Shown: piece by piece, positions 1-64,000 of the stretch | How the letters are laid out: every line of letters begins with the position of its first letter | Position numbering within the stretch: the first letter of the stretch is position 1 | DNA from: Hemiscyllium ocellatum | Taxonomy: Eukaryota | Assembly (NCBI RefSeq): GCF_020745735.1 | Contig: NC_083417.1 | Coordinates: forward strand, 72,602,001-72,666,000 | Length of the DNA: 64,000 nt | Reading direction: 5' to 3' | The notes under the pieces: generated by a model | Seen by the model: the letters and a program-made list of their open reading frames with translations, nothing else | Told to the model about the DNA's origin: nothing | Database searches by the model: none | Made by a program: the position numbers and the translations under genes

Positions 1-500
1 AGTGCATGCAAGCCCAGTTAATGAAATCGTTCCTCATATGTCAGTCCTGCCATCCCGGGAATCAGTCTGTCGATTCTTCGCTGGACTCCCTCAATGGTAA
101 GAATATCCTTCTTCAGACTAGGAGGCTAAAGCTGCACACAGTACTCAAGGTGTGGCCTCACAAAGGCCAGGTGCAACTACAGAAAAACACCCTTATTCAG
201 ATGCTCAAATCCTCTCACTATGAAGGCCAGCATGCCATTAGCTTTCCATACTGCCTGCTGTACCTGCACGCCAACCTTCAGCACGTGTTCCCCATGACAC
301 TCGAGTTTCATTGCACCTCATCTTTTCCTAAACTGCCAATATTCAGATAATAATCTGCCTTCCTGGTTTGGGACTAAAATGGATATCCTGATTATATTGC
401 TTTTGCTAAGTATTTGCCCACTCAGCCAGTCTATCCAAGTCACCCTGCCACTCCGTATCATCTCCGCACAGCACACACAACCACACAGCTTTGTGTAATC
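1..500 (-). mobile_element. CR1-type LINE fragment (RT C-terminal part)
   Basis: Minus translation near 480-520 gives SKFKDYTKLCGCV (degenerate SKFADDTKLGG). Downstream sequence matches the CR1 ORF2 end seen intact at 48900-49400. Confidence 0.75.
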
Positions 501-504
501 CTTA

Positions 505-1290
505 AATTTGGATATACCCACATGGGTGCCTTTTAAATGTTGTAATTGTACCAGCCTCCACCACTTTCTCTGACAGCTCATTCCACATATGCACCACCCT
601 CTGTGTGAAAAAGTTGCCCCTTAGTTTCCTTTCAAATCTTTCCCCCTCACCCTAAACCTATGCCTCTTAGTCTTGGACTCCCCCACTCCAGAGAAAAGAC
701 CTTGTCTATTTACCCTATCCATGCCCCTCATGAGTTTATAAACCTCTACAATGTCACCCCTCAACTTCCTACGCTGTAGGGAAATTAGGCCCAGTTTATT
801 CGTGGGTGGCACAGTGGTTAGCACTGCTGCCTCACAGCGCCTGTAGACCCGGGTTCAATTCCCGACTCAGGCGACTGACTGTGTGGAGTTTGCACGTTCT
901 CCCCGTGTCTGCGTGGGTTTCCTCCGGGTGCTCCGGTTTCCTCCCACAGTCCAAAGATGTGCGGGTCAGGTGAATTGGCCATGCTAAATTGCCCGTAGTG
1001 TTAGGTAAGGGGTAAATGTAGGGGTATGGGTGGGTTGCGCTTCGGCGGGTCGGTGTGGACTTGTTGGGCCGAAGGGCCTGTTTCCACACTGTAAGTCTAA
1101 TCTAATCTAATCTATTCAGCCTCTCCCTGTCGGCCAAGCCCTGGAACTCTGGCAACATCATTATAAATATTTTCAGAACACTTTCAAGTTTCACAGCATC
1201 TTTCCCAGAGCTGGGAGACAAGAATTGCATGCATTATGGCCTAACTAAGGTCCTGTTCAGCCACAACATGACCTTCTAACTCCTCAACTC
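505..1290 (-). mobile_element. CR1 3' fragment interrupted by a SINE
   Basis: ORF 621-824 reads LQRRKLRGDIVEVYKLMRGMDRVN...GHRFRVRG-like CR1 ORF2 C-terminus. Homology resumes after the SINE at ~1115. Confidence 0.8.
802..1114 (+). mobile_element. HE1-type tRNA-derived V-SINE (young copy)
   Basis: tRNA-like head with A/B boxes (GGCACAGTGGTTAGC...GGTTCAATTCC), V-SINE core and (TCTAA)n tail. Nearly identical to the copies at 12067 and 35083. Confidence 0.9.
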
Positions 1291-1572
1291 AATTCAAGGT
1301 GACATTCCCCTGGATCTTTATTGATTTTTCTTCCAGGGTTCTTGATGCCATATGGTGTCAAGTACTGCGTATTGCAGGGAATTCACTTGCACCTCACCTC
1401 ATGAGGTTAAATGTTGTCTGTGCATTTGGAGGCTAAGTGAAGTGATTGGGCATGATTGAAACCAACGTTTACCATCAGTCAATAATTTAAATCTGTGCAC
1501 GTGCAGTTTGTGAGAACATTAAAAATAATTTCTCTCGGTTTACTGATGATCAAAAGTAATAAAGGTGTGCTT

Positions 1573-1604
1573 GTGTGCGTGTGTGTATGTGTTGTGCATG
1601 AGAG

Positions 1605-1663
<59 letters not shown>

Positions 1664-1668
1664 AGGAG
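1573..1668. repeat. compound (GT)n/(GA)n microsatellite
   Basis: Directly visible dinucleotide runs. Confidence 0.95.
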
Positions 1669-1839
1669 AGACAGTGTCTGTGTTGTAGTTGTACTGAAGC
1701 ATGCAGCCTTCCCGAGTTGTTGGAAATGGTAAAATCTGTGGCCTGTTCTCTTCTGCAGTGAATTGTTCAATTAGTCATCACAAGAAAGTGAGGCAAAACT
1801 AAAGAGCTTGGATTTGATCTGATATCTCTGATCGTGTTT

Positions 1840-3545
1840 TGGGGATCCTTAAGGGGGAGGGGGAGCAGCCCTAAGTATTGGTCCACATAGGCATCGTTGA
1901 CTTCGTAGGAAGAAAGGTGGGGATCTAAGGCAGAAATTCTGGGAGCTAGGGTGGAAGCTTAGAGCTAGAACAAACGGAATTCTTTTCCCTGGTTTGTTGC
2001 CTGTGCCACGTGCTCGTGAAGCGAGGAATAGGGAGAGCGCAGAGCTGACCATGTGGCTGCAGGGATAGTGCAGAAGGGAGGGTTTTGGATTCTTGAATAA
2101 TTAGAGTTCTTTCTGGGGTAGGTGTGACCTCTATAAACAGGATGGTCTTCACCTGAACCAGAGGGGTACGAATATCTTGGGGCGGGGTGGGGGGGGATTT
2201 GTTACTTCTCTTTGGGTGGGTTTAAACTATTGCAGTCGGGGGATGGGAACCTGATTTGTAGTTCCAGTGTACAGGAAGTTGAGGGTAGTGAGGTCAGGGA
2301 TATGTTTACAAGGACGCTAGAAGGCACTAGCAATCAGGATGTTAGTTTGAAACATGTGTACTTCAATGCCAGGAGCATCCGGAATAAGGTGGGTGAACTT
2401 GCAGCATGGGTTAATACCTGGTATTTCGATACTGTGGCCATTTGAGAGACATGGCTAAAGGAGGGACCTGTTGTTTCAGATTCTGAGATTTAGATGTTTC
2501 AGTAAGAACAGACGTGATGGTTAAAAATGCGGAGGTGGGGGAGGTGGCGGAGAGTAGTTATGGCATTTTTAATCAAGTGTGGTATTACGGCAGCTAAGAT
2601 AACATTTGAGGACTCATTCACTGAGGTAGTTTGGGCTGAGGTTAGAAACAGGAAAGGAGAGGTCATCCTGTTGGGAATTTTCCATAGACCACCAAATTGT
2701 TCCAGGGATGTAGAGGAAAGGATAGCAAAGATGATTCTCAATAGGAGTGAGTGTAACAGGGCAGTTGTTTTCAGGAACTTTAACTCCCCAATATTGACTG
2801 AGAATACGATCGTTCAAGTACTTTAGATGGGTCAGTTTTTGTTCAATGTGTAGGAGAGTTTTCTGACACAGTATGTACACAGGCCAACAACAGGCGAAGC
2901 CTTTTTGGAGTTGGTACTGGGGAATGAATCTGGCCAGGGTTAGATTTTGAGGTAGGTGAAAATTTTAGTGACTGTGACAACAGTTCGATTATGTTTACAA
3001 CGTTCCTGATGAAGGGCTCTGGCCCGAAACGTCGAATTTCCTGTTCCTTGGATGCTGCCTGACCTGCTGTACTTTAACCAGCAACACATTTTCAGCTCAG
3101 TTACAATAGCAATGGGCAGGAATAAGTATAAACTGCAGGGGAAGAGGTATAACTGGGGGAAAGGCAATTATGATGCGATCAGGCAAGATTTAGGCTGCAT
3201 TGGATGGGAAGAAAACTGCAGGGGATGGACACACTTGAAATGTGGAGCTTAATCAAGGAACATCTGCTGCGGGTCCTTGACAAGTATACACCCAAAAGGC
3301 AGGGAGGTAGTTGTCGAGAGAGGAAGCCATGGTTTACTAAAATTGCTGAAGGTCTTGGCAAGAGGAGGAAGAATGCTTGTGTGAGGCTGAGGCATGAAGG
3401 CTCAGTTAGTGGGCTAGAGAGATATAAGTTAGCCCAAAAAGATCTAAAGAGAAGACTAAGAAGAGCCAGGATGGGACATGAGAAGTTGTGGCAGATAGGA
3501 CCAAGGAAACCCGAAAGGCTTTCCATAGTTATGTCAGGAATCACT
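1840..3545 (+). mobile_element. degenerate CR1 (ORF1 esterase end to ORF2 endonuclease/tether)
   Basis: Colinear with 46440-48000. Fragments include LKHVYFNARSIRNKVGELAAW, EVVWAEVRNRKGEV and KPWFTK. Confidence 0.9.
3001..3100 (+). mobile_element. short Penelope-derived element with minimal hammerhead ribozyme core, inserted in CR1
   Basis: CTGATGA(3006-3012), A, GGGC-TCTG-GCCC, GAAAC-GTC(3026-3033). Flanked by TTACAA at 2995-3000 and 3101-3106 (putative TSD). Confidence 0.7.
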
Positions 3546-3559
3546 GTTCGATGACAATT

Positions 3560-3960
3560 GCAATACACCCAAGCATAAGGCTGCAGTTTCAACTTGGAGT
3601 ATCTACAACATATATTTACAAAAAAAAATGAACACAAGATTTTTGTACAAATTAGCACAACAGCTTTCATAAATTAATGCAAGCTTATTCCACAAGATCT
3701 TTGAATAAGTGAATGCAAGATATTTGCATAAATGAACACAAAATTTGTACACAACAGATTTTTGCACAAATTTAATGAAACTAAAGCAAGCACATAAAGT
3801 GAGAAACTTAATGAGTTATACAAATGATGAGAAATGCATTAAACAATTGAACACACTGCAAGTACAAAGTAACACAAGAATCTTATAGAAATGAACATAA
3901 GTTTACCATGAAATTGAACAGAATATAATGAAACTAAATGTACTTCATTCCGAGAAACAT
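3560..3960. repeat. AT-rich degenerate minisatellite
   Basis: Recurrent AATGAACACAA / ACAAATT-like units. Confidence 0.55.
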
Positions 3961-4163
3961 ATCAAGAGACATTACAAGGCTGTTCCACTTTTTCATCAAC
4001 AGTTCATCTCTCAATGCTGGGAAGTAGCTGCTTAAACTCAGGGTGGCTTCAGTCACTGCATACACACCACCAACAGCAATCTCCCCGTTCTGGACTCTGT
4101 AAATATCATTACTTCACACTCAGACAATCACAGCATGATCCACCTCTACTGGGATCTGTAAAT

Positions 4164-4166
<3 letters not shown>

Positions 4167-4226
<60 letters not shown>
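4167..4226. repeat. (AC)n microsatellite
   Basis: About 30 perfect AC units. Confidence 0.98.
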
Positions 4227-4229
<3 letters not shown>

Positions 4230-4379
4230 ATCACACACACACTATGGCTGAATTTACTCTGTCTTGGTTCCTTTTCTAAGTTTGTGCATATCACATGTAA
4301 TTAAGGAATTTGCTGAAGAATTGTACCTGTGATGGGGAACTCTGGAGGTGGCTTACATGTCTCATCCAGTCACCACTTC

Positions 4380-4930
4380 TGGTTGAAGATTGTTGCAAAA
4401 GGGGCGGGACATGTTGAAGAAGTGAGGACGCTGCAGAAGGACTTGGATGTGCTAGGAGAGTTGGCAATAAATGGCAGATGGAATACAATGTGAGAAAGTG
4501 TGAGGTTGTGCACATTGGCAAGAAGAATAAAGGCTTAGGTTACTTTACAAACGGGTAAAGGTTTTGGAATTCTGATGCATAAAGGGTCTTAGAAGTTTTC
4601 ATTCAAGATTCTCTCAACATTAACATGTAGGTTCAGGCAGTTGGAAGGTAAATGCAATGTTCACACTCATTTCAAAAAGGCTAGAATACAAAAGCATTGG
4701 TGTACTGTAAAGGCTGCTAAGGCTCTGGTCAGACAGTATAGGGAATATTGTGAGCAGTGTGAGCTGCATATTTAAGGAAGGATGTACTGGTATTGGAGGG
4801 AGTCCAGAGGACAATTATAAGAGTGGTGCTTGCTATATGAGGAGCAGTCAAGGACTCTGGGTCTGGAATAGATGGAGTTTAAAATGATGAGTGAGGATCT
4901 AACTGAAATTGATGGTATATTGTGAGTTGA
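4380..4930 (+). mobile_element. old CR1 RT-end fragment
   Basis: WQMEYNVRKCEVVHIG-like sequence, as in the intact ORF2. Confidence 0.7.
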
Positions 4931-5409
4931 AAAATATGATGCTGGAAAAACACAGCAGGCCAGGTCGAGGAGCAGGTGAATCGATGTTTCAGGAATGTTT
5001 AGTCACTTGGATTCAGATATTAGGTAAAGCAATTAAAATAGAGAGTGCCTCAATGAATTAGTGCAAGTGCAATGGATTTTGAAAAAGTAGAATTGTGGAT
5101 GTTTCATACCCTGAGCTCTAATCGAATCTTAATTACTGTTATATGGTGTCATTGTTTTCTGAGTTTTTCCCCTATCTGAGCATATACTACCATTTCATGA
5201 TGCCTTGGTCTTGGAGCCTTCTGTAAATTGTTCATAGTTAGTGCAGCATAAGGTGTCATCGTATCAGTTATTCCCTGTATGAGTTGAAAAAAAACTATAT
5301 AAATGTAAGTTTACAACTATATCTATGTCTGTGTCTCTTTCTACCACTTTAAGTTTAAAATTGCTGGGGTCAACCGGACGAGGAATTCTAATTATGGATA
5401 CCAATATAT

Positions 5410-5855
5410 AGAAGATAGAACATTACAGCACAGTACAGACCCTTCCACTGTCAATGTTGCACCGACCTGTCATACAATCTGAAGTCATTCTAACCTACAC
5501 TATTCTATGTACGCTCATATGCTTGTCCAAAGACGACTTAAATGTACTTAAAATAGGCGAATCTACTACCGTTACAGGCAAAGCATTCCATACCCTACCT
5601 ACTATCCGAATAATGAAACTACCTCTGACATCTGTCCTATATCTATCACGCCTCAATTTAAAGCTTTGCCCTTTCCAAAGCTTCCACATCCTTCTTATAA
5701 TTCAGTGAGCAGAACTGTACTCAATACTACAAGTGCGGCCGCACCAGAGTTTTATACAGTGTAGCATAACCTCATGGTTCCATAACTCGATCCCTCTATT
5801 AATAAAAGCTAAAACACTGTATGCCTTCTTAAAAACCCTGTCAACCTGGGTGGAA
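5410..5855 (-). mobile_element. CR1 3' end
   Basis: ORF 5495-5689 FKLRRDRYRTDVRG...WNALPVTVVDSP matches the C-terminus of ORF 47129-49702. Confidence 0.85.
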
Positions 5856-8369
5856 ACAATAAAATAGATACAAAATCTACAAAATCTCCCGGAAGCATGT
5901 TTACTAAATGTCAGTAATAAACAAAACAGGGGTGTGTTATTTGGCCCTTGATTCATCCGCAGTGATTTTCCAAACAATAGCTTTAATTACTTAAGTGCCT
6001 AAACCTTAGATACATTTCTTGAGTCTAGGTAACGAGTGAACATCCAAAGTTCTATATGGCACAAAGTCCCTATCATTCTAGACTTTTTGAACAAAGAAAT
6101 ATCTCTACTTCTCAATATAAATCTATGAATAAAACCCATCCAAGGCAAAAAAAAAGCCCTTGCATCAAGTCTGTCAAATTAGCTACAAACCAAACACTTT
6201 TCAACTCGATCATGTTATAGTCATCAAATCACTAAGAAATGTTGGCCCACTCTACACAATCTTTCATACTAAAACTATCCATTTATTTCAAGAACCGGCC
6301 TCATTTACATGAGTTGATTCCACCAGTGAAAAACATGACCTGCATTAGACAGGGCAGTAAATCCTCAATTTTGTCACAAACATGGTCTTATCTACGCAAT
6401 ACACAAATGCCAGTTGTGCGAAGACATCTTTGATGATCTTCTACAAGACCGTTATGTGTAAGGTAATATTCTATTCTCCCCTGTAATTGATGCTGATCAT
6501 GCATGAGAACTTCCTATAATTGAGCTGTGATGAGAAGAACATTCTTTGAGCTGGAAATGTTCTTCCTTTGGTCGTGAACATACTAATTAAGAATTTGTAC
6601 AGAACAGCAAGTTTGCTATTGCCGCTTATGAACGGTAACTGCTGCAATGTGCTTAGTCTATCTGTGGCACTGTGGGAATCGTAACTTGATGTTATTGGAA
6701 AACTGCGACTTCATGCCAACAAATTTATTTGAGTTGACTTCACGAGATGGGAAATGATGGACAAGTAAGCCTCAAGTTTAAAGGAAGCTTCTTCATAAAT
6801 TCTTAACATTGTAGTTAACAGAAGGAATCAGTCAATTCAATCCAAAGAGTTGGAGGCTGAAATTTTCCGTATTTTTCTAAACTCACAAATGTCTCACATG
6901 ATCTGATTTGAACAGAAATAAAACAAGAACAATCTTCTATTAGATGTTGCCTGCTGTTCTTGACATCACGAGCCACTTCTTCAGTCTAGCACAGGATGCA
7001 TAAAAAAGTCATAAAATTGCTGTCGTCAAAATGCAACATTCAGAAAAACTTTCTATTAATGCTGTATCTGGAAACATTTACTGGTAATGGCAACTATCAT
7101 TGTCAATTCCTGCTTGAATGGTAAAGTTGGACTTGTAAGTAAACGTCAGCTGGAGGAAAAAAGCCAATGACTGTGTTTTGGACTATGCTACATTCAAACT
7201 AAGCACATTACAGGAGTTTCTTTTCTTAAGAAGCAAAAGTGAACATTCTGTTCTGTACAAACGCTTACTTAGTATGTTCACAGTCAAAATATTACAACTA
7301 CATTAGGCACCATCTGACCTATTGATGTCTTTGTTTTAATCCTGTGTCACTGAATACAATATGTTCTGCTTTGCATAAATAATTATGGCAGCAAAATAAA
7401 ATATGGCCATTGCATTAAATGAGATTTGGTTCTGTACAGTTATGTTTTGTGTAAAAGAACTTGCCTTATGTTCATCATTACTCGATTTTTCATCATTGGA
7501 TTTCACTACTTGGGCAAGAAAAAAAGGTTTAAAATTAATAGCAATCCAGGAAATGCATTTCTGCAAAGCTTAACGTAAATAATAACATAATCGACGTATC
7601 ACAATTTTTAAATGACATTGGCCCAGATTTTCCAGTGCCAGACAATTGACATTTCATCATGGATGGGAGCTGAGCATGAAGACTTAGTGGACCGCTCAAT
7701 ATAATAGATTCTAAAAGAATTGGCAGGAAATTGAAGATTCCACTGGGCAATTTCTCTACACTTAGAACCCTCTGAAAGAGTCCACTTAAATAGAATTTGG
7801 AGATATCTGATTAAATTAAGTACAGATTATTGCATCAAACCTTGCACTATTGCACTCCAACTCATGAAAATTTATACAACTGACCCCTTACTTCTCTCAC
7901 CCACGCGCCAGGCAACATTTGCTCTGACATCCTCACCAAAAATCACCTTCCTCTACCTGGTACCTAACACCTTGCTGGCCTGTAGAAATGACAAAACCCT
8001 GATGTTTTCTGCACTAGCCCCTCCTTCACTGCCTTGCTTTTGTTTGTTCCAACCCAGAGAACACCCTTTCCCCACAATGGGCCTAATGGGACTCTCCTGC
8101 AGGATGCTGCATGTTCTTATAATTTCTGAAGCTGATCTGACTCCCCACCAATAAAGCAGGGCCTGCCCATTCCCCCTGACTAAACCTCATGTACCCCTTC
8201 CCCCAAACCCAGATTCATCACCCATTTTTCCCTACTGCAGACATAGCTCCAGTTCTCCCTCTCTGGACAGACTCATTGAGTCATACACCGTGGAAACAGA
8301 CCCTTCAGTCCATGCCAATCAAGTTTCCCAAACTAAGCTAATCCCACAGCCTGCATTTCACCCAAATCC

Positions 8370-8645
8370 CTCTACACTTTTCCTATTCATCTGCCTATCC
8401 AAATATCTTTTTAATGATGCACGTGTAACGTGCATTGATCACTTCCTCAGGCAGTGTGTGTCATTCCACACACAAACCACCCTCTGTGTGAAAAAGATGT
8501 CCCTCAAGTCCGTGTTAAATCTTTCTCCTCTCATCTTAAGCTTTCCCACACCAGTGAAAAGACTTCTGCTGTTCACCTTATCTACAATACTCATGATTTT
8601 ATAAACCTCGAGAAGATCACCTCCCAACCTCATACACTCCAGAAA
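8370..8645 (-). mobile_element. CR1 3' fragment
   Basis: ORF 8439-8633 RLGGDLLEVYKIM...FFTQRVVCVWN. Confidence 0.8.
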
Positions 8646-9418
8646 TAAAATCTACCTGTGACCCATTTGGTTCAGGATCATCTTCCCCAGCAGAGGAAAC
8701 AGCAATCAACTTACCTCACTTCAGACTTGGCACCAACACCATTAGCTGCCCTGAAGAAGCTCTTCCCTTCCCTCACTTCGAACCCAATCTGACCACACTT
8801 TCCTGGGATATGTTGCCACCTTCCTCACTTGGGACATGATATCCCTTTGTAGAATTTCCAGTATGGTCTGTCTCTACCCCTCCTAGAACCAATCCACGCC
8901 TTTCCCACGGGGAGACCTGACTCCATTAGGACAAGATAATCACTCCCTCTTGCGAGACCCAATTTTTCAACTATCCTGATGCACTCAAAGCACTGTATCA
9001 CTTAACTGGCTGACTAGCTATCTTGACGCTGTCATACTACAGTTATCCATGTGGAATCTCACTATCCTAGTCACCTGGCACCCTACTTCCTGTCAACATA
9101 TTCCCTGCCCATTTGCATTCTACCCACCAGGCATCCTACAGCATAGCACTATAACACCACCCATTTGGCCTTCTACATATTTGGCATAATTCCCACCTAC
9201 GACACTAATTCATATCAGGTTGCTACTTTATCCCACTTGGCATCCTATTTATCTGACACCCGATACTAACCTCATCCAGATGGCAGCATCCCCTCTCATC
9301 ACCCTAAACTCACTCTTACATTTGGTAACTACCACTTGACAGCTGGTGCAAAAGTAGCTGTCTGTTCTGGACAGCTAAACTTCAGAAAGGGGCAAGTGAC
9401 TGCTGTGAAAAAGGGAGC

Positions 9419-9540
9419 TTATTTTAACTTTCCCTGACTGTTCTCCGTTACCAGAGAATTATTAGAATGGAAGCAGAACTCTGTGTTTCTGATAGATGCT
9501 TGATCAGAAGCTCCTTTCAGAAATATGGAGCTCTTTATCT
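9419..9540 (-). CDS. candidate cytoplasmic exon of receptor gene A
   Basis: Acceptor CCCTTCTATTACAG; in frame with the phase-1 TM exon: (E)IKSSIFLKGASDQASIRNTEFCFHSNNSLVTENSQGKLK*. An alternative internal donor CTG|GTAACG exists. No homology support. Confidence 0.25.
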
Positions 9541-9946
9541 CTGTAATAGAAGGGTCAGGATGCCAATCTGTGTGAGATTGCCAATCCTCAGAAAAATGCG
9601 GCCGTATATTTGATTACTGACATATTTTGATATTCAGAAAGGGATTGTTCAACAATCAATGCATGCTGGGAAAACTGCAGTGTGATTTCCTGAATGCAGT
9701 AATCCCAGACAATGAAATAATCTTCATTTTGTAATAAAGCACCTTTTGCATGCCCATATTTATGGGAGGTTGAATAATATTTGAATATTGTACCCCATTG
9801 ACCTTATATTGCACTGGCCATGTCAGACAAGCTAAGTATTGTTTAGCTACTCATTTGCACAGAGGAAATCTTGACATATGGTACAAAGTTAAAATTGACA
9901 TTCTACTTGGACGTTGTGTATTGGAAAAGATTAAATAACTTCCTAC

Positions 9947-10057
9947 CTATACTTTTCTTTGCTGCGTATCGTTTCACTATGATGAGGCTGAGCACCAATA
10001 ATATCATTCCACCTGATACATTTGCAGAAATCATCAAATACTTTGTGATCGCACGAT
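9947..10057 (-). CDS. candidate transmembrane exon (uncharged TM) of VJ-C1 receptor gene A
   Basis: Acceptor GTTGTTTTAG, donor G|GTAGGA, 111 nt, phase 1-1, in frame with C1 exon 20233. Encodes (D)RAITKYLMISANVSGGMILLVLSLIIVKRYAAKKSI(G): a hydrophobic stretch followed by a basic stop-transfer. Confidence 0.6.
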
Positions 10058-11599
10058 CTAAAACAACCAAATCACAAATATCAATTAACATTGCTTACTA
10101 TTCGTATCAGTTAACATCTGAGCAGAAAGTTAGGGTACATTAAATCATTTAGTCGTGTCTTAATGGAGTGAACATTCAACTACATTCTACTTCCCTTTGG
10201 ATTTTCAGGCTGTGATAACAATCTTACATTATTTGTTTGAAGTCCTCGTTTTTTGAAGTGAACTTGCAGAGAATATAAATCGTGGTGAGTGTTTTCTCAA
10301 TCTCCTGGAACTCTTGAGATTGGAGTGGCACATGAAACATCCATGGTTTTACTGTAGAAAGACTACTGGACCGTGTTGAGAAAAACCAATGTCAGGACAA
10401 ATGCCTGTGGGAACCATCTGCTCGTGAGACATTCTCTGCCAAACACTAGGGTTAAGGCCCAATCTCAAATGTATCTCATTCAGATCCTGAATGAGGCGTC
10501 CACTTGGATAACTATCTCAAAACCCCCTCCAATGATTCACCGGCACTCGCTTGCCCACCATTGGTGCACTGCCACACAAAATAGTGCATAATTCTCTTTA
10601 AAAGATGGAAATGTCATCTCAAAAGTCAAGACTAATATTTGTGGTACATTGTGGCCAGAACAACTGCAATGTATTGATGTGAGAAAAAGCATTGCACATC
10701 CTGTCGGTAAAATTTCTTCCTCTTCAACAAAAATCAATGGCTAAGTCTAGCAATGATCATATAATTAAAGAAAGGACATTTCTGAAATCCGGTAAACTCT
10801 CCTTAGCAACACTAGCCACAAGGTGCTAGTTGAGAAAGAATGGACCCAGCTCTGAGAGGCGCACCTCCGGCTTCACTGTAAACATGCTACTTTATCCTTA
10901 TGGCAATATACCATTTTGGGCTCCACAGCTAATGAAATGGTTATACGAGTTGTGGTCATAAGCCCATGAAATAGAAAATGAGGATTGATTTAAACTTTGA
11001 ATGAGAGAAAAGAAAATGAAAATAAAATAAAAACGACAATTAAAAGTGATGAGTCAACCCTGCATCATTTTAGCCCATGGACTTCATTTAAAGCAGAGAC
11101 CTCCACACCAGAGAGAGCATCCTGAGACACAGCAAAAGGTGTTGAACATAGCCTTGTGCAACAAAGCAAAAGTCATCTTCTTACAGCAATGAACTCTTTC
11201 AAACAAAGTAGATTCTGCAAGGGACCAGTGGAGAAATATTTTGACAGAAAGTGGTGCTGAACAGAAGTTCATACTTTAAACAGTGTTAGAATGCAATGGG
11301 ATTTCCTAGGCGTCAGTGTATCAAAGGACTGAGCAGCAATATCAGCAGAGCAATTTTTGAAGGCCACGATTGATAGGATCATTGGTAATTGTGATAGTGT
11401 ATACATACTGTAAGACAGTAGAGGACAACAGGATGAATATAAAGACTGACATCTTCAAACCGAGCCATTTAATGCACATAGCTGTGTAATGTGCACTTTG
11501 TATTAAGTAAATCAGAGATACAGTGTGATTTAATTGCATCATTCCGAGATGCATGCAAAGTCAATTGAAACTGAGGATGCAGTTTCATAAGATTTGCGA

Positions 11600-12030
11600 T
11601 GTCTGGTAAAGTAAGATGCTCTCGGATGCTCATGGAATTCTTTAACTTGCGTCGGAGTAACATTGAGTACAAAATCATGGAAGTCATATACAAATTACAG
11701 GTTAGTTCTCTGATGCAATATTATGTACAATTTAAGACACCAGAATTTCACAAGGATGTCTTTACTTGTACAGCAGACAGAAATGGTTCAAAATGATCAG
11801 TGATTCAGGTCATTTAAGGAATTTGAGACTGGAAAGGTTAGCATGAGATCAAAAATTTTTAAGAGATTGGTAAAAGGATATGGAATCATGAACATTGATC
11901 GATTGAGTAAAGTGGAATAACATCCATGCAACCAATGCATTCAAAATATTCACAAAGATGCACAAATTAAGTGAGGAGAACTATTTTCTTAAGGAGCTCA
12001 GGAAGATGCAGAAAGTTCTCACATGAAAAG
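11600..12030 (+). mobile_element. very old CR1-like 3' fragment
   Basis: IMEVIYKL..YYVQF...FHKDVF resembles CR1 EVMLQLYK...YCVQFWSP..RKDV. Confidence 0.55.
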
Positions 12031-12066
12031 TTTTTGGAAATGATTTACATTAAAAATGCAGAGAAT

Positions 12067-12379
12067 GGGGGCGGCACGGTGGCACAGTGGTTAGCACTGC
12101 TGCCTCACAGCGCCTGAGACCCGGGTTCAATTCCCGACTCGGGCGACTGACTGTGTGGAGTTTGCACGTTCTCCCCGTGTCTGCGCGGGTTTCCTCAGGG
12201 TGCTCCGGTTTCCTCCCACTGTCCAAAGATGTGCGGGTCAGGTGAATTGGCCATGCTAAATTGCCCGTAGTATTAGGTAAGAGGTAAATGTAGGGTATGG
12301 GTGGGTTGCGCTTCGGCGGGTCGGTGTGGACTTGTTGGGCCGAAGGGCCTGTTTCCACACTGTAAGTAATCTAGTCTAA
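12067..12379 (+). mobile_element. HE1-type V-SINE (young copy)
   Basis: Near-identical to 802-1114. Confidence 0.9.
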
Positions 12380-13599
12380 GTGCTTGAATCTGTGTTTTCG
12401 GTGGACTAATTTGTTGAGGTACAAATGGCACATAGTGGTATGGGAGTAAATCTGGCACCCCATTCAAAGTACCACACTGGTATGATGGACCAAATATGCT
12501 TCAGGACTCTTGGATTCTATGGATGAACTTGCTTTTTATGTTAGCATCCATGCATTCGAAGTTTGTGTAAAGGTTTGTAGCTCGGGTGATGGTTGCAGTT
12601 GTTGTGGACATGTTCACTGAGCTGCAAACCAATTTGCCAGCCCGCTGAACATTCTCACAGCAACTACACTCATTCATTCATGATGGAGGGCGCTATGTGT
12701 TCTCACGCTGATTACGACAATTACATTATGATGTCGAGGTGCTGGTGTTGGACGGGGGTGGGCAAGGCCAAAAGTCACAAACACCAGATTATAGCCATAC
12801 AGGATTGTCTTGTTATAGTTTGTGAGCTGAGCAATGTTGTTTATCCCAATTGCAGTTCTGGTGATACTCTTAAAATGAATGAAATTGACATTTGTCATTC
12901 AAAAATTTGATCCCATGAAAGGGTTTGCACTACAGGGACAGGCTAAATAAGCTGGGGCTGTCTTCCCTGGAGCATCAATGCCTATGTTTCCAACGTAGAC
13001 TGGTCCCAAAATAGTATACAAGAATCTTTTTAGATGTTTTATGAAAAGCCTATCATTTCAGCGCATCTACTGTAGCCAAACCTGGGACCAGTACCTCTGC
13101 TCTAACTGATCTTAATTAAGCATTGGGTTTATAAATGTCAACTTTATGTCAGGTCCTCCAGGATTCAAATTGATAACAAAATCTTCACGTAATGACTTTG
13201 TAAATGACAGTGTCTTGAATATTTGAGATTAATGGATGACACAAAAGGTATTGATGATCAGCTAGTATGCATTGCTGACTGCTGGAGCTGATGTTAAAAC
13301 CATACAGGTTACCATTTACAATTGACAGACACTTACATTTGTAATTACAAATGGAATATTCATTTTGTCAAAACAGCAGGGAGAGGCAGATATGGTAGAA
13401 CCTCAAGATGCATATTTAGCTGGCTTTGTAGGTGCCAATTTAAGAATCCAAGGTTTAAAAAAAATCCCCAAAGAATTGGGAATGCTGGAAATCAGAAATA
13501 AAAACAGAAATTGTTGGAAAAACTCAGAAGGTTGGCAACATCTGTGGAGAGAAAGAAGAGTCAACGTTTCAGCTCCAGAGATTTTTTTACAGACAAGAT

Positions 13600-14320
13600 G
13601 CACAGTGTATCACTCCGCAGGCATTGAACATTGAGTGCAGGTTCATAGTTCCTTGGAAGTGGAGCCACAGGTAGGTAGAATAGTGAAGAATGCGTTTGGT
13701 ATGCATTCCTTTATTGGTCAGAGCATTGTGTACAGATCATGTTGTGACTGTACAGGACATTGGTTTGGCTACCTTTGGAATATTGCGTGCAATTCTGGTC
13801 TCCTTTCTATCGGAAGGATGTCGTGAAACTTGAAAGGGTTCAGAAACAATTTACAAGGATGTTGCTAGCATTGGAGGATTTGAGCTATAGGGAAAAGTTA
13901 AATAGGCTGGAGATGTTTTCCCTGGAGCATCGGAGGCTAAGGTGTGATCTTATAGAGGTTCATAAAATCATGAGGGGCATGGATAGGATGAATAGACAAA
14001 CTCTTTTCCCTGGGGTGGGCGAGTCCAGAACTGGATGGAAAGTTTTAGAGTGAGAGGGGAAAGATATAAAAGAGACCTAGAGGCCAACGCTTTCACACAG
14101 AGGTTGGCACATGTATGGAATGAGCTGTCAGAGAAAGTGGTGGAGGCTGGTAGACTTGCAACATGTAAAAGTAATCTAGATGAGTATGTGAATAGGAAGG
14201 GTTTGGAGGGATTTGGGGCAGGTGCTGGCAGGTGGGACTAGATTAGATTGGGATATCTGGTCCAAAGGACGTGGACTGAAGGGTCTATTTCCGGGCTGTA
14301 CATCTCTATGACTCTATTAA
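13600..14320 (+). mobile_element. CR1 3' end
   Basis: ORFs 13760-14053 (EYCVQFWSPFYRKDVVKLERVQ) and 14035-14241. Confidence 0.9.
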
Positions 14321-14429
14321 AACCAAAGAGTTAGAGGAAACGATTGTGTGCCTGTCATTCAAACATTGTTGAAGTATTAGTCCCAGTTCTATAAATTAAT
14401 GTTAATCATCATGTAAGATCTATGGACAT

Positions 14430-16180
14430 CTACTTGACATCAGTTATCACAGTGGAAGACACCAGCAGCATATCAGAATTTCAATAGATTCTGGAGGCAA
14501 AGGAGAGTGCAGTGGCTGTTACAAGCAAAATGTGCTGTGGAAGCTGAAAGATCTGAAGGAAGATAAATCACCCATACCAGAAGTACAGCCATGAATTCTC
14601 ATGGAGATCATAGAGGCATTTGTGGTGATCGGTCAGGAATCGTTGGACTCAAGGGCAATAGCAAAGGACTGGAAAATAGCTGGAGTTTTACACCTGTTTA
14701 AGGGCAGCACGGTGGCTCAGGGGTTAGCACTGATTCCTCATACCGTCAGGGACCTGGGATTGATTCCATTCTTGGGTGACTGTCTGTATGGAGATTGCAC
14801 ATTCTCCCTGCGTCTGTGTGGGTTTCCTCAGGGTGCTGTGGCTTCTTCCCACAATCTAAAGATGTGCAGGTTAGATAGATTGGGCATGCTAAATTACCCA
14901 TAGCATTCAGAGATGTGTCAATTAGGTGCATTAGTCAGGGATAAATGTAGAGTAATAGGGTAGGGGAACTGATCTGGGTGGGTTACTCCTCGGAGGGTTA
15001 GTATGGACATGTTGGACCAAATGGCCTGTTTCCACATTTTATGGATTCTATGAAGGGAGGTGGGCAACAATTAGCAAACTATAGTCAATATCATGGGGAA
15101 GAATTTAAAATTTTAGATTTTTGAATTCCTTATTAAGGACAAGTTAGCATGGTAACATAAAGCTGAATCACCTGACTTTGTAAGGGGTGGGTCATGTCAG
15201 ATAAATCTATTAGAATTCTTAGCGGAGGTGAAGAGCACGTTCGAGAAAGGAAAGCCAGTGGATGTGATCTATTTGGAGTTTCAGAAGGTGCCACACAGGA
15301 GACTGCTCAATAAGATAAGAGCCCATGGTGTTCAGAGCAAGTTATTGGCTTGGACACAGGATTGGCCGACAGGTAGAAGGTAGAGAACAGAGATAAAAGG
15401 GTGTTCTCCACAATGGCAGCCAGTGACTAGTAGAGTTCTACAGGGGTCAGTGTTGGCATCAATAATATTCATAAACTATATTAACAATCAGGATGGAGGA
15501 ACTAAGATTGTTGATGTCACAAAGATTGCTGGAGTGAAAGGTCGAGTTCAGGAAGCTGGGAGACTGTGGAATGACTTGCACAGGATAGGAGAGTGGGTAA
15601 AGAAATGGCAGTTGGAATACAATACAGAAAAGTGTGAGGTTATGCATTTCAGTGGGAGAAATAGAGGCATAGAAATTTTTTATAAATGGTGAAAGGTTTA
15701 GTAAAAGTGAAACACAAAGGGACTTGCGAATCTGGGTTCTGGATTCTGGTAAAGTTTACATGCATGTTCAGGTGGTAGCTTAGACAGCAAATGCAATATT
15801 AGAAAACATTTTCCGAGGGCTAGAATGCAAGCACACAGATACACTGTTGATCAGCCTTCATTTGGAATCTTGTAAGTAGTTTTGGGCCACGTATCCAGGC
15901 ACGTTTGAGCTGTTGTTGGAAGAGGTCCAGAAGATGGTTACAAGAATGATCCACGTAGAGGACTCTAGGTTTGTACTCTATGGAGTTTAGAAGGATGAGG
16001 GGGCTTTTCATTGTAACGTTTGGGATACTGACAGGCCTGAATACAGTGATTCATTCCACAAGAAGAAGTAATCAGGAGTCAAGAGCACAGTCTCAAAGTG
16101 AAGTACGGAACTGAAATGAGAAGGAATTGTAGCCCGAGGGTGGATACTCTGTAACGCGCGCTGCTGCATAAGGTTTCAGA
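14430..16180 (+). mobile_element. fragmented old CR1 RT region with nested diverged HE1 SINE (14702-15052)
   Basis: QGSVL...FINYINN, WQLEYNTEKCEVMHF. The SINE head/core is recognisable at 14702. Confidence 0.8.
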
Positions 16181-16204
16181 TGCAAAGTCATTGAGTGTAT
16201 GTAA

Positions 16205-16600
16205 GACACATATGCACCATCCTCTACGTGAAAAAGTTTCACCTTATGTATGTGTTTAAATTTTTCCCATCGCATCCTAAACCTATACCCTCTAGTTCTG
16301 GACTTGCCCGCCCCAGGGAAATTTATCCTATCCATGCCTCTCATGATTTTATAAACCTCTATAAGGTCACCCCTCAACCTCCGACACTCGAGTGACACTC
16401 CAGCGGAGAACTGCCTCAGGCTATTCAGCTTATCCAACTAGCTCTACTCTCCAACCCTGGCAACACCCTTCTAAGTCTTTTCTGAACACTTTCAAGTTTC
16501 ACAAGATCCTTCCAATAGGAGGAAGACCAGACATTCACAAAATATTCCAAAAGTCGCCTAGCCAATTTTCTGTAAAACCGCAAATTGACAGGGTTGAGAA
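16205..16600 (-). mobile_element. CR1 3' fragment
   Basis: RRLRGDLIEVYKIMRGMDR...SRTRGYRF (ORF 16093-16437). Confidence 0.85.
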
Positions 16601-16909
16601 CCACGTCAGCAATTATCAAATGCGGAGCAGATGGGCTGAATGGTTGCACACTGCTCCTATATACTATGATCTAAGGTAAATGGATATTTTCATGAATGTA
16701 TGTCTTTTAGGTTTGGAGAAATTGGAGAATTTCAGAAATGCACGTGAGAAAGGAAGAGAATAGCGTAAAAATCTAATCAACATAATAGAAGTGAAAACAT
16801 TTTTGTGTTAGCTGAGACTTCTTCATCAAGAAAATGCGTATTGAATTTAGTTAGGTTTATTTTCACATGTACTCAGATGAGTGCAGTGAAAAGTTCACCT
16901 GCAGCCATT

Positions 16910-19560
16910 GACTGCATTGATCAGTACTGGGACCTACGATGTTGTGGTCATAACAGAGACATGGACTTCACAGGAGCACGAATCGTTGCTGGATGTTCCA
17001 GGGTTTAGATCTTTTCAAAAGAACAGGGATGGGGGAAAAAGAGGCACGAGCCAGTTTCTACCCGACTGTTGTTAGAATACTGAATGGACATAAAAAAACT
17101 CTTAACATTCCTCTGTACCTGTGTTTTCGTTTTTGCCACTGTTTACCTACTACTTACTATCTATGCTACTTAACTATGTGATCTGTCTGTATTGATAGCA
17201 AGACAAACATTTTCACTGTGCCTCAGTAGGTGTGACAACAAATTCAAGAGGAGGGAGTGTAGCATTGTAAATTAGAGAGTCCATCACAGGTGCAGAAAAG
17301 GAGGATTTGTTAACTGTGTCAGTATGGGTGGAACTCAGTAACAGGAAAGGAGTAATCACTTTATTGGTGTTTTCTAAAGACCCAACAATAGCAACAGAGA
17401 CAAGGAAGAATAGGTTGGAAAGCACATCGCAGAAAGGTGGAGACAGAAATATTGTTCTGCCTGACTTCAACTTCCCCAATATTAATTGAAACCTCTTTAG
17501 TGCAGATCGGCTGGATGGAGCTGATTTTGTCAGGTGTGTCCAGAAAGGATTCCTGACTCAATACATAGGTAAAATTAAAGTGGTGCTGGAAAAGCACAGC
17601 AGGTCAGGCAGCGTCTGAGGAGCAGGAAAATCGATGTTTCAAGCAGAAGCCCATCACCATTCCTGATGCTGCCTGACCTGCTGTGGTATTACAGCACCAC
17701 TCTAACCTCGTCTCTGATCTCCAGCATCTGCAGTCCTCACTTTCACCTACATAATATGTCGGCATTCTGACTGTGGGAAGGCCACATTGGATTTGGTGCG
17801 AGGCAATGAGCCAGGCCAGGTGTCAGATCTCTCGGTGGGAGAGCGTTTTGGTGACAGTGACCTCCTCACTTTTGCCATAGCCATGTTGGGGTTGGGGGTT
17901 GGGGAATAGGAACAGACAGTATGGGAAGGTATTTAACTGAGGGAGGAGAAATTACACTAATAGCAGACAGGAACTGTGGAGCAAAAATAGGGAACAATTG
18001 TTCTATGCAAAATGCACAATGGAAATGTGGAGGCTGTTGAAGGAGCACTTGTTGCGAGTGTTAGATAACGTTGCCTCACTGAGACAGGCAAGGAATGGTA
18101 AAGTGAAGGAGCATTGGATGACAGGACAAGGGGAGTTTCTCGTCAAGAGAGTGAAGGAAATATATTTAAAGTTGAGGAAGCAAGGACCTGGCACAGCTTT
18201 AGACAATAACAGGGTATTTTGAAAATAACTCAAAAGTGGACTGAGGAGAGTTAGGAGGGGGCAAGAAAAAGGCTTAGCAGGAATGATTAGTGAAAACCCA
18301 AATGCAGTCTACACATAATATGAGGAACATTTGAATGATCAGAGAGAGATTCGGTACAGATCATGCCTCACAAGCTTTATTGAGTTCTTTGAGGATATGA
18401 TGAGACAAGTTGATGAAGATCGAGCAGTGGATGTGGTGTATATGGATTTCAATAAGACATTTGATAAGGTGCCCCACAGCAGAAGTTTGGAGGTATGAGA
18501 CACAGGGACATGTGGTTGTCTAGATACAGAAATGGCTGGCCAAAAGAAGAAGCTGGAAAGTATTCCAACTGGTGGTTAGTGGCCAGTGGTCTCCTGCAGA
18601 GATCTGTTCTTGGGCCTCTGTTCTCTGTAGCTTTTATAAATGACTTGGATGAAGTGGAAGGGTGGTTTAGTAGGTTTTTCAATGACACAATGTTCGGTTG
18701 TGTTGTAGGTAGTGTTGCGGGTTTTGCAGGCTATAGAAAGATACTGCCAGGATGCAGAGCTAGGCTGAGAAATACCAGATGTATTTTAACCTGGATAAAT
18801 GTGAAGCGATTCATTTTGGAAGATCGAATTTGAATGCTGAATGCAGGGTTAAAGACAGGATTCTTGGCAGAGTGGGAGAGCAACAGGTATTAGGGGTCCA
18901 TGAACCTCAAAGTTGCCGTCCATGTTGATAGGGTTGTTCAGGAGACATATGGCGTTTTGTCTTTCATTAACAGGGGAATTGAGTTTAAGAGCCAAGGGAC
19001 TTTGCGGCTGTTGGAGAAAACCCTGGTTAGACCACACTTGGAATATAGTGTCCAGTTCTAGTCGTCTCATTATAGGAAGGGCATAGATGCTTCAGAGAGG
19101 GTGCAGAGGAGATTTACAAGGTCGCTGCCTAGATTGGAGGGTATATTTTACGAAGAGAGTTTGAGTGAGTTTGGGCTTTTCACACTGGAGAGAAGTTAGA
19201 GAAGTGACTTGACCGAGGTGTGCAACGTAATGAGAGGCACAGACAGAGTAGATAGCCAGAGCCACTTCCCCAGGGCAGGAATGGCTGTCACGAAGGGTCA
19301 TAATTTTAAGGTGATTGGAAGAAGGTACAGGGTAGATTTCAGAAGTAGGCAGGAAGTGGTGGGTGATGAAATGCACTGCCAGCGTTGGTAGTGAAGTCAG
19401 AGACATTAGGGACATTTAAGCGACTTCTGGACAAGCATATGGTTGGCAATAAATTGAGGGATGTGTAGGTTAGGTTGATCTTAGATTAAGATAAATGCTC
19501 AGCACAACATCGTGGGCCATAACGCCTGAATGCTGCTGTACTGTTCCATGTTCTATGTCT
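16910..19560 (+). mobile_element. degenerate CR1 ORF2 (EN to 3' end) with nested short insertions
   Basis: VWVELSNRKG, DFNFPNI, RSVLGPLFSVAFINDL. Ends in TGTTCTATG. Confidence 0.85.
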
Positions 19561-19759
19561 TAGCCATATGTTGCAGAAAAGGTATATATTTCTGATATTT
19601 TCAAGAAAGCGAAAATAAACAGAATCTTCTCCAGGTGAATTCTGATTTTCTGTCTAAAATCAAAGCCTTTGCGCAGAAAATGTCAAATAAAATTTTGATT
19701 ATTTTCTTGAAAAGAACACATTTATCATTATAAAGAGCACTCTACATGGTCCTAGCAAG

Positions 19760-20180
19760 AAAAACGTAAAAGGTTGGGACTTCTTTCTCGGGAGATTAGG
19801 AGGTTGAAAGATGACCTGATAGAAGTTTATAAAATAATGAGGGGTACAGAAATGGTGAAGGGTAGTTGTCTTTTCCCGAGAATGGGCGATTTCAAAACTA
19901 GTGGCACATTTTTAAGTTGAGAGGAGGGAGATTTTAAAAAGGCATGAGGGGCAATGTTTTTACACAGAAGTTGGTTCAAATGTGGAATGAACTTCCTGAG
20001 GAAGTGATGGATGTGAGGGCAATTACATCGATTAAAACACATATGGATAAGTCCATCAATGGGAAATGTTTGGTGGATTATGGACAAGAGCAGGCGGACG
20101 GGACTAGTTTAGTTTGGGATGAGGGTTGGCATGGATTGGTCGGACCTAAGGGTCTGTTTCTGTGTGGTATGATTCTTTGT
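19760..20180 (+). mobile_element. CR1 3' end adjacent to the C1 exon
   Basis: GNVFTQKLVQMWNELPEEV. The same insertion is present next to all three C1 copies (also ~51140-51550 and 59790-60200). Confidence 0.85.
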
Positions 20181-20232
20181 ATCACAGATTTGATGTGCGT
20201 TATTAATGATGTGGTTCCAGTAGAATTCTTAC

Positions 20233-20544
20233 CTGGGTTGCCATTCGTTACGATGTGACTGACCACGGCTGAAATTTGGAGGGTGCTGTGGGATACCATG
20301 CAGGTGTAAACAGTTCTGGCTCGGATTGCCTGTGTTTCTTCCAACCGGCTGTATGCTTCGTATAGTCTGTCGTCTATTGCGCGAATTACTGTACTGATTC
20401 CTGTTGTAGTTTTACTGCCATCTTTGTACCAAGTAAAGCTGATATCACTCGGGTAAAAAGGAGATGTGGAGCATAAAACAGCAAGGGTCACGGATGGATC
20501 TTTTCCAGGCTGCTGAGAGAGAATATTCAGTGGAGTCGGTGGAA
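20233..20544 (-). CDS. Ig C1-set constant-domain exon, receptor gene A
   Basis: Acceptor TTCACTTCCCTAG, donor G|GTAAGA, 312 nt, phase 1-1. Encodes VPPTPLNILSQQPGKDPSVTLAVLCSTSPFYPSDISFTWYKDG...VYTCMVSHSTL, with C1 hallmarks C-x4-FYP, W and YxCxVxH. Confidence 0.93.
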
Positions 20545-21175
20545 CTAGGGAAGTGAACAGGAGGAAAAAAGAAAGTTACCTCGACGTCAGAAGACGATTA
20601 CAACCCAATCTTTTGTTTCGGGCGATTGCTAGGCAGTTACTGTCCAGTTGTGGGGGAAGGTGCTCATAGAGGTGATGGGTGAACAATGCATGCTGTTGGT
20701 GTCGAGACGCGAACACAGCAAAGTATCAAAGGAAACATTAACTCATCCCTGGACAAAGCACGGGCAAGAGAACATGGACCGCTGTTATTACAGACCTCAG
20801 TTTTTCTGTTGGAAATAACTGTCGAGAGGCTCCTGAATTGGATCCATGATGTGCTATCTCCGATGGTGCAATAAGGCAGCTTTGGAAACGACTTAACAAC
20901 AGAGGGGAAAAGTAACTGATCCATAACTGACGCAGAAGCCAACGGAGTCACTTACTTATTGCAAGGCAAAGGCATGTGGAATGAACAGGACATGGCTTCA
21001 GCAGTTTTTAGATTTTAGAAATATCAGCCTTCAAAATTTTGATGTTTACACATTAAAACTACACCAGCACAAAAAAAAAGGTGCCCGGACTGTGGTGCTG
21101 GAAAAGCAGTGCAGGTCAGGCAGCATCCGATGAGCAGGAGAAACGCCGTTTCAGGCACAAAGCCCTTTATCAGGA

Positions 21176-21345
21176 ATGCTGCCCGACTTGCTGTACTTTT
21201 CAAGTCTCCTGCTTCTCGGATGCTACCTGGCCTGCGCTGCTTTTCCAGTTTCGTGCCCCTCGGATGCTCAATGGCCTGCTGTGCTTTTCCAATCTCCTGC
21301 TTCTCGGATGCTGCCTGACCTGCTGTGCTTCTCCAGCACCACACT
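21176..21345 (+). repeat. 44-nt tandem repeat (4 units) derived from the tail of a short Penelope-type element
   Basis: TGCTGCCTGACCTGCTGTGCTTTTCCAGTCTCCTGCTTCTCGGA-like units. 5 units at ~61196-61410 and 3 units at ~53044-53170. Confidence 0.85.
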
Positions 21346-22184
21346 CTTGATTCTATCCGCCAGCATCTGCAATCCTCAACTTTGCTTAAAAATACACCCG
21401 TCAAGTAATGTCATCAGCAAAATTAAACAGACATTGCTGGAGAAACTCAACCGGTCTGGCAGCATCTGTGAAAAAGGCAGGGTTAAAACGTGGGCACCAG
21501 GGAACCTTCTTCTGAACTATCAACTATGAGCAAAGAGGATGTCAAAAATAAATTAACAAATATGATCAAATCGGTGTCACCCGCGACGGGCTATTGCTCT
21601 TCACCAATATCATTGAAATGCCGGAGCAATTTTTTCCAGACACTGGAATCTTTACTGAAAGCAACAAATGCTGGCGATCACAGCGGGTCAGACAGCATCC
21701 GTGGAGAGAGAGCAAGTTTACGTTTAGATGACCCTTGATAAGGACATGTATCTTTTCATCATATTTCAAGAGTGCTTGAGTTTCCTGCTTATGTCCCACG
21801 GCTGTATAATTCAGGTACATTTGCTGACACATCATTCTAAACTATTGAAACACTGAACATGAAGGACAGCAGTCAGCGATGCAATTTAAATGTGGGCATG
21901 TATCAGGAACTGTGGAGATGTCTCCAAGGAGCGCACACACACCGTCTGCCATTCGGACCTGCTTGGACACTATGTCACCCAAAACATACAGCAACGTTGC
22001 TGACTCTCAATAACTCTCCCAGTTGAACAAGGAAACCACTCAGTTCAAGGATAATTGCGGTTGGACAAAAATGTTAACTTGCCATTGAAGAACATACAAC
22101 ATCAAATACATTGTTAATAAATCCTGTAAAGTGAACTTTTCCAAGCACACCTGAGAATCGCTCAACTTTCACTTTCATACATAC

Positions 22185-22505
22185 CCAACACTGTTAAATT
22201 GGACCCTGTTCCGTTTCCAATCAATTTGCCTTGACGGACGATTGTGCAATAGTACATTCCTCTGTCCTGTACATTGACATTGAATATCTGAAGGAAGCCA
22301 CTGTATTTATTTTTGCGGCCAGTTACTTTTCGGTCATCTTGTTCCACGTTGAGATAATGAGGATCACCTTGCTTCCACCAGATTACCTTGACAGCTTGGT
22401 CGTTTTGAAAAGAATGAAGCCAGCACTGGAAGGACACATTTGCACCCACAGGTTCAGTCACGTTCACTGGTAACTGGGTCACTTTATCCCTGTTTATTCC
22501 AGAGA
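22185..22505 (-). CDS. germline-joined VJ-type Ig V-domain exon, receptor gene A
   Basis: Acceptor CTCTTTCTCTAG, donor G|GTATGT, 321 nt, phase 1-1. Encodes VSGINRDKVTQLPVNVTEPVGANVSFQC...VIWWKQG...FLQIFNVNVQDRGMYYC...GNGTGSNLTVL: canonical Cys/Trp, DxGxYYC and a J-like G strand in one exon. Confidence 0.95.
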
Positions 22506-22683
22506 CTAGAGAAAGAGACAGTCACACACAAATTAGCAAGATTAAATAAAAGAGTTAAAAGAGTGCAGTTCAGTAATTGTCTTAAACTGTCCAAAGGAGA
22601 ACAGTACAGAATATATTAAATAAAGACTAAATAAGAGCTCGACTTTATGGAAAGGCAGTATACTGTAGAAAGAGAGAAAATAC

Positions 22684-22738
22684 CTGGGAAAATTGATGTC
22701 TGAAAAAAGAGACAGAAAAGTGCAATACTCAAGAACAT
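22684..22738 (-). CDS. signal-peptide (leader) exon, receptor gene A
   Basis: ACCAACATG start; MFLSIALFCLFFQTSIFP then G|GTATTT (55 nt, phase 1); in frame with the V exon. Confidence 0.85.
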
Positions 22739-23689
22739 GTTGGTGTATTTGCCAGAGAGACAGAGCGTGAACTGGCTGATAATTTGCAAGAAGTTGAAAG
22801 TACAGTTGGACAGATAGTATCAAAGTGCAGCGTAACATCCGGTTCAATGATCTGGACCGTGATTTTATTTTGTTCCTTTTGCTGAAGTTCAGTGCAGCAG
22901 TTCGTCATTCGCTGTGTACGGCTCGAGTTGATCATTCAAGCCAGTATTTCCCTCTGTAGGGGACGTGTGGACTGTATGAGAGAACAAACGTAGAACATAG
23001 AACATAGAACAGTATAACACAGATCAGGCCTTTCAGGCCACGATGTTGTGCCAACCACTGATCCTCATGTATGCACCCTCAAACTTCTGTGACCATATGC
23101 ATGTCCAGTAGTCTGTGTGTTCTTTCAAATTATCACATTTAAAATTCCTAACAGCCCCACCCCCCTCCCACCATCCCCACCCCGCAATATACGAACAACA
23201 CTCTAGGTTGCATATTTATAAAAGATCAATACTTTGCTTCCCCACCTTTCGAGGAAGTGTGATGCGATGCAAAGGTATTGGTCTATCGGTGTGAGAAAAA
23301 GACATTCTCCTCAGTGATGTGTTACACTGAGGACTCTGAGTTTCTGCAACTGCCATTAATTCTCCAATCTCCCTCAATTGTAAATATTCTGGCAACATGC
23401 ACCCTGCCAAGACCCACTTTGGATTCTGTATGTTTCAGTCAATTTGACTTATGCTTCTATAAGCTTCATCTGGACTTTCCAATCGTCATAAATCAATGGG
23501 TCGCTTCGAAATATTATTCTGGTAAATCATCTCTGGCCTGCTCTCAAAGCATGTACATCTTTCCTTAAATAACAAGAACACTATTATATGAACGATGCCA
23601 GATATTATCTCACTAATACCATGTGTACTAAACATAACCTCCTTACTTTTCTGTTTTTCATGAGTGATCTTGCAACCTCCCAAACGGAA

Positions 23690-24410
23690 ATCATGGATGA
23701 ACTGGGAGATCCAATCCATACTGAAGGCCAGGTCAGAGCAGTACAAGTCGGGCAGCTCTGGGCTATAGGGAAAATCCAGCTATGACCTTCAGAAGACCAT
23801 CAGAGATGCAAGATGTAATACAAATCCAAGCTTGACATCCAGACCAACCACACGGACAGCTATCATTTGTGGCAAGGCTTGCATCAGCTTACAAATGAAA
23901 GACAAACAGAATTGCAGGCAATACTGCGCTCCTATTCAATTATCTCACTGTATTCTGTGGTCACTTTGAATTGAAGGTTACTGAAACCATGCCACCTATC
24001 GCAACAGCCTCCGATTCACCTGCTCCCACATACAATGCAGCAGATGGTAGATCAGTTCACTCCTCCCATTGACCAACCCGGTCATATTCACCACCTGTAT
24101 TCACATATCACTACCTTATCACTCCACCCCTCTCTCCATCATAACCCTTCACCCATCTGCTTTATCTACAGCTCCCGCTACTACCACCTCCATTCCGGTG
24201 AGAGGGTTATACTGGAAAGGTTGACTTCTCCAACGTCCTGTCGGAGTTCCTGGCCTTGCATTCAGACCCCGTGCAGACCAACAGGCAGGAGTATACCCAG
24301 AAATGTTTTATCTTTTCTTACTCAGATTTGAAGTCCCCACCTGCTTCAAGAAAATCACCATAATCTATGTACCAAAGGATAATCATGCAATGTGTGTCGC
24401 GGACTATCCA
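23690..24410 (+). mobile_element. Rex1/Babar-like LINE fragment
   Basis: W-M..EI..LL...; ..HLWQGL; VPTCFKKITII-like motifs typical of the Rex1 tether/RT start. Confidence 0.55.
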
Positions 24411-24689
24411 TAAAACAAAATCTATCTCAGATTTAAAATCACTAACTACTTTGAATTCATTGTCAGAAGTGGAAGGGAGTTTGGAACATTTGCGACCCTT
24501 TTTACTCTAATCATCGAGGTATCAAGGCCAGCTTTTCTTTAGCTTTTTTGATTACTTTCTGAACATCTCATGACATTTTAAAGACCTTTCCAGATGAACC
24601 ACTAAGTCTCTTTGGACATTCACTGTACTTAAGTTCATACCAGTTCGAAAGTACCCGGATTTCTCATTTTCTTGATCCTAAATGGATCA

Positions 24690-25700
24690 CATAAAATATA
24701 CAACAGTGCAGGTCAGTATAGGCTCTTCGGCCTTTGGTGTTATGCCAAGTTTTAATCCTACTCTAAGATCAAGATATCTTTTGTGCTCTTCATTTCATTA
24801 TCATCCATTCCACAAACCCATCACTCCGTGTGCAGAGAACCGACATTTACTCTCAACCTTCCATCAATCACATTGAAATCATGGCCCCTTGTAATAGCCA
24901 TTTCCGCACTGGGAAAAAGTCTCTGACTATTTACTATGTCGATGTATCTCACCATCTTGTCCACGTCGATCAAGTTGCCTCTCATCCTTCTTTGATCTAA
25001 TGAGAAAAGCCGAAGCTTCCTCAAACTTTCTTCATAAGACATGCCCTTAAGTCCAGGCAGCATCCCTGTAAATCTCCTCTGCATATTCTCTACAGCTTCC
25101 ACATCCTTCCTATAATGAGACAACCAGAAATGAAAACAATATTCCAAGTGTGTTCTAACCAGGGCTCTATAGAGTGCAGAATAACCTCGTGGATCTTAAA
25201 CTCAATCCCCCTGCTAATGAAAGCCAACACACCATTGTGGACATGAAACCCAAGATTTCTCTGATACTCCACATGGCCGAGAATTCTGCCCATAACCTTG
25301 TATACTGCATTCAAATTCAACCTTGTAAAATGAATCACTTCACACTTTTCCAGGTTGAACTCCATCTGCCATTTATCAGCCTAGTTTTGCATCCTTTCAA
25401 TTCCCGTTGCAACCTATAACAGTCCTCCACACTGTCCACCACTACACCAACATTTGTGTCATCAGCCCACCTTTCCATTTCCTCATCCAAGTCTTTTATA
25501 AAATTCACAAAGAGTAGAGGTCCTAGATCAGATCCCTGTAGAATATCAATGATAACTGAGTGCCAGGCTGAATATGTACCTTCCAGCACTACCCTCTGTC
25601 TTCTATGGGACAGCCAATTCTGTACACAGTCAAATTTACTGTATCCCATGCCTCCTTAGTTTCTGAATGAGCCTACCATGAGGCACCTTATCAGAGGCCT
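24690..25700 (-). mobile_element. CR1 RT to 3' end
   Basis: QGSDLGPLLFVNFIKDL, WADDTNVG, MEFNLEKCEVIHF, EYCFHFWLSHYRKD. Confidence 0.9.
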
Positions 25701-28309
25701 AATCTGCTGAGCTTTTCCAGCAATTTCTATTGTTGTTTCTGCCATTGAAGAGGGTGTGCATCTCAAATTAGAATTAGCAGGTCTGTGAGATTCTGTATAC
25801 CTCGGACATACCTGTGCATTAAAAACATGTCGAATGGAACTTCAGTTGAAGTAAAGCAATGCTGGATCATCACTGAGGAAGACGTCATTCTGAAAGTGAC
25901 TTTTGTCAAATCAAATATCAAACACGTGGAGGGAAACACAAAGCAATGAATTTGAATAGATTGAAGAATTCCAACTGAACTCCTGTTATAACATGTTTCA
26001 AGGTGGGCATACACAGGAAAGAAGTGGCAGTGTTAATCACTGTGCAAAGAAGTCAAAATGAAATCAAAATGCTGTCGATGCACAAAATCTGACATAAAAG
26101 AAAATACATTTCTGGAAGAACACAATAGGTTCAGTAGCATTTGTGAGGCAACAAGGAGAGTTGACATTTTACACCTGATATGATGTTCTAAGGAAGGAAA
26201 AGTCATATTTGTCTTGAAGGATTTCCTTTATTTCTCTTCACAAAGATGCTGCCAGGCCCACTCCATGTATTCAGTATTTCTTCCTTTATTGCAATGTTAG
26301 CATTAATCATATTGACGGGGATTGTGTTTGGAAGTCAGCCAGCATATCCATAAATGTTGGAAGGTATTGACACCCAGTTTGGAGTTTGGCTAGAGACCTC
26401 GTATATTGTACTAACTCTTTACTAAGTGGTTGATCAGAAGTTCGTATAGGACGAATGGAACTTGTTAGACCTACTCCTGAGTCTTCACAAACGATTGACA
26501 AGCATGATATCTTTTGCAAAAATCAAGTAAATGTCAATTCAATCCTGCCATTGTCGGTGACCAAAAGAACAGCAGATGTTATAAATCCGTAACAAAAATA
26601 GAAATTGCTGGAAAAGCTCAGCACATTGGCTGACATCTGTGGGAAGTAATGAGAGTTATTGTTTCGGGTCGAGTGACTCTTGCTCGGAATTTTGGGCCGA
26701 AACAGTAACTCTGATTTCTTTCCACAGATGCTGCCAGATCTGCTGAGCTTTTCCAGCAATTTCTATTGTTGTTTCTGCCATTGACGATGCTTCATTATCT
26801 GACTCTGATAAATTCTTAAACCGAATTACCTCACCATCAGAATCGCATGTGCCATCTCGAATATCTCAATCCAGGAACAATTAAGTTGATCACAGTCTAC
26901 TTATCGTCCATTGGTCCCTGGGAGGTCTCCACTACCTTAGAAAACTGCTAGTTTAATTTGTAGGCAAAGCATTTAAATTTCAAACCTTCCTTTCCATGAC
27001 AGACATTTCAGTTCAGTTTCAACAAGGAACCTTGTCTGAATAACTTAATTTTGCTAATCTCAGGTCTTTAACCTTCGTCAAGTTCCACAAAAAAAGTGTT
27101 ATTTTACAGAGTACCTGAAATATCTTTCCCTTGACAGAACCAATTTCTTCCTACCCCTCCTTATGAGCCCAGTGTATAGTTTCACACATTCTGGAACCAA
27201 ACCGGGGGTGGGGGGCACTGTCCAGTTTTAGATTAAACTATTGTTTTTTTTCACCTTTCTCTGTCAAATTTCTTTCAGACATTGCCACACCCAGATGAAC
27301 AAGATTATTACCGACAACATTCAATTCGAAAACTGAAATCAATCTTGCACAGTGATCACTGTTGATCAAGTCAGGCTTCTAGGTTTTAATTTAAAGAGAG
27401 CACGTTCTTACCTCCCCTGAAAACGGCCTTTATTCTATTATGTTCCATCAAACTATTTGAAGGGCTTAATAAACCATCAGTTACGATCAATAACTAGTAT
27501 TTCTCCGTTCATATTTTGTAGAAAATGTGAGGAATTAGTTTTCCATTGGGAAGAAAGTCGCCAGTAATCAATCTCTCTTGTTTTTACGAAGGCAAGAACA
27601 TCCTTGAATACTTCGAGTGATATCCATCACTCTTGTAGGTTCTAATCTACTATCACCAATTTCATTTACTGATATTGCCGTTTCTGAATATTCTTTAAAA
27701 CTCTGGGTTGACGCTGATAATTTATTTTTCTTATTCCTAAATTCCATGCGCCGGCTTACAGTCCTTAAGTTATTCAAGGTTGTTTTTTAAAGCTTTCACA
27801 TTTATTTGATAAGTTTTATTGAGCAAAAACCTGCGCAGTCTCCCAAAAACTAGGATCATTTCAGACTGCAAACTTTCAATTGCTGCATTTTCAATTGGAG
27901 TTCACATATCGAGGTTTACATTCTGCGAGCTGCCTGATAGATGTCATACCCATCTGCTAGAACCGCCATATGTATTATTTCCAAATTAAACACATGAGGC
28001 TAATGTGTTGCTTAAATACTGACGTTCACCAAACTTCAATACTTTTTGGTGAAATAACATTTTTGCTAGTTACAGACAAATATTTGCTTTGATGTCCTTT
28101 GGGCTTTTCACATGGATCACTCTCAATCTCGTACAGACTACGAAACTATGGAATTTATTCAGTCTATTGTCACGCTTTGCATGTCTTTGATTTGGCACAA
28201 CGTTAAGTGGGTGTCGCACCAATAATTAGGACCGGATTCCTCCCTTGCGAGAGGTTGCGTCCCATATGGTTCATGTACTCATGCTCTTCTATTAGCTCAA
28301 TATGGCCTT

Positions 28310-28590
28310 TGAGGGTGACTCAGTGACTCTATGATTAACACTGCTGCCTCACTGTTCCAGGGACCCGGGTTCGATTCAAGCCTCGGGCAACTGTCTGTCC
28401 GGAATTTGCACATTCTCTCCGTGTCTGCATTAGTTTCCCATCACAGAATTGGCCATGCTAAAATTGCCCAAAGTGTTCAGAGATGTATAGATTAGGTCGT
28501 TAGTCAAGATTAGGAGAATGGGTCTGGATGGGTTCCTCTTCGGAGGGTTGGTGTGGACTTGTTGGGTCGATTAATCTGTTTCCGCACTGT
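28310..28590 (+). mobile_element. diverged HE1 SINE
   Basis: GGTTCGATT B box and V-SINE core. Confidence 0.75.
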
Positions 28591-29074
28591 CAGGATTTCA
28601 TGAACTTCTATTTCAGGCTGCAGAGTACAGCAGAAGCATTTTGGTCGTGTTGATAGAAAACCTGCTGAATCTCCAACGTCATATTGTCTCATCATTGATT
28701 GTTCATTCATTTCATTTAGCTGGATGCACTCTGGGTTTTGTGAATGATATCTCATTTGTTTATTTGTCTCGCTTATTCCAGCAGAGCATCGAGCGAAAAC
28801 TTTTATGCCTGCTAATGGTTATTCATGTGAAATCCATTTTCGTGTTTTTTTTTTCCCTTTTACCAAGGGACCCAGATACCTGATATAAATGACAGTTTGA
28901 GACTTGAATAGGTACGTTAATTTTCAGACATGTTTCAAAATCTTGTTTCTTGGAATGCTGTGTTTGTGAGTGTAAGGCAAGCTCATTTTGTTTGAATAGC
29001 TAGCTAAGGTCATTGCTTCGAGAGAAGATGCTTGATCTACGAAAAATGTTTTTTTTCAATGTCGTTCATATTCC

Positions 29075-29400
29075 CTCCTTGAATTGCAGTCTGTACGAAG
29101 ATGGGATCAAACTAATGCAGAACGTTTGCTCTTTCCGTGCATGATCCTGCTGAGATCATCAGTGAAATATTTCTGACTTCCTGAGTCTGTGTGTGTGGCT
29201 TAATGTGCGCGCATTGTTGTTTTAAGATACTGTAGGACTCAATTGAATCATAAGATAGTTGTTATTATCCCATGGAAGTAAATCAAACTGCCGGGTAAAA
29301 TAATGTCAAAAAGCAATGCATTCAACTGATTGATGAAGCTGTGGTGGGAATTTTCATCAAGATTATGCTTTTGAATATTTCATTGCGATGAAATTCCTGT
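29075..29400 (-). pseudogene. decayed C1-like exon relic
   Basis: Minus frame gives HCFLTLFYPAV*FT (C-x4-FYP at 29291-29315) and later VLH*FDPIFVQTAIQG. Several stops and frameshifts. Confidence 0.35.
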
Positions 29401-29484
29401 ATTACTGTATCATTTCAAGTCTCTATGTCTGTAATGTTATACCCTGATTTCTGCCTAACATGCTTTCGATTTGTATCCATGATT

Positions 29485-30390
29485 TGGAGATGCCAGTGTT
29501 GGAGTGGGGTGTGCAAAGTTAAAAATCACGCAACACCAGATGGACCAAGGTCGACTTCGGCACAGGCAGAAGAGGCAAGTGGCCGAATAGAGGCTGATAG
29601 CTCGGTTCGGTACCCATAGGGAGGGCCTCAACACGGACCTTGGGTTCATGTCACATTACAGGTGATCACCGTTCCACTACACATTCACACGGACACAGGC
29701 ACACACAGACGCGCACATAGGCACCCACACACACCCTTATAGACACACACACACTTCTACACTCTCACAGACCTAAGACACTCTGCACTCACTACACACG
29801 CACACACACACACATGCACACACTTTCTCACACTCGCAACCCACCCCAGACAGACACAGACACAGACAAAGACCCACATGCACACATTTATTTTGTGGAG
29901 TGAATTTGTACTTGCAGAGTTACATTGCACTTTGCTCAAAAACTGCATACATTCATGTAGAACTCTGAGCTCAAAAACTGCATGAACTTACGTAAAACTC
30001 TGTTAACTCACTTTTTAGATTAGAATCATTCTAAACATCAGGTCATAGACAGAGAAAACAGGGGGCTAACACCTTAAACATATTGTCTAGCTATCACCAT
30101 TGTCAACAGCTAACCTGAGATTGCAACTTTTCAAAAAAGGTTTTGTGATTTACACATGAAAGAAGTGAAACTATCACTGTATTCTAACAGATGAAAGGCT
30201 TAACAGACAATCAATTTTTCAATTTATACTTTCAGTTAAGTCACACTGCAAATTTTTGCTATAAATTATGTGTTACAATTGAGCCCTCCACAATCACCTG
30301 ATGAAGGACCGTCGCTCTGAAAGCTAGTATGCTTCCAATTAAACCTGTTGGACTATAATCTGGTGTTGTGTGACTTTTAACTTCGTTTTG
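29485..30390 (+). mobile_element. Penelope-like non-autonomous element (inverted 5' pLTR, CA-rich body, 3' pLTR with hammerhead-like core)
   Basis: AAAGTTAAAAATCACGCAACACCAG at ~29515 is the reverse complement of CTGGTGTTGTGTGACTTTTAACTT at ~30360. CTGATGA...GAAAGCTA at 30298-30326. Confidence 0.7.
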
Positions 30391-30479
30391 TATCGGGTGT
30401 GTGGAGGTGTTATGGTATTCCTTGGCTTAGCGATATTAATGAACCATGAAAGTTTTATTTATCGAGTTAAGGTATCACT

Positions 30480-30760
30480 GTTCCCTCCCACACGTTATGG
30501 ATGAGCATTCAGACTTTGAGTGTGACATTTAAACCTGCAGTTTAGCCAAAAAGTCCAATTTAACAGAAGCTTCCTGGGCGTAACAGTTAGTGAATAACTC
30601 GAGTGAAAGTGCTTGCCTGATTACCTGCTCTTTGCTGTTGCTGAAGGCTGACATAGCAGTTGTGACTTCGATGCTTGCAGCCATCTTTTTTGCAAGGTTT
30701 TACCGCGGCTCAGTTTGGGAGCAGGGAGCAATCTCTGGATGGAGTGCTTCCAGGTGGGAT
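30480..30760 (-). pseudogene. decayed C1-like exon relic
   Basis: (W>C)KKDGCK at ~30674-30696 resembles WYKDGSK of the intact C1. SSYSLTVTP follows in a shifted frame. Confidence 0.25.
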
Positions 30761-31452
30761 GTGAATTTAGGAATTTAAAGCAGGTTGGAACTCACTCATC
30801 GATTTTTGCCAAACAATAATTTGGAGCAACAATCACATTTGGATTTTGAACGTAACCATGCAAAAAGTGATTGAACTCCTGTTTCTTCCATGTTTGCTCC
30901 AGTCTCCTGATAACTCTTGATTGACAAAACCATTAATTTCATGAGCTTTAATTGGTTGCTGAGTGTATGACTACATCACTACAAATTGGGGCAATGGTTT
31001 GTACAGTGTCTGTAGAGAATGCATACTGATTATATATTGAAATAGATGCGATAAACTGCACAATTTACTCAGAAAAATAACAATAACATGTGCTGGAGAG
31101 ACTGGACAGCTCTGGCAGTATCTGTGGAGGCAGAAACAGATTTCACACTTCGTGCCTTTTGCGTGTGTTTTCCAGTATCTGCTGTAATTTGCTCCCACGG
31201 TAATATGGTGGAGTATTCACTGCTCCCTGGGAAATGTGGGATGGGCAATAAACACCAGTCTTACCAGTGAAACCCACATCCTTTGAACGTGTAAAAAGAA
31301 AACATCGAAACCTCTGCTCTGCCTGTGGGAAGGTCCTCGATCTAACTTCTCATTTCAATAATCCGCCTTGTTCCCAGGCTAATATTTCTCTTTGGCTTGC
31401 TCCAGAGTGGCAATGAAGTTCAACAACGCATTTCCTGCTAGGCACTTTACAA

Positions 31453-31620
31453 CCTGTAGGAGTCAGTGCTGAGTTACACCACTTCAGAATCTGGCCTTTG
31501 ACCTCAATTTTCATTGCATCATGCACCAACAGTGGCATGGTCGGGTCGTGATGGCTTTATTCTCATTATTAAGGCGGAACCATTATTTTCACACAGCGAA
31601 TATTTAGCATGCACAGCTCT
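31453..31620 (-). pseudogene. decayed VJ-like exon 3' half
   Basis: KYSL...SALIMRIKPSRPDHAT-(fs)-WC, then F(G>*)SG-T-Q-LT followed by G|GT. Resembles L.I..L..D.A.YxC...FGxGT.LT. Confidence 0.3.
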
Positions 31621-32929
31621 ATCACTCAACGATCACTGCTGGTACTCAATATGTCTTTTGTTCTGGGAATGCTCTCCTTCTGTTTCCCTTGCTCCTCTTC
31701 CCTCTCTGTCACCACTACATTTTCAGGTTCTTTTCATACTGAATGAAAAATACTAACTCTGTTTCCCTCTCCACAAGTGCTTCCAAGCATTTCGACTTTC
31801 TCCAGCATTTTTGCTTTGATTTCACATTAACTGCAATGACTGTATTTTGCTTTACATCAAATCACAAGGAACATCGCACTACATAACATCACAATTGGCT
31901 ACATTTTACTGAGTCTGTGATATGTTTTCCCACCTATATCACCTTGAATCTTCCTTGAAATTTCATAACCCCAGGAGCAATGAGCCTACAGAATTCACTC
32001 CCACTCAAATTCGATGAGGCCAAAACATTACGTGTTTCAAGAAGGAGGTGGATAGAACTCAAAGGACATAGAGAGAGGCGCGATTAGAGTTAATGGTCAG
32101 CCATGATTTTATTGAATGGTGGAGCATGTTTGATGGATAGAAAGACCAATTCCTGCTCCTATCCTCTGTGCGTTCTCCTCACAATTCAGAACCGACACCC
32201 ACCTTGTGTGTTTCAAACAATTTTCAGTCAATGACAATACAATACACGGTAATCTATATACCTTTATCCCACATTCTCTTATGAGTAAACTTTCCAAAAG
32301 ACTTGTGAAAATCCAACAACATTCCAAGGATCAATTCATTCCAAGAATCTTCTAAAAGCTCTGGTAGATTTGTTGAGAATGCTTTGCATTTTATAAACCC
32401 ATGCCAGCTTTGTATAATCCTGTCAATTCTTTTCTAATATTTTGTGGTCATGTCTTTTATAATTTATAATCCAATTTCTGCCAGTAATTCATTTGTTTTA
32501 TAACAAATACCATGTCCATTCATTGAAGAATGATTTTACTATTATCTCTCCACTTTGACCCTATTTGTTCCTATTATCTATGCTTATGCATTTTCTTTCC
32601 AGTTCCCACTTTGGATATTGCTATGTAATACTTCCATATCTTCTGACTTTGGTAAACCTACATTTACCCTCATACAAATCCTCCTACAGCACTATTGCCC
32701 AGCACCACCCTCTCATGCACATGCAAACACATACATTAAATTAACACTTTGTCCACAGCCCCAGTTATTCAAATCCCCTACACAGTAGACCCAATGCCAT
32801 TCAAATGAAATCTGGATCAACTCCCTATTGCCCACTTCTGGTGCAATTGCGACCACAACCTGAACCCCATTTGAAACATATAATGAGCCATGTATTTTTC
32901 AAATTGACTTATTTTTAATAGATCAGTTT

Positions 32930-33260
32930 GCTTGTGCCTCAGGTACTAATCCAAAGATTATTACTTTGGAGGTTGTACGTTTCTAATTTAGCTCCCAACT
33001 TTTCAAACTGTTTCAGCAGTATCATCAGTCCAGTCCTAACAATGTCATTCTTCCCAACGTGGGTGAAGACACCTGTATTCCACTCGTCCATCTTCAGTTC
33101 CACTCCAACACGATCAGATATCCTTCAATCTGACACTGGACAGAAAATACATTCTTTGGGCCACTCGTTCACTGTTGCACAGAACAATATACATTCCGCT
33201 AATTGTATTAAAATACCAAGAAAGAACTGTGGACACAACAAACCTGAAATAATAAAAATG
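32930..33260 (-). mobile_element. CR1 ORF1 (SGNH esterase) fossil
   Basis: HVGKNDIVR...FEKLGAKL...KVIIFGLVP aligns with HVGTNDIGR...FRELGWKL...RVVVSGLLP at 46480-46600. Confidence 0.75.
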
Positions 33261-33959
33261 AAAGTTCTGGGGGAAAGTCAAGAGGTCCGGGTAGCATATG
33301 AAGAGAGAAAACACAGTTAAATTTTTAAGTCAAATGAGCATTTAACAGAACCATAACTGAATTGTTTGCTACTGCAACTGCATTTCTATTTCCTCTCCCA
33401 AATCGAATGCCCTGTGTTTGTAGTTACAGTTGTTTGATCAGCCTCCCTGTTTATGCCATCTTTATTTTCGTTCACAGGTTTCAAGAATCTTAAAACTGTT
33501 GCTTGGGCTGAGGGTCCTTCATTGAAAAATCTGTGTTCCCCTTAACTAACTCACCTGAAGACACACATTCCTGTCACTGATAACAAATAAATTTTGGGTG
33601 AGATGTTCTGAGTAGAGTGACCACCCACTGCAACAAAGTGTCAAGGTTACTTTCCCCTTCTCTGGTGTTATGCAAATATTTTAACTCAGATGCAGCTCAG
33701 ATGCAAAATTCTTTGAATTGGAAGCACTTATTATAGATGTGGTTGCTATGGACTACGTTGGTGCTCAGCAGCTTCAACATGTTGCAGTAGCAAAACATCA
33801 CTCATCCTGCCATCACTATTATATTTGATTTAATTTATATATTCATTCCCTTAGATTGCTGACTTACAAAGGACACCAGAAAATGTCACTTCTGGAAGAT
33901 TATAGATATTGACATCGAATTCTCACAGGCACATTTCTTCAATCATCGTCTAAACAAAG

Positions 33960-34285
33960 TGGTACTCTATTTTAGCAAATATCCTCCTGGAATTAATTCT
34001 AACTTGATCAGTGTGTTACTGTACAATAATGACTACTCCTCCTTCTATACCATTCAATTTGATCCGACTGTCAACTGCAGTACAATATTTTCTACTTAGT
34101 ATCTTTGAAACGTAATTAGACCTGTGCTGCGTCTATATTGTCTTTGATAATTGCCTATCTCGATAACATTGATTTATTGGGGATGTAGTGACTATGGCTG
34201 TATGCGTACCAAAGCCTTAACATCATCTACACTGGGCACAAGATTCCAAGGAAGACCGACCAAGAAGAAAATCTTCTCTTCACTT
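33960..34285 (-). pseudogene. decayed C1-like exon relic
   Basis: LVPSVDDVKALV(C>R)I..SLHP..INV ... LQLTV ... EW ... (Y>H)YCTVTH*S. The substitutions at the motif residues are single-base changes. Confidence 0.35.
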
Positions 34286-34499
34286 ACAATTAGTAGTCTT
34301 GCCGTGTTTGTTTCTTTTCTTTCAAGTGGTTAAATTTCTATGACTTTCCCTTACTTATCACATTATTTTTTTTTTCTGGTGCCAATGAAGTGATTGAACC
34401 AAGTGATGATTCTTTCAGTTTCTCCAGAAATGATGAAGGAACTAATGAAACCATCAACATTTCTGAAAATATCTTCACAATGATACTTCTAGCCCAAGC

Positions 34500-35660
34500 A
34501 ACATGCTGACAACTCTCCTCTTCCCTCTTTCTGGTGCTATCACACAGGTTTATGATAAGCCTCCTAAGATGGTAGATTTCAGAACTGCACATAATATTCG
34601 AGCTGTTGCGATCCAAAGTTTTACACAGTCCCAGTGTAACCTCCCTACTCTTAAACTGTTTGTCTTGCCTGATAAAGGCAAGGATACCATATGCTTTCTT
34701 AATTACTTTACCCACTCATCCTGAGACCTTAAATGACTGGTGGACATGCATATCAAGGTTCCTCTGATCCATAATGTTTCAGAGATCATAGAACATGTGC
34801 TTTCTTGGGTCCTACCTTTCATCATGTATTCCGGTGCTTCATTTGTCGTTGCCAACTGCATTTACCCATCTTGGTATCGCATTTGCCACTGATTTGCCCA
34901 TCTGACATGCCCAGTTATATCCTTCTGAAATCTAACGCCATCCTTCTCAATACTTAACACTCCACCAATTCTCATATCATGTGTGAACTGTCTGATCAAT
35001 CCTCCCAGTTCAAATCTAAATAAGCAATATCACTCACAAATTTTGTACAGCTGCAATATGACCTCATGGTTACGAAATTCAGAGTGGGCGGCACGGTGGT
35101 ACAGTGGTTAGCACTGCTGCCTCACAGCGCCAGAGACCCGGGTTCAATTCCCACCTCAGGCGACTGACTGTGTGGAGTTTGCACATTCTCCCCATGTCTG
35201 CGTGGGTTTTCTCCGGCTGCTCCGGTTTCCTCCCACAGTCCAAAGATGTGCGGGTCAGGTGAATTGGCCATGCTAAATTGCCCATAGTGTTAGGTAAGGG
35301 GTAAATGTAGGGGTATGGGTGGGTTGCGCTTCGGCGGGTTGGTGTGGACTTGTTGGGCCGAAGGGCCTGTTTCCACGCTGTAAGTAATCTAATCTAATCC
35401 TTCACCAATAAAAGCTAACACACCAGATGCCTTCTTAACAACCCAATTGACCTGGGTGGCAAATTTCAGGGATCTATGCACATGGACACCTCTTAGAAAT
35501 AGTCAATCAAATTGGTCAGACGTGACCTCCCCTTCATAAAACCATGCAGGTTATTCTTGATTAATCGCTGTCTCTCCAAATTGAGGTTAATCCTTTCACT
35601 GAGAATGGCTTCCATTAGTTTTCCCACCGCTGAGGTTAGATTGACAGGTCTATAGTTTCA
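34500..35660 (-). mobile_element. CR1 RT fragments split by a young HE1 SINE
   Basis: KVIKKAYGILAFI...EVTLGLCKTL (ORF 34338-34715). The SINE sits at 35083-35398. Confidence 0.75.
35083..35398 (+). mobile_element. HE1-type V-SINE (young copy)
   Basis: Near-identical to 802-1114; (TCTAA) tail. Confidence 0.9.
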
Positions 35661-36034
35661 CTGTTTGCTCCTTTCTAGAGTAATGGTGGAGCAAATTACT
35701 ACAAATGGTAGAATTGTTCTGAAAACAAAGATTAATGGAAATCACAGCGGCTCAGGAACCATCCATAGAGAGAGAGCTGCTAACGTTTCAAGTCTTGATG
35801 ACTCTATCAGAGCTGGTGTGAAGTGTGGAGTGGGCAATACTAATACAATGTTGGGGAGAGAGGTATAGAGCGCTGGGGGAGAAAGGAACGTTGATAGTGC
35901 AGATTAAGTGATGGGAATGTCAGAATGGCAGAAGAGTTGTGCATCTCACATCCAAACTGGAAATGACTGTTCGGAGTCGGGGCGGGGTGTGGGGAGAGAT
36001 ATGGGGTAGTAGTGACAGAGAATGCAAAAAGTAA

Positions 36035-36340
36035 AGAATCATAGAATCCTAACAGTGTGGAAACAGGCCATTTGGCCCAACAGGTCCACACAGATCCTCC
36101 GAAGAATAACCCATCCATTACCTTCCCTTATTACTCTACATTTACCCCCGAATAATGCACCAAACATACATATCCCTGAACTCTGTGGGCAATTTGGCAT
36201 GGCCAATGAACCAAGCATGGGTGGAAACATGAGCACCCAGAGGACATGGGGAGAATGTGGAAACTCCAGACAGTCGCATGTGGCTGGAATCTAACATGGG
36301 TCCCTGGTTTTGTGAGGCAGCAGTGCTTACCACTGAGCCA
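36035..36340 (-). mobile_element. diverged HE1 SINE
   Basis: Reverse-complement match to the HE1 head, core and tail. Confidence 0.75.
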
Positions 36341-36349
36341 CTGTTGGAA

Positions 36350-37560
36350 TTCTATAACAATGGAACTAGTAGGATTTTCAAGGGACAACCAGTCAATGTA
36401 GTATATTTGGACTTTAAGAAAGCATTTGACAAAGTCCCACAGAAGAGCTTATTATGTAAGCTAAAAGCACATGGAATTAGATGAAGTGTTTTGAGATAGA
36501 TGAAAAATTAGTTGGCAGAGACGAAGCAAAGAGTAGGAGTTAATGGGTCCTTTTCAGATTGGCACGCATTAACTAGTGGCGTGCCACAGGACTTAGTGCT
36601 AGGACACCAGATATTCACAATATCTATTTGTGAATTGAATGGGGAAACAAAATGTAACATCTCAAAGTTTGCAGATGACACCAAATTGGGTGGGAGGGTG
36701 AATTGTGATAAGGATACAGAGGTCCTTCAGCATGATCTGGGGCAGGTTGGATGAGTTGACAAATCAATGGCAGATACAGTGTAATTTGCATAAATGTGAG
36801 TTTATACACTTTCAAAGCAAAAGCAAGAAGGCAGACTTCTACCTGAATGGCTGTAAATTGGGAGAGGGGAGTGTGCTCCAGTCGCTGAAATTAAGCATGC
36901 AAGTACAGTAGCCATAAAGAAAGCAAATAAGCAAATGCCATGTTGACTTTCATTGTGAGAGATTTCATGTGCAAGAGCAGGGATGTGTTGTGCTTATATG
37001 GGGTCTCGATAAGTCCTCATCTAGGACATTATGTGCAGTTTTGGTCTTCTTTTCTTTGGAAGAATGTTCTTGTGCTTGAGGGGAAGCAACGAAGGGTTAA
37101 TAGGCTGATTCCAGGAATGGCAGGACTGATGTATGAGGAAACATTGACTAAGTTAAAATTATTTTTGCCGGAGCTTAGACAAGTGATGAGGGATCTCATG
37201 GAGACTTGTAAACTTCTAACAGGAAAACACAGGGTAGATGCAGGAACGTTGTTCTTAATGATGGGTGCAACCAACAGCGGTCACAATCTGTGGATTTGGG
37301 ATGGACCATTTATGATTAAGATGAGAAGATATTTCTTCACCAATGCGTGGAATTCATTATGGCAGGAAGTAGTTGATGCTAAAATATGGAATATACTCAG
37401 GAAGCAGCAAGATATAGCATTGGAGGCGAACGGACTCAAAGGTTTGGGGAGAAAGCAGGATTCAGCTCTTGAGTTGAATGATCAAATCTGAGCATGATGA
37501 ATTCTGGAGTAGGTTTGAAGGGCTGAAAACCCTTCTCCTGCTCCTATTTTCTATGGTTCA
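36350..37560 (+). mobile_element. CR1 RT to 3' end, degenerate
   Basis: VVYLDFKKAFDKVP, SGVPQD, SKFADDTKLGG, YVQFWS. Confidence 0.9.
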
Positions 37561-38389
37561 TATTATAACATGATTAACCTTTTTAAATTCCTCATCTCCA
37601 CAGATACCTTTTGCCATCACTCCTCACTTCACTCCTCCCCAAAGCCCCTCCCTATTTACACCCCACTCTTTCCCTTCCTGGTATTTGTTTAAGAACATGT
37701 TATATTATTAAATCCATCTCGGTTCTGACAGCAATCAATTGAGCTGAAGTACTCCGACACCTCCTCTCTCCACTGAGTTTTCTGATTGATACATGCTTCC
37801 AACATTCTCGCGCATTTCCGTTTAATTACAAGTTGCTCATCTGTCAATTCATGACAAACTCTGACAATTTGTAAAGCGCTTTGAATGGTGCTAAACTATG
37901 AATGCACAGAAATCCAATAAACAAAATACAATTCACGGTGACTCCTTTGGTTTTCTGCTGATATAAAAATAATCACTCTAATGATGTCATGCACGTGCTC
38001 AGCCCTTTCTGTTTGGAAGATGAAGCCTTGGGGATTTGTTGTTGGGGGAAGATTTGCTTTTGGGTTCCCAAAAGGCGGAGAGATCAAACTCTTCTCCATT
38101 AGTTCTCGATCTGGGACAAGAGCTACCAGTGGTAACGAATGAAATGCCACCAGACAATGAAAGCTGCATATGTGCAAGTTTGGACAAATATGACTATCAA
38201 CTGTCAAGAAATTATAATTACACATAAGTAAGGAAACATGAATGCATAAAGCAAAATATGACGGAGGCAGGAGAGTGACTGATGTTGGAAAATGAGGGAG
38301 AAAGATCAGTAGAATATAATCCATTTTACCCAGGACCCATGAGGAAGTGAACTAAATTGGAAACAAAAATCAGTTCCTCTCTGGGAACA

Positions 38390-39235
38390 CAAGAGAAGGT
38401 GGAGGATTGAAGACAAAACCCGTGGTGCCATTATTCCACCCAATTTTCCCAATCGCTTTGCCTATGTCATATCTGTTCAAATGATGCCACCTTCCAAAAC
38501 AATGCTGTTGCCATGGCTTCCTTTTTCCATAACCATGGGTTCCCACCCGCTGTGGCTGATAGGGCACTCAGACACATCTGAAGCATTCACTTATTGCTGC
38601 CAACCCTGCCCCTTTGTATCATTCAGAACAGCATGATCCCGCCTTCCCCCGCCCCCACCCCCACAATTCTCACTTTTCATCCTACCATTGTCCTCTATTT
38701 CATACAACTACAGCAGAATGCCAACACCCATCACATCTTCCTCTCATTCCTCCATGTGCATTTGACTGGAACAATTCCCTGCGGAACACTTTTGCCCATT
38801 CCTTGACCACCAACAACATCACCGCCTTTCCACCGCACCTTACCATTTAACCACTGAACGGATAATACCTTCCCCTTTACCTTTTCCCGGCTCTAAACAG
38901 CCTTTCCAGGTGAAACAGCATTTCACCTGTAGTACCTGCAATCTGGTCTACTGCATTCCCTGCACCCAATGTGGCATACCAAAAGCAGTCGGGTGACAGC
39001 TGTGATGTGTCTGGATCACAATCACTGGATTGTGTGCAAGTATGAGCTCAGCTATCCTGTAGCCAGTCACTTTAAAACAGCATACCTCTTGCATGCTTAC
39101 TTTTCTGTCCTTGGCATGCCGCAATGCTCCAGTGAATCACAGTGCAAACTGGAGGAAGAACATCTCATCGTCAGACTCGGCACTTTACAACCTTCTGAAC
39201 TTAATATTGAATTCAGCACCTTCAGATAATGAACC
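38390..39235 (+). mobile_element. Penelope-like element fossil (RT thumb to GIY-YIG)
   Basis: ASFFHNHGFPPAVADRAL; FTC...NLVYCIPCTQC; PVASHF; LEEEHLIVRLGTLQPSELNIEFSTFR. Confidence 0.8.
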
Positions 39236-39639
39236 CACTCCAATTCCTTCCAGTTCTTTAAACTGTGGCAGCACTGGGACAGCAAGGTTGGCTTCCAGCC
39301 TTGGGTGACTTTGGAATTTGTACATTCTCACTGTGTCTGTGTAGTTTCCAAAGATGTTCAGGTTTGTTGAGTTGGTCATGCGAGATTGCCCAGAGAGGAG
39401 TAAATGTAGAGTAATAGGATAGGGGAATGAGTTTGGGTGGTATACTTATTGGATAGTCAGTCTGGACATGTTGGGCAGAAGTCCCTGTTTCCACATTGTC
39501 GGATTAGATTCCATTCAATTTGTCAGTGGCATAAATCCTTGCTGACTCTGTCTGATTCTGTCACTACTTTCCAAGTGCTCTGCTCTAACGTGCTTGATAA
39601 TGAATTCCTGAATTTTCCCCATTACTCAGGTTAGCCTTA

Positions 39640-40080
39640 CTCGCCTTTACTTGCTCGGTTTCTCCCTGCCTCCCATATTGACTTTTGGAGTAAAATTAGC
39701 TACCCTCCAATCTATGGGAACTGTACCAGAGTCTATTGAATCCTAGAAGATGACTATCAATGCATCCATTATGTCTAAAGCTACTTCCTCAAGTACTCTG
39801 GGATGTAGATTATCAGGACCCGGGGATTTATCCACCTCAATCCACTCAATTTTCTCAGCAGCATTTTTCTACTCATTTTAATCTACCCAAGTTCTTCCCT
39901 CTCCCGAATCTTGCATTCTCCAACATTTCTGGTATCTGATTTGTATCCTCTTTTGTGAAGAAATAACCAAAGTCTGTATTCAGTTGCTCATTCATTTCTT
40001 TTTCCCCAGTTATACATTCCCCGTTTCTGTCTGTATGAGATTTACGTTTGTCTTCACCAATCTCTTTCTCCTCATGTACC
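39640..40080 (-). mobile_element. old CR1 fragment (RT N-terminal region)
   Basis: Reverse complement contains DKSPGPDNLHPRVL-like sequence. Confidence 0.65.
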
Positions 40081-40814
40081 TGTAGAATATGGTGAAGATG
40101 AAAGTTGGAGCGATTATTTACAGTCAAAACGTGGGACTAATGGAACAAGAAAAGAAAGCAAACGTTTGAGTAAAAATTCAAAATGTTATTCCCTCATTCC
40201 AAGACGCTGCCGATAAGTTACTCTCTTTTGCACTTACAGAATGTAGACTTACAGAAAATGAGCTGTAGATTCTCAGGACATGTGACAACTGTCCCAATAC
40301 CTTGGTGGACAACATTGTGACTTTCTGATATCAAATAATTATAAGGGCTAAAATGGATTAATCAACTTGATCGACTTCATGTATAATCATCAAATCTCGA
40401 TCTGTTTTCTGTTTTTTTACGAGAATAACACTAATCATTTCAATTCCCATGGAAAATTAAAGCATTGCATTCGATATTTTTCACCCCTAAATCATTTACT
40501 CTATCAGACGCAGCTTCGAGAATGTAGTTGAACATGTTGACAATGAATCGTATTTTGCAGAGCGCAGCATTGGCCACAAAAATCATCTTTTTATGTTAAT
40601 TTAAGAAAAACAACTCAAACAATTCAGCTCCGAGTGTCACAAATTGTACGATTCTCGAAGAGGGGAATATTGAAAGGAAAACATTTTTAAAGCTGCAACT
40701 TTAAAGTAATGTAAATTGTTAGAGATTATTAGATGCCTTCAGCATGCCCAATTTAAGCTAAGTTATAACATGAAAATTGCATTTGAGGAATATCATCACG
40801 ATGATGAGAACAGC

Positions 40815-40930
40815 TATAACGTTTACTTTCATCATTTTCCGCAATGAATTACCATACTACAGTCAACATACAACACACAATAATAAAACGGGTGAATCTT
40901 TACTTTATGCACGTACAGAACAAAATAAGT
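40815..40930 (-). pseudogene. possible decayed VJ exon end
   Basis: LYVHKV...FYYCVL...(F>C)GK(G>*)-KVNVI. No intact donor. Confidence 0.2.
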
Positions 40931-41811
40931 GTAAGTTTCCAAAGAAATAATTTTAAAAACGAGAGCAGTAAAAGAAAAAATAGAAAATATTGTGCCACAA
41001 TACTGTCCGAATGAAATGCCAATTTTATACAGCAACCTTTTCCTGAGGGTCATACCTACTGCGCATTCCTTCCCTGTCATAAGAAGGTCGGGATCTTTTT
41101 TTCCATAAAATAAATGGATCTCGGATGAAATGCAAACTACTGAGTTTTTCCTTTTATCCAACAACATAGACTATTGTACCTTAAGTGGAATCTACTTTCA
41201 GATTAGTTGCATTTCTTTTAAGGTAGCAACGCACTTACGTTAATCTTAGAATTTGTTCTTAGTAGGAAATCGCATTTACGTGCTTTATGAAAATCAGTCA
41301 CGCGTGATCTCATTTATTCTCAGCAAAATTTGAAGCAACAAACGAAAAATCTGATTTGAGACTTTCAAACAGCTTGTATATTTTTATTGATTTCACTCTG
41401 CTACGTTTCATTTTTTGACCAGGATTGAGAGGTTTCTTTTGATTAAAAAACCCACATTTCGTCATTTGTTGCTGCAATGTCGTTGTTTGTTCTCAATTTA
41501 TGTTTCCACGGATTGGCTTGTTTTAATTTTCTGTGTTTGCAATATTCTTCTCTATCCGGATTGCGTGAACGAAAATGTTAACTTCAGTATACAGGTTTTG
41601 GATTTAATCTCAAATTGGGTAATGTCAATGTCTTTAGGATATCTGTACACGTTATGCATACCTCATATCGATAGAATAGCATTTCCAAGTTACATTGGAA
41701 GTTTTGCACAAAGGTAAGTGAAAGAACTGTCTTTGGATTTCTGGTTTATTTATTCAAGCAAAGCGTACAAAGTGCACCAGAGTCAGTGCATTGGTTCAGT
41801 GTAAAAGGAGA

Positions 41812-42120
41812 CCATTGACAGTGTGGAAACAGACCTTCTGCCCAACAAGTCCACACCGACCCTCCAAAGAGCAACCCACCCAGTCCCCTATATTTGCCCC
41901 TAACTAATGCACCTAGTACTACGGGCAATTTAGAATGGCCGTGTCACATGACCTGTACATTTTTGGACTGTTGGAGAAAACCGGAGCACCTGAATGGAAG
42001 CCATGCAGACACGGGGAGAGTGTGCAAAATCCACACAGATAGTTGCCCGAGGCAGGAATTGAACCCAGGTCCCTGGCACTGTGAGGCATCAGTGCTCATC
42101 ACTGAGTCTCACGGCCGCCC
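41812..42120 (-). mobile_element. HE1 SINE
   Basis: Reverse-complement HE1 (QELNPGPWHCE in the antisense ORF). Confidence 0.8.
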
Positions 42121-42189
42121 AGTTTTTCCACTTCCAGTAACATCATACAGCTGTTTCACAGCTTTCACTTTTTAGCATTTTTGCTCAAA

Positions 42190-44000
42190 ATGCAGATACT
42201 CCTTTTTTGTGCAATCATCGGCGAGCATTCCCACTTCTGACGTTATGACAGAGGAAAGGTCATTGATGAAGCAGCTGTAGATTGTTGGTTCTGGGACACT
42301 ACCCTGAGGGTCTCCTGCAGAGATGTCCTGGAGCTGAGATGACTGACACTCCACAGCCACTACCATCTTCCTTTGTGCCAGGTACGACACTAATCAATGG
42401 AGTGTTTGCCCCCAATAGTTACTGATTCCAGTTTGGCCAGGGCTCCATGATGCCATGCTCAGTCAAATTGGCCTTGATATCAAGGGCTGTCACTCTCACC
42501 TCACCTCTGGAATTCAGCTCTTTTGCCTATGTTTAAACCAATGCTGTATTGAGATCAGGAGCTGAGTGAGCCTGGTGATTCCCAAAGCGGGCATTACTGA
42601 GCAAGTTGTTGCTGAGAAAGTGCTGCTTGATAGCATTGTTGATGACCCCTTCCATCACTTTACTGATGGTGGAGAATAGACTGACTGGGTGTTAATTGGC
42701 TGCGTTGGATTTGTCCCACTTTTTGTGTGCAGGACATATGTGGCATTTTTCCACATTGTCGGGTAGATTCCATTGTTGTATCTGTACTGGAAGAGCTTGG
42801 ATAGAGGAGTGGCAAGTTCTGGACCACGTCTTCAGTATTGTTGTCAGATGTTATCAGGGCCCCTTGCCTGTCCAGTATCCAGTACCTCCAACTGTTTCTT
42901 TATATCACGTGGAGTTAATTCAAATTGGCTGGAGATTGGTGTCTGAGATGCTGTGGACTACTGGATGAGCCCACGATGGATCATCAACTTGACATGTCTG
43001 ACTGAAGATTGTTGTGAACGTGTAAGCCTTATATTTTGCACTGATGAGCTGAGCTCCTCCATCATTGAGGATGTGGATATTTGTGGAGCATCCTCCTGTA
43101 ATGAGTTGTTTAATTGTCCACCACTATGCATCCACCACTGCATGTTGAAGGAATGAAGAGCTTAGATCTGATCTGTTGATTGTGGGATTGTTTAGCTCTG
43201 TCTACCACTTGCTGTTTCTGCCATTTGGCATGGATTTAGTCCTGTTTGTAACTTCATGAGTTTGACACCTCATGTTCAGGTATGCCTGATGCTGCTCCTG
43301 GTATGCCCTATTGCACACTCCATTGAACCAGGGTTGATCCCCATGGCTTGATGGTAATGGTTGAGTGAGGCATATGAGAGGCCATGAGGTTGTAGACTGT
43401 GCTGGAGTACAATTCTTTTGCTGTCAATGGCCCATAGTGCCCTTGCCACCCTCAGTGCTTCCTCCAAGTGCTGTTCAACATGGTGGAGGACTGATTCATC
43501 AGCCAACGGAGGACAGTATGTGGTAACCAGCAAGAGGTTTCCTTGGCCATGTTTATCTTGAAGCCATGAAACTGAATGGACTCCCCGCGCAACTCCCTGC
43601 AATTAGTATACCAATTTGTCACCACCTCTGCTGGATCTGTAGGACAGGACATAGTTAGCGATGATGATGGTGGTGTCTGGGGTGTTATATGTCGGGGATG
43701 ATTCCATGAGTATGACTAGTCTGTGAGACAGCTCTCTAATTTCAGCAGAAGCTCCCAGATATTTGTAAGGAGAACTTTGCATAGCCTTCAGGGATGTTTG
43801 TGTTTTAGCTGTTGTCTTTTCCGGTTCCAAGGTCAATGTCAGGTGGTCCGTCTGATTTCGTTTCATTGTTGTGACTTTCTAGTGATTGATACAACTGAGT
43901 GCCTTGCTATGCTATTTCAGAGGGCAGTTGGGACTCAACCACATTGCTGTGGCCCTGGAGTCACATGTAGGCCAGACCAAGTAAGGATGGCAGATTTCCT
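42190..44000 (-). mobile_element. degenerate non-LTR retrotransposon of a second CR1/L2-group family (EN and RT)
   Basis: EIRELSHRLV, GNLLLVTTYCPP, AGDPQGSVPEPTIYSCFINDL, LADDCT. Confidence 0.75.
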
Positions 44001-44349
44001 TTCCTAAAGGACATTAGTGACCCTGACGGTATTTTTTCCTGACAATTGACAACGGTGTCATGGTCATCAGTCGACTCTTAATTCCAGATTTTTTTTTAAT
44101 TGAATCCAAATTCCACCATCTGCAGTGGTGGGATTCGAACCCAAGTGCCCAGACTGTTATTCTGCATTTCTGGATTAATAGTTAATGCCAGCACATCCCC
44201 TCATCAGCTCCCCCAACATTTTCTGTGCTGTAGCTGACATGACAGTATGATTGTGTGACTGTTGCAAAGTATCAATAATGTTAAATGCAAAAATATTTGC
44301 GGGACCTCATACACAACTATATTCGCTTTTCATACTGCCCGTTAATATT

Positions 44350-45115
44350 GCTCCTCAAAAGTTTAAAATCACAGAACGCCAGGTTATCAGACAACAGATT
44401 TCTTTGTAAGTACAAGCTTTCGAAGTGTTGCTCCTTAGTCAGGTAACTAGTTGGGCAAGATCATAGGACACAGATTTTATCGTAAAATATCAAAGCGACA
44501 AACAACTGATGTGATGTATTGAACAAACCTAGATAGTTATTAAACATTTTAATTTAGAATGGGGATGGAGGTTTCGTTGATTAAAATATAAATCCCTGAA
44601 CTTCTTTCAAGTCACAGCCCTAAGATAACTTAAGATTTTATTTTTAAAAATGACATCTCAGGTCAGACAGTGTATTTAAGTTGTAAAGTTAGAGTCCATC
44701 TGTATCCCAATTTTGATATAGACTGGTTCTATTTCCATTCTTGAAATTTATAAAATATCACATGAAGTGACTGCCTACAAATTATGTGTTTATTGAACTA
44801 AATCGAATGTACCTTAAGTTATCTCCGGACTGTGACTTGAAAAAAAGTCCGAGATTTACATTTTAATCAATTGAAACTTGCCTCTTCATTCTAAGTGATT
44901 AAAGACTTAACAGCAATCTAGGTGTGTTCAATACATTGCATCAATTATATGACACTTTGATCGTTTACAACAAATTCTGTGTCCTCTGGTCTTATTCCAC
45001 GAGCTACCTGATGAAAGAACAGCACTCCGAAAGCTTCCAAATAAACCTGCTGGATTGTAACCTGTAGTTGTGTGATATTTAATTTTGTCCACCCTAGCCC
45101 AAAACCAGCACCTCT
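44350..45115. mobile_element. fold-back Penelope-derived element (inverted pLTR arms)
   Basis: 44350-44660 is the approximate reverse complement of 44820-45115. CTGATGA...GAAAGCT at 45008-45036. Confidence 0.65.
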
Positions 45116-45595
45116 GTATCACTATATCAAGATCAAGTATTCAATCATTTTTTCTGTTCTTTGCCACACTGTTTTTAATGTTAAAATTTAATTTGAATTC
45201 TATTTTTAAAAACCTATCAATTTGTGACGACTTTAGTAAAATTGCAAATTTAAGGACGTGTTTTAAAATAAATAATCATTACGGCTTTTTGCATACAAGT
45301 AAATCTTGAAGTGGACAAAATTTCATGTAATTGTGTAAAGTCTAAGAAAAGAAAATCAACATGCAACCTGAGAGGAAAAAAAACCGTAAAGTCAGAAGTA
45401 TTTCAGAAAAAGGAGACCTGGGAAGCAAATGAGTGAAACAAAAAACACATTTACTGCAATTATTATATTGCATCCTCGCAGAGGGTTGAATAATCCGGAA
45501 TTTGCTGAAGACCCATTTTAATTTTCATTTTGCAAGATATTCTACCTGCGTCTTCAATGTTTTTGACAATCCAATATTCATATCATATCAACTGT

Positions 45596-45738
45596 TCACT
45601 CGTGAGTTTCAATGAAAATTCTTGGTCTGGAATTATTGTATTTAAAGTGAAGACTTTTGAAATGGTCAACAATGAGAATTGTCAGAACAAGAATCGCGAA
45701 GAATCCGAATATAAGACGAAGAATGTTGAACCTGGGGA
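45596..45738 (-). CDS. terminal TM exon with intramembrane Arg and short tail (activating-receptor type)
   Basis: Acceptor GACATTTTAG, phase 1, in frame with C1. Encodes (V)PRFNILRLIFGFFAILVLTILIVDHFKSLHFKYNNSRPRIFIETHE*. Not in the supplied ORF track. Confidence 0.75.
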
Positions 45739-46290
45739 CTAAAATGTCACATTTAGAACAGTCATTGAATTATTATCAATATCATGCTCTAACTTAAATT
45801 CTAGGAAGTCAATGAATTCACTATTAAATATTAAGGTTGAAATAAATTGTTCCTTATGTCACTAACTGCAAAACAATAAACATCGAGAATATTAACCTGG
45901 AATGCACAGAGTCAAACATTTATCTGTATTCTCCGGCTTCTATTCCTCACATTAAAGTAGAATAAATTGCGCTATGAAATTTAAGAACACTTTACAACTA
46001 TTCGTCGTGAATTCAGAAAATTGTTCACAGAAATTGATCTTGTTTTATTGATGTAAGTAAAATATAACTTAAGTGCAACATACAATGGCTCATTAATGTA
46101 ACCTCTATTGTGCAACACCTATTTGTTAGAGGGATTATTGGAAGATTTGATCTTGCAAAGTGAAATACATTATCTGCTTCAAAAACAGAAATTGCTGGAA
46201 TGGCTCAGCAGGTCCGGCAGCAGCTGTGGAGAAAAATGAGAGATGACATTTTCGGGTTCAGTGACCTTCCTCGGTTCGGATTTCTCTTAA

Positions 46291-46818
46291 ATGATGGTGG
46301 AGAAAGGTAGAGCGATAGTTCTTGGGGACTCGATAGTGAGGGGTACAGACAGACGGTTTTGTGGGGGCAACAGTGACTCACGTTTGGTATGTTGCCTCCC
46401 AGGTGCAAGGGTACGTGATGTCGCTGATCGTGTTTTCCGGGTCCTTAAGGGGGAGGGGGAGCAGCCCCAGATCGTGGTCCACGTTGGCACCAACGATATA
46501 GGTAGGAAGAGGGGTGAGGATGTCAGACAGGCTTTCAGGGAGCTAGGTTGGAAGCTCAGAGTTAGAACAAACAGAGTTGTAGTCTCTGGTTTGTTACCCG
46601 TGCCACGTGATAGAGAGTCGAGGAATAGGGAGAGAGAGCAGTTAAATGCGTGGCTACAGGGATGGTGCAGGAGGGAGGGATTCCGGTTTCTGGACAACTG
46701 GGGTTCTTTCTGGGGAAGGTGGGACCTCTATAAAAAGGATGGTCTACACCTGAACCTGAGGGGCACCAGTATCCTTGGGGGGAGGTTTGCTAGTGCTCTT
46801 TGGGAGGGTTTAAACTAA
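46291..46818 (+). CDS. CR1 ORF1 C-terminal SGNH-esterase domain (partial)
   Basis: IVLGDSIVRG, HVGTNDIG, DGLHLN esterase blocks. Confidence 0.9.
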   Translation: MMVEKGRAIVLGDSIVRGTDRRFCGGNSDSRLVCCLPGARVRDVADRVFRVLKGEGEQPQIVVHVGTNDIGRKRGEDVRQAFRELGWKLRVRTNRVVVSGLLPVPRDRESRNREREQLNAWLQGWCRREGFRFLDNWGSFWGRWDLYKKDGLHLNLRGTSILGGRFASALWEGLN

Positions 46819-47128
46819 CTCCACCGGGGCATGGGAACCTGGACTGTAGCTTTAGGGTACAGGACCTTGAGTGTAGGGAGGTTATGAATAATGCAGCGAT
46901 CTCGAAGGAGGGTGCCTGTAAACAGAAGGGTGGACTGAAATGTGTATACTTCAATGCCAGAAGTATAAGAAATAAGGTAGGTGAACTTGCAGCGTGGGTT
47001 GGTACCTGGGACTTCGATGTTGTGGCCATTACAGAGACGTGGGTAGAACAGGGACAAGAATGGCTGTTGCAGGTTCCAGGGTTTAAATGTTTTAGTAGGA
47101 TCAGACATGGGGGTAAAAAGGGGGAGGT

Positions 47129-49702
47129 GTGGCATTACTTGTCAAAGATAGTATTACAGCAGTGGAATGGACGATGGAAGAGGACTTGCCATCTGAGGTA
47201 GTTTGGGCTGAGGTTAGAAATAGGAAAGGTGAGGTCACCCTGTTAGGTGTTTTCTACAGGCCTCCTAATAGTCCTAGAGAAGTAGAGGATAATATTGCGA
47301 GGATGATTCAGGAAAAGAGTGAAGGTAGCAGGGTGGCTGTTATGGGGGACTTTAACTTCCCAGATATTGACTGGGAGAGCTATAGCTCGAGTTCATTAGA
47401 TGGGTCGGTGTTTGTCCAATGTGTGCAGGAGGGTTTCCTGACACAATATGTAGACAGGCCAACAAGAGGTGAGGCTATACTGGATTTGGTTCTAGGTAAT
47501 GAACCAGGCCAGGTGTTAGACTTGGAGGTAGGTGAGCACTTCGGGGACAGTGACCACAACTCGGTGACTTTTACTTTAGTGATGGAGAGGGATAAGTGTG
47601 CGCAGCAGGGCAAGAGTTATAGCTGGGGGCAGGGAAATTATGATGCGGTGAGGCATGACTTAGGATGTGTGGATTGGAAAAACAGGCTTCAAGAGAAGAA
47701 CACTAATGAGATGTGGGGATTGTTCAAGGAGCAGCTACTACGTGTCCTCGATAAGTATGTACCGGTCAGGCATGGTGTAAAGGGCCTTGTGAGGCAGCCA
47801 TGGTTTAGTAAGGAATTGGAATCCCTTGTGAAAGGGAAGAAGGTGGCATATGTAAAGATGAGGCGTGAAGGTTCAGTTGGGGCGATAGAGAGTTATAAGG
47901 TAGCCAGGAAGGATCTAAAGAGAGAGCTAAGAGAAGTGAGAAGGGGACATGAAAAGTCTTTAGCTGGTAGGATTAGGGAAAACCCAAAGGCTTTCTATAG
48001 GTATGTCAGGAATAAAAGGATGACTAGGGTAGGTATCGGTCCAGTCAAGGATAGTGGTGGGAAGTTGTGTGTGGAGGCGGAGGAGATTGGAGAGACCCTA
48101 AATCAATACTTTTCATCAGTATTCACTCAGGAACAGGACACTGTTGCTGATGTGAATATGGAGTCACAAATGATTAGAATGGATGGCCTGGAAATATGCA
48201 GGGAACAGGTTCTGGGAATATTGGAGAGGATGAAAATAGATAAGTCTCCTGGGCCTGATGGCATTTACCCTAGGATCCTATGGGAAGCTAGGGAGGAGAT
48301 AGCAGAGCCATTGGCCTGGATTTTTATGTCGTCATTGTCAACGGGAATAGTACCAGAGGACTGGAGGATAGCGAATGTGGTCCCCTTGTTCAAGAAAGGG
48401 AGTAGGGATAGCCCTAGTAACTATAGGCCAGTGAGTCTGACTTCAGTGGTGGGCAAAGTCTTAGAGAGAATGGTAAGGGATAAGATTTATGAACATCTGG
48501 ATAGGAATAACGTGATCAAGGATAGCCAGCATGGTTTTGTGAAGGGCAGGTCATGCCTCACAAACCTTATTGAGTTCTTTGAGAAGGTGACCAAGGAAGT
48601 GGACGAGGGTAAAGCAGTAGATGTTGTGTATATGGATTTTAGTAAGGCGTTCGATAAGGTTCCCCATGGTAGACTAATGCTAAAACTACGGATGTATGGC
48701 ATTGAGGATACATTAGAGGTTTGGATTAGGAATTGGCTGGCTGGAAGGAGACAGAGGGTAGTAGTTGATGGACTATGTTCATCTTGGAGTGCAGTTACTA
48801 GCGGTGTACCACAAGGATCTGTTTTGGGACCATTGCTTTTTGTTATCTTTATAAATGATCTAGAGGAAGGGCTTGAAAGCTGGGTAAGCAAGTTTGCGGA
48901 TGACACAAAAGTCGGTGGAGTTGTGAATAGTGAGGAAGGAAGTGGTAGGTTACAGCGGGATATAGATAATTTGCAGAGCTGGGCAGAAAGGTGGCAAATG
49001 GAATTCAATGTAGCTAAGTGTGAAGTCATTCACTTTGGTAGGAGTAACAAGAGGATGGATTACTGGGCTAATGGTAGGCTACTTGGTAGTGTGGATGAGC
49101 AGAGGGATCTTGGTGTCCATGTACACAGATCTCTGAAAGTTGCCACCCAGGTAAATAGTGCTGTGAGGAAGGCATATGGTGTACTGGGCTTTATTGGTAG
49201 AGGAATTGAGTTCCGGAGTCCTGAGGTCATGTTGCAACTGTATAAGACTCTGGTGCGGCCGCATCTGGAGTATTGTGTGCAGTTTTGGTCGCCATACTAT
49301 AGGAAGGATGTGGAGGCATTGGAACGAGTGCAGAGGAGGTTTACCAGGATGTTGCCTGGAATGGTAGGAAAATCTTATGAGGAAAGGCTGAGGCACTTGG
49401 GGCTGTTCTCATTGGAGAAGAGAAGGTTTAGGGGAGATTTGATAGAGGTGTATAAGATGATTAGGGGTTTAGATAGGGTCGACACTGAGAACCTTTTACC
49501 GCTAATGGAGTCAGGTGTTACTAGGGGACACAGCTTTAAATTAAGGGGTGGTAGGTATAGGACAGATGTTAGGGGTAGATTCTTTACTCAGCCGGTTGTG
49601 AGTTCATGGAATGCCCTGCCAGTAGCAGTGGTGAACTCTCCTTCTTTATGGTCATTTAAGCGGGCATTGGATAGGCATTTGGAAGTTATTGGGCTAGTGT
49701 AG
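47129..49702 (+). CDS. CR1 ORF2 (APE endonuclease and reverse transcriptase); N-terminus in another frame
   Basis: 857-aa ORF with GDFNFP, SDHN, YRPVSLT, DFSKAFDKV, GVPQGSVLGP and FADD. The N-terminus YFNARSIRNK...AITETW is in ORF 46800-47201, with a 1-nt shift near 47115. Confidence 0.95.
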   Translation: MALLVKDSITAVEWTMEEDLPSEVVWAEVRNRKGEVTLLGVFYRPPNSPREVEDNIARMIQEKSEGSRVAVMGDFNFPDIDWESYSSSSLDGSVFVQCVQEGFLTQYVDRPTRGEAILDLVLGNEPGQVLDLEVGEHFGDSDHNSVTFTLVMERDKCAQQGKSYSWGQGNYDAVRHDLGCVDWKNRLQEKNTNEMWGLFKEQLLRVLDKYVPVRHGVKGLVRQPWFSKELESLVKGKKVAYVKMRREGSVGAIESYKVARKDLKRELREVRRGHEKSLAGRIRENPKAFYRYVRNKRMTRVGIGPVKDSGGKLCVEAEEIGETLNQYFSSVFTQEQDTVADVNMESQMIRMDGLEICREQVLGILERMKIDKSPGPDGIYPRILWEAREEIAEPLAWIFMSSLSTGIVPEDWRIANVVPLFKKGSRDSPSNYRPVSLTSVVGKVLERMVRDKIYEHLDRNNVIKDSQHGFVKGRSCLTNLIEFFEKVTKEVDEGKAVDVVYMDFSKAFDKVPHGRLMLKLRMYGIEDTLEVWIRNWLAGRRQRVVVDGLCSSWSAVTSGVPQGSVLGPLLFVIFINDLEEGLESWVSKFADDTKVGGVVNSEEGSGRLQRDIDNLQSWAERWQMEFNVAKCEVIHFGRSNKRMDYWANGRLLGSVDEQRDLGVHVHRSLKVATQVNSAVRKAYGVLGFIGRGIEFRSPEVMLQLYKTLVRPHLEYCVQFWSPYYRKDVEALERVQRRFTRMLPGMVGKSYEERLRHLGLFSLEKRRFRGDLIEVYKMIRGLDRVDTENLLPLMESGVTRGHSFKLRGGRYRTDVRGRFFTQPVVSSWNALPVAVVNSPSLWSFKRALDRHLEVIGLV

Positions 49703-50335
49703 GTTAGGTAGGATTCGGTCGGCGCAACATCGAGGGCCGAAGGACCTGTACTGCGCTGTATCTTTCTATGTTCTATGTTCTATGTTCTATGATATGCTAA
49801 GACATGCTAAGCTTTTCCATTAATTTCTTGTTTTGATTCTGGTTTCCAGTGTCTGCAATTATTTTTGTTTTTATGAACTAAGTGCTTGGTTGCTTTTGAC
49901 ATATCATCCTATTAATTTGATCAATATACCTGCTGCAGAATAATTGATTTTCCATGAGGAACATTCTTTAAAAAATGCTGATAAGCAGGTTTTAAATAGA
50001 ATCCAACAATTCAGTTATTGTGCATTCCCTGCGCAATCAATACATTCATTAAGAAAATATTGCTTGTCAAGGGTTTTGAGATGGGTTTTTTTCTGTCTCT
50101 ATTTGGTTGAACATTTGAAACATATTCTTTTCTTGAGGATGGAGGTTAGGCTGAGAATTGATTTCCAAAATAATATCAGGATAAGAGTAACAATTGTGTC
50201 AACTAAACACCATCAGGTCAGAAGTCACACGACGCCACTTCACAGGTAAATTGTGAAGGGGCAGGGTCGCTAAAGCTTGTGATTTCAATTTAACTTGATG
50301 GAAGATAACCTGGTGACGTGTGACTTCTGACATTG

Positions 50336-50548
50336 CTCAAAATCAGTTGCTGGAAAAGCGCAGCAGGTCAGGCAGCATCCAAGGAGCAGGAGAATCGATG
50401 TTTCAGGCAAGAGCCTTTCTTCAGGAAGGGCTCATGCCCGAAACATCGATTCTCCTGCTCCTTGGATGCTGCCTGACCTGCTGTGCTTTTCCAGCAACAC
50501 AGATTCAGCTCTGATCTCCAGCATATGCAATCCTCACTTTCTCCTAGA
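50336..50548. mobile_element. palindromic short Penelope-derived element with 15-bp TSD
   Basis: TGACTTCTGACATTG at 50321-50335 and 50549-50563. Head-to-head inverted arms meet near 50425. Confidence 0.8.
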
Positions 50549-51606
50549 TGACTTCTGACATTGTCCATTTAAGGCCATCACCGACACCTCCACATCATAA
50601 AAGCCACCATAAAGCGGTAGAATTGTGTACCATATAGTCAATGAAATAAAGGTGAATGATTAAGCTGGACTGAGGTTCCCTACACTGTGGAAACAGGCTG
50701 TTCAGCTCAACAAGACCACACTGACTCTACAAAGAGTAGCCCACCCAGACGCATTCCCTTATTTCTCTACATTTTCCCTAACTAATGCACTCACACTACA
50801 GCATTTCAGCATGCCCAATCCAACTAAAATGCACATCTTTAGATTGTGGGAGGAAACTGAAGCCACCTGATGAAGGAGCAGCGCTCAGAAAGCCGTGCTT
50901 CCAAAGAACAACCTGTTGAGCTTTAACCTGGTGCTATCTGATTTGTAACTTTGTACAGTCTCTGTAATTTGCGGGGCTTACATTCTGCTGGAGGTTTCAT
51001 ATATTGTAGTCATTTATAATTATAAATAACAGACTGCAGTTAAGATCTAAACCGCCCAGCTCAAGCAATGAAACGGTTCTTGGATCCCGGACTCAGTGTG
51101 AATTATTAGTGACATGGTTCCAGTAGGATTCTAAAACAGACAAGGTTGGGACTTCTTTCTCTGGAGATTAGGAAGTTGACAGGTAACCTGATAGAAGTTT
51201 ATAAAATAATGAGGGGTACAGATACAGTGAAGGGTAGTTATCTTTTCCCTAGGATGGGTGATTTGAAGACTAGGGGCACATTTTAATGTGAGAGGAGAGA
51301 GATTTTAAAAAGGCATGGGAAGGGCAATATTTTTTAAAAGAATTTGGTTCGCATGTGGAATGAACTTCCAAAGGAAGTGATGGATGTGGGGCCAAATACA
51401 ACGTTTAAAACACATTTGGGGCAGTACATACATAGGAAAGGTTTGGCCAGGTTACGGACAAGAGCAGGCGGATGGGATTAGTTTAGTTTGGGATGAGGTT
51501 TGGCATGGACTGGTTGGAGCTAAAGGTCTGCTTCCATGCGGTATGTTTCTATGTATCACAGATTTGATTTGCTTTCTTAATGATATGGTTCCAGTAGAAT
51601 TCTTCC

Positions 51607-51878
51607 CCGTGTTGCCATTTGTTATGATGTGACTGACCGTGGAGGAAATTTGGAGAGTACTGTGGGATGCCATGCTGTTAAAAGCAGTTCTGGCTCGGAT
51701 TGCCTGCGTTTCTTCCAACCGACTGGATGCTTCGTATAGTCTGTTGTCTGTTGCTTGAATGACTGTACTGATTCCTTGTAGTTTTACTGCCACCTTTCCA
51801 GCAAGTAAAACTGATATCCCTCGGGTAAAAGGGAGGTATGGATCATAAAACAGCAAGGGTCACCGTTGGATCTTTCCT
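51607..51878 (-). pseudogene. dead C1 exon of an older paralog
   Basis: Homologous to 20233-20544 but more diverged. First Cys TGC>TGA (51843-51845), frameshift, donor GT>GG (51605-51606), and the 5' end/acceptor replaced by an insertion. Confidence 0.9.
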
Positions 51879-51879
51879 T

Positions 51880-53045
51880 GAAAATGTGTTGCTGGAAAAG
51901 CACAGCAGGTCAGGCAGCATCAAGGAGCAGGAGAATTGATGTTTCGGGCTTAAGCCTTACTTCAGGAATGAGGAGAGTGTGCCGAGCAGGCTAAGATAAA
52001 AGGTAGGGAGGAGGGACTTGGGGGAAGGGCGTTGGGAATGCGATAGGTGGAAGGAGGTTAAGGTGAGGGTGATATGCAGGAGAGGGGGCGGAGAGGTCGG
52101 GAAGAAGATTGCAGGTCAAGAAGGTGGTGCTAAGTCCGAGGTTTGGGACTGAGATATGGTGGGGAGAGGGGAAATGCGGAAGCTGGAGAAATCTGTATTC
52201 ATCCCTTGTGGCTGGAGTGTTCCTAGGTGGAAGATGAGGCGCTCTTCCTCTAGGCATCATGGCAATGGAGGAGGCCAAGTGCTTGCATGTCCTTGGCAGA
52301 GTGGGAGGGGGATTTAAAGTGTTCAGCAATGGGACGGTTAGGTTCGTTGTTGCAGGTGGCCCAGAGGTGTTCTCTGAAACATTCCGCAAGTAGGCGGCCT
52401 GTCTCCCCAATGTAAAGGAGGCCACATCGGGTGCAGCTGATGCAGTAAATGATGTGCGTGTTTGTGCAGGTGAATTTGTGATGGATATAGAAGGATCCCT
52501 TGGGGCCTTGGAGGGAAGTGAGGGGGGAGGTGTGGGCGCAAGTTTTGCATTTCTTGCAGTTGCAAGGGACGGTGACAGGAGTGGAGGTAGGATTAGTAGG
52601 GAGTGTGAACCTGATGAGGGAGTCGCAGAGGGAGTGGTCTTTCCGGAATGCTGATAAGGGAAGGGAGGAAAACATATCCTTGATGGTGGGGTCTGTTTGG
52701 AGGTGGCACAGTGATGAAATATGAGACGATGTGTCTGGAGGTTAGTGGGGTGGTAGGTGAGGACCAGTGGGGTTCTGTCCTGGTGGTGACTGGAGGGGCG
52801 GGTTTCGAGGGCGGAGGAGCAGAAAGTGGAGGAGATGTGGTGGAGAGCATCGTCAAGCACTTCCCACTTCTGAGGGGAAATTGTGGTCTTTGAAGAAGGA
52901 GGTCATTTGGGTTGTTCAGTATTGGTCCTCCAGGGAGCAGATGTGGTGGAGACGAAGGAATTTGGGAATATGGGATGGTGTTTTTACAGGAGGCAGGGAG
53001 GAGCAAGAGAATCGACGTTTTGGGCAAAAGCCCTTCATCAGGAAT
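51880..53045 (-). mobile_element. Penelope-like element 3' part with GIY-YIG endonuclease
   Basis: RTPLVLTYHP, PCNCKKCKTC, FTC..IIYCISCTRCGLLYIGETGR...REH, PIAEHF (ORFs 52250-52675 and 51991-52860). Confidence 0.9.
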
Positions 53046-56000
53046 GCTGCCTGACCTGCTGTACTTTTCCAGTCTCCTGTCCTTCGGATGTTGTCTGACC
53101 TGCTGTGCTTTTCCAGTTCCCTGCCCCTCAGATGCGGTCTGACCTGCTGTGCTTTTCCAGCACCACACTCTTGATTCTAGCCTCCAGCATCTGCAATCCT
53201 CACTTCCGCTTAAAAATAAGCCCATCAAGAAACGTCATCAACAAAAATAAACACAAATTGCTAGAGAAACCCAACAGGTCTTGCAGCATCTGTGAAAAAT
53301 CCCCAAAGAACTGTGGATGCTGGAAATCAGAAATAAAAACAGAAATTGTTGGAAACTCAGAAGGTCTGGCAACATCTGTGGAGAGAAAGAAGAGACAACG
53401 TTTCACCTCCAGAGATTTTTTTTTCAGACAAGATACGCAGTGTATCATTCCGCAGACAATTCCTTTGAACATGAAGTACAGGTTCATAGTTTCTTGAAAG
53501 TGGAGCTGCAGGTAGATAGGATAGTGGAGAATGCGTTTGGTATGCATTCCTTTATTGGTCAGAATATTGTGTACAGATCATGTTGAGACTGTACAGGACA
53601 TTGGTTTGGCTACTTTTGGAATATTGCGTGCAATTCTGGTCTCCTCCCTATCAGAAGGATGTCGTAAAACTTGAAAGGGTTCAGAAACAATTTACAAGGA
53701 TGTTGCTAGCATTGGAGGATTTGAGGTATAGGGAAAGGTTAAATAGGCTGGAGCTGTTTTCCCTGGAGCATCGGAGGCTAAGGTGTGATCTTATAGAGGT
53801 TCATAAAATCATGAGGGGCATGGATAGGATGAATAGACAAACGCTTTTCCCTGGGTTGGGCGATTCCAGAAATGTATGGCATCGTTTTAGAGTGAGAGGG
53901 GAAAGATATAAAAGAAACCTAAAGGCCAACACTTTCACACAGAGGGTGGTACGTGTATGGAATGAGCTGTCAGAGAAAGTGGTGGAGGTTGATATACTTG
54001 CAACATGTAAAAGTAATCTGGATGGGTATGTGAATAGTAAGGGTTTGGAGGGATATGTGGCAGGTGCTGGCAGGTGGGACTAGATTGTGTTGGGATATCT
54101 GGTCCAAAGGACGTGGACTGAAGGGTCTATTATCCGGGCTGTACATCTCTATGACTCTATTAAAACCAAAGAGTTAGAGGAAACGATTGTGTACCTGTCA
54201 TTCAAACTTTGTTGAAGTATTAGTCCCAGTTCTAAAAATCAATGTTTAACATCATGTCAGATCTATGGATATGTACTTGGCATCAGGTATCACAGTGGAA
54301 GACACCAGCAGCATACCAGAATTTCAAGAGATTCTGGAGGCAAAGGAGAATGCAGTGGCTGTTACATGCAAAATGTGCTGTGGAAGCTGAAAGATCTGAA
54401 GGAAGTTAAATCACCCATACCAGAACTACAGCCCTGAGTTCTCAAGGAGATAGTTAAGGAGATCATAGAGGCATTTGTGGTGATCGGTCAGGAATCGTTG
54501 GACTCAAGGACAATAGCTGAGGACTGGAAAATCGCTGGAGTTATACACCTTTTTAAGGGCAGCACGGTGGCTCAGCGGTTGGCACTGATTCCTCATACCG
54601 TCAGGGACCTGGGTTTGATTCCATTCCTGGGTGACTGTCTGTGTGGAGATTGCACATTCTCCCTGCGTCTGTGTGGGTTTCCTCAGGGTGCTGTGGCTTT
54701 TTTTCCCACAATCTAAAGATGTGCAGGTTCGGTAGATTGGACATAATAAATTACCCATAGCATTCAGAGATGTGTCAATTAGGCGCATTAGTCAGGGATA
54801 AATGTAGAGTAATAGGATAGGGGAACTGATCTGGGTGGCTTACTCCTCGGAGGGTCAGTGTGGACCTGTTGGACCAAATGGCCTGTTTCCACATTTTATG
54901 GATTCTATGAAGGGAGGCAGGCAACAGTTAGCAAACTATAATCTACATCATGAGGAAGAATTTAGAATTTTAGATTATTGAGTTCCTTATTAAGGACAAA
55001 TTAGCATGGTAACATAAAGCTGAATCAGCCTGACTTTGTAAGGGGTGGGTCATGTCAGACAAATCTAATAGAATTCTTTGCAGACGTAAAGAGCACATTC
55101 GAGAAAGGAAAACCAGTGGATGTGATCTATTTGGAGTTTCAGAAGGTGCCACGCAGGAGACTGCTCAATAGAATAAGAGCCCGTGGTGTTCGGAGCAAGG
55201 TATTGGCTTGGACAGAGGATTGGCTGAGTGGTAGAAGGTAGAGAACAGAGATAAAAGGGTGTTTTTAACAATGGCAGCCAGTGACTATTAGAGATCCACA
55301 GGGGTCAGTGTTGGCATCAAAAATATTCATAAACAATATTAACAATCAGGATGGAGGAACTAAGCTTGTGGATGTCACAAAGATTGCTGGAGGGAAAGGT
55401 CGAGTTCAGGAAGCTGGGAGACTGTGGAATGACTTGCACAGGATAGGAGAGTGGGTAAAGAAATGGCAGTTGGAATACAATACAGAAAAGTGTGAGGTTA
55501 TATATTTCAGTGGGAGAAATAGAGGCATAGAACTTTTTTATAAATGGTGAAAGATTTAGTAAAAGTGAAACACAAAGGGACTTGCGAATCTGGGTTCTGG
55601 ATTCTGGTAAAGTTTACATGCATGTTCAGGTGGTAGCTAAGACAGGAAATACAATATTAGTAACCATTTTCCGAGGGCTAGAATGCAAGCGCACCGATAC
55701 ACTGTTGATCAGCCTTCATTTGGAATCTTGTAAGTGGTTTTGGGCCACGTATCCAGGCACGTTTGAGCTGTTGTTGGAAGAGGTCCAGAAGATGTTTACA
55801 AGAATGATCCAGGTTTGTACTCTATGGAATTTAGAAGGATGAGGGGGCTTTTCATTGAAACGTTTGGGATACTGACAGGCCTGAATAGAGTGAATGTGGA
55901 GAAGATCATTTCACAAGAAGAAGTAATCTGGAGTCAAGAGCACAGTCTCAAAGTGAAGTACGGGACAGAAATGAGAAGGAATTGCAGCCCGAGGGTAGAT

Positions 56001-59000
56001 ATTCTGTAAATTGCGCTGCTGCATAAGGTTTCAGATGCAAAGTCATTGAGTGTATGTAAGACACATATGCACCATCCTCTAAGTGAAAAAGTTTCGCCTT
56101 ATGTATGTGTTTAAATTTTTCCCATCGCATCCTAAACCTATACCCTCTAGTTCTGGACTTCCCCGCCCCAGGGACATTTACCCTATCCATGTCTCTCATG
56201 ATTTTATAAACCTCTATAAGGTCACCCCTCAACCTGCGACACTCCAGTGACACTCCAGCGGAGAACTGCCCCAGGCTATTCAGCTTATCCAACTAGCTCT
56301 ATCCTCCAACCCTGGCAACATCCTTCTAAGTCTTTTCTGAACACTTCCAAGTTTCACAAGATCCTTCCAATAGGAGGAAGACCAGACATTCACAAAATAT
56401 TCCAAAAGTCGCCCAGCCATTGTTCTGTAAAACCGCAAATTGACAGGGTTGAGAACCACGTCAGCAATTATCAAATGCGGAGCATATGGGCTGAATGGTT
56501 GCACACTGCTCCTATATACTATGATCTAAGGTAAATGGATATTTTCATGAATGTATGTCTTTTAGGTTTGGAGAAATTGGAGAATTTCAGAAATGCACAT
56601 GAGAAAGGAAGAGAATAGCGTTAAAATCTAATCGACAGAAGAGAAGTGAAAACAGTTTTGTGTTAGCTGAGACTTCTTCATCAAGAAAATGCGTATTGAA
56701 TTGAATTAGGTTTATTTTCACATGTACTCAGATGAGTGCAGTGAAAAGTTCACCTGCAGCCATTGACTGTCCAATCTTAGGTACAAAGGTACCTTGGTAC
56801 AGAATCTCAGCAACATGTCAGAGGAGAGGGTAGTTGCTGAACAGGCAGAAATAGAATTCAGACGGTCTGTCAGGAAGGATACACAATTGATAGAGCAAAG
56901 TTAGGGGTTAATGCATGTCTGTTTCAATGCAAGGAGTGTCAGGAATAAGAGTGTTAAACTTCACGCATTGATCAGTACTTGGACCTACGATGTTGTGGTC
57001 ATAACAGAGACATGGACTTCACAGGAGCACGAATGGTTGCTGGATGTTCCAGGGTTTAGATCTTTTCAAAAGAACAGGGATGGGGGAAAAAGAGGCACTA
57101 GTCAGTTTCCACACTACTGTTGTTAGAATACTGAATGGACTTAAAAACTCTTAACATTCACCTGTACCTGTGTTTTCGTTTTTGCCACTGTTTACCTACT
57201 ACTTACTATCTATGCTACTTAACTATGTGATCTGTCTGTATTGATAGCAAGACAAAGATTTTCACTGTGCCTCAGTAGATGTGACCATAAATTCAAGAGG
57301 AGGGAGAGTCGCATTGCTGATGAGAGAGTCCATCACAGCTGCAGAAAAGGAGGATTTGTTTACTGTGTAAGTTTGGGTGGAAGTCAGTAACAGGAAAAGA
57401 GTAATCGCTTTATCGGTGTTTTCTAAAGACCCAACAATAACAACAGAGAGAAGAAAGAACAGGTTGGAAAGTATATCGCAGAAAGGTGGAGACAGAAATA
57501 TTGTTCTGCCTGACTTCAACTTCCCCAACATTGATTGAACTCTTTAGTGCAGATGGTCTGGATGGAGCTGATTTTGTCAGGTGTGTCCAGAAAGGATCCC
57601 AGACTCAAGACGTAGGTAAAATTAAAGTGGTGCTGGAAAAGCACAGCAGGTCAGGCAGCGTCTGAGGAGCAGGAAAATCGATGTTTCGAGCAGGAGCCCT
57701 TCACCATTCCTGATGCTGCCTGACCTGCTGTGCTTTTACAGCACCACTCTAACCTCGTCTCTGATCTCCAGCATCTGCAGTCCTCACTTTCACCTACTTA
57801 ATATGTAGGCAGACTGACTGGGGGGAGGCCACATTGGATTTGGTGCGAGGCAATGAGCCAGGTCAGATGTCAGATCTCTCGGTGGGAGAACGTTTTGGTG
57901 ACAGTGACCTCCTCACTTTTACCATAGCCATGGGGGGGAATAGGAACAGACAGTATGGGAAAGTATTTAACTGAGGGAGGAGAAATTACACTAAAATTAG
58001 ACAGGAACTGTGGAGTATAAATAGGGAACAATTGTTCTATGCGATATGCACAACGGAAATGTGGATGCTGTTGAAGGAGCACTTGTTGCGAGTGTTGGAT
58101 AACGTTGCCTGACTGAGACAGGCAAGGAATGGTAAAGTGAAGGAGCATTGGATGACAATAGAAGAGGAGTCTCTCGTCAAGAGAGTGAAGGAAACATATT
58201 TAAGGTTGAGGAAGCAAGGAGCTGGCACAGCTTTATACAATAAGAGGGTAATTTGAAAATAACTCAAAAGTGGACTGAGGAGAGCTAGGAGGGGGCACGA
58301 GAAAGCCTTAGCAGGAATAATTAGTGAAGACCCAAATGCAGTCTACACTTAATATGAGGATGATTTGAATGATCAGAGAGAGAGATTCGGTACAGATCAT
58401 GCCTCACAAGCTTTATTGAGTTCTTTGAGGATATGATGAGACAAATTGATGAAGATCGAGCAGTGGATGTGATGTATATGGATTTCAATAAGACATTTGA
58501 TAAGGTGCCCCACAGCAGAAGTTTGGAGGTATGAGACACAGGGACATGTGATTGTCTAGATACAGAAATGGCTGGCCAAAAGAAGAAGCAAATGGTAATG
58601 GATGGAAAGTATTCCACCTGGAGGTTAGTGGCCAGTGGTCTCCTGCAGAGATCTGTTCTTGGGCCTCTGTTCTTTGTAGCTTTTATAAATGACTTGGATG
58701 AAGTGGAAGGGTGGGTTAGTAGGGTTTTCAATGACACAATGTTCGGTTGTGTTGTAGATAGTGTTGCGGGTTTTGCAGGCTATAGCAAGACACTGCCAGG
58801 ATGCAGAGCTAGGCTGAGAAATAGCAGATGTATTTTAACCTGGATAAATGTGAAGCGATTCATTTTGGAAGATCGAATTTGAATGCCGAATGCAGGGTTA
58901 AAGACAGGATTCTTGGCAGAGTGGGAGAGCAACAGGTATTTGGTGTCCATGTACCTCAAAGTTGCCGTACATGTTGATAGGGTTGTTCAGGAGACATATG

Positions 59001-60254
59001 GCGTTTTGTCTTTCATTAATAGGGGGATTGAGTTTAAGAGCCAAGGGACTTTGCGGCAGCTCTATAAAACCCTGGTTAGAACACACTCGGAATATTGTGT
59101 TCAGTTCTAGTCGCCTCATTCTAGGATGCTTCAGAGAGGGTGCAGAGGAGATTTACAAGGTCGCTGCCTAGATTGGAGGGTATATCTTACGAAGAGAGGT
59201 TGAGTGAGTTTGGGCTTTTCACACTGGAGAGAAGTTAGAGAAGTGACTTGATCGAGGTGTAATGAGAGGCACAGGCAGAGTAGATAGCCAGAGACATTTC
59301 CCCAGGGCAGGAATGGCTGTCATGAATGGTAATAATTTTAAGGTGATTGGAAGAAGATACAGGGTAGATTTCAGAAGTAGGCAGGAAGTGGTGGGTGATG
59401 GAATGCACTGCCAGCGTTGGTAGTGAAGTCAGAGACATTAGGGACATTTAAGCAACTTCTGGAGAAGCATATGGTTGGCAATAAATTGAGGGATGCGTAG
59501 GTTAGGTTGATCTTAGATTAAGATAAATGCTCAGCACAACTTCGTGGGCCGAAAGGCCTGAATGCTGCTATGTTCTATGTCTTAGCTATATGTTGCAATA
59601 AAGGTATATATTTCTGATATTTTCAAGAAAGCGAAAATAAACAGAATCTTCTCCAGGTGAATTCTGATTTTCTGTCTAAAATCAAAGCATTTGCGCAGAA
59701 AATGTCAAATAAAATTTTGATTATTTTCTTGAAAAGAGCACATTTATCATTATAAAGAGCACTCTACATGGTCCTAGCAAGAAAAACGTAAAAGGTTGGG
59801 ACTTCTTTCCCGGGAGATTAGAAGGTTGAAAGATGACCTGATAGAAATTTATAAAATAATGAGGGGTACAGAAACGGTGAAGGGTAGTTGTCTTTTCCCG
59901 AGAATGGGCGATTTCAAAACTAGTGGCACATTTTTAAGTTGAGAGGAGGGAGATTTTAAAAAGGCATGAGGGGCAATGTTTTTACACAGAAGTTGGTTCG
60001 AATGTGGAATGAACTTCCTGAGGAAGTGATGGATGTGGGGGCAATTACATCGATTAAAACACATATGGATAAGTCCATCAATGGGAAATGTTTGGTGGAT
60101 TATGGACAAGAGCAGGCGGACGGGACTAGTTTAGTTTGGGATGAGGGTTGGCATGGACTGGTCGGACCTAAGGGTCTGTTTCTGTGCAGTATGATTCTAT
60201 GTATCACAGATTTGATGTGCGTTATTAATGATGTGGTTCCAGTAGAATTCTTAC

Positions 60255-60566
60255 CTGGGTTGCCATTCGTTACGATGTGACTGGCCACGGCTGAAATTTG
60301 GAGGGTGCTGTGGGATACCATGCAGGTATAAACAGTTCTGGCTCGGATTGCCTGTGTTTCTTCCAACCGGCTGTATGCTTCGTATAGTCTGTCGTCTATT
60401 GTTCGAATGACTGTACTGATTCCTGTTGTAGTTTTACTGCCATCTTTGTACCAAGTAAAGCTGATATCACTCGGGTAAAAAGGAGATGTGGAGCATAAAA
60501 CAGCAAGGGTCACGGATGGATCTTTTCCAGGCTGCTGAGAGAGAATATTCAGTGGAGTCGGTGGAA
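60255..60566 (-). CDS. Ig C1-set exon, copy B (open frame, splice sites intact)
   Basis: 312 nt; about 5 nt differences from copy A by eye. Confidence 0.85.
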
Positions 60567-62252
60567 CTAGGGAAGTGAACAGAAGGAAAAAAGAAAGTTA
60601 CCTCGACGTCAGAAGACGATTACAGCCCAATCTTTTGTTTCGGGCGATTGCTGGGCAGTTACTGTCCAGTTGTGGGGGAAGGTGCTCATAGAGGTGAGGG
60701 TTGAACAATGCGTGCTGTTTGTGTCGAGACGCGAACACCGCAAAGTATCAAAGGAAACATTAACTCATCCCCGGACAAAGCACGGGCAAGAGAACATGGA
60801 CCGCTGTTATTACAGACCTCAGTTTTTCTGTTGGAAATAACTGTCGAGAGGCTCCTGAATTGGATCCATGATGTGCTATCCCCGATGGTTCAATAAGGCA
60901 GCGTTGGAAACGACTTAACAACAGAGGGGAAAAGTAACTGATCCATAACTGACACAGAAGCCAATGGAGTCACTTACTTATTGCAAGGCAAAGGCACGTG
61001 GAACGTACAGGACGTGGCTTCAGCAGTTTTTAGATTTTAGAAATATCAGCCTTCAAAATTTTGATGTTTACACATTAAAACTACACCAGCAAAAAAAAAG
61101 GAGCCCGGAGTGTGGTGCTGGAAAAGCAGAGCAGGTCAGGCAGCATCCCATGAGCAGGAGAAACGACGTTTCAGGCAAAAAGCCCTTTATCAGGAATGCT
61201 GCCCGAACTGCTGTACTTTTCAAGTCTCCTGCTTCTCGGATGCTACCTGGCCTGCTCTGCTTTTCCTGTCTCCTGGCCCTAGGATGCTCCCTGACCTGCT
61301 GTGTCTTTCCAGTCTCCTGCCCCTCGGATACTCAATGACCTGCTGTGCTTTTCCAATCTCCTGCTTCTCGGATGCTGCCTGACCTGCTGTGCTTCTCCAG
61401 CACCACACTCTTGATTCTAGCCGCCAGCATCTGCAATCCTCACCTTTGCTTAAAAATACACCCGTCAAGAAATGTCATCAACAAAAATAAACAAACATTG
61501 CTGGAGAAATTCAACCAGTCTGGCAGCATCTGTGAAAAAGGCAGGGTTAAAACGTGGGCACCAGGGAACCTTCTTCTGAACTATCAACTATGAGCAAAGA
61601 GGATGTCAAAAATAAATCAACAAATATGATCAAATCTGTGTCACCCGCGACGGGCTATTACTCTTCACCAATATCATTGAAAAAATTGTCGGAGCAAATT
61701 TTTCCAGACACTGGAATCTTTACTGAAAGCAACAAATGCTGGCGATCACAGCAGGTCAGACAGCATCCGTGGAGAGAGAGCAAGTTAACGTTTAGATGAC
61801 CCTGGATAAGGGCATGTATCTTTTCATCATATTTCAAGAGTGCTTGAGTTTCCTGCTTATGTCCCACGGCTGTATAATTCAGGTACATTTGATGACACAT
61901 CATTCTAAACTATTGAAACACTGAACATGAAGGACAGCAGTCAGTGGTGCAATTTAACTGTAGGCATGTATTAGGAACTGTGGAGATGTCTCCAAGGAGA
62001 GCACGCACACCTCCTGCCATTCGGACCTGCTTGGACACTATGTCACCCAAAACATACAGCAACGTTGCTGACTCTCAATAACTCTCCCAGTTGAACAAGG
62101 AAACCACTCAGTTCAAGGATAATTGCGGTTGGACAAAAATGTTAACTTGCCATTGAAGAACATACAACATCAAATACATTGTTAATAAATCCTGTAATGT
62201 GAACTTTTCCAAGCACACCTGAGAATTGCTTAACTTTCACTTTCATACATAC

Positions 62253-62573
62253 CCAACACTGTTAAATTGGACCCTGTTCCGTTTCCAATCAATTTGCCTT
62301 GACGGACGATTGTGCAATAGTACATTCCTCTGTCCTGTACATTGACATTGAATATCTGAAGGAAGCCACTGTATTTATTTTTGCGGCCAGTTACTTTTCG
62401 TTCATCTTGTTCCACGTTGAGATAATGAGGATCACCTTGCTTCCACCAGATTACCTTGACAGCTTGGTCGATTTGAAAAGAATGAAGTCAGCACTGGAAG
62501 GACACATTTGCACCCACAGGTTCAGTCACGTTCACTGGTAACTGGGTCACTTTATCCCTGATTACTCCAGACA
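62253..62573 (-). pseudogene. VJ exon, copy B, with nonsense codon
   Basis: 321 nt, splice sites intact. TGG>TGA at 62488-62490, immediately after the first Cys. Confidence 0.88.
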
Positions 62574-62751
62574 CTAGAGAAAGAGACAGTCACACACAAA
62601 TTAGCAAGATTAAATAAAAGAGTTAAAAGAGTGCAGTTCAGAAATTGACTTAAACTGTCCAAAGGAGAACAGTACAGAATATATTAAATAAAGATTAAAT
62701 AAGAGCTCGACTTTATGGAAAGGCAGTATACTGTAGAAAGAGAGAAAATAC

Positions 62752-62804
62752 CTGGGAAAATTGCTGTCTGAAAAAAGACAGAAAAGTGCAATACTCAGGA
62801 ACAT
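62752..62804 (-). pseudogene. leader exon, copy B, 2-nt deletion
   Basis: 53 nt versus 55 nt in copy A (TGTCTCTTTTTT > TGTCTTTTTT), which makes it phase 2 and out of frame with V. Confidence 0.8.
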
Positions 62805-64000
62805 GTTGGTGTATTTGCCAGAGAGACAGAGCGTGAACTGGCTGATAATTTGCAAGAAGTTGAAAGTACAGTTGGACAGATAGTGTCAAAGTGCAGCGTA
62901 ACATCCGGTTCAATGATCTGGACCGTGATTTTATTTTGTTCCTTTTGCTGAAGTTCAGTGCAACAGTTCGTCATTCGCTGTGTACGGCTCGAGTTGATCA
63001 TTCAAGCCAGTATTTCCCTCTGTAGGGGACGTGTGGACTGTATGAGAGAACAAACATAGAGCATAAACATAGAACAGTATAGCACAGAACAGGCCTTTCA
63101 AGCCACGATGTTGTGCCAACCACTGATCCTCATGTATGCACCCTCAAACTTCTGTGACCATATGCATGTCCAGTAGTCTGTGTGTTCTTTCAAATTATCA
63201 CATTTAAAATTCCTAACAGCCACACCCACCTCCCCCAATCCCCATCCCGCGATATACGAACAACACTCTAGGTTGCATATTTTAAAAAAGATCAAATACT
63301 TTGATTCCCCACCTTTCGAGGAAGTGTGATGCGATGCAAACATATTGGTCTATCGGTGTGAGAAAAAGACATTCTCCTCAGCGAATTGTCACACTGAGGA
63401 CTCTGAGTTTCTGCAACTGCCATTAATTCTCCAATCTCCCTCAACTGTAAATATTCTGGCAACATGCACCCTGCCAAGACCCACTTTGGATTCTGTACGT
63501 TTCAGTCAATTTGACTTATTCTTCTATAAGCTTCATCTGGACTTTCCAATCGTCATAAATCAATGGGTCGCTTCGAAATATTATTCTGGTAAATCATCTC
63601 TGGCCTGCTCTCAAAGCCTTTTCATCTTTCCTTAAATAACAAGATCACTATTATATGAATGATGCCAGATATTATCTCACTAATACCATGTGCACTAAAC
63701 ATAACCTCCTTACTTTTCTGTTTTTCATGAATGATCTGGGGGACCTGCCAAACGGAAATCATGGATGAACCGGGAGATCCAATCCATACTGAAGGCCGGG
63801 TTAGAGCAGTACAAGTCGGGCAGCTCTGGGCTATAGGGGAAATCCAGTTATGACCTTCAGAAGACCATCAGAGATGCAAGATGTAATACAAATCTAAGCT
63901 TGACATCCAGACCAACCACACGGACAGCTATCATTTGTGGCAAGGCTTGTATCAGCTTACAAATGAAAGACAAACAGAATTGCAGGCAATACTGCGCTCC

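What the first reader, a model, noticed from the sequence alone, without database searches (positions are those of the whole stretch)
9947..22738. Intact non-rearranging VJ-C1 antigen-receptor-like gene hidden across four minus-strand exons
Seen: leader (55 nt), VJ (321 nt), C1 (312 nt) and TM (111 nt) exons have canonical AG/GT ends and join in phase 1 into one open frame (MFLSIALFCLFF...YYC...GNGTGSNLTVL-VPPT...FYP...YTCMVSH...TM). The J-like G strand is in the same exon as V and is followed directly by a splice donor, with no RSS heptamer there. Established: C1-set domains are largely confined to Ig/TCR/MHC and a few relatives (SIRP, tapasin, B7H6). Germline VJ domains typify NKp30, SIRP, NITR and the VJ-C1/PRARP-type genes discussed as antigen-receptor precursors. 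Inference: this is a shark member of such a family, possibly uncharacterised.
Basis: partly seen in the sequence, partly recalled or inferred. Interest (0 to 1): 0.85.

Follow-up and report, generated by a model that had tools for sequence, protein, structure and literature searches.

The report
Shark SIRP-like inhibitory V-C1 receptor gene
This is a real, intact epaulette-shark gene for a small antibody-like surface receptor with a ready-joined V domain, one C1 domain and an inhibitory-type tail. It is already a predicted gene in public databases and one ordinary member of a large receptor family found in cartilaginous fishes, not a hidden one-off.

Summary
The leader, VJ, C1 and TM exons on the minus strand have AG/GT ends, join in phase 1 and give an open frame, and there is no RSS.

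It matches, residue for residue, RefSeq XP_060693846.1 and XP_060693845.1, "signal-regulatory protein beta-1-like", of Hemiscyllium ocellatum. It has six coding exons. The two extra exons encode a cytoplasmic tail with TPYAAL and a canonical ITIM, VVYAQI. The TM segment is uncharged.

It belongs to a family I found across cartilaginous fishes (sharks, rays, skates, chimaera). Databases label its members SIRP-alpha/beta-like, tapasin-related-like, Ig-lambda-like or NCR3(-ligand)-like. Members have long multi-tyrosine tails, or short tails that sometimes carry Arg/Lys in the TM, the pattern of paired receptors.

The modelled V-C1 ectodomain matches SIRP-alpha D1-D2 best (TM 0.71-0.76). The C1 domain is antigen-receptor-like (Ig lambda C, UrIg2).

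A 40-kb tandem duplicate at 60-63 kb is a truncated pseudogene, and a third C1 relic lies at 51.6-51.9 kb.

This scan has already found and followed up several paralogues elsewhere in this genome.

Verdict: a genuine but ordinary family member. The family matters for receptor evolution, and I could find no paper on it.

The parts
22684..22738 (-). Coding exon 1: start codon and most of the split leader (55 nt, ends in phase 1).
   Evidence: ATG at 22738 and a GT donor after 22684. Identical to residues 1-18 of P0163.
22185..22505 (-). Coding exon 2: end of the leader plus a V-set domain. The J-like G strand (GNGTGSNLTVL) lies in the same exon, and a splice donor follows directly.
   Evidence: Pfam V-set 5.8e-12. 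AG/GT ends. No RSS. The xGxG(S/T)xLxV motif is conserved across 34 family members.
20233..20544 (-). Coding exon 3: C1-set domain (VPPTPL...FYPSDISFTWYKDG...YTCMVSH).
   Evidence: Pfam C1-set 4.7e-13. Best solved-structure sequence hit is UrIg2 9dmx. With a family profile the best single-domain match is the Ig lambda constant domain, 47 bits.
9947..10057 (-). Coding exon 4: short stalk, uncharged transmembrane segment (ISANVSGGMILLVLSLIIV) and a basic stop-transfer stretch. It ends in a GT donor, phase 1.
   Evidence: It aligns to the TM exons of Heterodontus, Amblyraja and Callorhinchus relatives.
7465..7505 (-). Coding exon 5 (41 nt): cytoplasmic linker VKSNDEKSSNDEHK, with a GC (not GT) donor. 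Isoform X1 uses an acceptor 3 nt upstream (7508), a NAGNAG pair.
   Evidence: Exon boundaries were solved by exact reconstruction of P0163 and P0190. tblastn support.
5149..5274 (-). Coding exon 6: cytoplasmic tail GITDTMTPYAALTMNNLQKAPRPRHHEMVVYAQIGEKLRKQ plus the stop codon. It holds Tyr289 (TPYAAL) and Tyr311 (VVYAQI, ITIM consensus).
   Evidence: It matches the family tail profile at E=1.7e-7 and is the only such match in the window. It aligns to the Heterodontus tail at E=2e-8.
60255..62804 (-). Tandem duplicate (copy 2), a truncated pseudogene: leader exon 62752-62804 with a 2-nt deletion, V exon 62253-62573 with TGG>TGA just after the first Cys, and C1 exon 60255-60566, still open. It has no TM or tail exons.
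   Evidence: No TM or tail match anywhere else in the window.
51611..51875 (-). Older C1-exon relic (about 85% DNA identity over 51133-51875) with a stop, a frameshift and loss of the second Cys.
13460..23932 (.). Copy-1 arm of an approximately 40-kb-period segmental duplication. Its partner arm is 53295-64000, cut by the window end.
   Evidence: Megablast blocks at 93-96% identity. Repeat families D5-D20.

Best explanation
This is the epaulette-shark (Hemiscyllium ocellatum) gene that RefSeq already predicts as 'signal-regulatory protein beta-1-like' (XP_060693845.1 and XP_060693846.1). It is a six-exon gene for a 321/322-residue type I membrane protein. The parts in order are: split leader, germline-joined VJ-type V domain, one antigen-receptor-type C1 domain, an uncharged TM segment, and a 55-residue tail with two tyrosine motifs (TPYAAL and the ITIM VVYAQI).

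It is the inhibitory-type member of one elasmobranch-wide orthologous lineage. That lineage sits inside a large multigene family of non-rearranging V-C1 receptors in cartilaginous fishes, with long-tailed (multi-tyrosine) and short-tailed (sometimes Arg/Lys in the TM) forms. This is the logic of paired receptors such as SIRP-alpha and SIRP-beta.

Inferred mechanism: the fast-evolving V domain binds an unknown ligand. Src-family kinases phosphorylate Tyr289 and Tyr311. SH2-domain phosphatases are recruited and damp activation of the cell that carries the receptor.

Shown here: the gene structure, the domains, the motifs, family membership and the pseudogene status of the neighbouring copy. Inferred, not shown: expression, the ligand and inhibitory signalling.
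For: - The exons join in frame with correct splice signals.
- The product is 100% identical to P0163/P0190, that is XP_060693846.1/XP_060693845.1, assembly GCA_020745735.1. The CDS span of 17,590 bp equals 5149-22738.
- Pfam finds V-set and C1-set.
- Family: 66 representatives at E<1e-10 with the V exon alone. Named members come from sharks, rays, skates and chimaera.
- V tree: this gene pairs with its Chiloscyllium orthologue (100/96). Both sit in a 99/94 clade with Heterodontus, Scyliorhinus, Mustelus, Mobula, Hemitrygon, Amblyraja and Leucoraja.
- The tail is homologous to the first tyrosine pair of the family's four-tyrosine tail.
- Long tails and short tails, some with a charged TM, coexist in the family. 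P0003 and P0173, which are in or near this subclade, carry a TM Arg.
- The AlphaFold model of V-C1 has pLDDT 89.8. Its best Swiss-Prot structural matches are rat, human and mouse SIRP-alpha D1-D2 at TM 0.71-0.76.
- Language-model neighbours include SIRP-alpha clusters.
- Between the Hemiscyllium and Chiloscyllium orthologues V is 70% identical and C1 91%. This fits a ligand-binding V domain under faster change.
Against: - I saw no transcript data. Expression rests on the existence of a RefSeq model with two isoforms and a GC donor.
- The tail has only two of the four tyrosines usual in the family. The first motif (TPYAAL) is ITSM-like, not a canonical ITIM.
- Phosphatase recruitment, the ligand and the expressing cell type are all untested.
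- The name 'SIRP beta-like' is automatic. The protein has one C1 domain, not two. Its identity to SIRP-alpha is only about 21% in structural alignment. Orthology to SIRP is not shown.
Confidence: 0.85

Rival explanations
1. It is a member of the shark NCR3 (NKp30) family. That family is a set of divergent, non-rearranging VJ genes reported from nurse shark, so this gene family would already be described in the literature under that name.
For: - The J region has the G-x-G-x-G-(S/T)-x-L-x-V look that I recall for NKp30 (from memory, not tested).
- A Pristis protein that RefSeq labels 'natural cytotoxicity triggering receptor 3-like' (P0057/P0207) has the same V-C1 build. It falls in a clade that is sister to the 53-row group holding this gene.
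- An earlier scan note (s1-210481) called the V domain NKp30-like.
- From memory, Kinlein et al. 2021 (Immunogenetics 73:333) reported eight divergent NCR3-family subtypes in nurse shark.
Against: - This gene is not inside the NCR3-labelled clade.
- It has a C1 domain, an uncharged TM and an ITIM tail. NKp30 as known in mammals is V-only with a TM Arg (my own knowledge).
- No curated NCR3 sequence could be fetched for a direct test.
- The key paper is not held.
Confidence: 0.3
2. It is a true orthologue, or co-orthologue, of the tetrapod SIRP genes. It would be a primitive SIRP with one C1 domain.
For: - Best structural match is SIRP-alpha D1-D2.
- SIRP-alpha 2wng is among the top sequence hits for the C1 domain.
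- The family's four-tyrosine tail, YAxL...YAQ...YAxL...EYAxL, resembles the SIRP-alpha tail as I remember it.
- The family has a paired inhibitory/activating organisation.
- Automatic names and language-model neighbours point to SIRP.
Against: - One C1 domain instead of two. The SIRP definition is V + 2 C1 (PMC12975943).
- The C1 profile scores higher with Ig lambda C and UrIg2 than with SIRP.
- The V domain alone did not bring SIRP D1 into the top 60 solved-structure hits.
- No synteny data. Only about 21% identity.
Confidence: 0.25
3. It is a relic close to the pre-RAG antigen-receptor ancestor. That would make it a UrIg/UrIg2-type gene or a germline-joined Ig/TCR cluster.
For: - Single-exon VJ with a split leader, as described for UrIg/UrIg2 (PMC12227049).
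- The best solved-structure sequence hit for the C1 domain is UrIg2.
- Foldseek against the PDB returns Ig light chains and TCR beta chains.
Against: - UrIg has three and UrIg2 nine or more C1 domains, and neither is reported to have an ITIM tail.
- The per-domain score to UrIg2 is only about 30 bits, no better than to ordinary Ig C domains.
- V similarity to Ig lambda is E about 1e-7, against 1e-29 to SIRP-like family members.
- No RSS and no separate J.
- The gene is one of many recent paralogues. A tandem copy lies 40 kb away and, by an unchecked scan note, a look-alike 209 kb away.
Confidence: 0.07

Closest known systems
SIRP family (SIRP-alpha, SIRP-beta, SIRP-gamma; paired receptors)
   Same: - N-terminal V-set domain with a J-like G strand, followed by C1-set domain(s).
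- Type I membrane protein.
- Inhibitory members carry tyrosine motifs; activating members have short tails and a basic TM residue.
- The V-C1 model superposes best on SIRP-alpha D1-D2 (TM 0.71-0.76).
- Automatic annotation uses this name.
   Different: - One C1 domain, not two.
- Two tail tyrosines here, against the four usual in the shark family.
- Only about 21% identity.
- The C1 domain is closer in sequence to Ig lambda C and UrIg2 than to SIRP.
- CD47 binding and synteny are unknown.
NKp30 / NCR3 and the shark NCR3 family
   Same: Non-rearranging VJ-type V domain with a Gly-rich J motif. A RefSeq 'NCR3-like' sawfish protein has the same V-C1 architecture and lies in a sister clade of the same cartilaginous-fish family.
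   Different: This gene has a C1 domain, an uncharged TM and an ITIM-type tail. It is not inside the NCR3-labelled clade. No curated NCR3 sequences could be compared.
UrIg and UrIg2 (non-rearranging shark antigen-receptor-like genes; PMC12227049)
   Same: Single-exon VJ domain, split leader and C1-type constant domain. UrIg2 is the top solved-structure sequence hit for the C1 domain.
   Different: UrIg has VJ + 3 C and is secreted. UrIg2 has VJ + 9-11 C + TM. This gene has one C domain and an inhibitory-type tail. It is a multicopy family member, not a single conserved locus.
Teleost NITRs (novel immune-type receptors)
   Same: Germline VJ-type V domains on inhibitory (ITIM) or activating (charged TM) receptors, in multigene families.
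   Different: By my own knowledge NITRs lack a C1-set domain. Teleost sequences that look like NITRs to me (only one was looked up, an uncharacterised catfish protein) form a distant long-branch group outside the cartilaginous-fish family.

Membership tests
SIRP family | [quoted passage not shown] | tested here: met
   Pfam V-set 5.8e-12. The J-like G strand is conserved in the family.
SIRP family | [quoted passage not shown] | tested here: not met
   There is only one C1 exon and domain between V and TM.
SIRP family | Cytoplasmic ITIMs (alpha form), or a short tail with a basic TM residue (beta form) | tested here: met
   Tail motifs TPYAAL and VVYAQI, with an uncharged TM. Relatives with a TM Arg/Lys and short tails exist. 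Phosphatase binding itself was not testable.
SIRP family | Ectodomain fold and domain arrangement like SIRP-alpha D1-D2 | tested here: met
   Foldseek against Swiss-Prot AlphaFold models puts SIRP-alpha first. Rat, human and mouse give TM 0.71-0.76 by query.
SIRP family | Binds CD47; orthologous locus (synteny) | not testable with these tools
   No binding assay is possible. No annotated gene lies within 10 kb either side, and no DNA was returned for the chromosome.
NKp30 / NCR3 | A single VJ-type V domain as the whole ectodomain | tested here: not met
   A C1-set domain follows the V domain.
NKp30 / NCR3 | Basic TM residue for adaptor pairing, and a short tail | tested here: not met
   The TM segment ISANVSGGMILLVLSLIIV has no charged residue. 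The tail is 55 residues with two Tyr motifs.
NKp30 / NCR3 | V domain groups with NCR3 in a phylogeny | tested here: inconclusive
   The only 'NCR3-like' sequences available carry automatic labels. They form a sister clade within the same cartilaginous-fish family. No curated NCR3 was available.
UrIg / UrIg2 | Single-exon VJ with a split leader | tested here: met
   Feature as described in PMC12227049.
UrIg / UrIg2 | Three (UrIg) or nine or more (UrIg2) C1-type domains | tested here: not met
   One C1 domain.
Rearranging or germline-joined Ig/TCR cluster | RSS-flanked V and J segments, or closest relatives among IgL/TCR | tested here: not met
   No RSS. The closest relatives are SIRP-like V-C1-TM models at 1e-29 to 1e-20, against about 1e-7 for Ig lambda.
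Cartilaginous-fish V-C1 paired-receptor family (no published name that I could find) | V with WWKxGE...YYC...GNGTGSxLxV, C1 starting VPPTPL with FYP...W.K.G...YTCLVSH, TM, and a tail built on YAxL / VYAQ units | tested here: met
   Alignments A1-A4. Tree placement with 99/94 support inside an elasmobranch-wide clade.

The most novel reading that the evidence does not exclude
This family in cartilaginous fishes joins an NKp30-like or SIRP-like germline VJ domain to a C1 domain most like Ig lambda C and UrIg2. It may be a surviving descendant of the common stock that gave rise to SIRP, NKp30 and the antigen-receptor chains. On that reading NKp30 in bony vertebrates lost its C1 domain, and SIRP-type paired inhibitory/activating signalling predates the split between cartilaginous and bony fishes. 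The present gene would then be a convenient intact representative of one elasmobranch-wide lineage.
Probability: 0.15. Interest if true: 0.65.

Novelty: new member of a known kind. Interest (0 to 1): 0.3.

Why it matters
By itself the gene adds little. It is an already predicted member of a big receptor family, and other members in this genome have been followed up in this scan.

The family matters more. It shows that cartilaginous fishes keep many non-rearranging V(J)-C1 receptors with SIRP-like paired inhibitory/activating signalling. Their C1 domains are close to those of antibodies. This bears on how antigen-receptor-type domains were used before, or alongside, RAG-driven rearrangement.

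The databases give these genes a jumble of misleading names: SIRP, tapasin-related, Ig lambda, MHC class II beta, NCR3 ligand. A proper classification would be useful.

Tried and rejected
1. Germline-joined IgL/TCR cluster: rejected. There is no RSS, the gene has a TM and an ITIM tail, and its nearest relatives are SIRP-like models.
2. Direct TM-to-terminal-exon splice through the weak acceptor at 5294, my first guess: rejected. The RefSeq protein showed a 41-nt intermediate exon and the cag|GGA acceptor at 5274.
3. A further ITIM exon downstream ('SNYSRI' near 2105): rejected. The family tail profile matches only the exon at 5149-5274.
4. TM and tail exons for copy 2 or for the C1 relic: none found.
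5. AlphaFold of the V exon from a single sequence gave pLDDT 60, and I did not use it.
6. The profile search of the V alignment against solved structures was swamped by multi-Ig proteins such as titin and Robo. It says nothing about NKp30 versus SIRP.
7. The third word-index search, with a family alignment, returned only 15 proteins, all from cartilaginous fishes. It did not extend the taxonomic range.
8. Papers that might already describe the family are not held: Kinlein 2021 PMC8273117, Flajnik 2012 PMC3709836, Flajnik 2023 PMC10530332.
9. Searches for PRARP and for shark SIRP gave nothing relevant.
10. The chromosome DNA around the gene could not be fetched, so there is no synteny.
11. MHC linkage: the eight MHC-related scan notes returned (of 135 that fit the query) all lie on other sequence pieces. 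That is not a test.

Full report
**Observation**

- leader: 22684-22738, 55 nt
- VJ: 22185-22505, 321 nt
- C1: 20233-20544, 312 nt
- TM: 9947-10057, 111 nt

Every internal exon has an AG acceptor and every exon a GT donor. All junctions are in phase 1, and the join is a single open frame of 266 codons. Pfam gives V-set at 5.8e-12 and C1-set at 4.7e-13.

The G strand (IGNGTGSNLTVL) is in the V exon and is followed directly by the donor. Aligned without a gap it fits the J pattern xGxG(S/T)xLxV. No CACAGTG heptamer lies in or beside the exon, and no heptamer-spacer-nonamer occurs in the window.

**The gene is longer, and already annotated**

The TM exon ends in a splice donor, so the gene had to continue. 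A search of 1.84 billion representative proteins with the V exon gave 66 hits below 1e-10. The best are V-C1(-TM) proteins of sharks, rays, skates and chimaera. Their automatic names include 'tyrosine-protein phosphatase non-receptor type substrate 1-like' (that is, SIRP-alpha-like), 'signal-regulatory protein beta-1-like', 'tapasin-related protein-like' and 'immunoglobulin lambda-1 light chain-like'.

Searching with a full-length relative returned P0163, 'signal-regulatory protein beta-1-like isoform X2 [Hemiscyllium ocellatum]', 321 aa.

Exact reconstruction fixes those two exons:
- Exon 5 is 7465-7505, 41 nt, encoding VKSNDEKSSNDEHK. It has a GC-AG intron on its 3' side. Isoform X1 uses an acceptor 3 nt upstream.
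- Exon 6 is 5149-5274, encoding GITDTMTPYAALTMNNLQKAPRPRHHEMVVYAQIGEKLRKQ and the stop.

The accessions are XP_060693846.1 and XP_060693845.1, in assembly GCA_020745735.1, on an 84,986,831-bp chromosome. The recorded CDS span of 17,590 bp equals 5149-22738. No other gene is called within 10 kb either side.

**Protein features**

- A hydrophobic leader split between exons 1 and 2.
- Two Cys pairs: C46/C105 in V and C150/C207 in C1. There is no extra stalk Cys, so no obvious interchain disulfide.
- Five N-x-S/T sites, four in the V domain (two of them in the J strand) and one at the start of the TM segment.
- An uncharged TM segment.
- A 55-residue tail with Tyr289 in TPYAAL (ITSM-like) and Tyr311 in VVYAQI (ITIM consensus).

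A profile of family tails matches exon 6 at E=1.7e-7 and nothing else in the window. In the family alignment the usual tail has four tyrosines, in the order YAxL, VYAQ, LTYAxL, TEYAxL. This gene keeps only the first pair and then runs to a stop.

**The family**

Among the proteins fetched, 95 carry both the V and the C1 domain. The consensus reads WWKxGE...DSGVYYC...GNGTGSxLxV | VPPTPLKI...FYPE..LTWYKNG...GLYEASS...VYTCLVSH.

In a maximum-likelihood tree of 113 V domains:
- This gene pairs with its Chiloscyllium plagiosum orthologue (100/96). That orthologue is 80% identical overall, with V 70% and C1 91%.
- Both sit in a clade with 99/94 support that holds Heterodontus, Scyliorhinus, Mustelus, Mobula, Hemitrygon, Amblyraja and Leucoraja sequences. 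This is an orthologous lineage older than the shark-ray split.
- A clade that includes a sawfish protein labelled 'natural cytotoxicity triggering receptor 3-like' (P0057/P0207) is sister to the 53-row group containing this gene.
- Teleost sequences that look NITR-like to me lie outside on a long branch.

Across the family, 56 proteins have a TM and a tail of 40 residues or more, mostly with 1-5 tyrosine motifs. Another 22 have short tails, several with Arg or Lys in the TM. These include P0003, which is in this subclade, and P0173, a close Heterodontus relative that was not in the tree. That is the pattern of paired inhibitory and activating receptors.

**Relation to known families**

With a 40-sequence alignment AlphaFold2 models the V-C1 ectodomain at pLDDT 89.8.
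- Against Swiss-Prot AlphaFold models, the best matches are SIRP-alpha of rat, human and mouse and SIRP-beta-1 (TM 0.71-0.76 by query). Skint, PD-L1, B7-H6, butyrophilins and CD276 follow at 0.52-0.65.
- Against the PDB, Foldseek lists Ig light chains and TCR beta chains. TM is only about 0.4 because the elbow angle differs.

By sequence:
- The C1 domain's best solved relative is UrIg2 (9dmx; 7.5e-18 summed, 29.8 bits for the best domain). IgA/IgG chains and SIRP-alpha 2wng follow.
- With the family profile the best single-domain match is an Ig lambda constant domain at 47 bits.
- The V domain alone reaches only about 1e-7 with Ig lambda V domains.
- Protein-language-model neighbours are unnamed V-C1 clusters, then 'kappa light chain-like', then SIRP-alpha clusters.

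SIRPs are defined as V + two C1 domains, with ITIMs in alpha or a basic TM residue in beta (PMC12975943). This gene has one C1 domain. It works like a SIRP-type paired receptor, but it cannot be filed as a SIRP.

UrIg (VJ + 3 C, secreted) and UrIg2 (VJ + 9-11 C + TM) share the single-exon VJ and split leader, but not the architecture (PMC12227049).

VJ-type non-rearranging V domains are already recognised in CD79, NITR, SIRP, CD8, NKp30 and PRARP (PMC11599192).

I could not read the paper on the shark NCR3 family (Kinlein et al. 2021). It may already describe relatives of this gene. That is the main uncertainty about the family's status in the literature.

**Surroundings**

The window holds a segmental duplication with a period of about 40 kb. 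Block 13460-23932 matches 53295-64000 at 93-96% identity.

Copy 2 keeps the leader, V and C1 exons, but:
- it has a 2-nt deletion in the leader;
- it has TGG>TGA right after the first Cys of the V domain;
- it has no TM or tail exons.

Copy 2 is therefore a truncated pseudogene. Its V and C1 exons differ from copy 1 at 11 of 633 positions (1.7%), against 3.5-4.6% substitutions in the flanking and intronic DNA. So it was either constrained until recently or homogenised by gene conversion.

An older C1 relic lies at 51611-51875. It has about 85% DNA identity over 51133-51875, a stop, a frameshift and a lost Cys.

**Mechanism**

Shown: a complete type I receptor gene with a V-C1 ectodomain, an uncharged TM and an ITIM-bearing tail, in a family that also has activating-type members.

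Inferred from established knowledge of ITIM receptors such as SIRP-alpha: ligand binding by the V domain, tyrosine phosphorylation, recruitment of SH2 phosphatases, and inhibition. The ligand, the cell type and expression are unknown.

**Earlier scan notes**

Several paralogues elsewhere in this genome were already flagged and followed up. The notes are s1-210481, s1-191580, s1-203472, s1-236397 and s1-198131; the last lies 209 kb from this window. Their verdicts were much the same: real genes, a large family in cartilaginous fishes, labelled SIRP-like.

My own tests agree. I could not confirm the claim in s1-236397 that the family extends to lungfish, reptiles and birds. The non-chondrichthyan hits I examined (snake, frog, catfish; E 1e-8 to 1e-6) have other architectures.

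**Verdict**

This is an ordinary, already predicted member of an interesting and poorly described receptor family.

Noticed in passing
window 46291-49702 (+): An apparently intact LINE. ORF1 (175 aa) has a GDSL esterase/lipase domain. An 857-aa ORF2 has apurinic-type endonuclease and reverse-transcriptase domains. Degraded copies of the same element lie at about 1820-2959 and in both arms of the duplication.
   Followed up: partly
window 7459-7464 (-), intron after exon 5: The RefSeq model uses a GC-AG intron (CATAAG|GCAAGT). The exon-5 acceptor is a NAGNAG pair, which gives isoforms X1 and X2. The Chiloscyllium plagiosum model (P0165) instead reads through this donor into HKASFFYTKYNCI-stop, and so lacks the ITIM exon. 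Either that species has a short-tail isoform or the model is wrong.
   Followed up: partly
window 845-1096, 12117-12368, 14750-15001, 35134-35385: A repeat family of about 250-300 bp with 61-96% identity between copies, probably a SINE. One automatic Scyliorhinus protein model (P0001) appears to read into a copy of it at its C-terminus (tblastn hits).
   Followed up: no
window 53000-53360: This is the lower boundary of the 40-kb duplication (53295 matches 13460). It abuts a repeat also present at 21176-21475 and transposon-like ORFs at 51991-53228. Another first-stage note (s1-223407) reads it as a fusion breakpoint creating a chimeric gene. I saw no coding exon there.
   Followed up: partly
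proteins P0055, P0207, P0028, P0204 (not in the window; P0055 is on the same chromosome): A highly conserved V-C1 subgroup (YYCRVEGExTGNGTGT, TM PWWIYLCGG) has a long basic tail without tyrosines. One isoform is labelled NCR3-like by RefSeq. This suggests that NKp30-like V domains in cartilaginous fishes are attached to a C1 domain.
   Followed up: partly

Follow-up and report, generated by a model that had tools for sequence, protein, structure and literature searches.

Ectodomain duplication upstream of an arginine-bearing transmembrane exon, and subsequent decay, at a SIRP-like receptor locus of a shark

Does a locus in which two near-identical ectodomains lie upstream of two different transmembrane (TM) exons hold a working pair of activating and inhibitory receptors? 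The question is raised by a 64,000-nucleotide stretch of the Hemiscyllium ocellatum genome (assembly GCF_020745735.1, contig NC_083417.1, positions 72,602,001 to 72,666,000; referred to as the window, whose own numbering is used throughout), in which all receptor genes and copies lie on the minus strand. An earlier interpretation made from the letters of this DNA (the sequence-only reading) had proposed an activating/non-activating pair evolving by ectodomain shuffling, with copy A followed by an uncharged TM exon and copy B followed by a TM exon containing an arginine (Arg-TM exon). We find that the locus has a paired-receptor architecture formed by ectodomain duplication, and that its activating-type partner is dead.

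We found about 250 relatives of the window's receptor, the best matches being RefSeq 'SIRP alpha/beta-like' proteins of sharks, rays and chimaera, which carry the names 'tyrosine-protein phosphatase non-receptor type substrate 1-like' or 'SIRP beta-1-like'. The common plan of the family is a VJ-type V domain, one C1 domain, a TM segment and a tail. Judged by this homology, the window carries members of a chondrichthyan multigene SIRP-like family. Both copies contain V-set (Pfam E about 1e-11) and C1-set (E about 1e-12) exons on the minus strand. The receptor sequences had no match in NCBIfam, as expected because that library was made for bacteria and archaea.

Copy A is a complete gene (gene A) of six exons, running from 22738 to 5149. 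Its six-exon splice translates identically to H. ocellatum XP_060693846.1 (P0165), annotated as "SIRP beta-1-like", and it spans 17,590 bp, as in the GCA_020745735.1 record. The protein shares 80% identity with Chiloscyllium plagiosum XP_043563380.1 and 54–58% with Heterodontus family members, and this full-length homology to annotated members supports its place in the family. The leader exon (22684..22738), part of the exact match to XP_060693846.1, begins with the ATG at 22738 and ends at a phase-1 GT donor. The V-set exon (22185..22505; Pfam E 9.9e-12) has a J-like end, GNGTGSNLTVL, V and J thus being contained in a single, non-rearranging exon, and the C1-set exon (20233..20544; E 1.4e-12) has a phase-1 donor. 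Exon 4 (9947..10057) encodes a type-1, uncharged TM segment with a membrane-proximal KRYAAKK; it is 54% identical to the TM of Heterodontus P0013 (tblastn, E 3e-6) and was the only match in the window to the type-1 TM HMM (E 4e-13). The use of this exon in the RefSeq model of XP_060693846.1 bears out the earlier proposal that it follows copy A and is spliced onwards.

The onward splicing leads to two further exons that the sequence-only reading had overlooked. Exon 5 (7465..7505 in our splice model) is a small cytoplasmic exon with a GC donor; isoforms X1 and X2 are accounted for by its NAGNAG acceptor, which offers an alternative start at 7508. The coding part of exon 6, including the stop (5149..5274), was recognised by tblastn against a Heterodontus tail (E 1.5e-8) and by a cytoplasmic HMM (E 3.7e-12), and contains TPYAAL and VVYAQI. 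The latter matches the ITIM consensus and the former is ITIM/ITSM-like, both being predicted SHP-1/SHP-2 recruitment motifs. Gene A is intact and had been annotated before; with its uncharged TM and this tail it is, by its sequence, a predicted inhibitory receptor. The term 'non-activating' fell short here: exons 5 and 6 add the ITIM that makes gene A inhibitory-type rather than merely non-activating.

The ectodomain exons of gene A lie in one of two direct copies of a block, which are 93–96% identical. Block A (13460..23932) comprises the upstream region, the leader, V and C1 exons and 6.8 kb of the C1–TM intron; block B (53295..64000) is 95.4% identical to it outside the exons. As block B runs past the end of the window, the size of the duplicated block is at least 10.5 kb. 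Both TM exons (9947–10057 and 45596–45738) fall outside it, as had been claimed, and the breakpoints show that the copying took in the ectodomain exons and left out those of the tail. At 53295..53299 block B meets an older paralogue, C, so that A-position 13460 is joined to the equivalent of A-position 21475. The parental sequences have only an A5 run in common here (microhomology), and homologous recombination in a shared repeat was rejected as the origin of the junction on this ground. Searches with HMMs of the type-1 TM segment, the ITIM exon and the type-2 TM segment (the Arg-TM type, see below) recognised exactly one location each in the window: no type-1 TM or ITIM exon was found in the window downstream of copy B, and no type-2 exon downstream of gene A.

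The exons of copy B are as close to those of gene A as first described (about 5–6 nt apart each). The V exon (62253..62573) differs at 6 of 321 nt and the C1 exon (60255..60566), which is open and retains its splice sites, at 5 of 312 nt (3 synonymous, 2 nonsynonymous). All six differences in the V exon alter the protein, none being silent, and one of them is nonsense (TGG>TGA at 62488–62490). In addition, the leader exon (62752..62804) is 53 nt long, compared with 55 nt in gene A, owing to a 2-nt deletion ((TC)2 to (TC)1 next to 62777) that puts it out of frame with the V exon. Neither lesion had been noticed before. Because of the leader deletion and the TGA, copy B is a pseudogene in this assembly, from which alone both lesions were read; they could represent a null allele; assembly errors, which would have to affect two independent sites, are a less likely source. 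The C1 exon, every splice site and the downstream Arg-TM ORF are intact. No protein matching copy B was found among 5.8 billion protein clusters.

The exons of copy B diverge from those of gene A by 1.9%, compared with 4.6% for the block average (p 3.5e-4), and copy B could therefore have died recently. The entire stretch at 22–23 kb, however, is equally similar between the copies (1.8% divergence), so the low exon divergence may be a regional pattern. The substitutions amount to 7 replacement and 1 nonsense against 3 silent, an approximately neutral ratio. Purifying selection on copy B was considered and is unsupported, as the replacement/silent ratio is near neutral and the low divergence near the V exon reaches into the flanks.

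The Arg-TM exon (45596..45738, minus strand) encodes a type-2 TM segment (PRF-NILR...IVDH), a 23-residue tail and a stop. When the window's 2113 six-frame ORFs were searched with an HMM of five Arg-type TM segments, all from other sharks, it was the top match (E 5e-10, 35.7 bits; next best 0.015), and its bit score equals those of three family members outside the HMM set (35–36 bits). Its Smith-Waterman scores to five family members were 55–67; shuffled queries reached 48 at most. TM segments of this type, with Arg near the N-terminus and "DH" at the inner end, are present in annotated family members from five shark orders. The acceptor of the exon, ttttag, is in phase 1 and has a poor pyrimidine tract; a stronger-looking, nearer AG 7 nt downstream is out of frame. 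Both TM exons have phase-1 AG acceptors compatible with the phase-1 donor of C1. Judged by these similarities, the exon is genuine and belongs to a conserved second TM type of the chondrichthyan family. The earlier description of an Arg-TM exon with a short tail downstream of copy B, and of both TM exons as in frame with C1, holds on these results.

Shark type-2 TM segments have in common the Arg and, at the inner end, a D/E-H pair; the Asn of the N-x-x-R motif (N-I-L-R in this exon) is replaced in those of other sharks. The type-2 TM may recruit an ITAM adaptor; the pairing with CD3zeta or FcRgamma to which the sequence-only reading pointed is putative. The sole relevant item that we found in the literature on shark SIRP-like genes and shark ITAM adaptors is a 2014 survey, which reported no FcRgamma homologue in sharks (PMC4016189).

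Between copy B and the Arg-TM exon lie the remains of paralogue C, on the minus strand: a piece of its V–C1 intron (53033..53299; 84% identical to A 21212–21475) and a decayed A-like C1 exon (about 51605..51880; 86% identical over 257 nt), which is older than copy B. This C1 exon has lost its acceptor and 5' end, its donor GT has become GG, its first Cys codon is now TGA and its second encodes Ser, and it carries a 2-nt deletion; Pfam gave no match there. A LINE on the plus strand (46291..49699), with a GDSL-esterase ORF1 and an endonuclease/reverse-transcriptase ORF2 of 861 codons, separates relic C from the Arg-TM exon. The distance from the C1 exon of copy B to the Arg-TM exon, which includes both the dead C1 exon and the LINE, is 14.5 kb. 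Relic C's C1 exon and the LINE were both absent from the sequence-only reading.

Elsewhere in the family, close ectodomains bear either tail type. On the ectodomain tree, well-supported branches force the Arg-TM label to change at least 4 times, and tail swapping is recurrent. Together with the ectodomain-only duplication observed here, this upholds the idea that ectodomains are exchanged between tail types. Within the sampled set, A-clade ectodomains of other sharks have type-1 TM segments only, and the ectodomains of annotated Arg-TM proteins of other sharks come from the half of the tree other than that of relic C. As relic C itself is A-like, the original owner of the Arg-TM exon is uncertain.

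We consider it probable, at roughly 0.7, that copy B originated as a hybrid gene and then died, a case of paired-receptor birth and death that left no working pair. The comparisons above show directly how the exons are built, which lesions they carry, where the breakpoints lie and that both TM exons belong to the family; from these we infer the order of events, and that B or C was at any time spliced to the Arg-TM exon. The Arg-TM exon, with its short tail, would first have served C, an older A-like paralogue upstream of gene A and in the same orientation. A segment of gene A measuring at least 10.5 kb (from the upstream region through leader, V and C1 to the 6.8 kb of intron) would later have been copied into the V–C1 intron of C, and this insertion would have created hybrid B, in which an A-like ectodomain precedes the Arg-TM exon. 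The C1 exon of C would then have decayed, and hybrid B would have acquired the leader deletion and the V-exon TGA that leave it unable to make a receptor.

If the two lesions were instead assembly errors, or a null allele of the sequenced animal, copy B might encode an activating receptor that works (leader, V, C1 and Arg-TM; about 276 residues), and A and B might be a functional pair. The intact C1 exon, Arg-TM ORF and splice sites with their compatible phases would agree with this, as would exons that diverge less than the block average and an Arg-TM exon that scores on a par with functional family members. It would, however, have to accommodate two independent disabling changes within the first two exons, a V exon in which six of six differences are protein-altering, the lack of a corresponding protein in RefSeq-derived or other collections, and 14.5 kb with a dead C1 exon and a LINE between C1 and TM exons; we regard a working copy B as decidedly improbable. 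Alternatively, copy B may have been dead on arrival, a tail-less partial duplicate of gene A that landed beside an unrelated, already orphaned Arg-TM exon and never gave a hybrid transcript. That would suit the neutral substitution pattern, the non-homologous junction in repeat-rich DNA, the weak Arg-TM acceptor and the restriction of sampled A-clade ectodomains in other sharks to type-1 TM segments. Yet an exon that had long been orphaned would not be expected to remain open, with full family-level similarity, beside a heavily decayed relic C1, and upstream of it stand two A-like C1 exons in succession, both correct in orientation and phase. Arrival of copy B as a dead fragment is, in our view, unlikely.

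Hybrid origin followed by death leaves the proposed activating/non-activating pair standing in its layout, with the ITIM-bearing gene A beside an ectodomain copy upstream of an Arg-TM exon. It does not stand as a pair of receptors: owing to the leader frameshift and the V-exon stop, the locus is not a functional activating/inhibitory pair in this assembly. A wider and doubtful extension is that the Arg/DH TM exon may correspond, in cartilaginous fish, to the N-x-x-R module that couples bony-vertebrate receptors to ITAM adaptors, and that sharks may repeatedly renew short-lived activating receptors by placing copies of inhibitory-gene ectodomains before that exon, two rounds of which (relic C, then B) would be preserved here. 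If true, the modular two-TM-exon logic of paired receptors would predate the split of cartilaginous and bony fish.

Paired activating/inhibitory receptors and their rapid birth and death are already known in mammals, birds, frogs and bony fish, and the locus reveals no new mechanism and no functional novelty. Mildly new are the large cartilaginous-fish SIRP-like V–C1 family with two conserved TM/tail exon types, on which we found no papers in the literature searched, and a single locus in which one can follow, down to the exact breakpoints, how ectodomain duplication formed an activating-type hybrid and how this hybrid then decayed. It is an ordinary yet instructive worked example of immune receptor cluster evolution, and a point of departure for identifying the adaptor of the shark Arg-TM.

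The likeness to the mammalian SIRP family extends to the order of the domains (at the N-terminus a V domain with a J-like end, then a C1-set domain), to tyrosine motifs in the tail of the inhibitory member (like SIRP alpha), and to a sister form (like the activating SIRP beta-1) whose near-identical ectodomain is associated with a basic TM residue and a short tail. The shark family differs in having one C1 domain rather than two, and gene A in having two tyrosine motifs rather than four. SIRP beta-1 uses a mid-membrane Lys for DAP12; in the shark the basic residue is an Arg close to the outer TM end, and in this exon it forms part of an N-x-x-R motif. Among solved structures the best match was UrIg2 V-C1-C2-C3 (9dmx, E 9e-18), followed by the SIRP alpha ectodomain (2wng, E 5e-16), the two being about equally close to the shark receptor. 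Elasmobranch UrIg is secreted, with VJ and three C1 domains, and UrIg2 has VJ, nine C1 domains and a TM (PMC12227049). Like these, the present family has a non-rearranging VJ exon followed by C1-type sequence; unlike them, it is a large multigene family with a single C1 and either an ITIM tail or an Arg-TM. The domain count led us to reject identity with UrIg or UrIg2.

The N-I-L-R at the outer TM end and the short tail of exon 45596–45738 recall the FcR-gamma-coupled N-x-x-R receptors LILRA2, PIR-A, NKp46, GPVI, OSCAR, Fc-alpha-R and Xenopus XFL (PMC2413239, PMC4536121). Xenopus FcR-like genes likewise have two TM exon types, one charged with a short tail and the other uncharged with a tyrosine-motif tail. 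Unlike in the N-x-x-R receptors, the Asn is not conserved among the other shark type-2 TM segments, and the likeness in adaptor use is a putative one. The KIR, LILR and Ly49 clusters are rapidly evolving paired receptors with hybrid and decaying members. As in those clusters, an activating-type gene appears to have been made here from the copied ectodomain exons of an inhibitory neighbour and to have quickly become a pseudogene; unlike them, this happened in a cartilaginous fish and in a V–C1 family, and two nested generations of donor C1 exons are still visible upstream of one TM exon.

Two long direct copies, 93-96% identical, lie in the window at 13460-23932 and 53295-64000, the second extending past the window end. 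Each of them (copy A and copy B, respectively) carries on the minus strand a short leader exon, a V-set exon (Pfam E ~1e-11) and a C1-set exon (Pfam E ~1e-12). The V-set exon of both copies closes with the J-like GNGTGSNLTVL, so that V and J lie within a single exon. A sequence-only reading had proposed a paired-receptor layout here, with near-identical ectodomains upstream of two different transmembrane (TM) exons, one uncharged (9947-10057, type 1) and one with an Arg (45596-45738, type 2). Its count of exon differences was correct (6 of 321 nt in V and 5 of 312 nt in C1); as it said, the duplicated block excludes both TM exons, and both have phase-1 AG acceptors, which match the phase-1 donor of C1 and keep them in frame.

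Copy A is an intact, previously annotated gene, by its sequence of the inhibitory type. The Hemiscyllium ocellatum protein XP_060693846.1 (P0165; 321 aa) has 266 residues identical to the splice of leader, V, C1 and 9947-10057. We located the remaining exons by homology to Heterodontus relatives, and the resulting six-exon model (with exon 5 at 7465-7505 and exon 6 at 5149-5274) translates exactly into P0165; its span agrees with the 17,590 bp recorded for assembly GCA_020745735.1. In the stretch 7465-7508 (minus strand), exon 5 shows a GC donor, AAG|gcaagt, and a NAGNAG acceptor that explains the RefSeq isoforms X1 and X2. The Chiloscyllium plagiosum model P0167 terminates via readthrough of the same donor, and thus may be truncated, missing the ITIM exon. 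The gene A tail contains both TPYAAL and VVYAQI, the latter of which conforms to the ITIM consensus. The copy that the first reading called 'non-activating' is thus a receptor of the ITIM type.

The Arg-TM open reading frame (47 codons) lies within AT-rich DNA, where hydrophobic reading frames arise easily, and was therefore tested in three ways. In Smith-Waterman comparison with ~190 collected relatives it aligned with five TM regions at scores of 55-67 (proteins of Heptranchias perlo, Carcharodon carcharias, Chiloscyllium punctatum, Scyliorhinus canicula and Heterodontus francisci), while shuffled queries reached at most 48; the five TMs have in common an Arg close to their outer end and, at the inner end, a D/E-H pair. 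An HMM built from the five without the window sequence placed the frame 45599-45769 (minus strand) top among 2113 six-frame ORFs (E 5e-10; runner-up 0.015). Since the five had been selected for resemblance to the query, we also scored P0200, P0201 and P0202, found later with an unrelated query; they gave 35-36 bits, and the window exon 35.7. These scores bear out the proposed Arg-bearing exon, which is a genuine family exon. By HMM, type-1 TM, ITIM and type-2 TM exons each occur exactly once in the window. The Arg stands in an N-I-L-R context, and in tetrapods N-x-x-R is the hallmark of receptors coupled to FcR gamma (PMC2413239, PMC4536121); however, conservation of the Asn does not extend to the other shark sequences, and FcR gamma was not found in sharks in a 2014 survey (PMC4016189), so that we only infer a possible use of an adaptor.

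Copy B, the activating-type partner, is a pseudogene in this assembly. A (TC)2 to (TC)1 change beside 62777 leaves its leader exon with 53 nt instead of 55, so that the phase of the leader donor no longer fits the V exon. All six V differences alter the protein, and one of them is a TGG>TGA change at 62488-62490; across V and C1, seven replacements and one nonsense change stand against three silent ones, roughly the neutral expectation. Divergence is lower in the exons than elsewhere in the block (1.9% versus 4.6%; Fisher p 3.5e-4), but the entire 22-23 kb kilobase diverges by 1.8%, so the low exon divergence may be regional rather than a result of selection. Queried with P0165, a set of 5.8 billion protein clusters yielded gene A, the orthologue from Chiloscyllium and members further removed, and neither a B-type ectodomain protein nor an A-like ectodomain joined to the Arg-TM.

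Between copy B and the Arg-TM exon lie the remains of an older A-like paralogue, relic C. The block B end at 53295 abuts a 267-nt piece that has 84% identity to A's V-C1 intron, with only an A5 run shared at the junction. All three copies have a tandem array (period ~44 nt) in this intron (21070-21400, 61090-61400 and 53044-53160); it adjoins the junction. The third C1 exon (~51605-51880; 86% identical to that of A over 257 nt) is clearly dead: its acceptor and 5' end are gone, it has a 2-nt deletion, the donor GT is GG, the first Cys codon is TGA and the second Cys is Ser. An apparently complete LINE (46291-49699, plus strand) lies opposite in strand to the receptor exons, with a GDSL-esterase ORF1 (175 codons) and an endonuclease/reverse-transcriptase ORF2 (861 codons). 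ORF2 is free of internal stops, and the element may thus be young; a more degraded copy is found at ~1820-2960. Most likely, the type-2 TM exon once had paralogue C upstream of it; a stretch of gene A of at least 10.5 kb, minus the tail exons, would later have been copied into the V-C1 intron of C, creating hybrid B with its new A-like ectodomain; the C1 exon of C would have decayed, and B would later have been disabled. That the Arg-TM exon is intact and family-typical beside a heavily decayed C1 indirectly suggests that it was in use until fairly recently. The Amblyraja radiata model XP_032892405.1 (P0004), V-C1-C1-TM with two nearly identical C1 domains, resembles the hypothetical product of B and relic C with both C1 exons spliced in.

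The ~21 kb from the gene A start to the Arg-TM exon (24000-45500) contain retroelement fragments only; tblastn and HMM searches detected no Ig-domain or other family exon there. CA/TG and CT microsatellites at ~1550-1760, 4200-4260 and 29750-29980 translate as HT/SL runs. When translated, a SINE-like repeat (805-1110, 12078-12379, 35095-35399 and 41818-42104) matches Scyliorhinus canicula XP_038663089.1 (P0002) over its C-terminal 25-65 residues; the tail of this isoform seems to derive from a repeat, whether by exonisation or as an artefact of annotation.

With the V exon as query, phmmer gave ~250 relatives; the best single-domain matches are RefSeq entries from sharks, rays and a chimaera under names such as SIRP alpha-like and SIRP beta-1-like. 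Of the 95 relatives whose ectodomain is complete, 40 have a type-1 TM (28 with ITIM-like and 12 with short tails) and nine a type-2 TM. On a maximum-likelihood tree of 41 ectodomains (excluding near-identical isoforms as well as 46 rows with unclassifiable tails, and rooted at the midpoint for drawing only), the type-2 label needs five changes, at least four of them forced by well-supported branches, and sister pairs of a type-2 and an ITIM protein occur at short distances (for example P0043 with P0173 and P0202 with P0204). Tails have therefore been exchanged recurrently relative to ectodomains in this family, which supports the general idea of ectodomain shuffling. The half of the tree that includes gene A has no annotated type-2 member among those sampled, and the original owner of the Arg-TM exon is thus uncertain.

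Both the architecture and the mechanism, in which an ectodomain was duplicated in front of another tail exon, are real. The proposed paired layout stands as architecture, but not as a working pair in this assembly, where the activating-type partner has the 2-nt leader loss and the TGA. The SIRP-like family is already recognised by automatic annotation, and the locus adds to a known type of system a new member that has decayed. Among solved structures, the best sequence matches are UrIg2 (E 9e-18) and SIRP alpha (E 5e-16), with antibody chains next. UrIg has three C1-type domains and UrIg2 nine (PMC12227049); gene A, with one, is neither. On paper the locus would be akin to the SIRP alpha/SIRP beta pair, from which it differs in that the shark gene has one C1 domain and two tyrosine motifs, and in that the shark Arg lies at the outer end of the TM, in place of a mid-membrane Lys.
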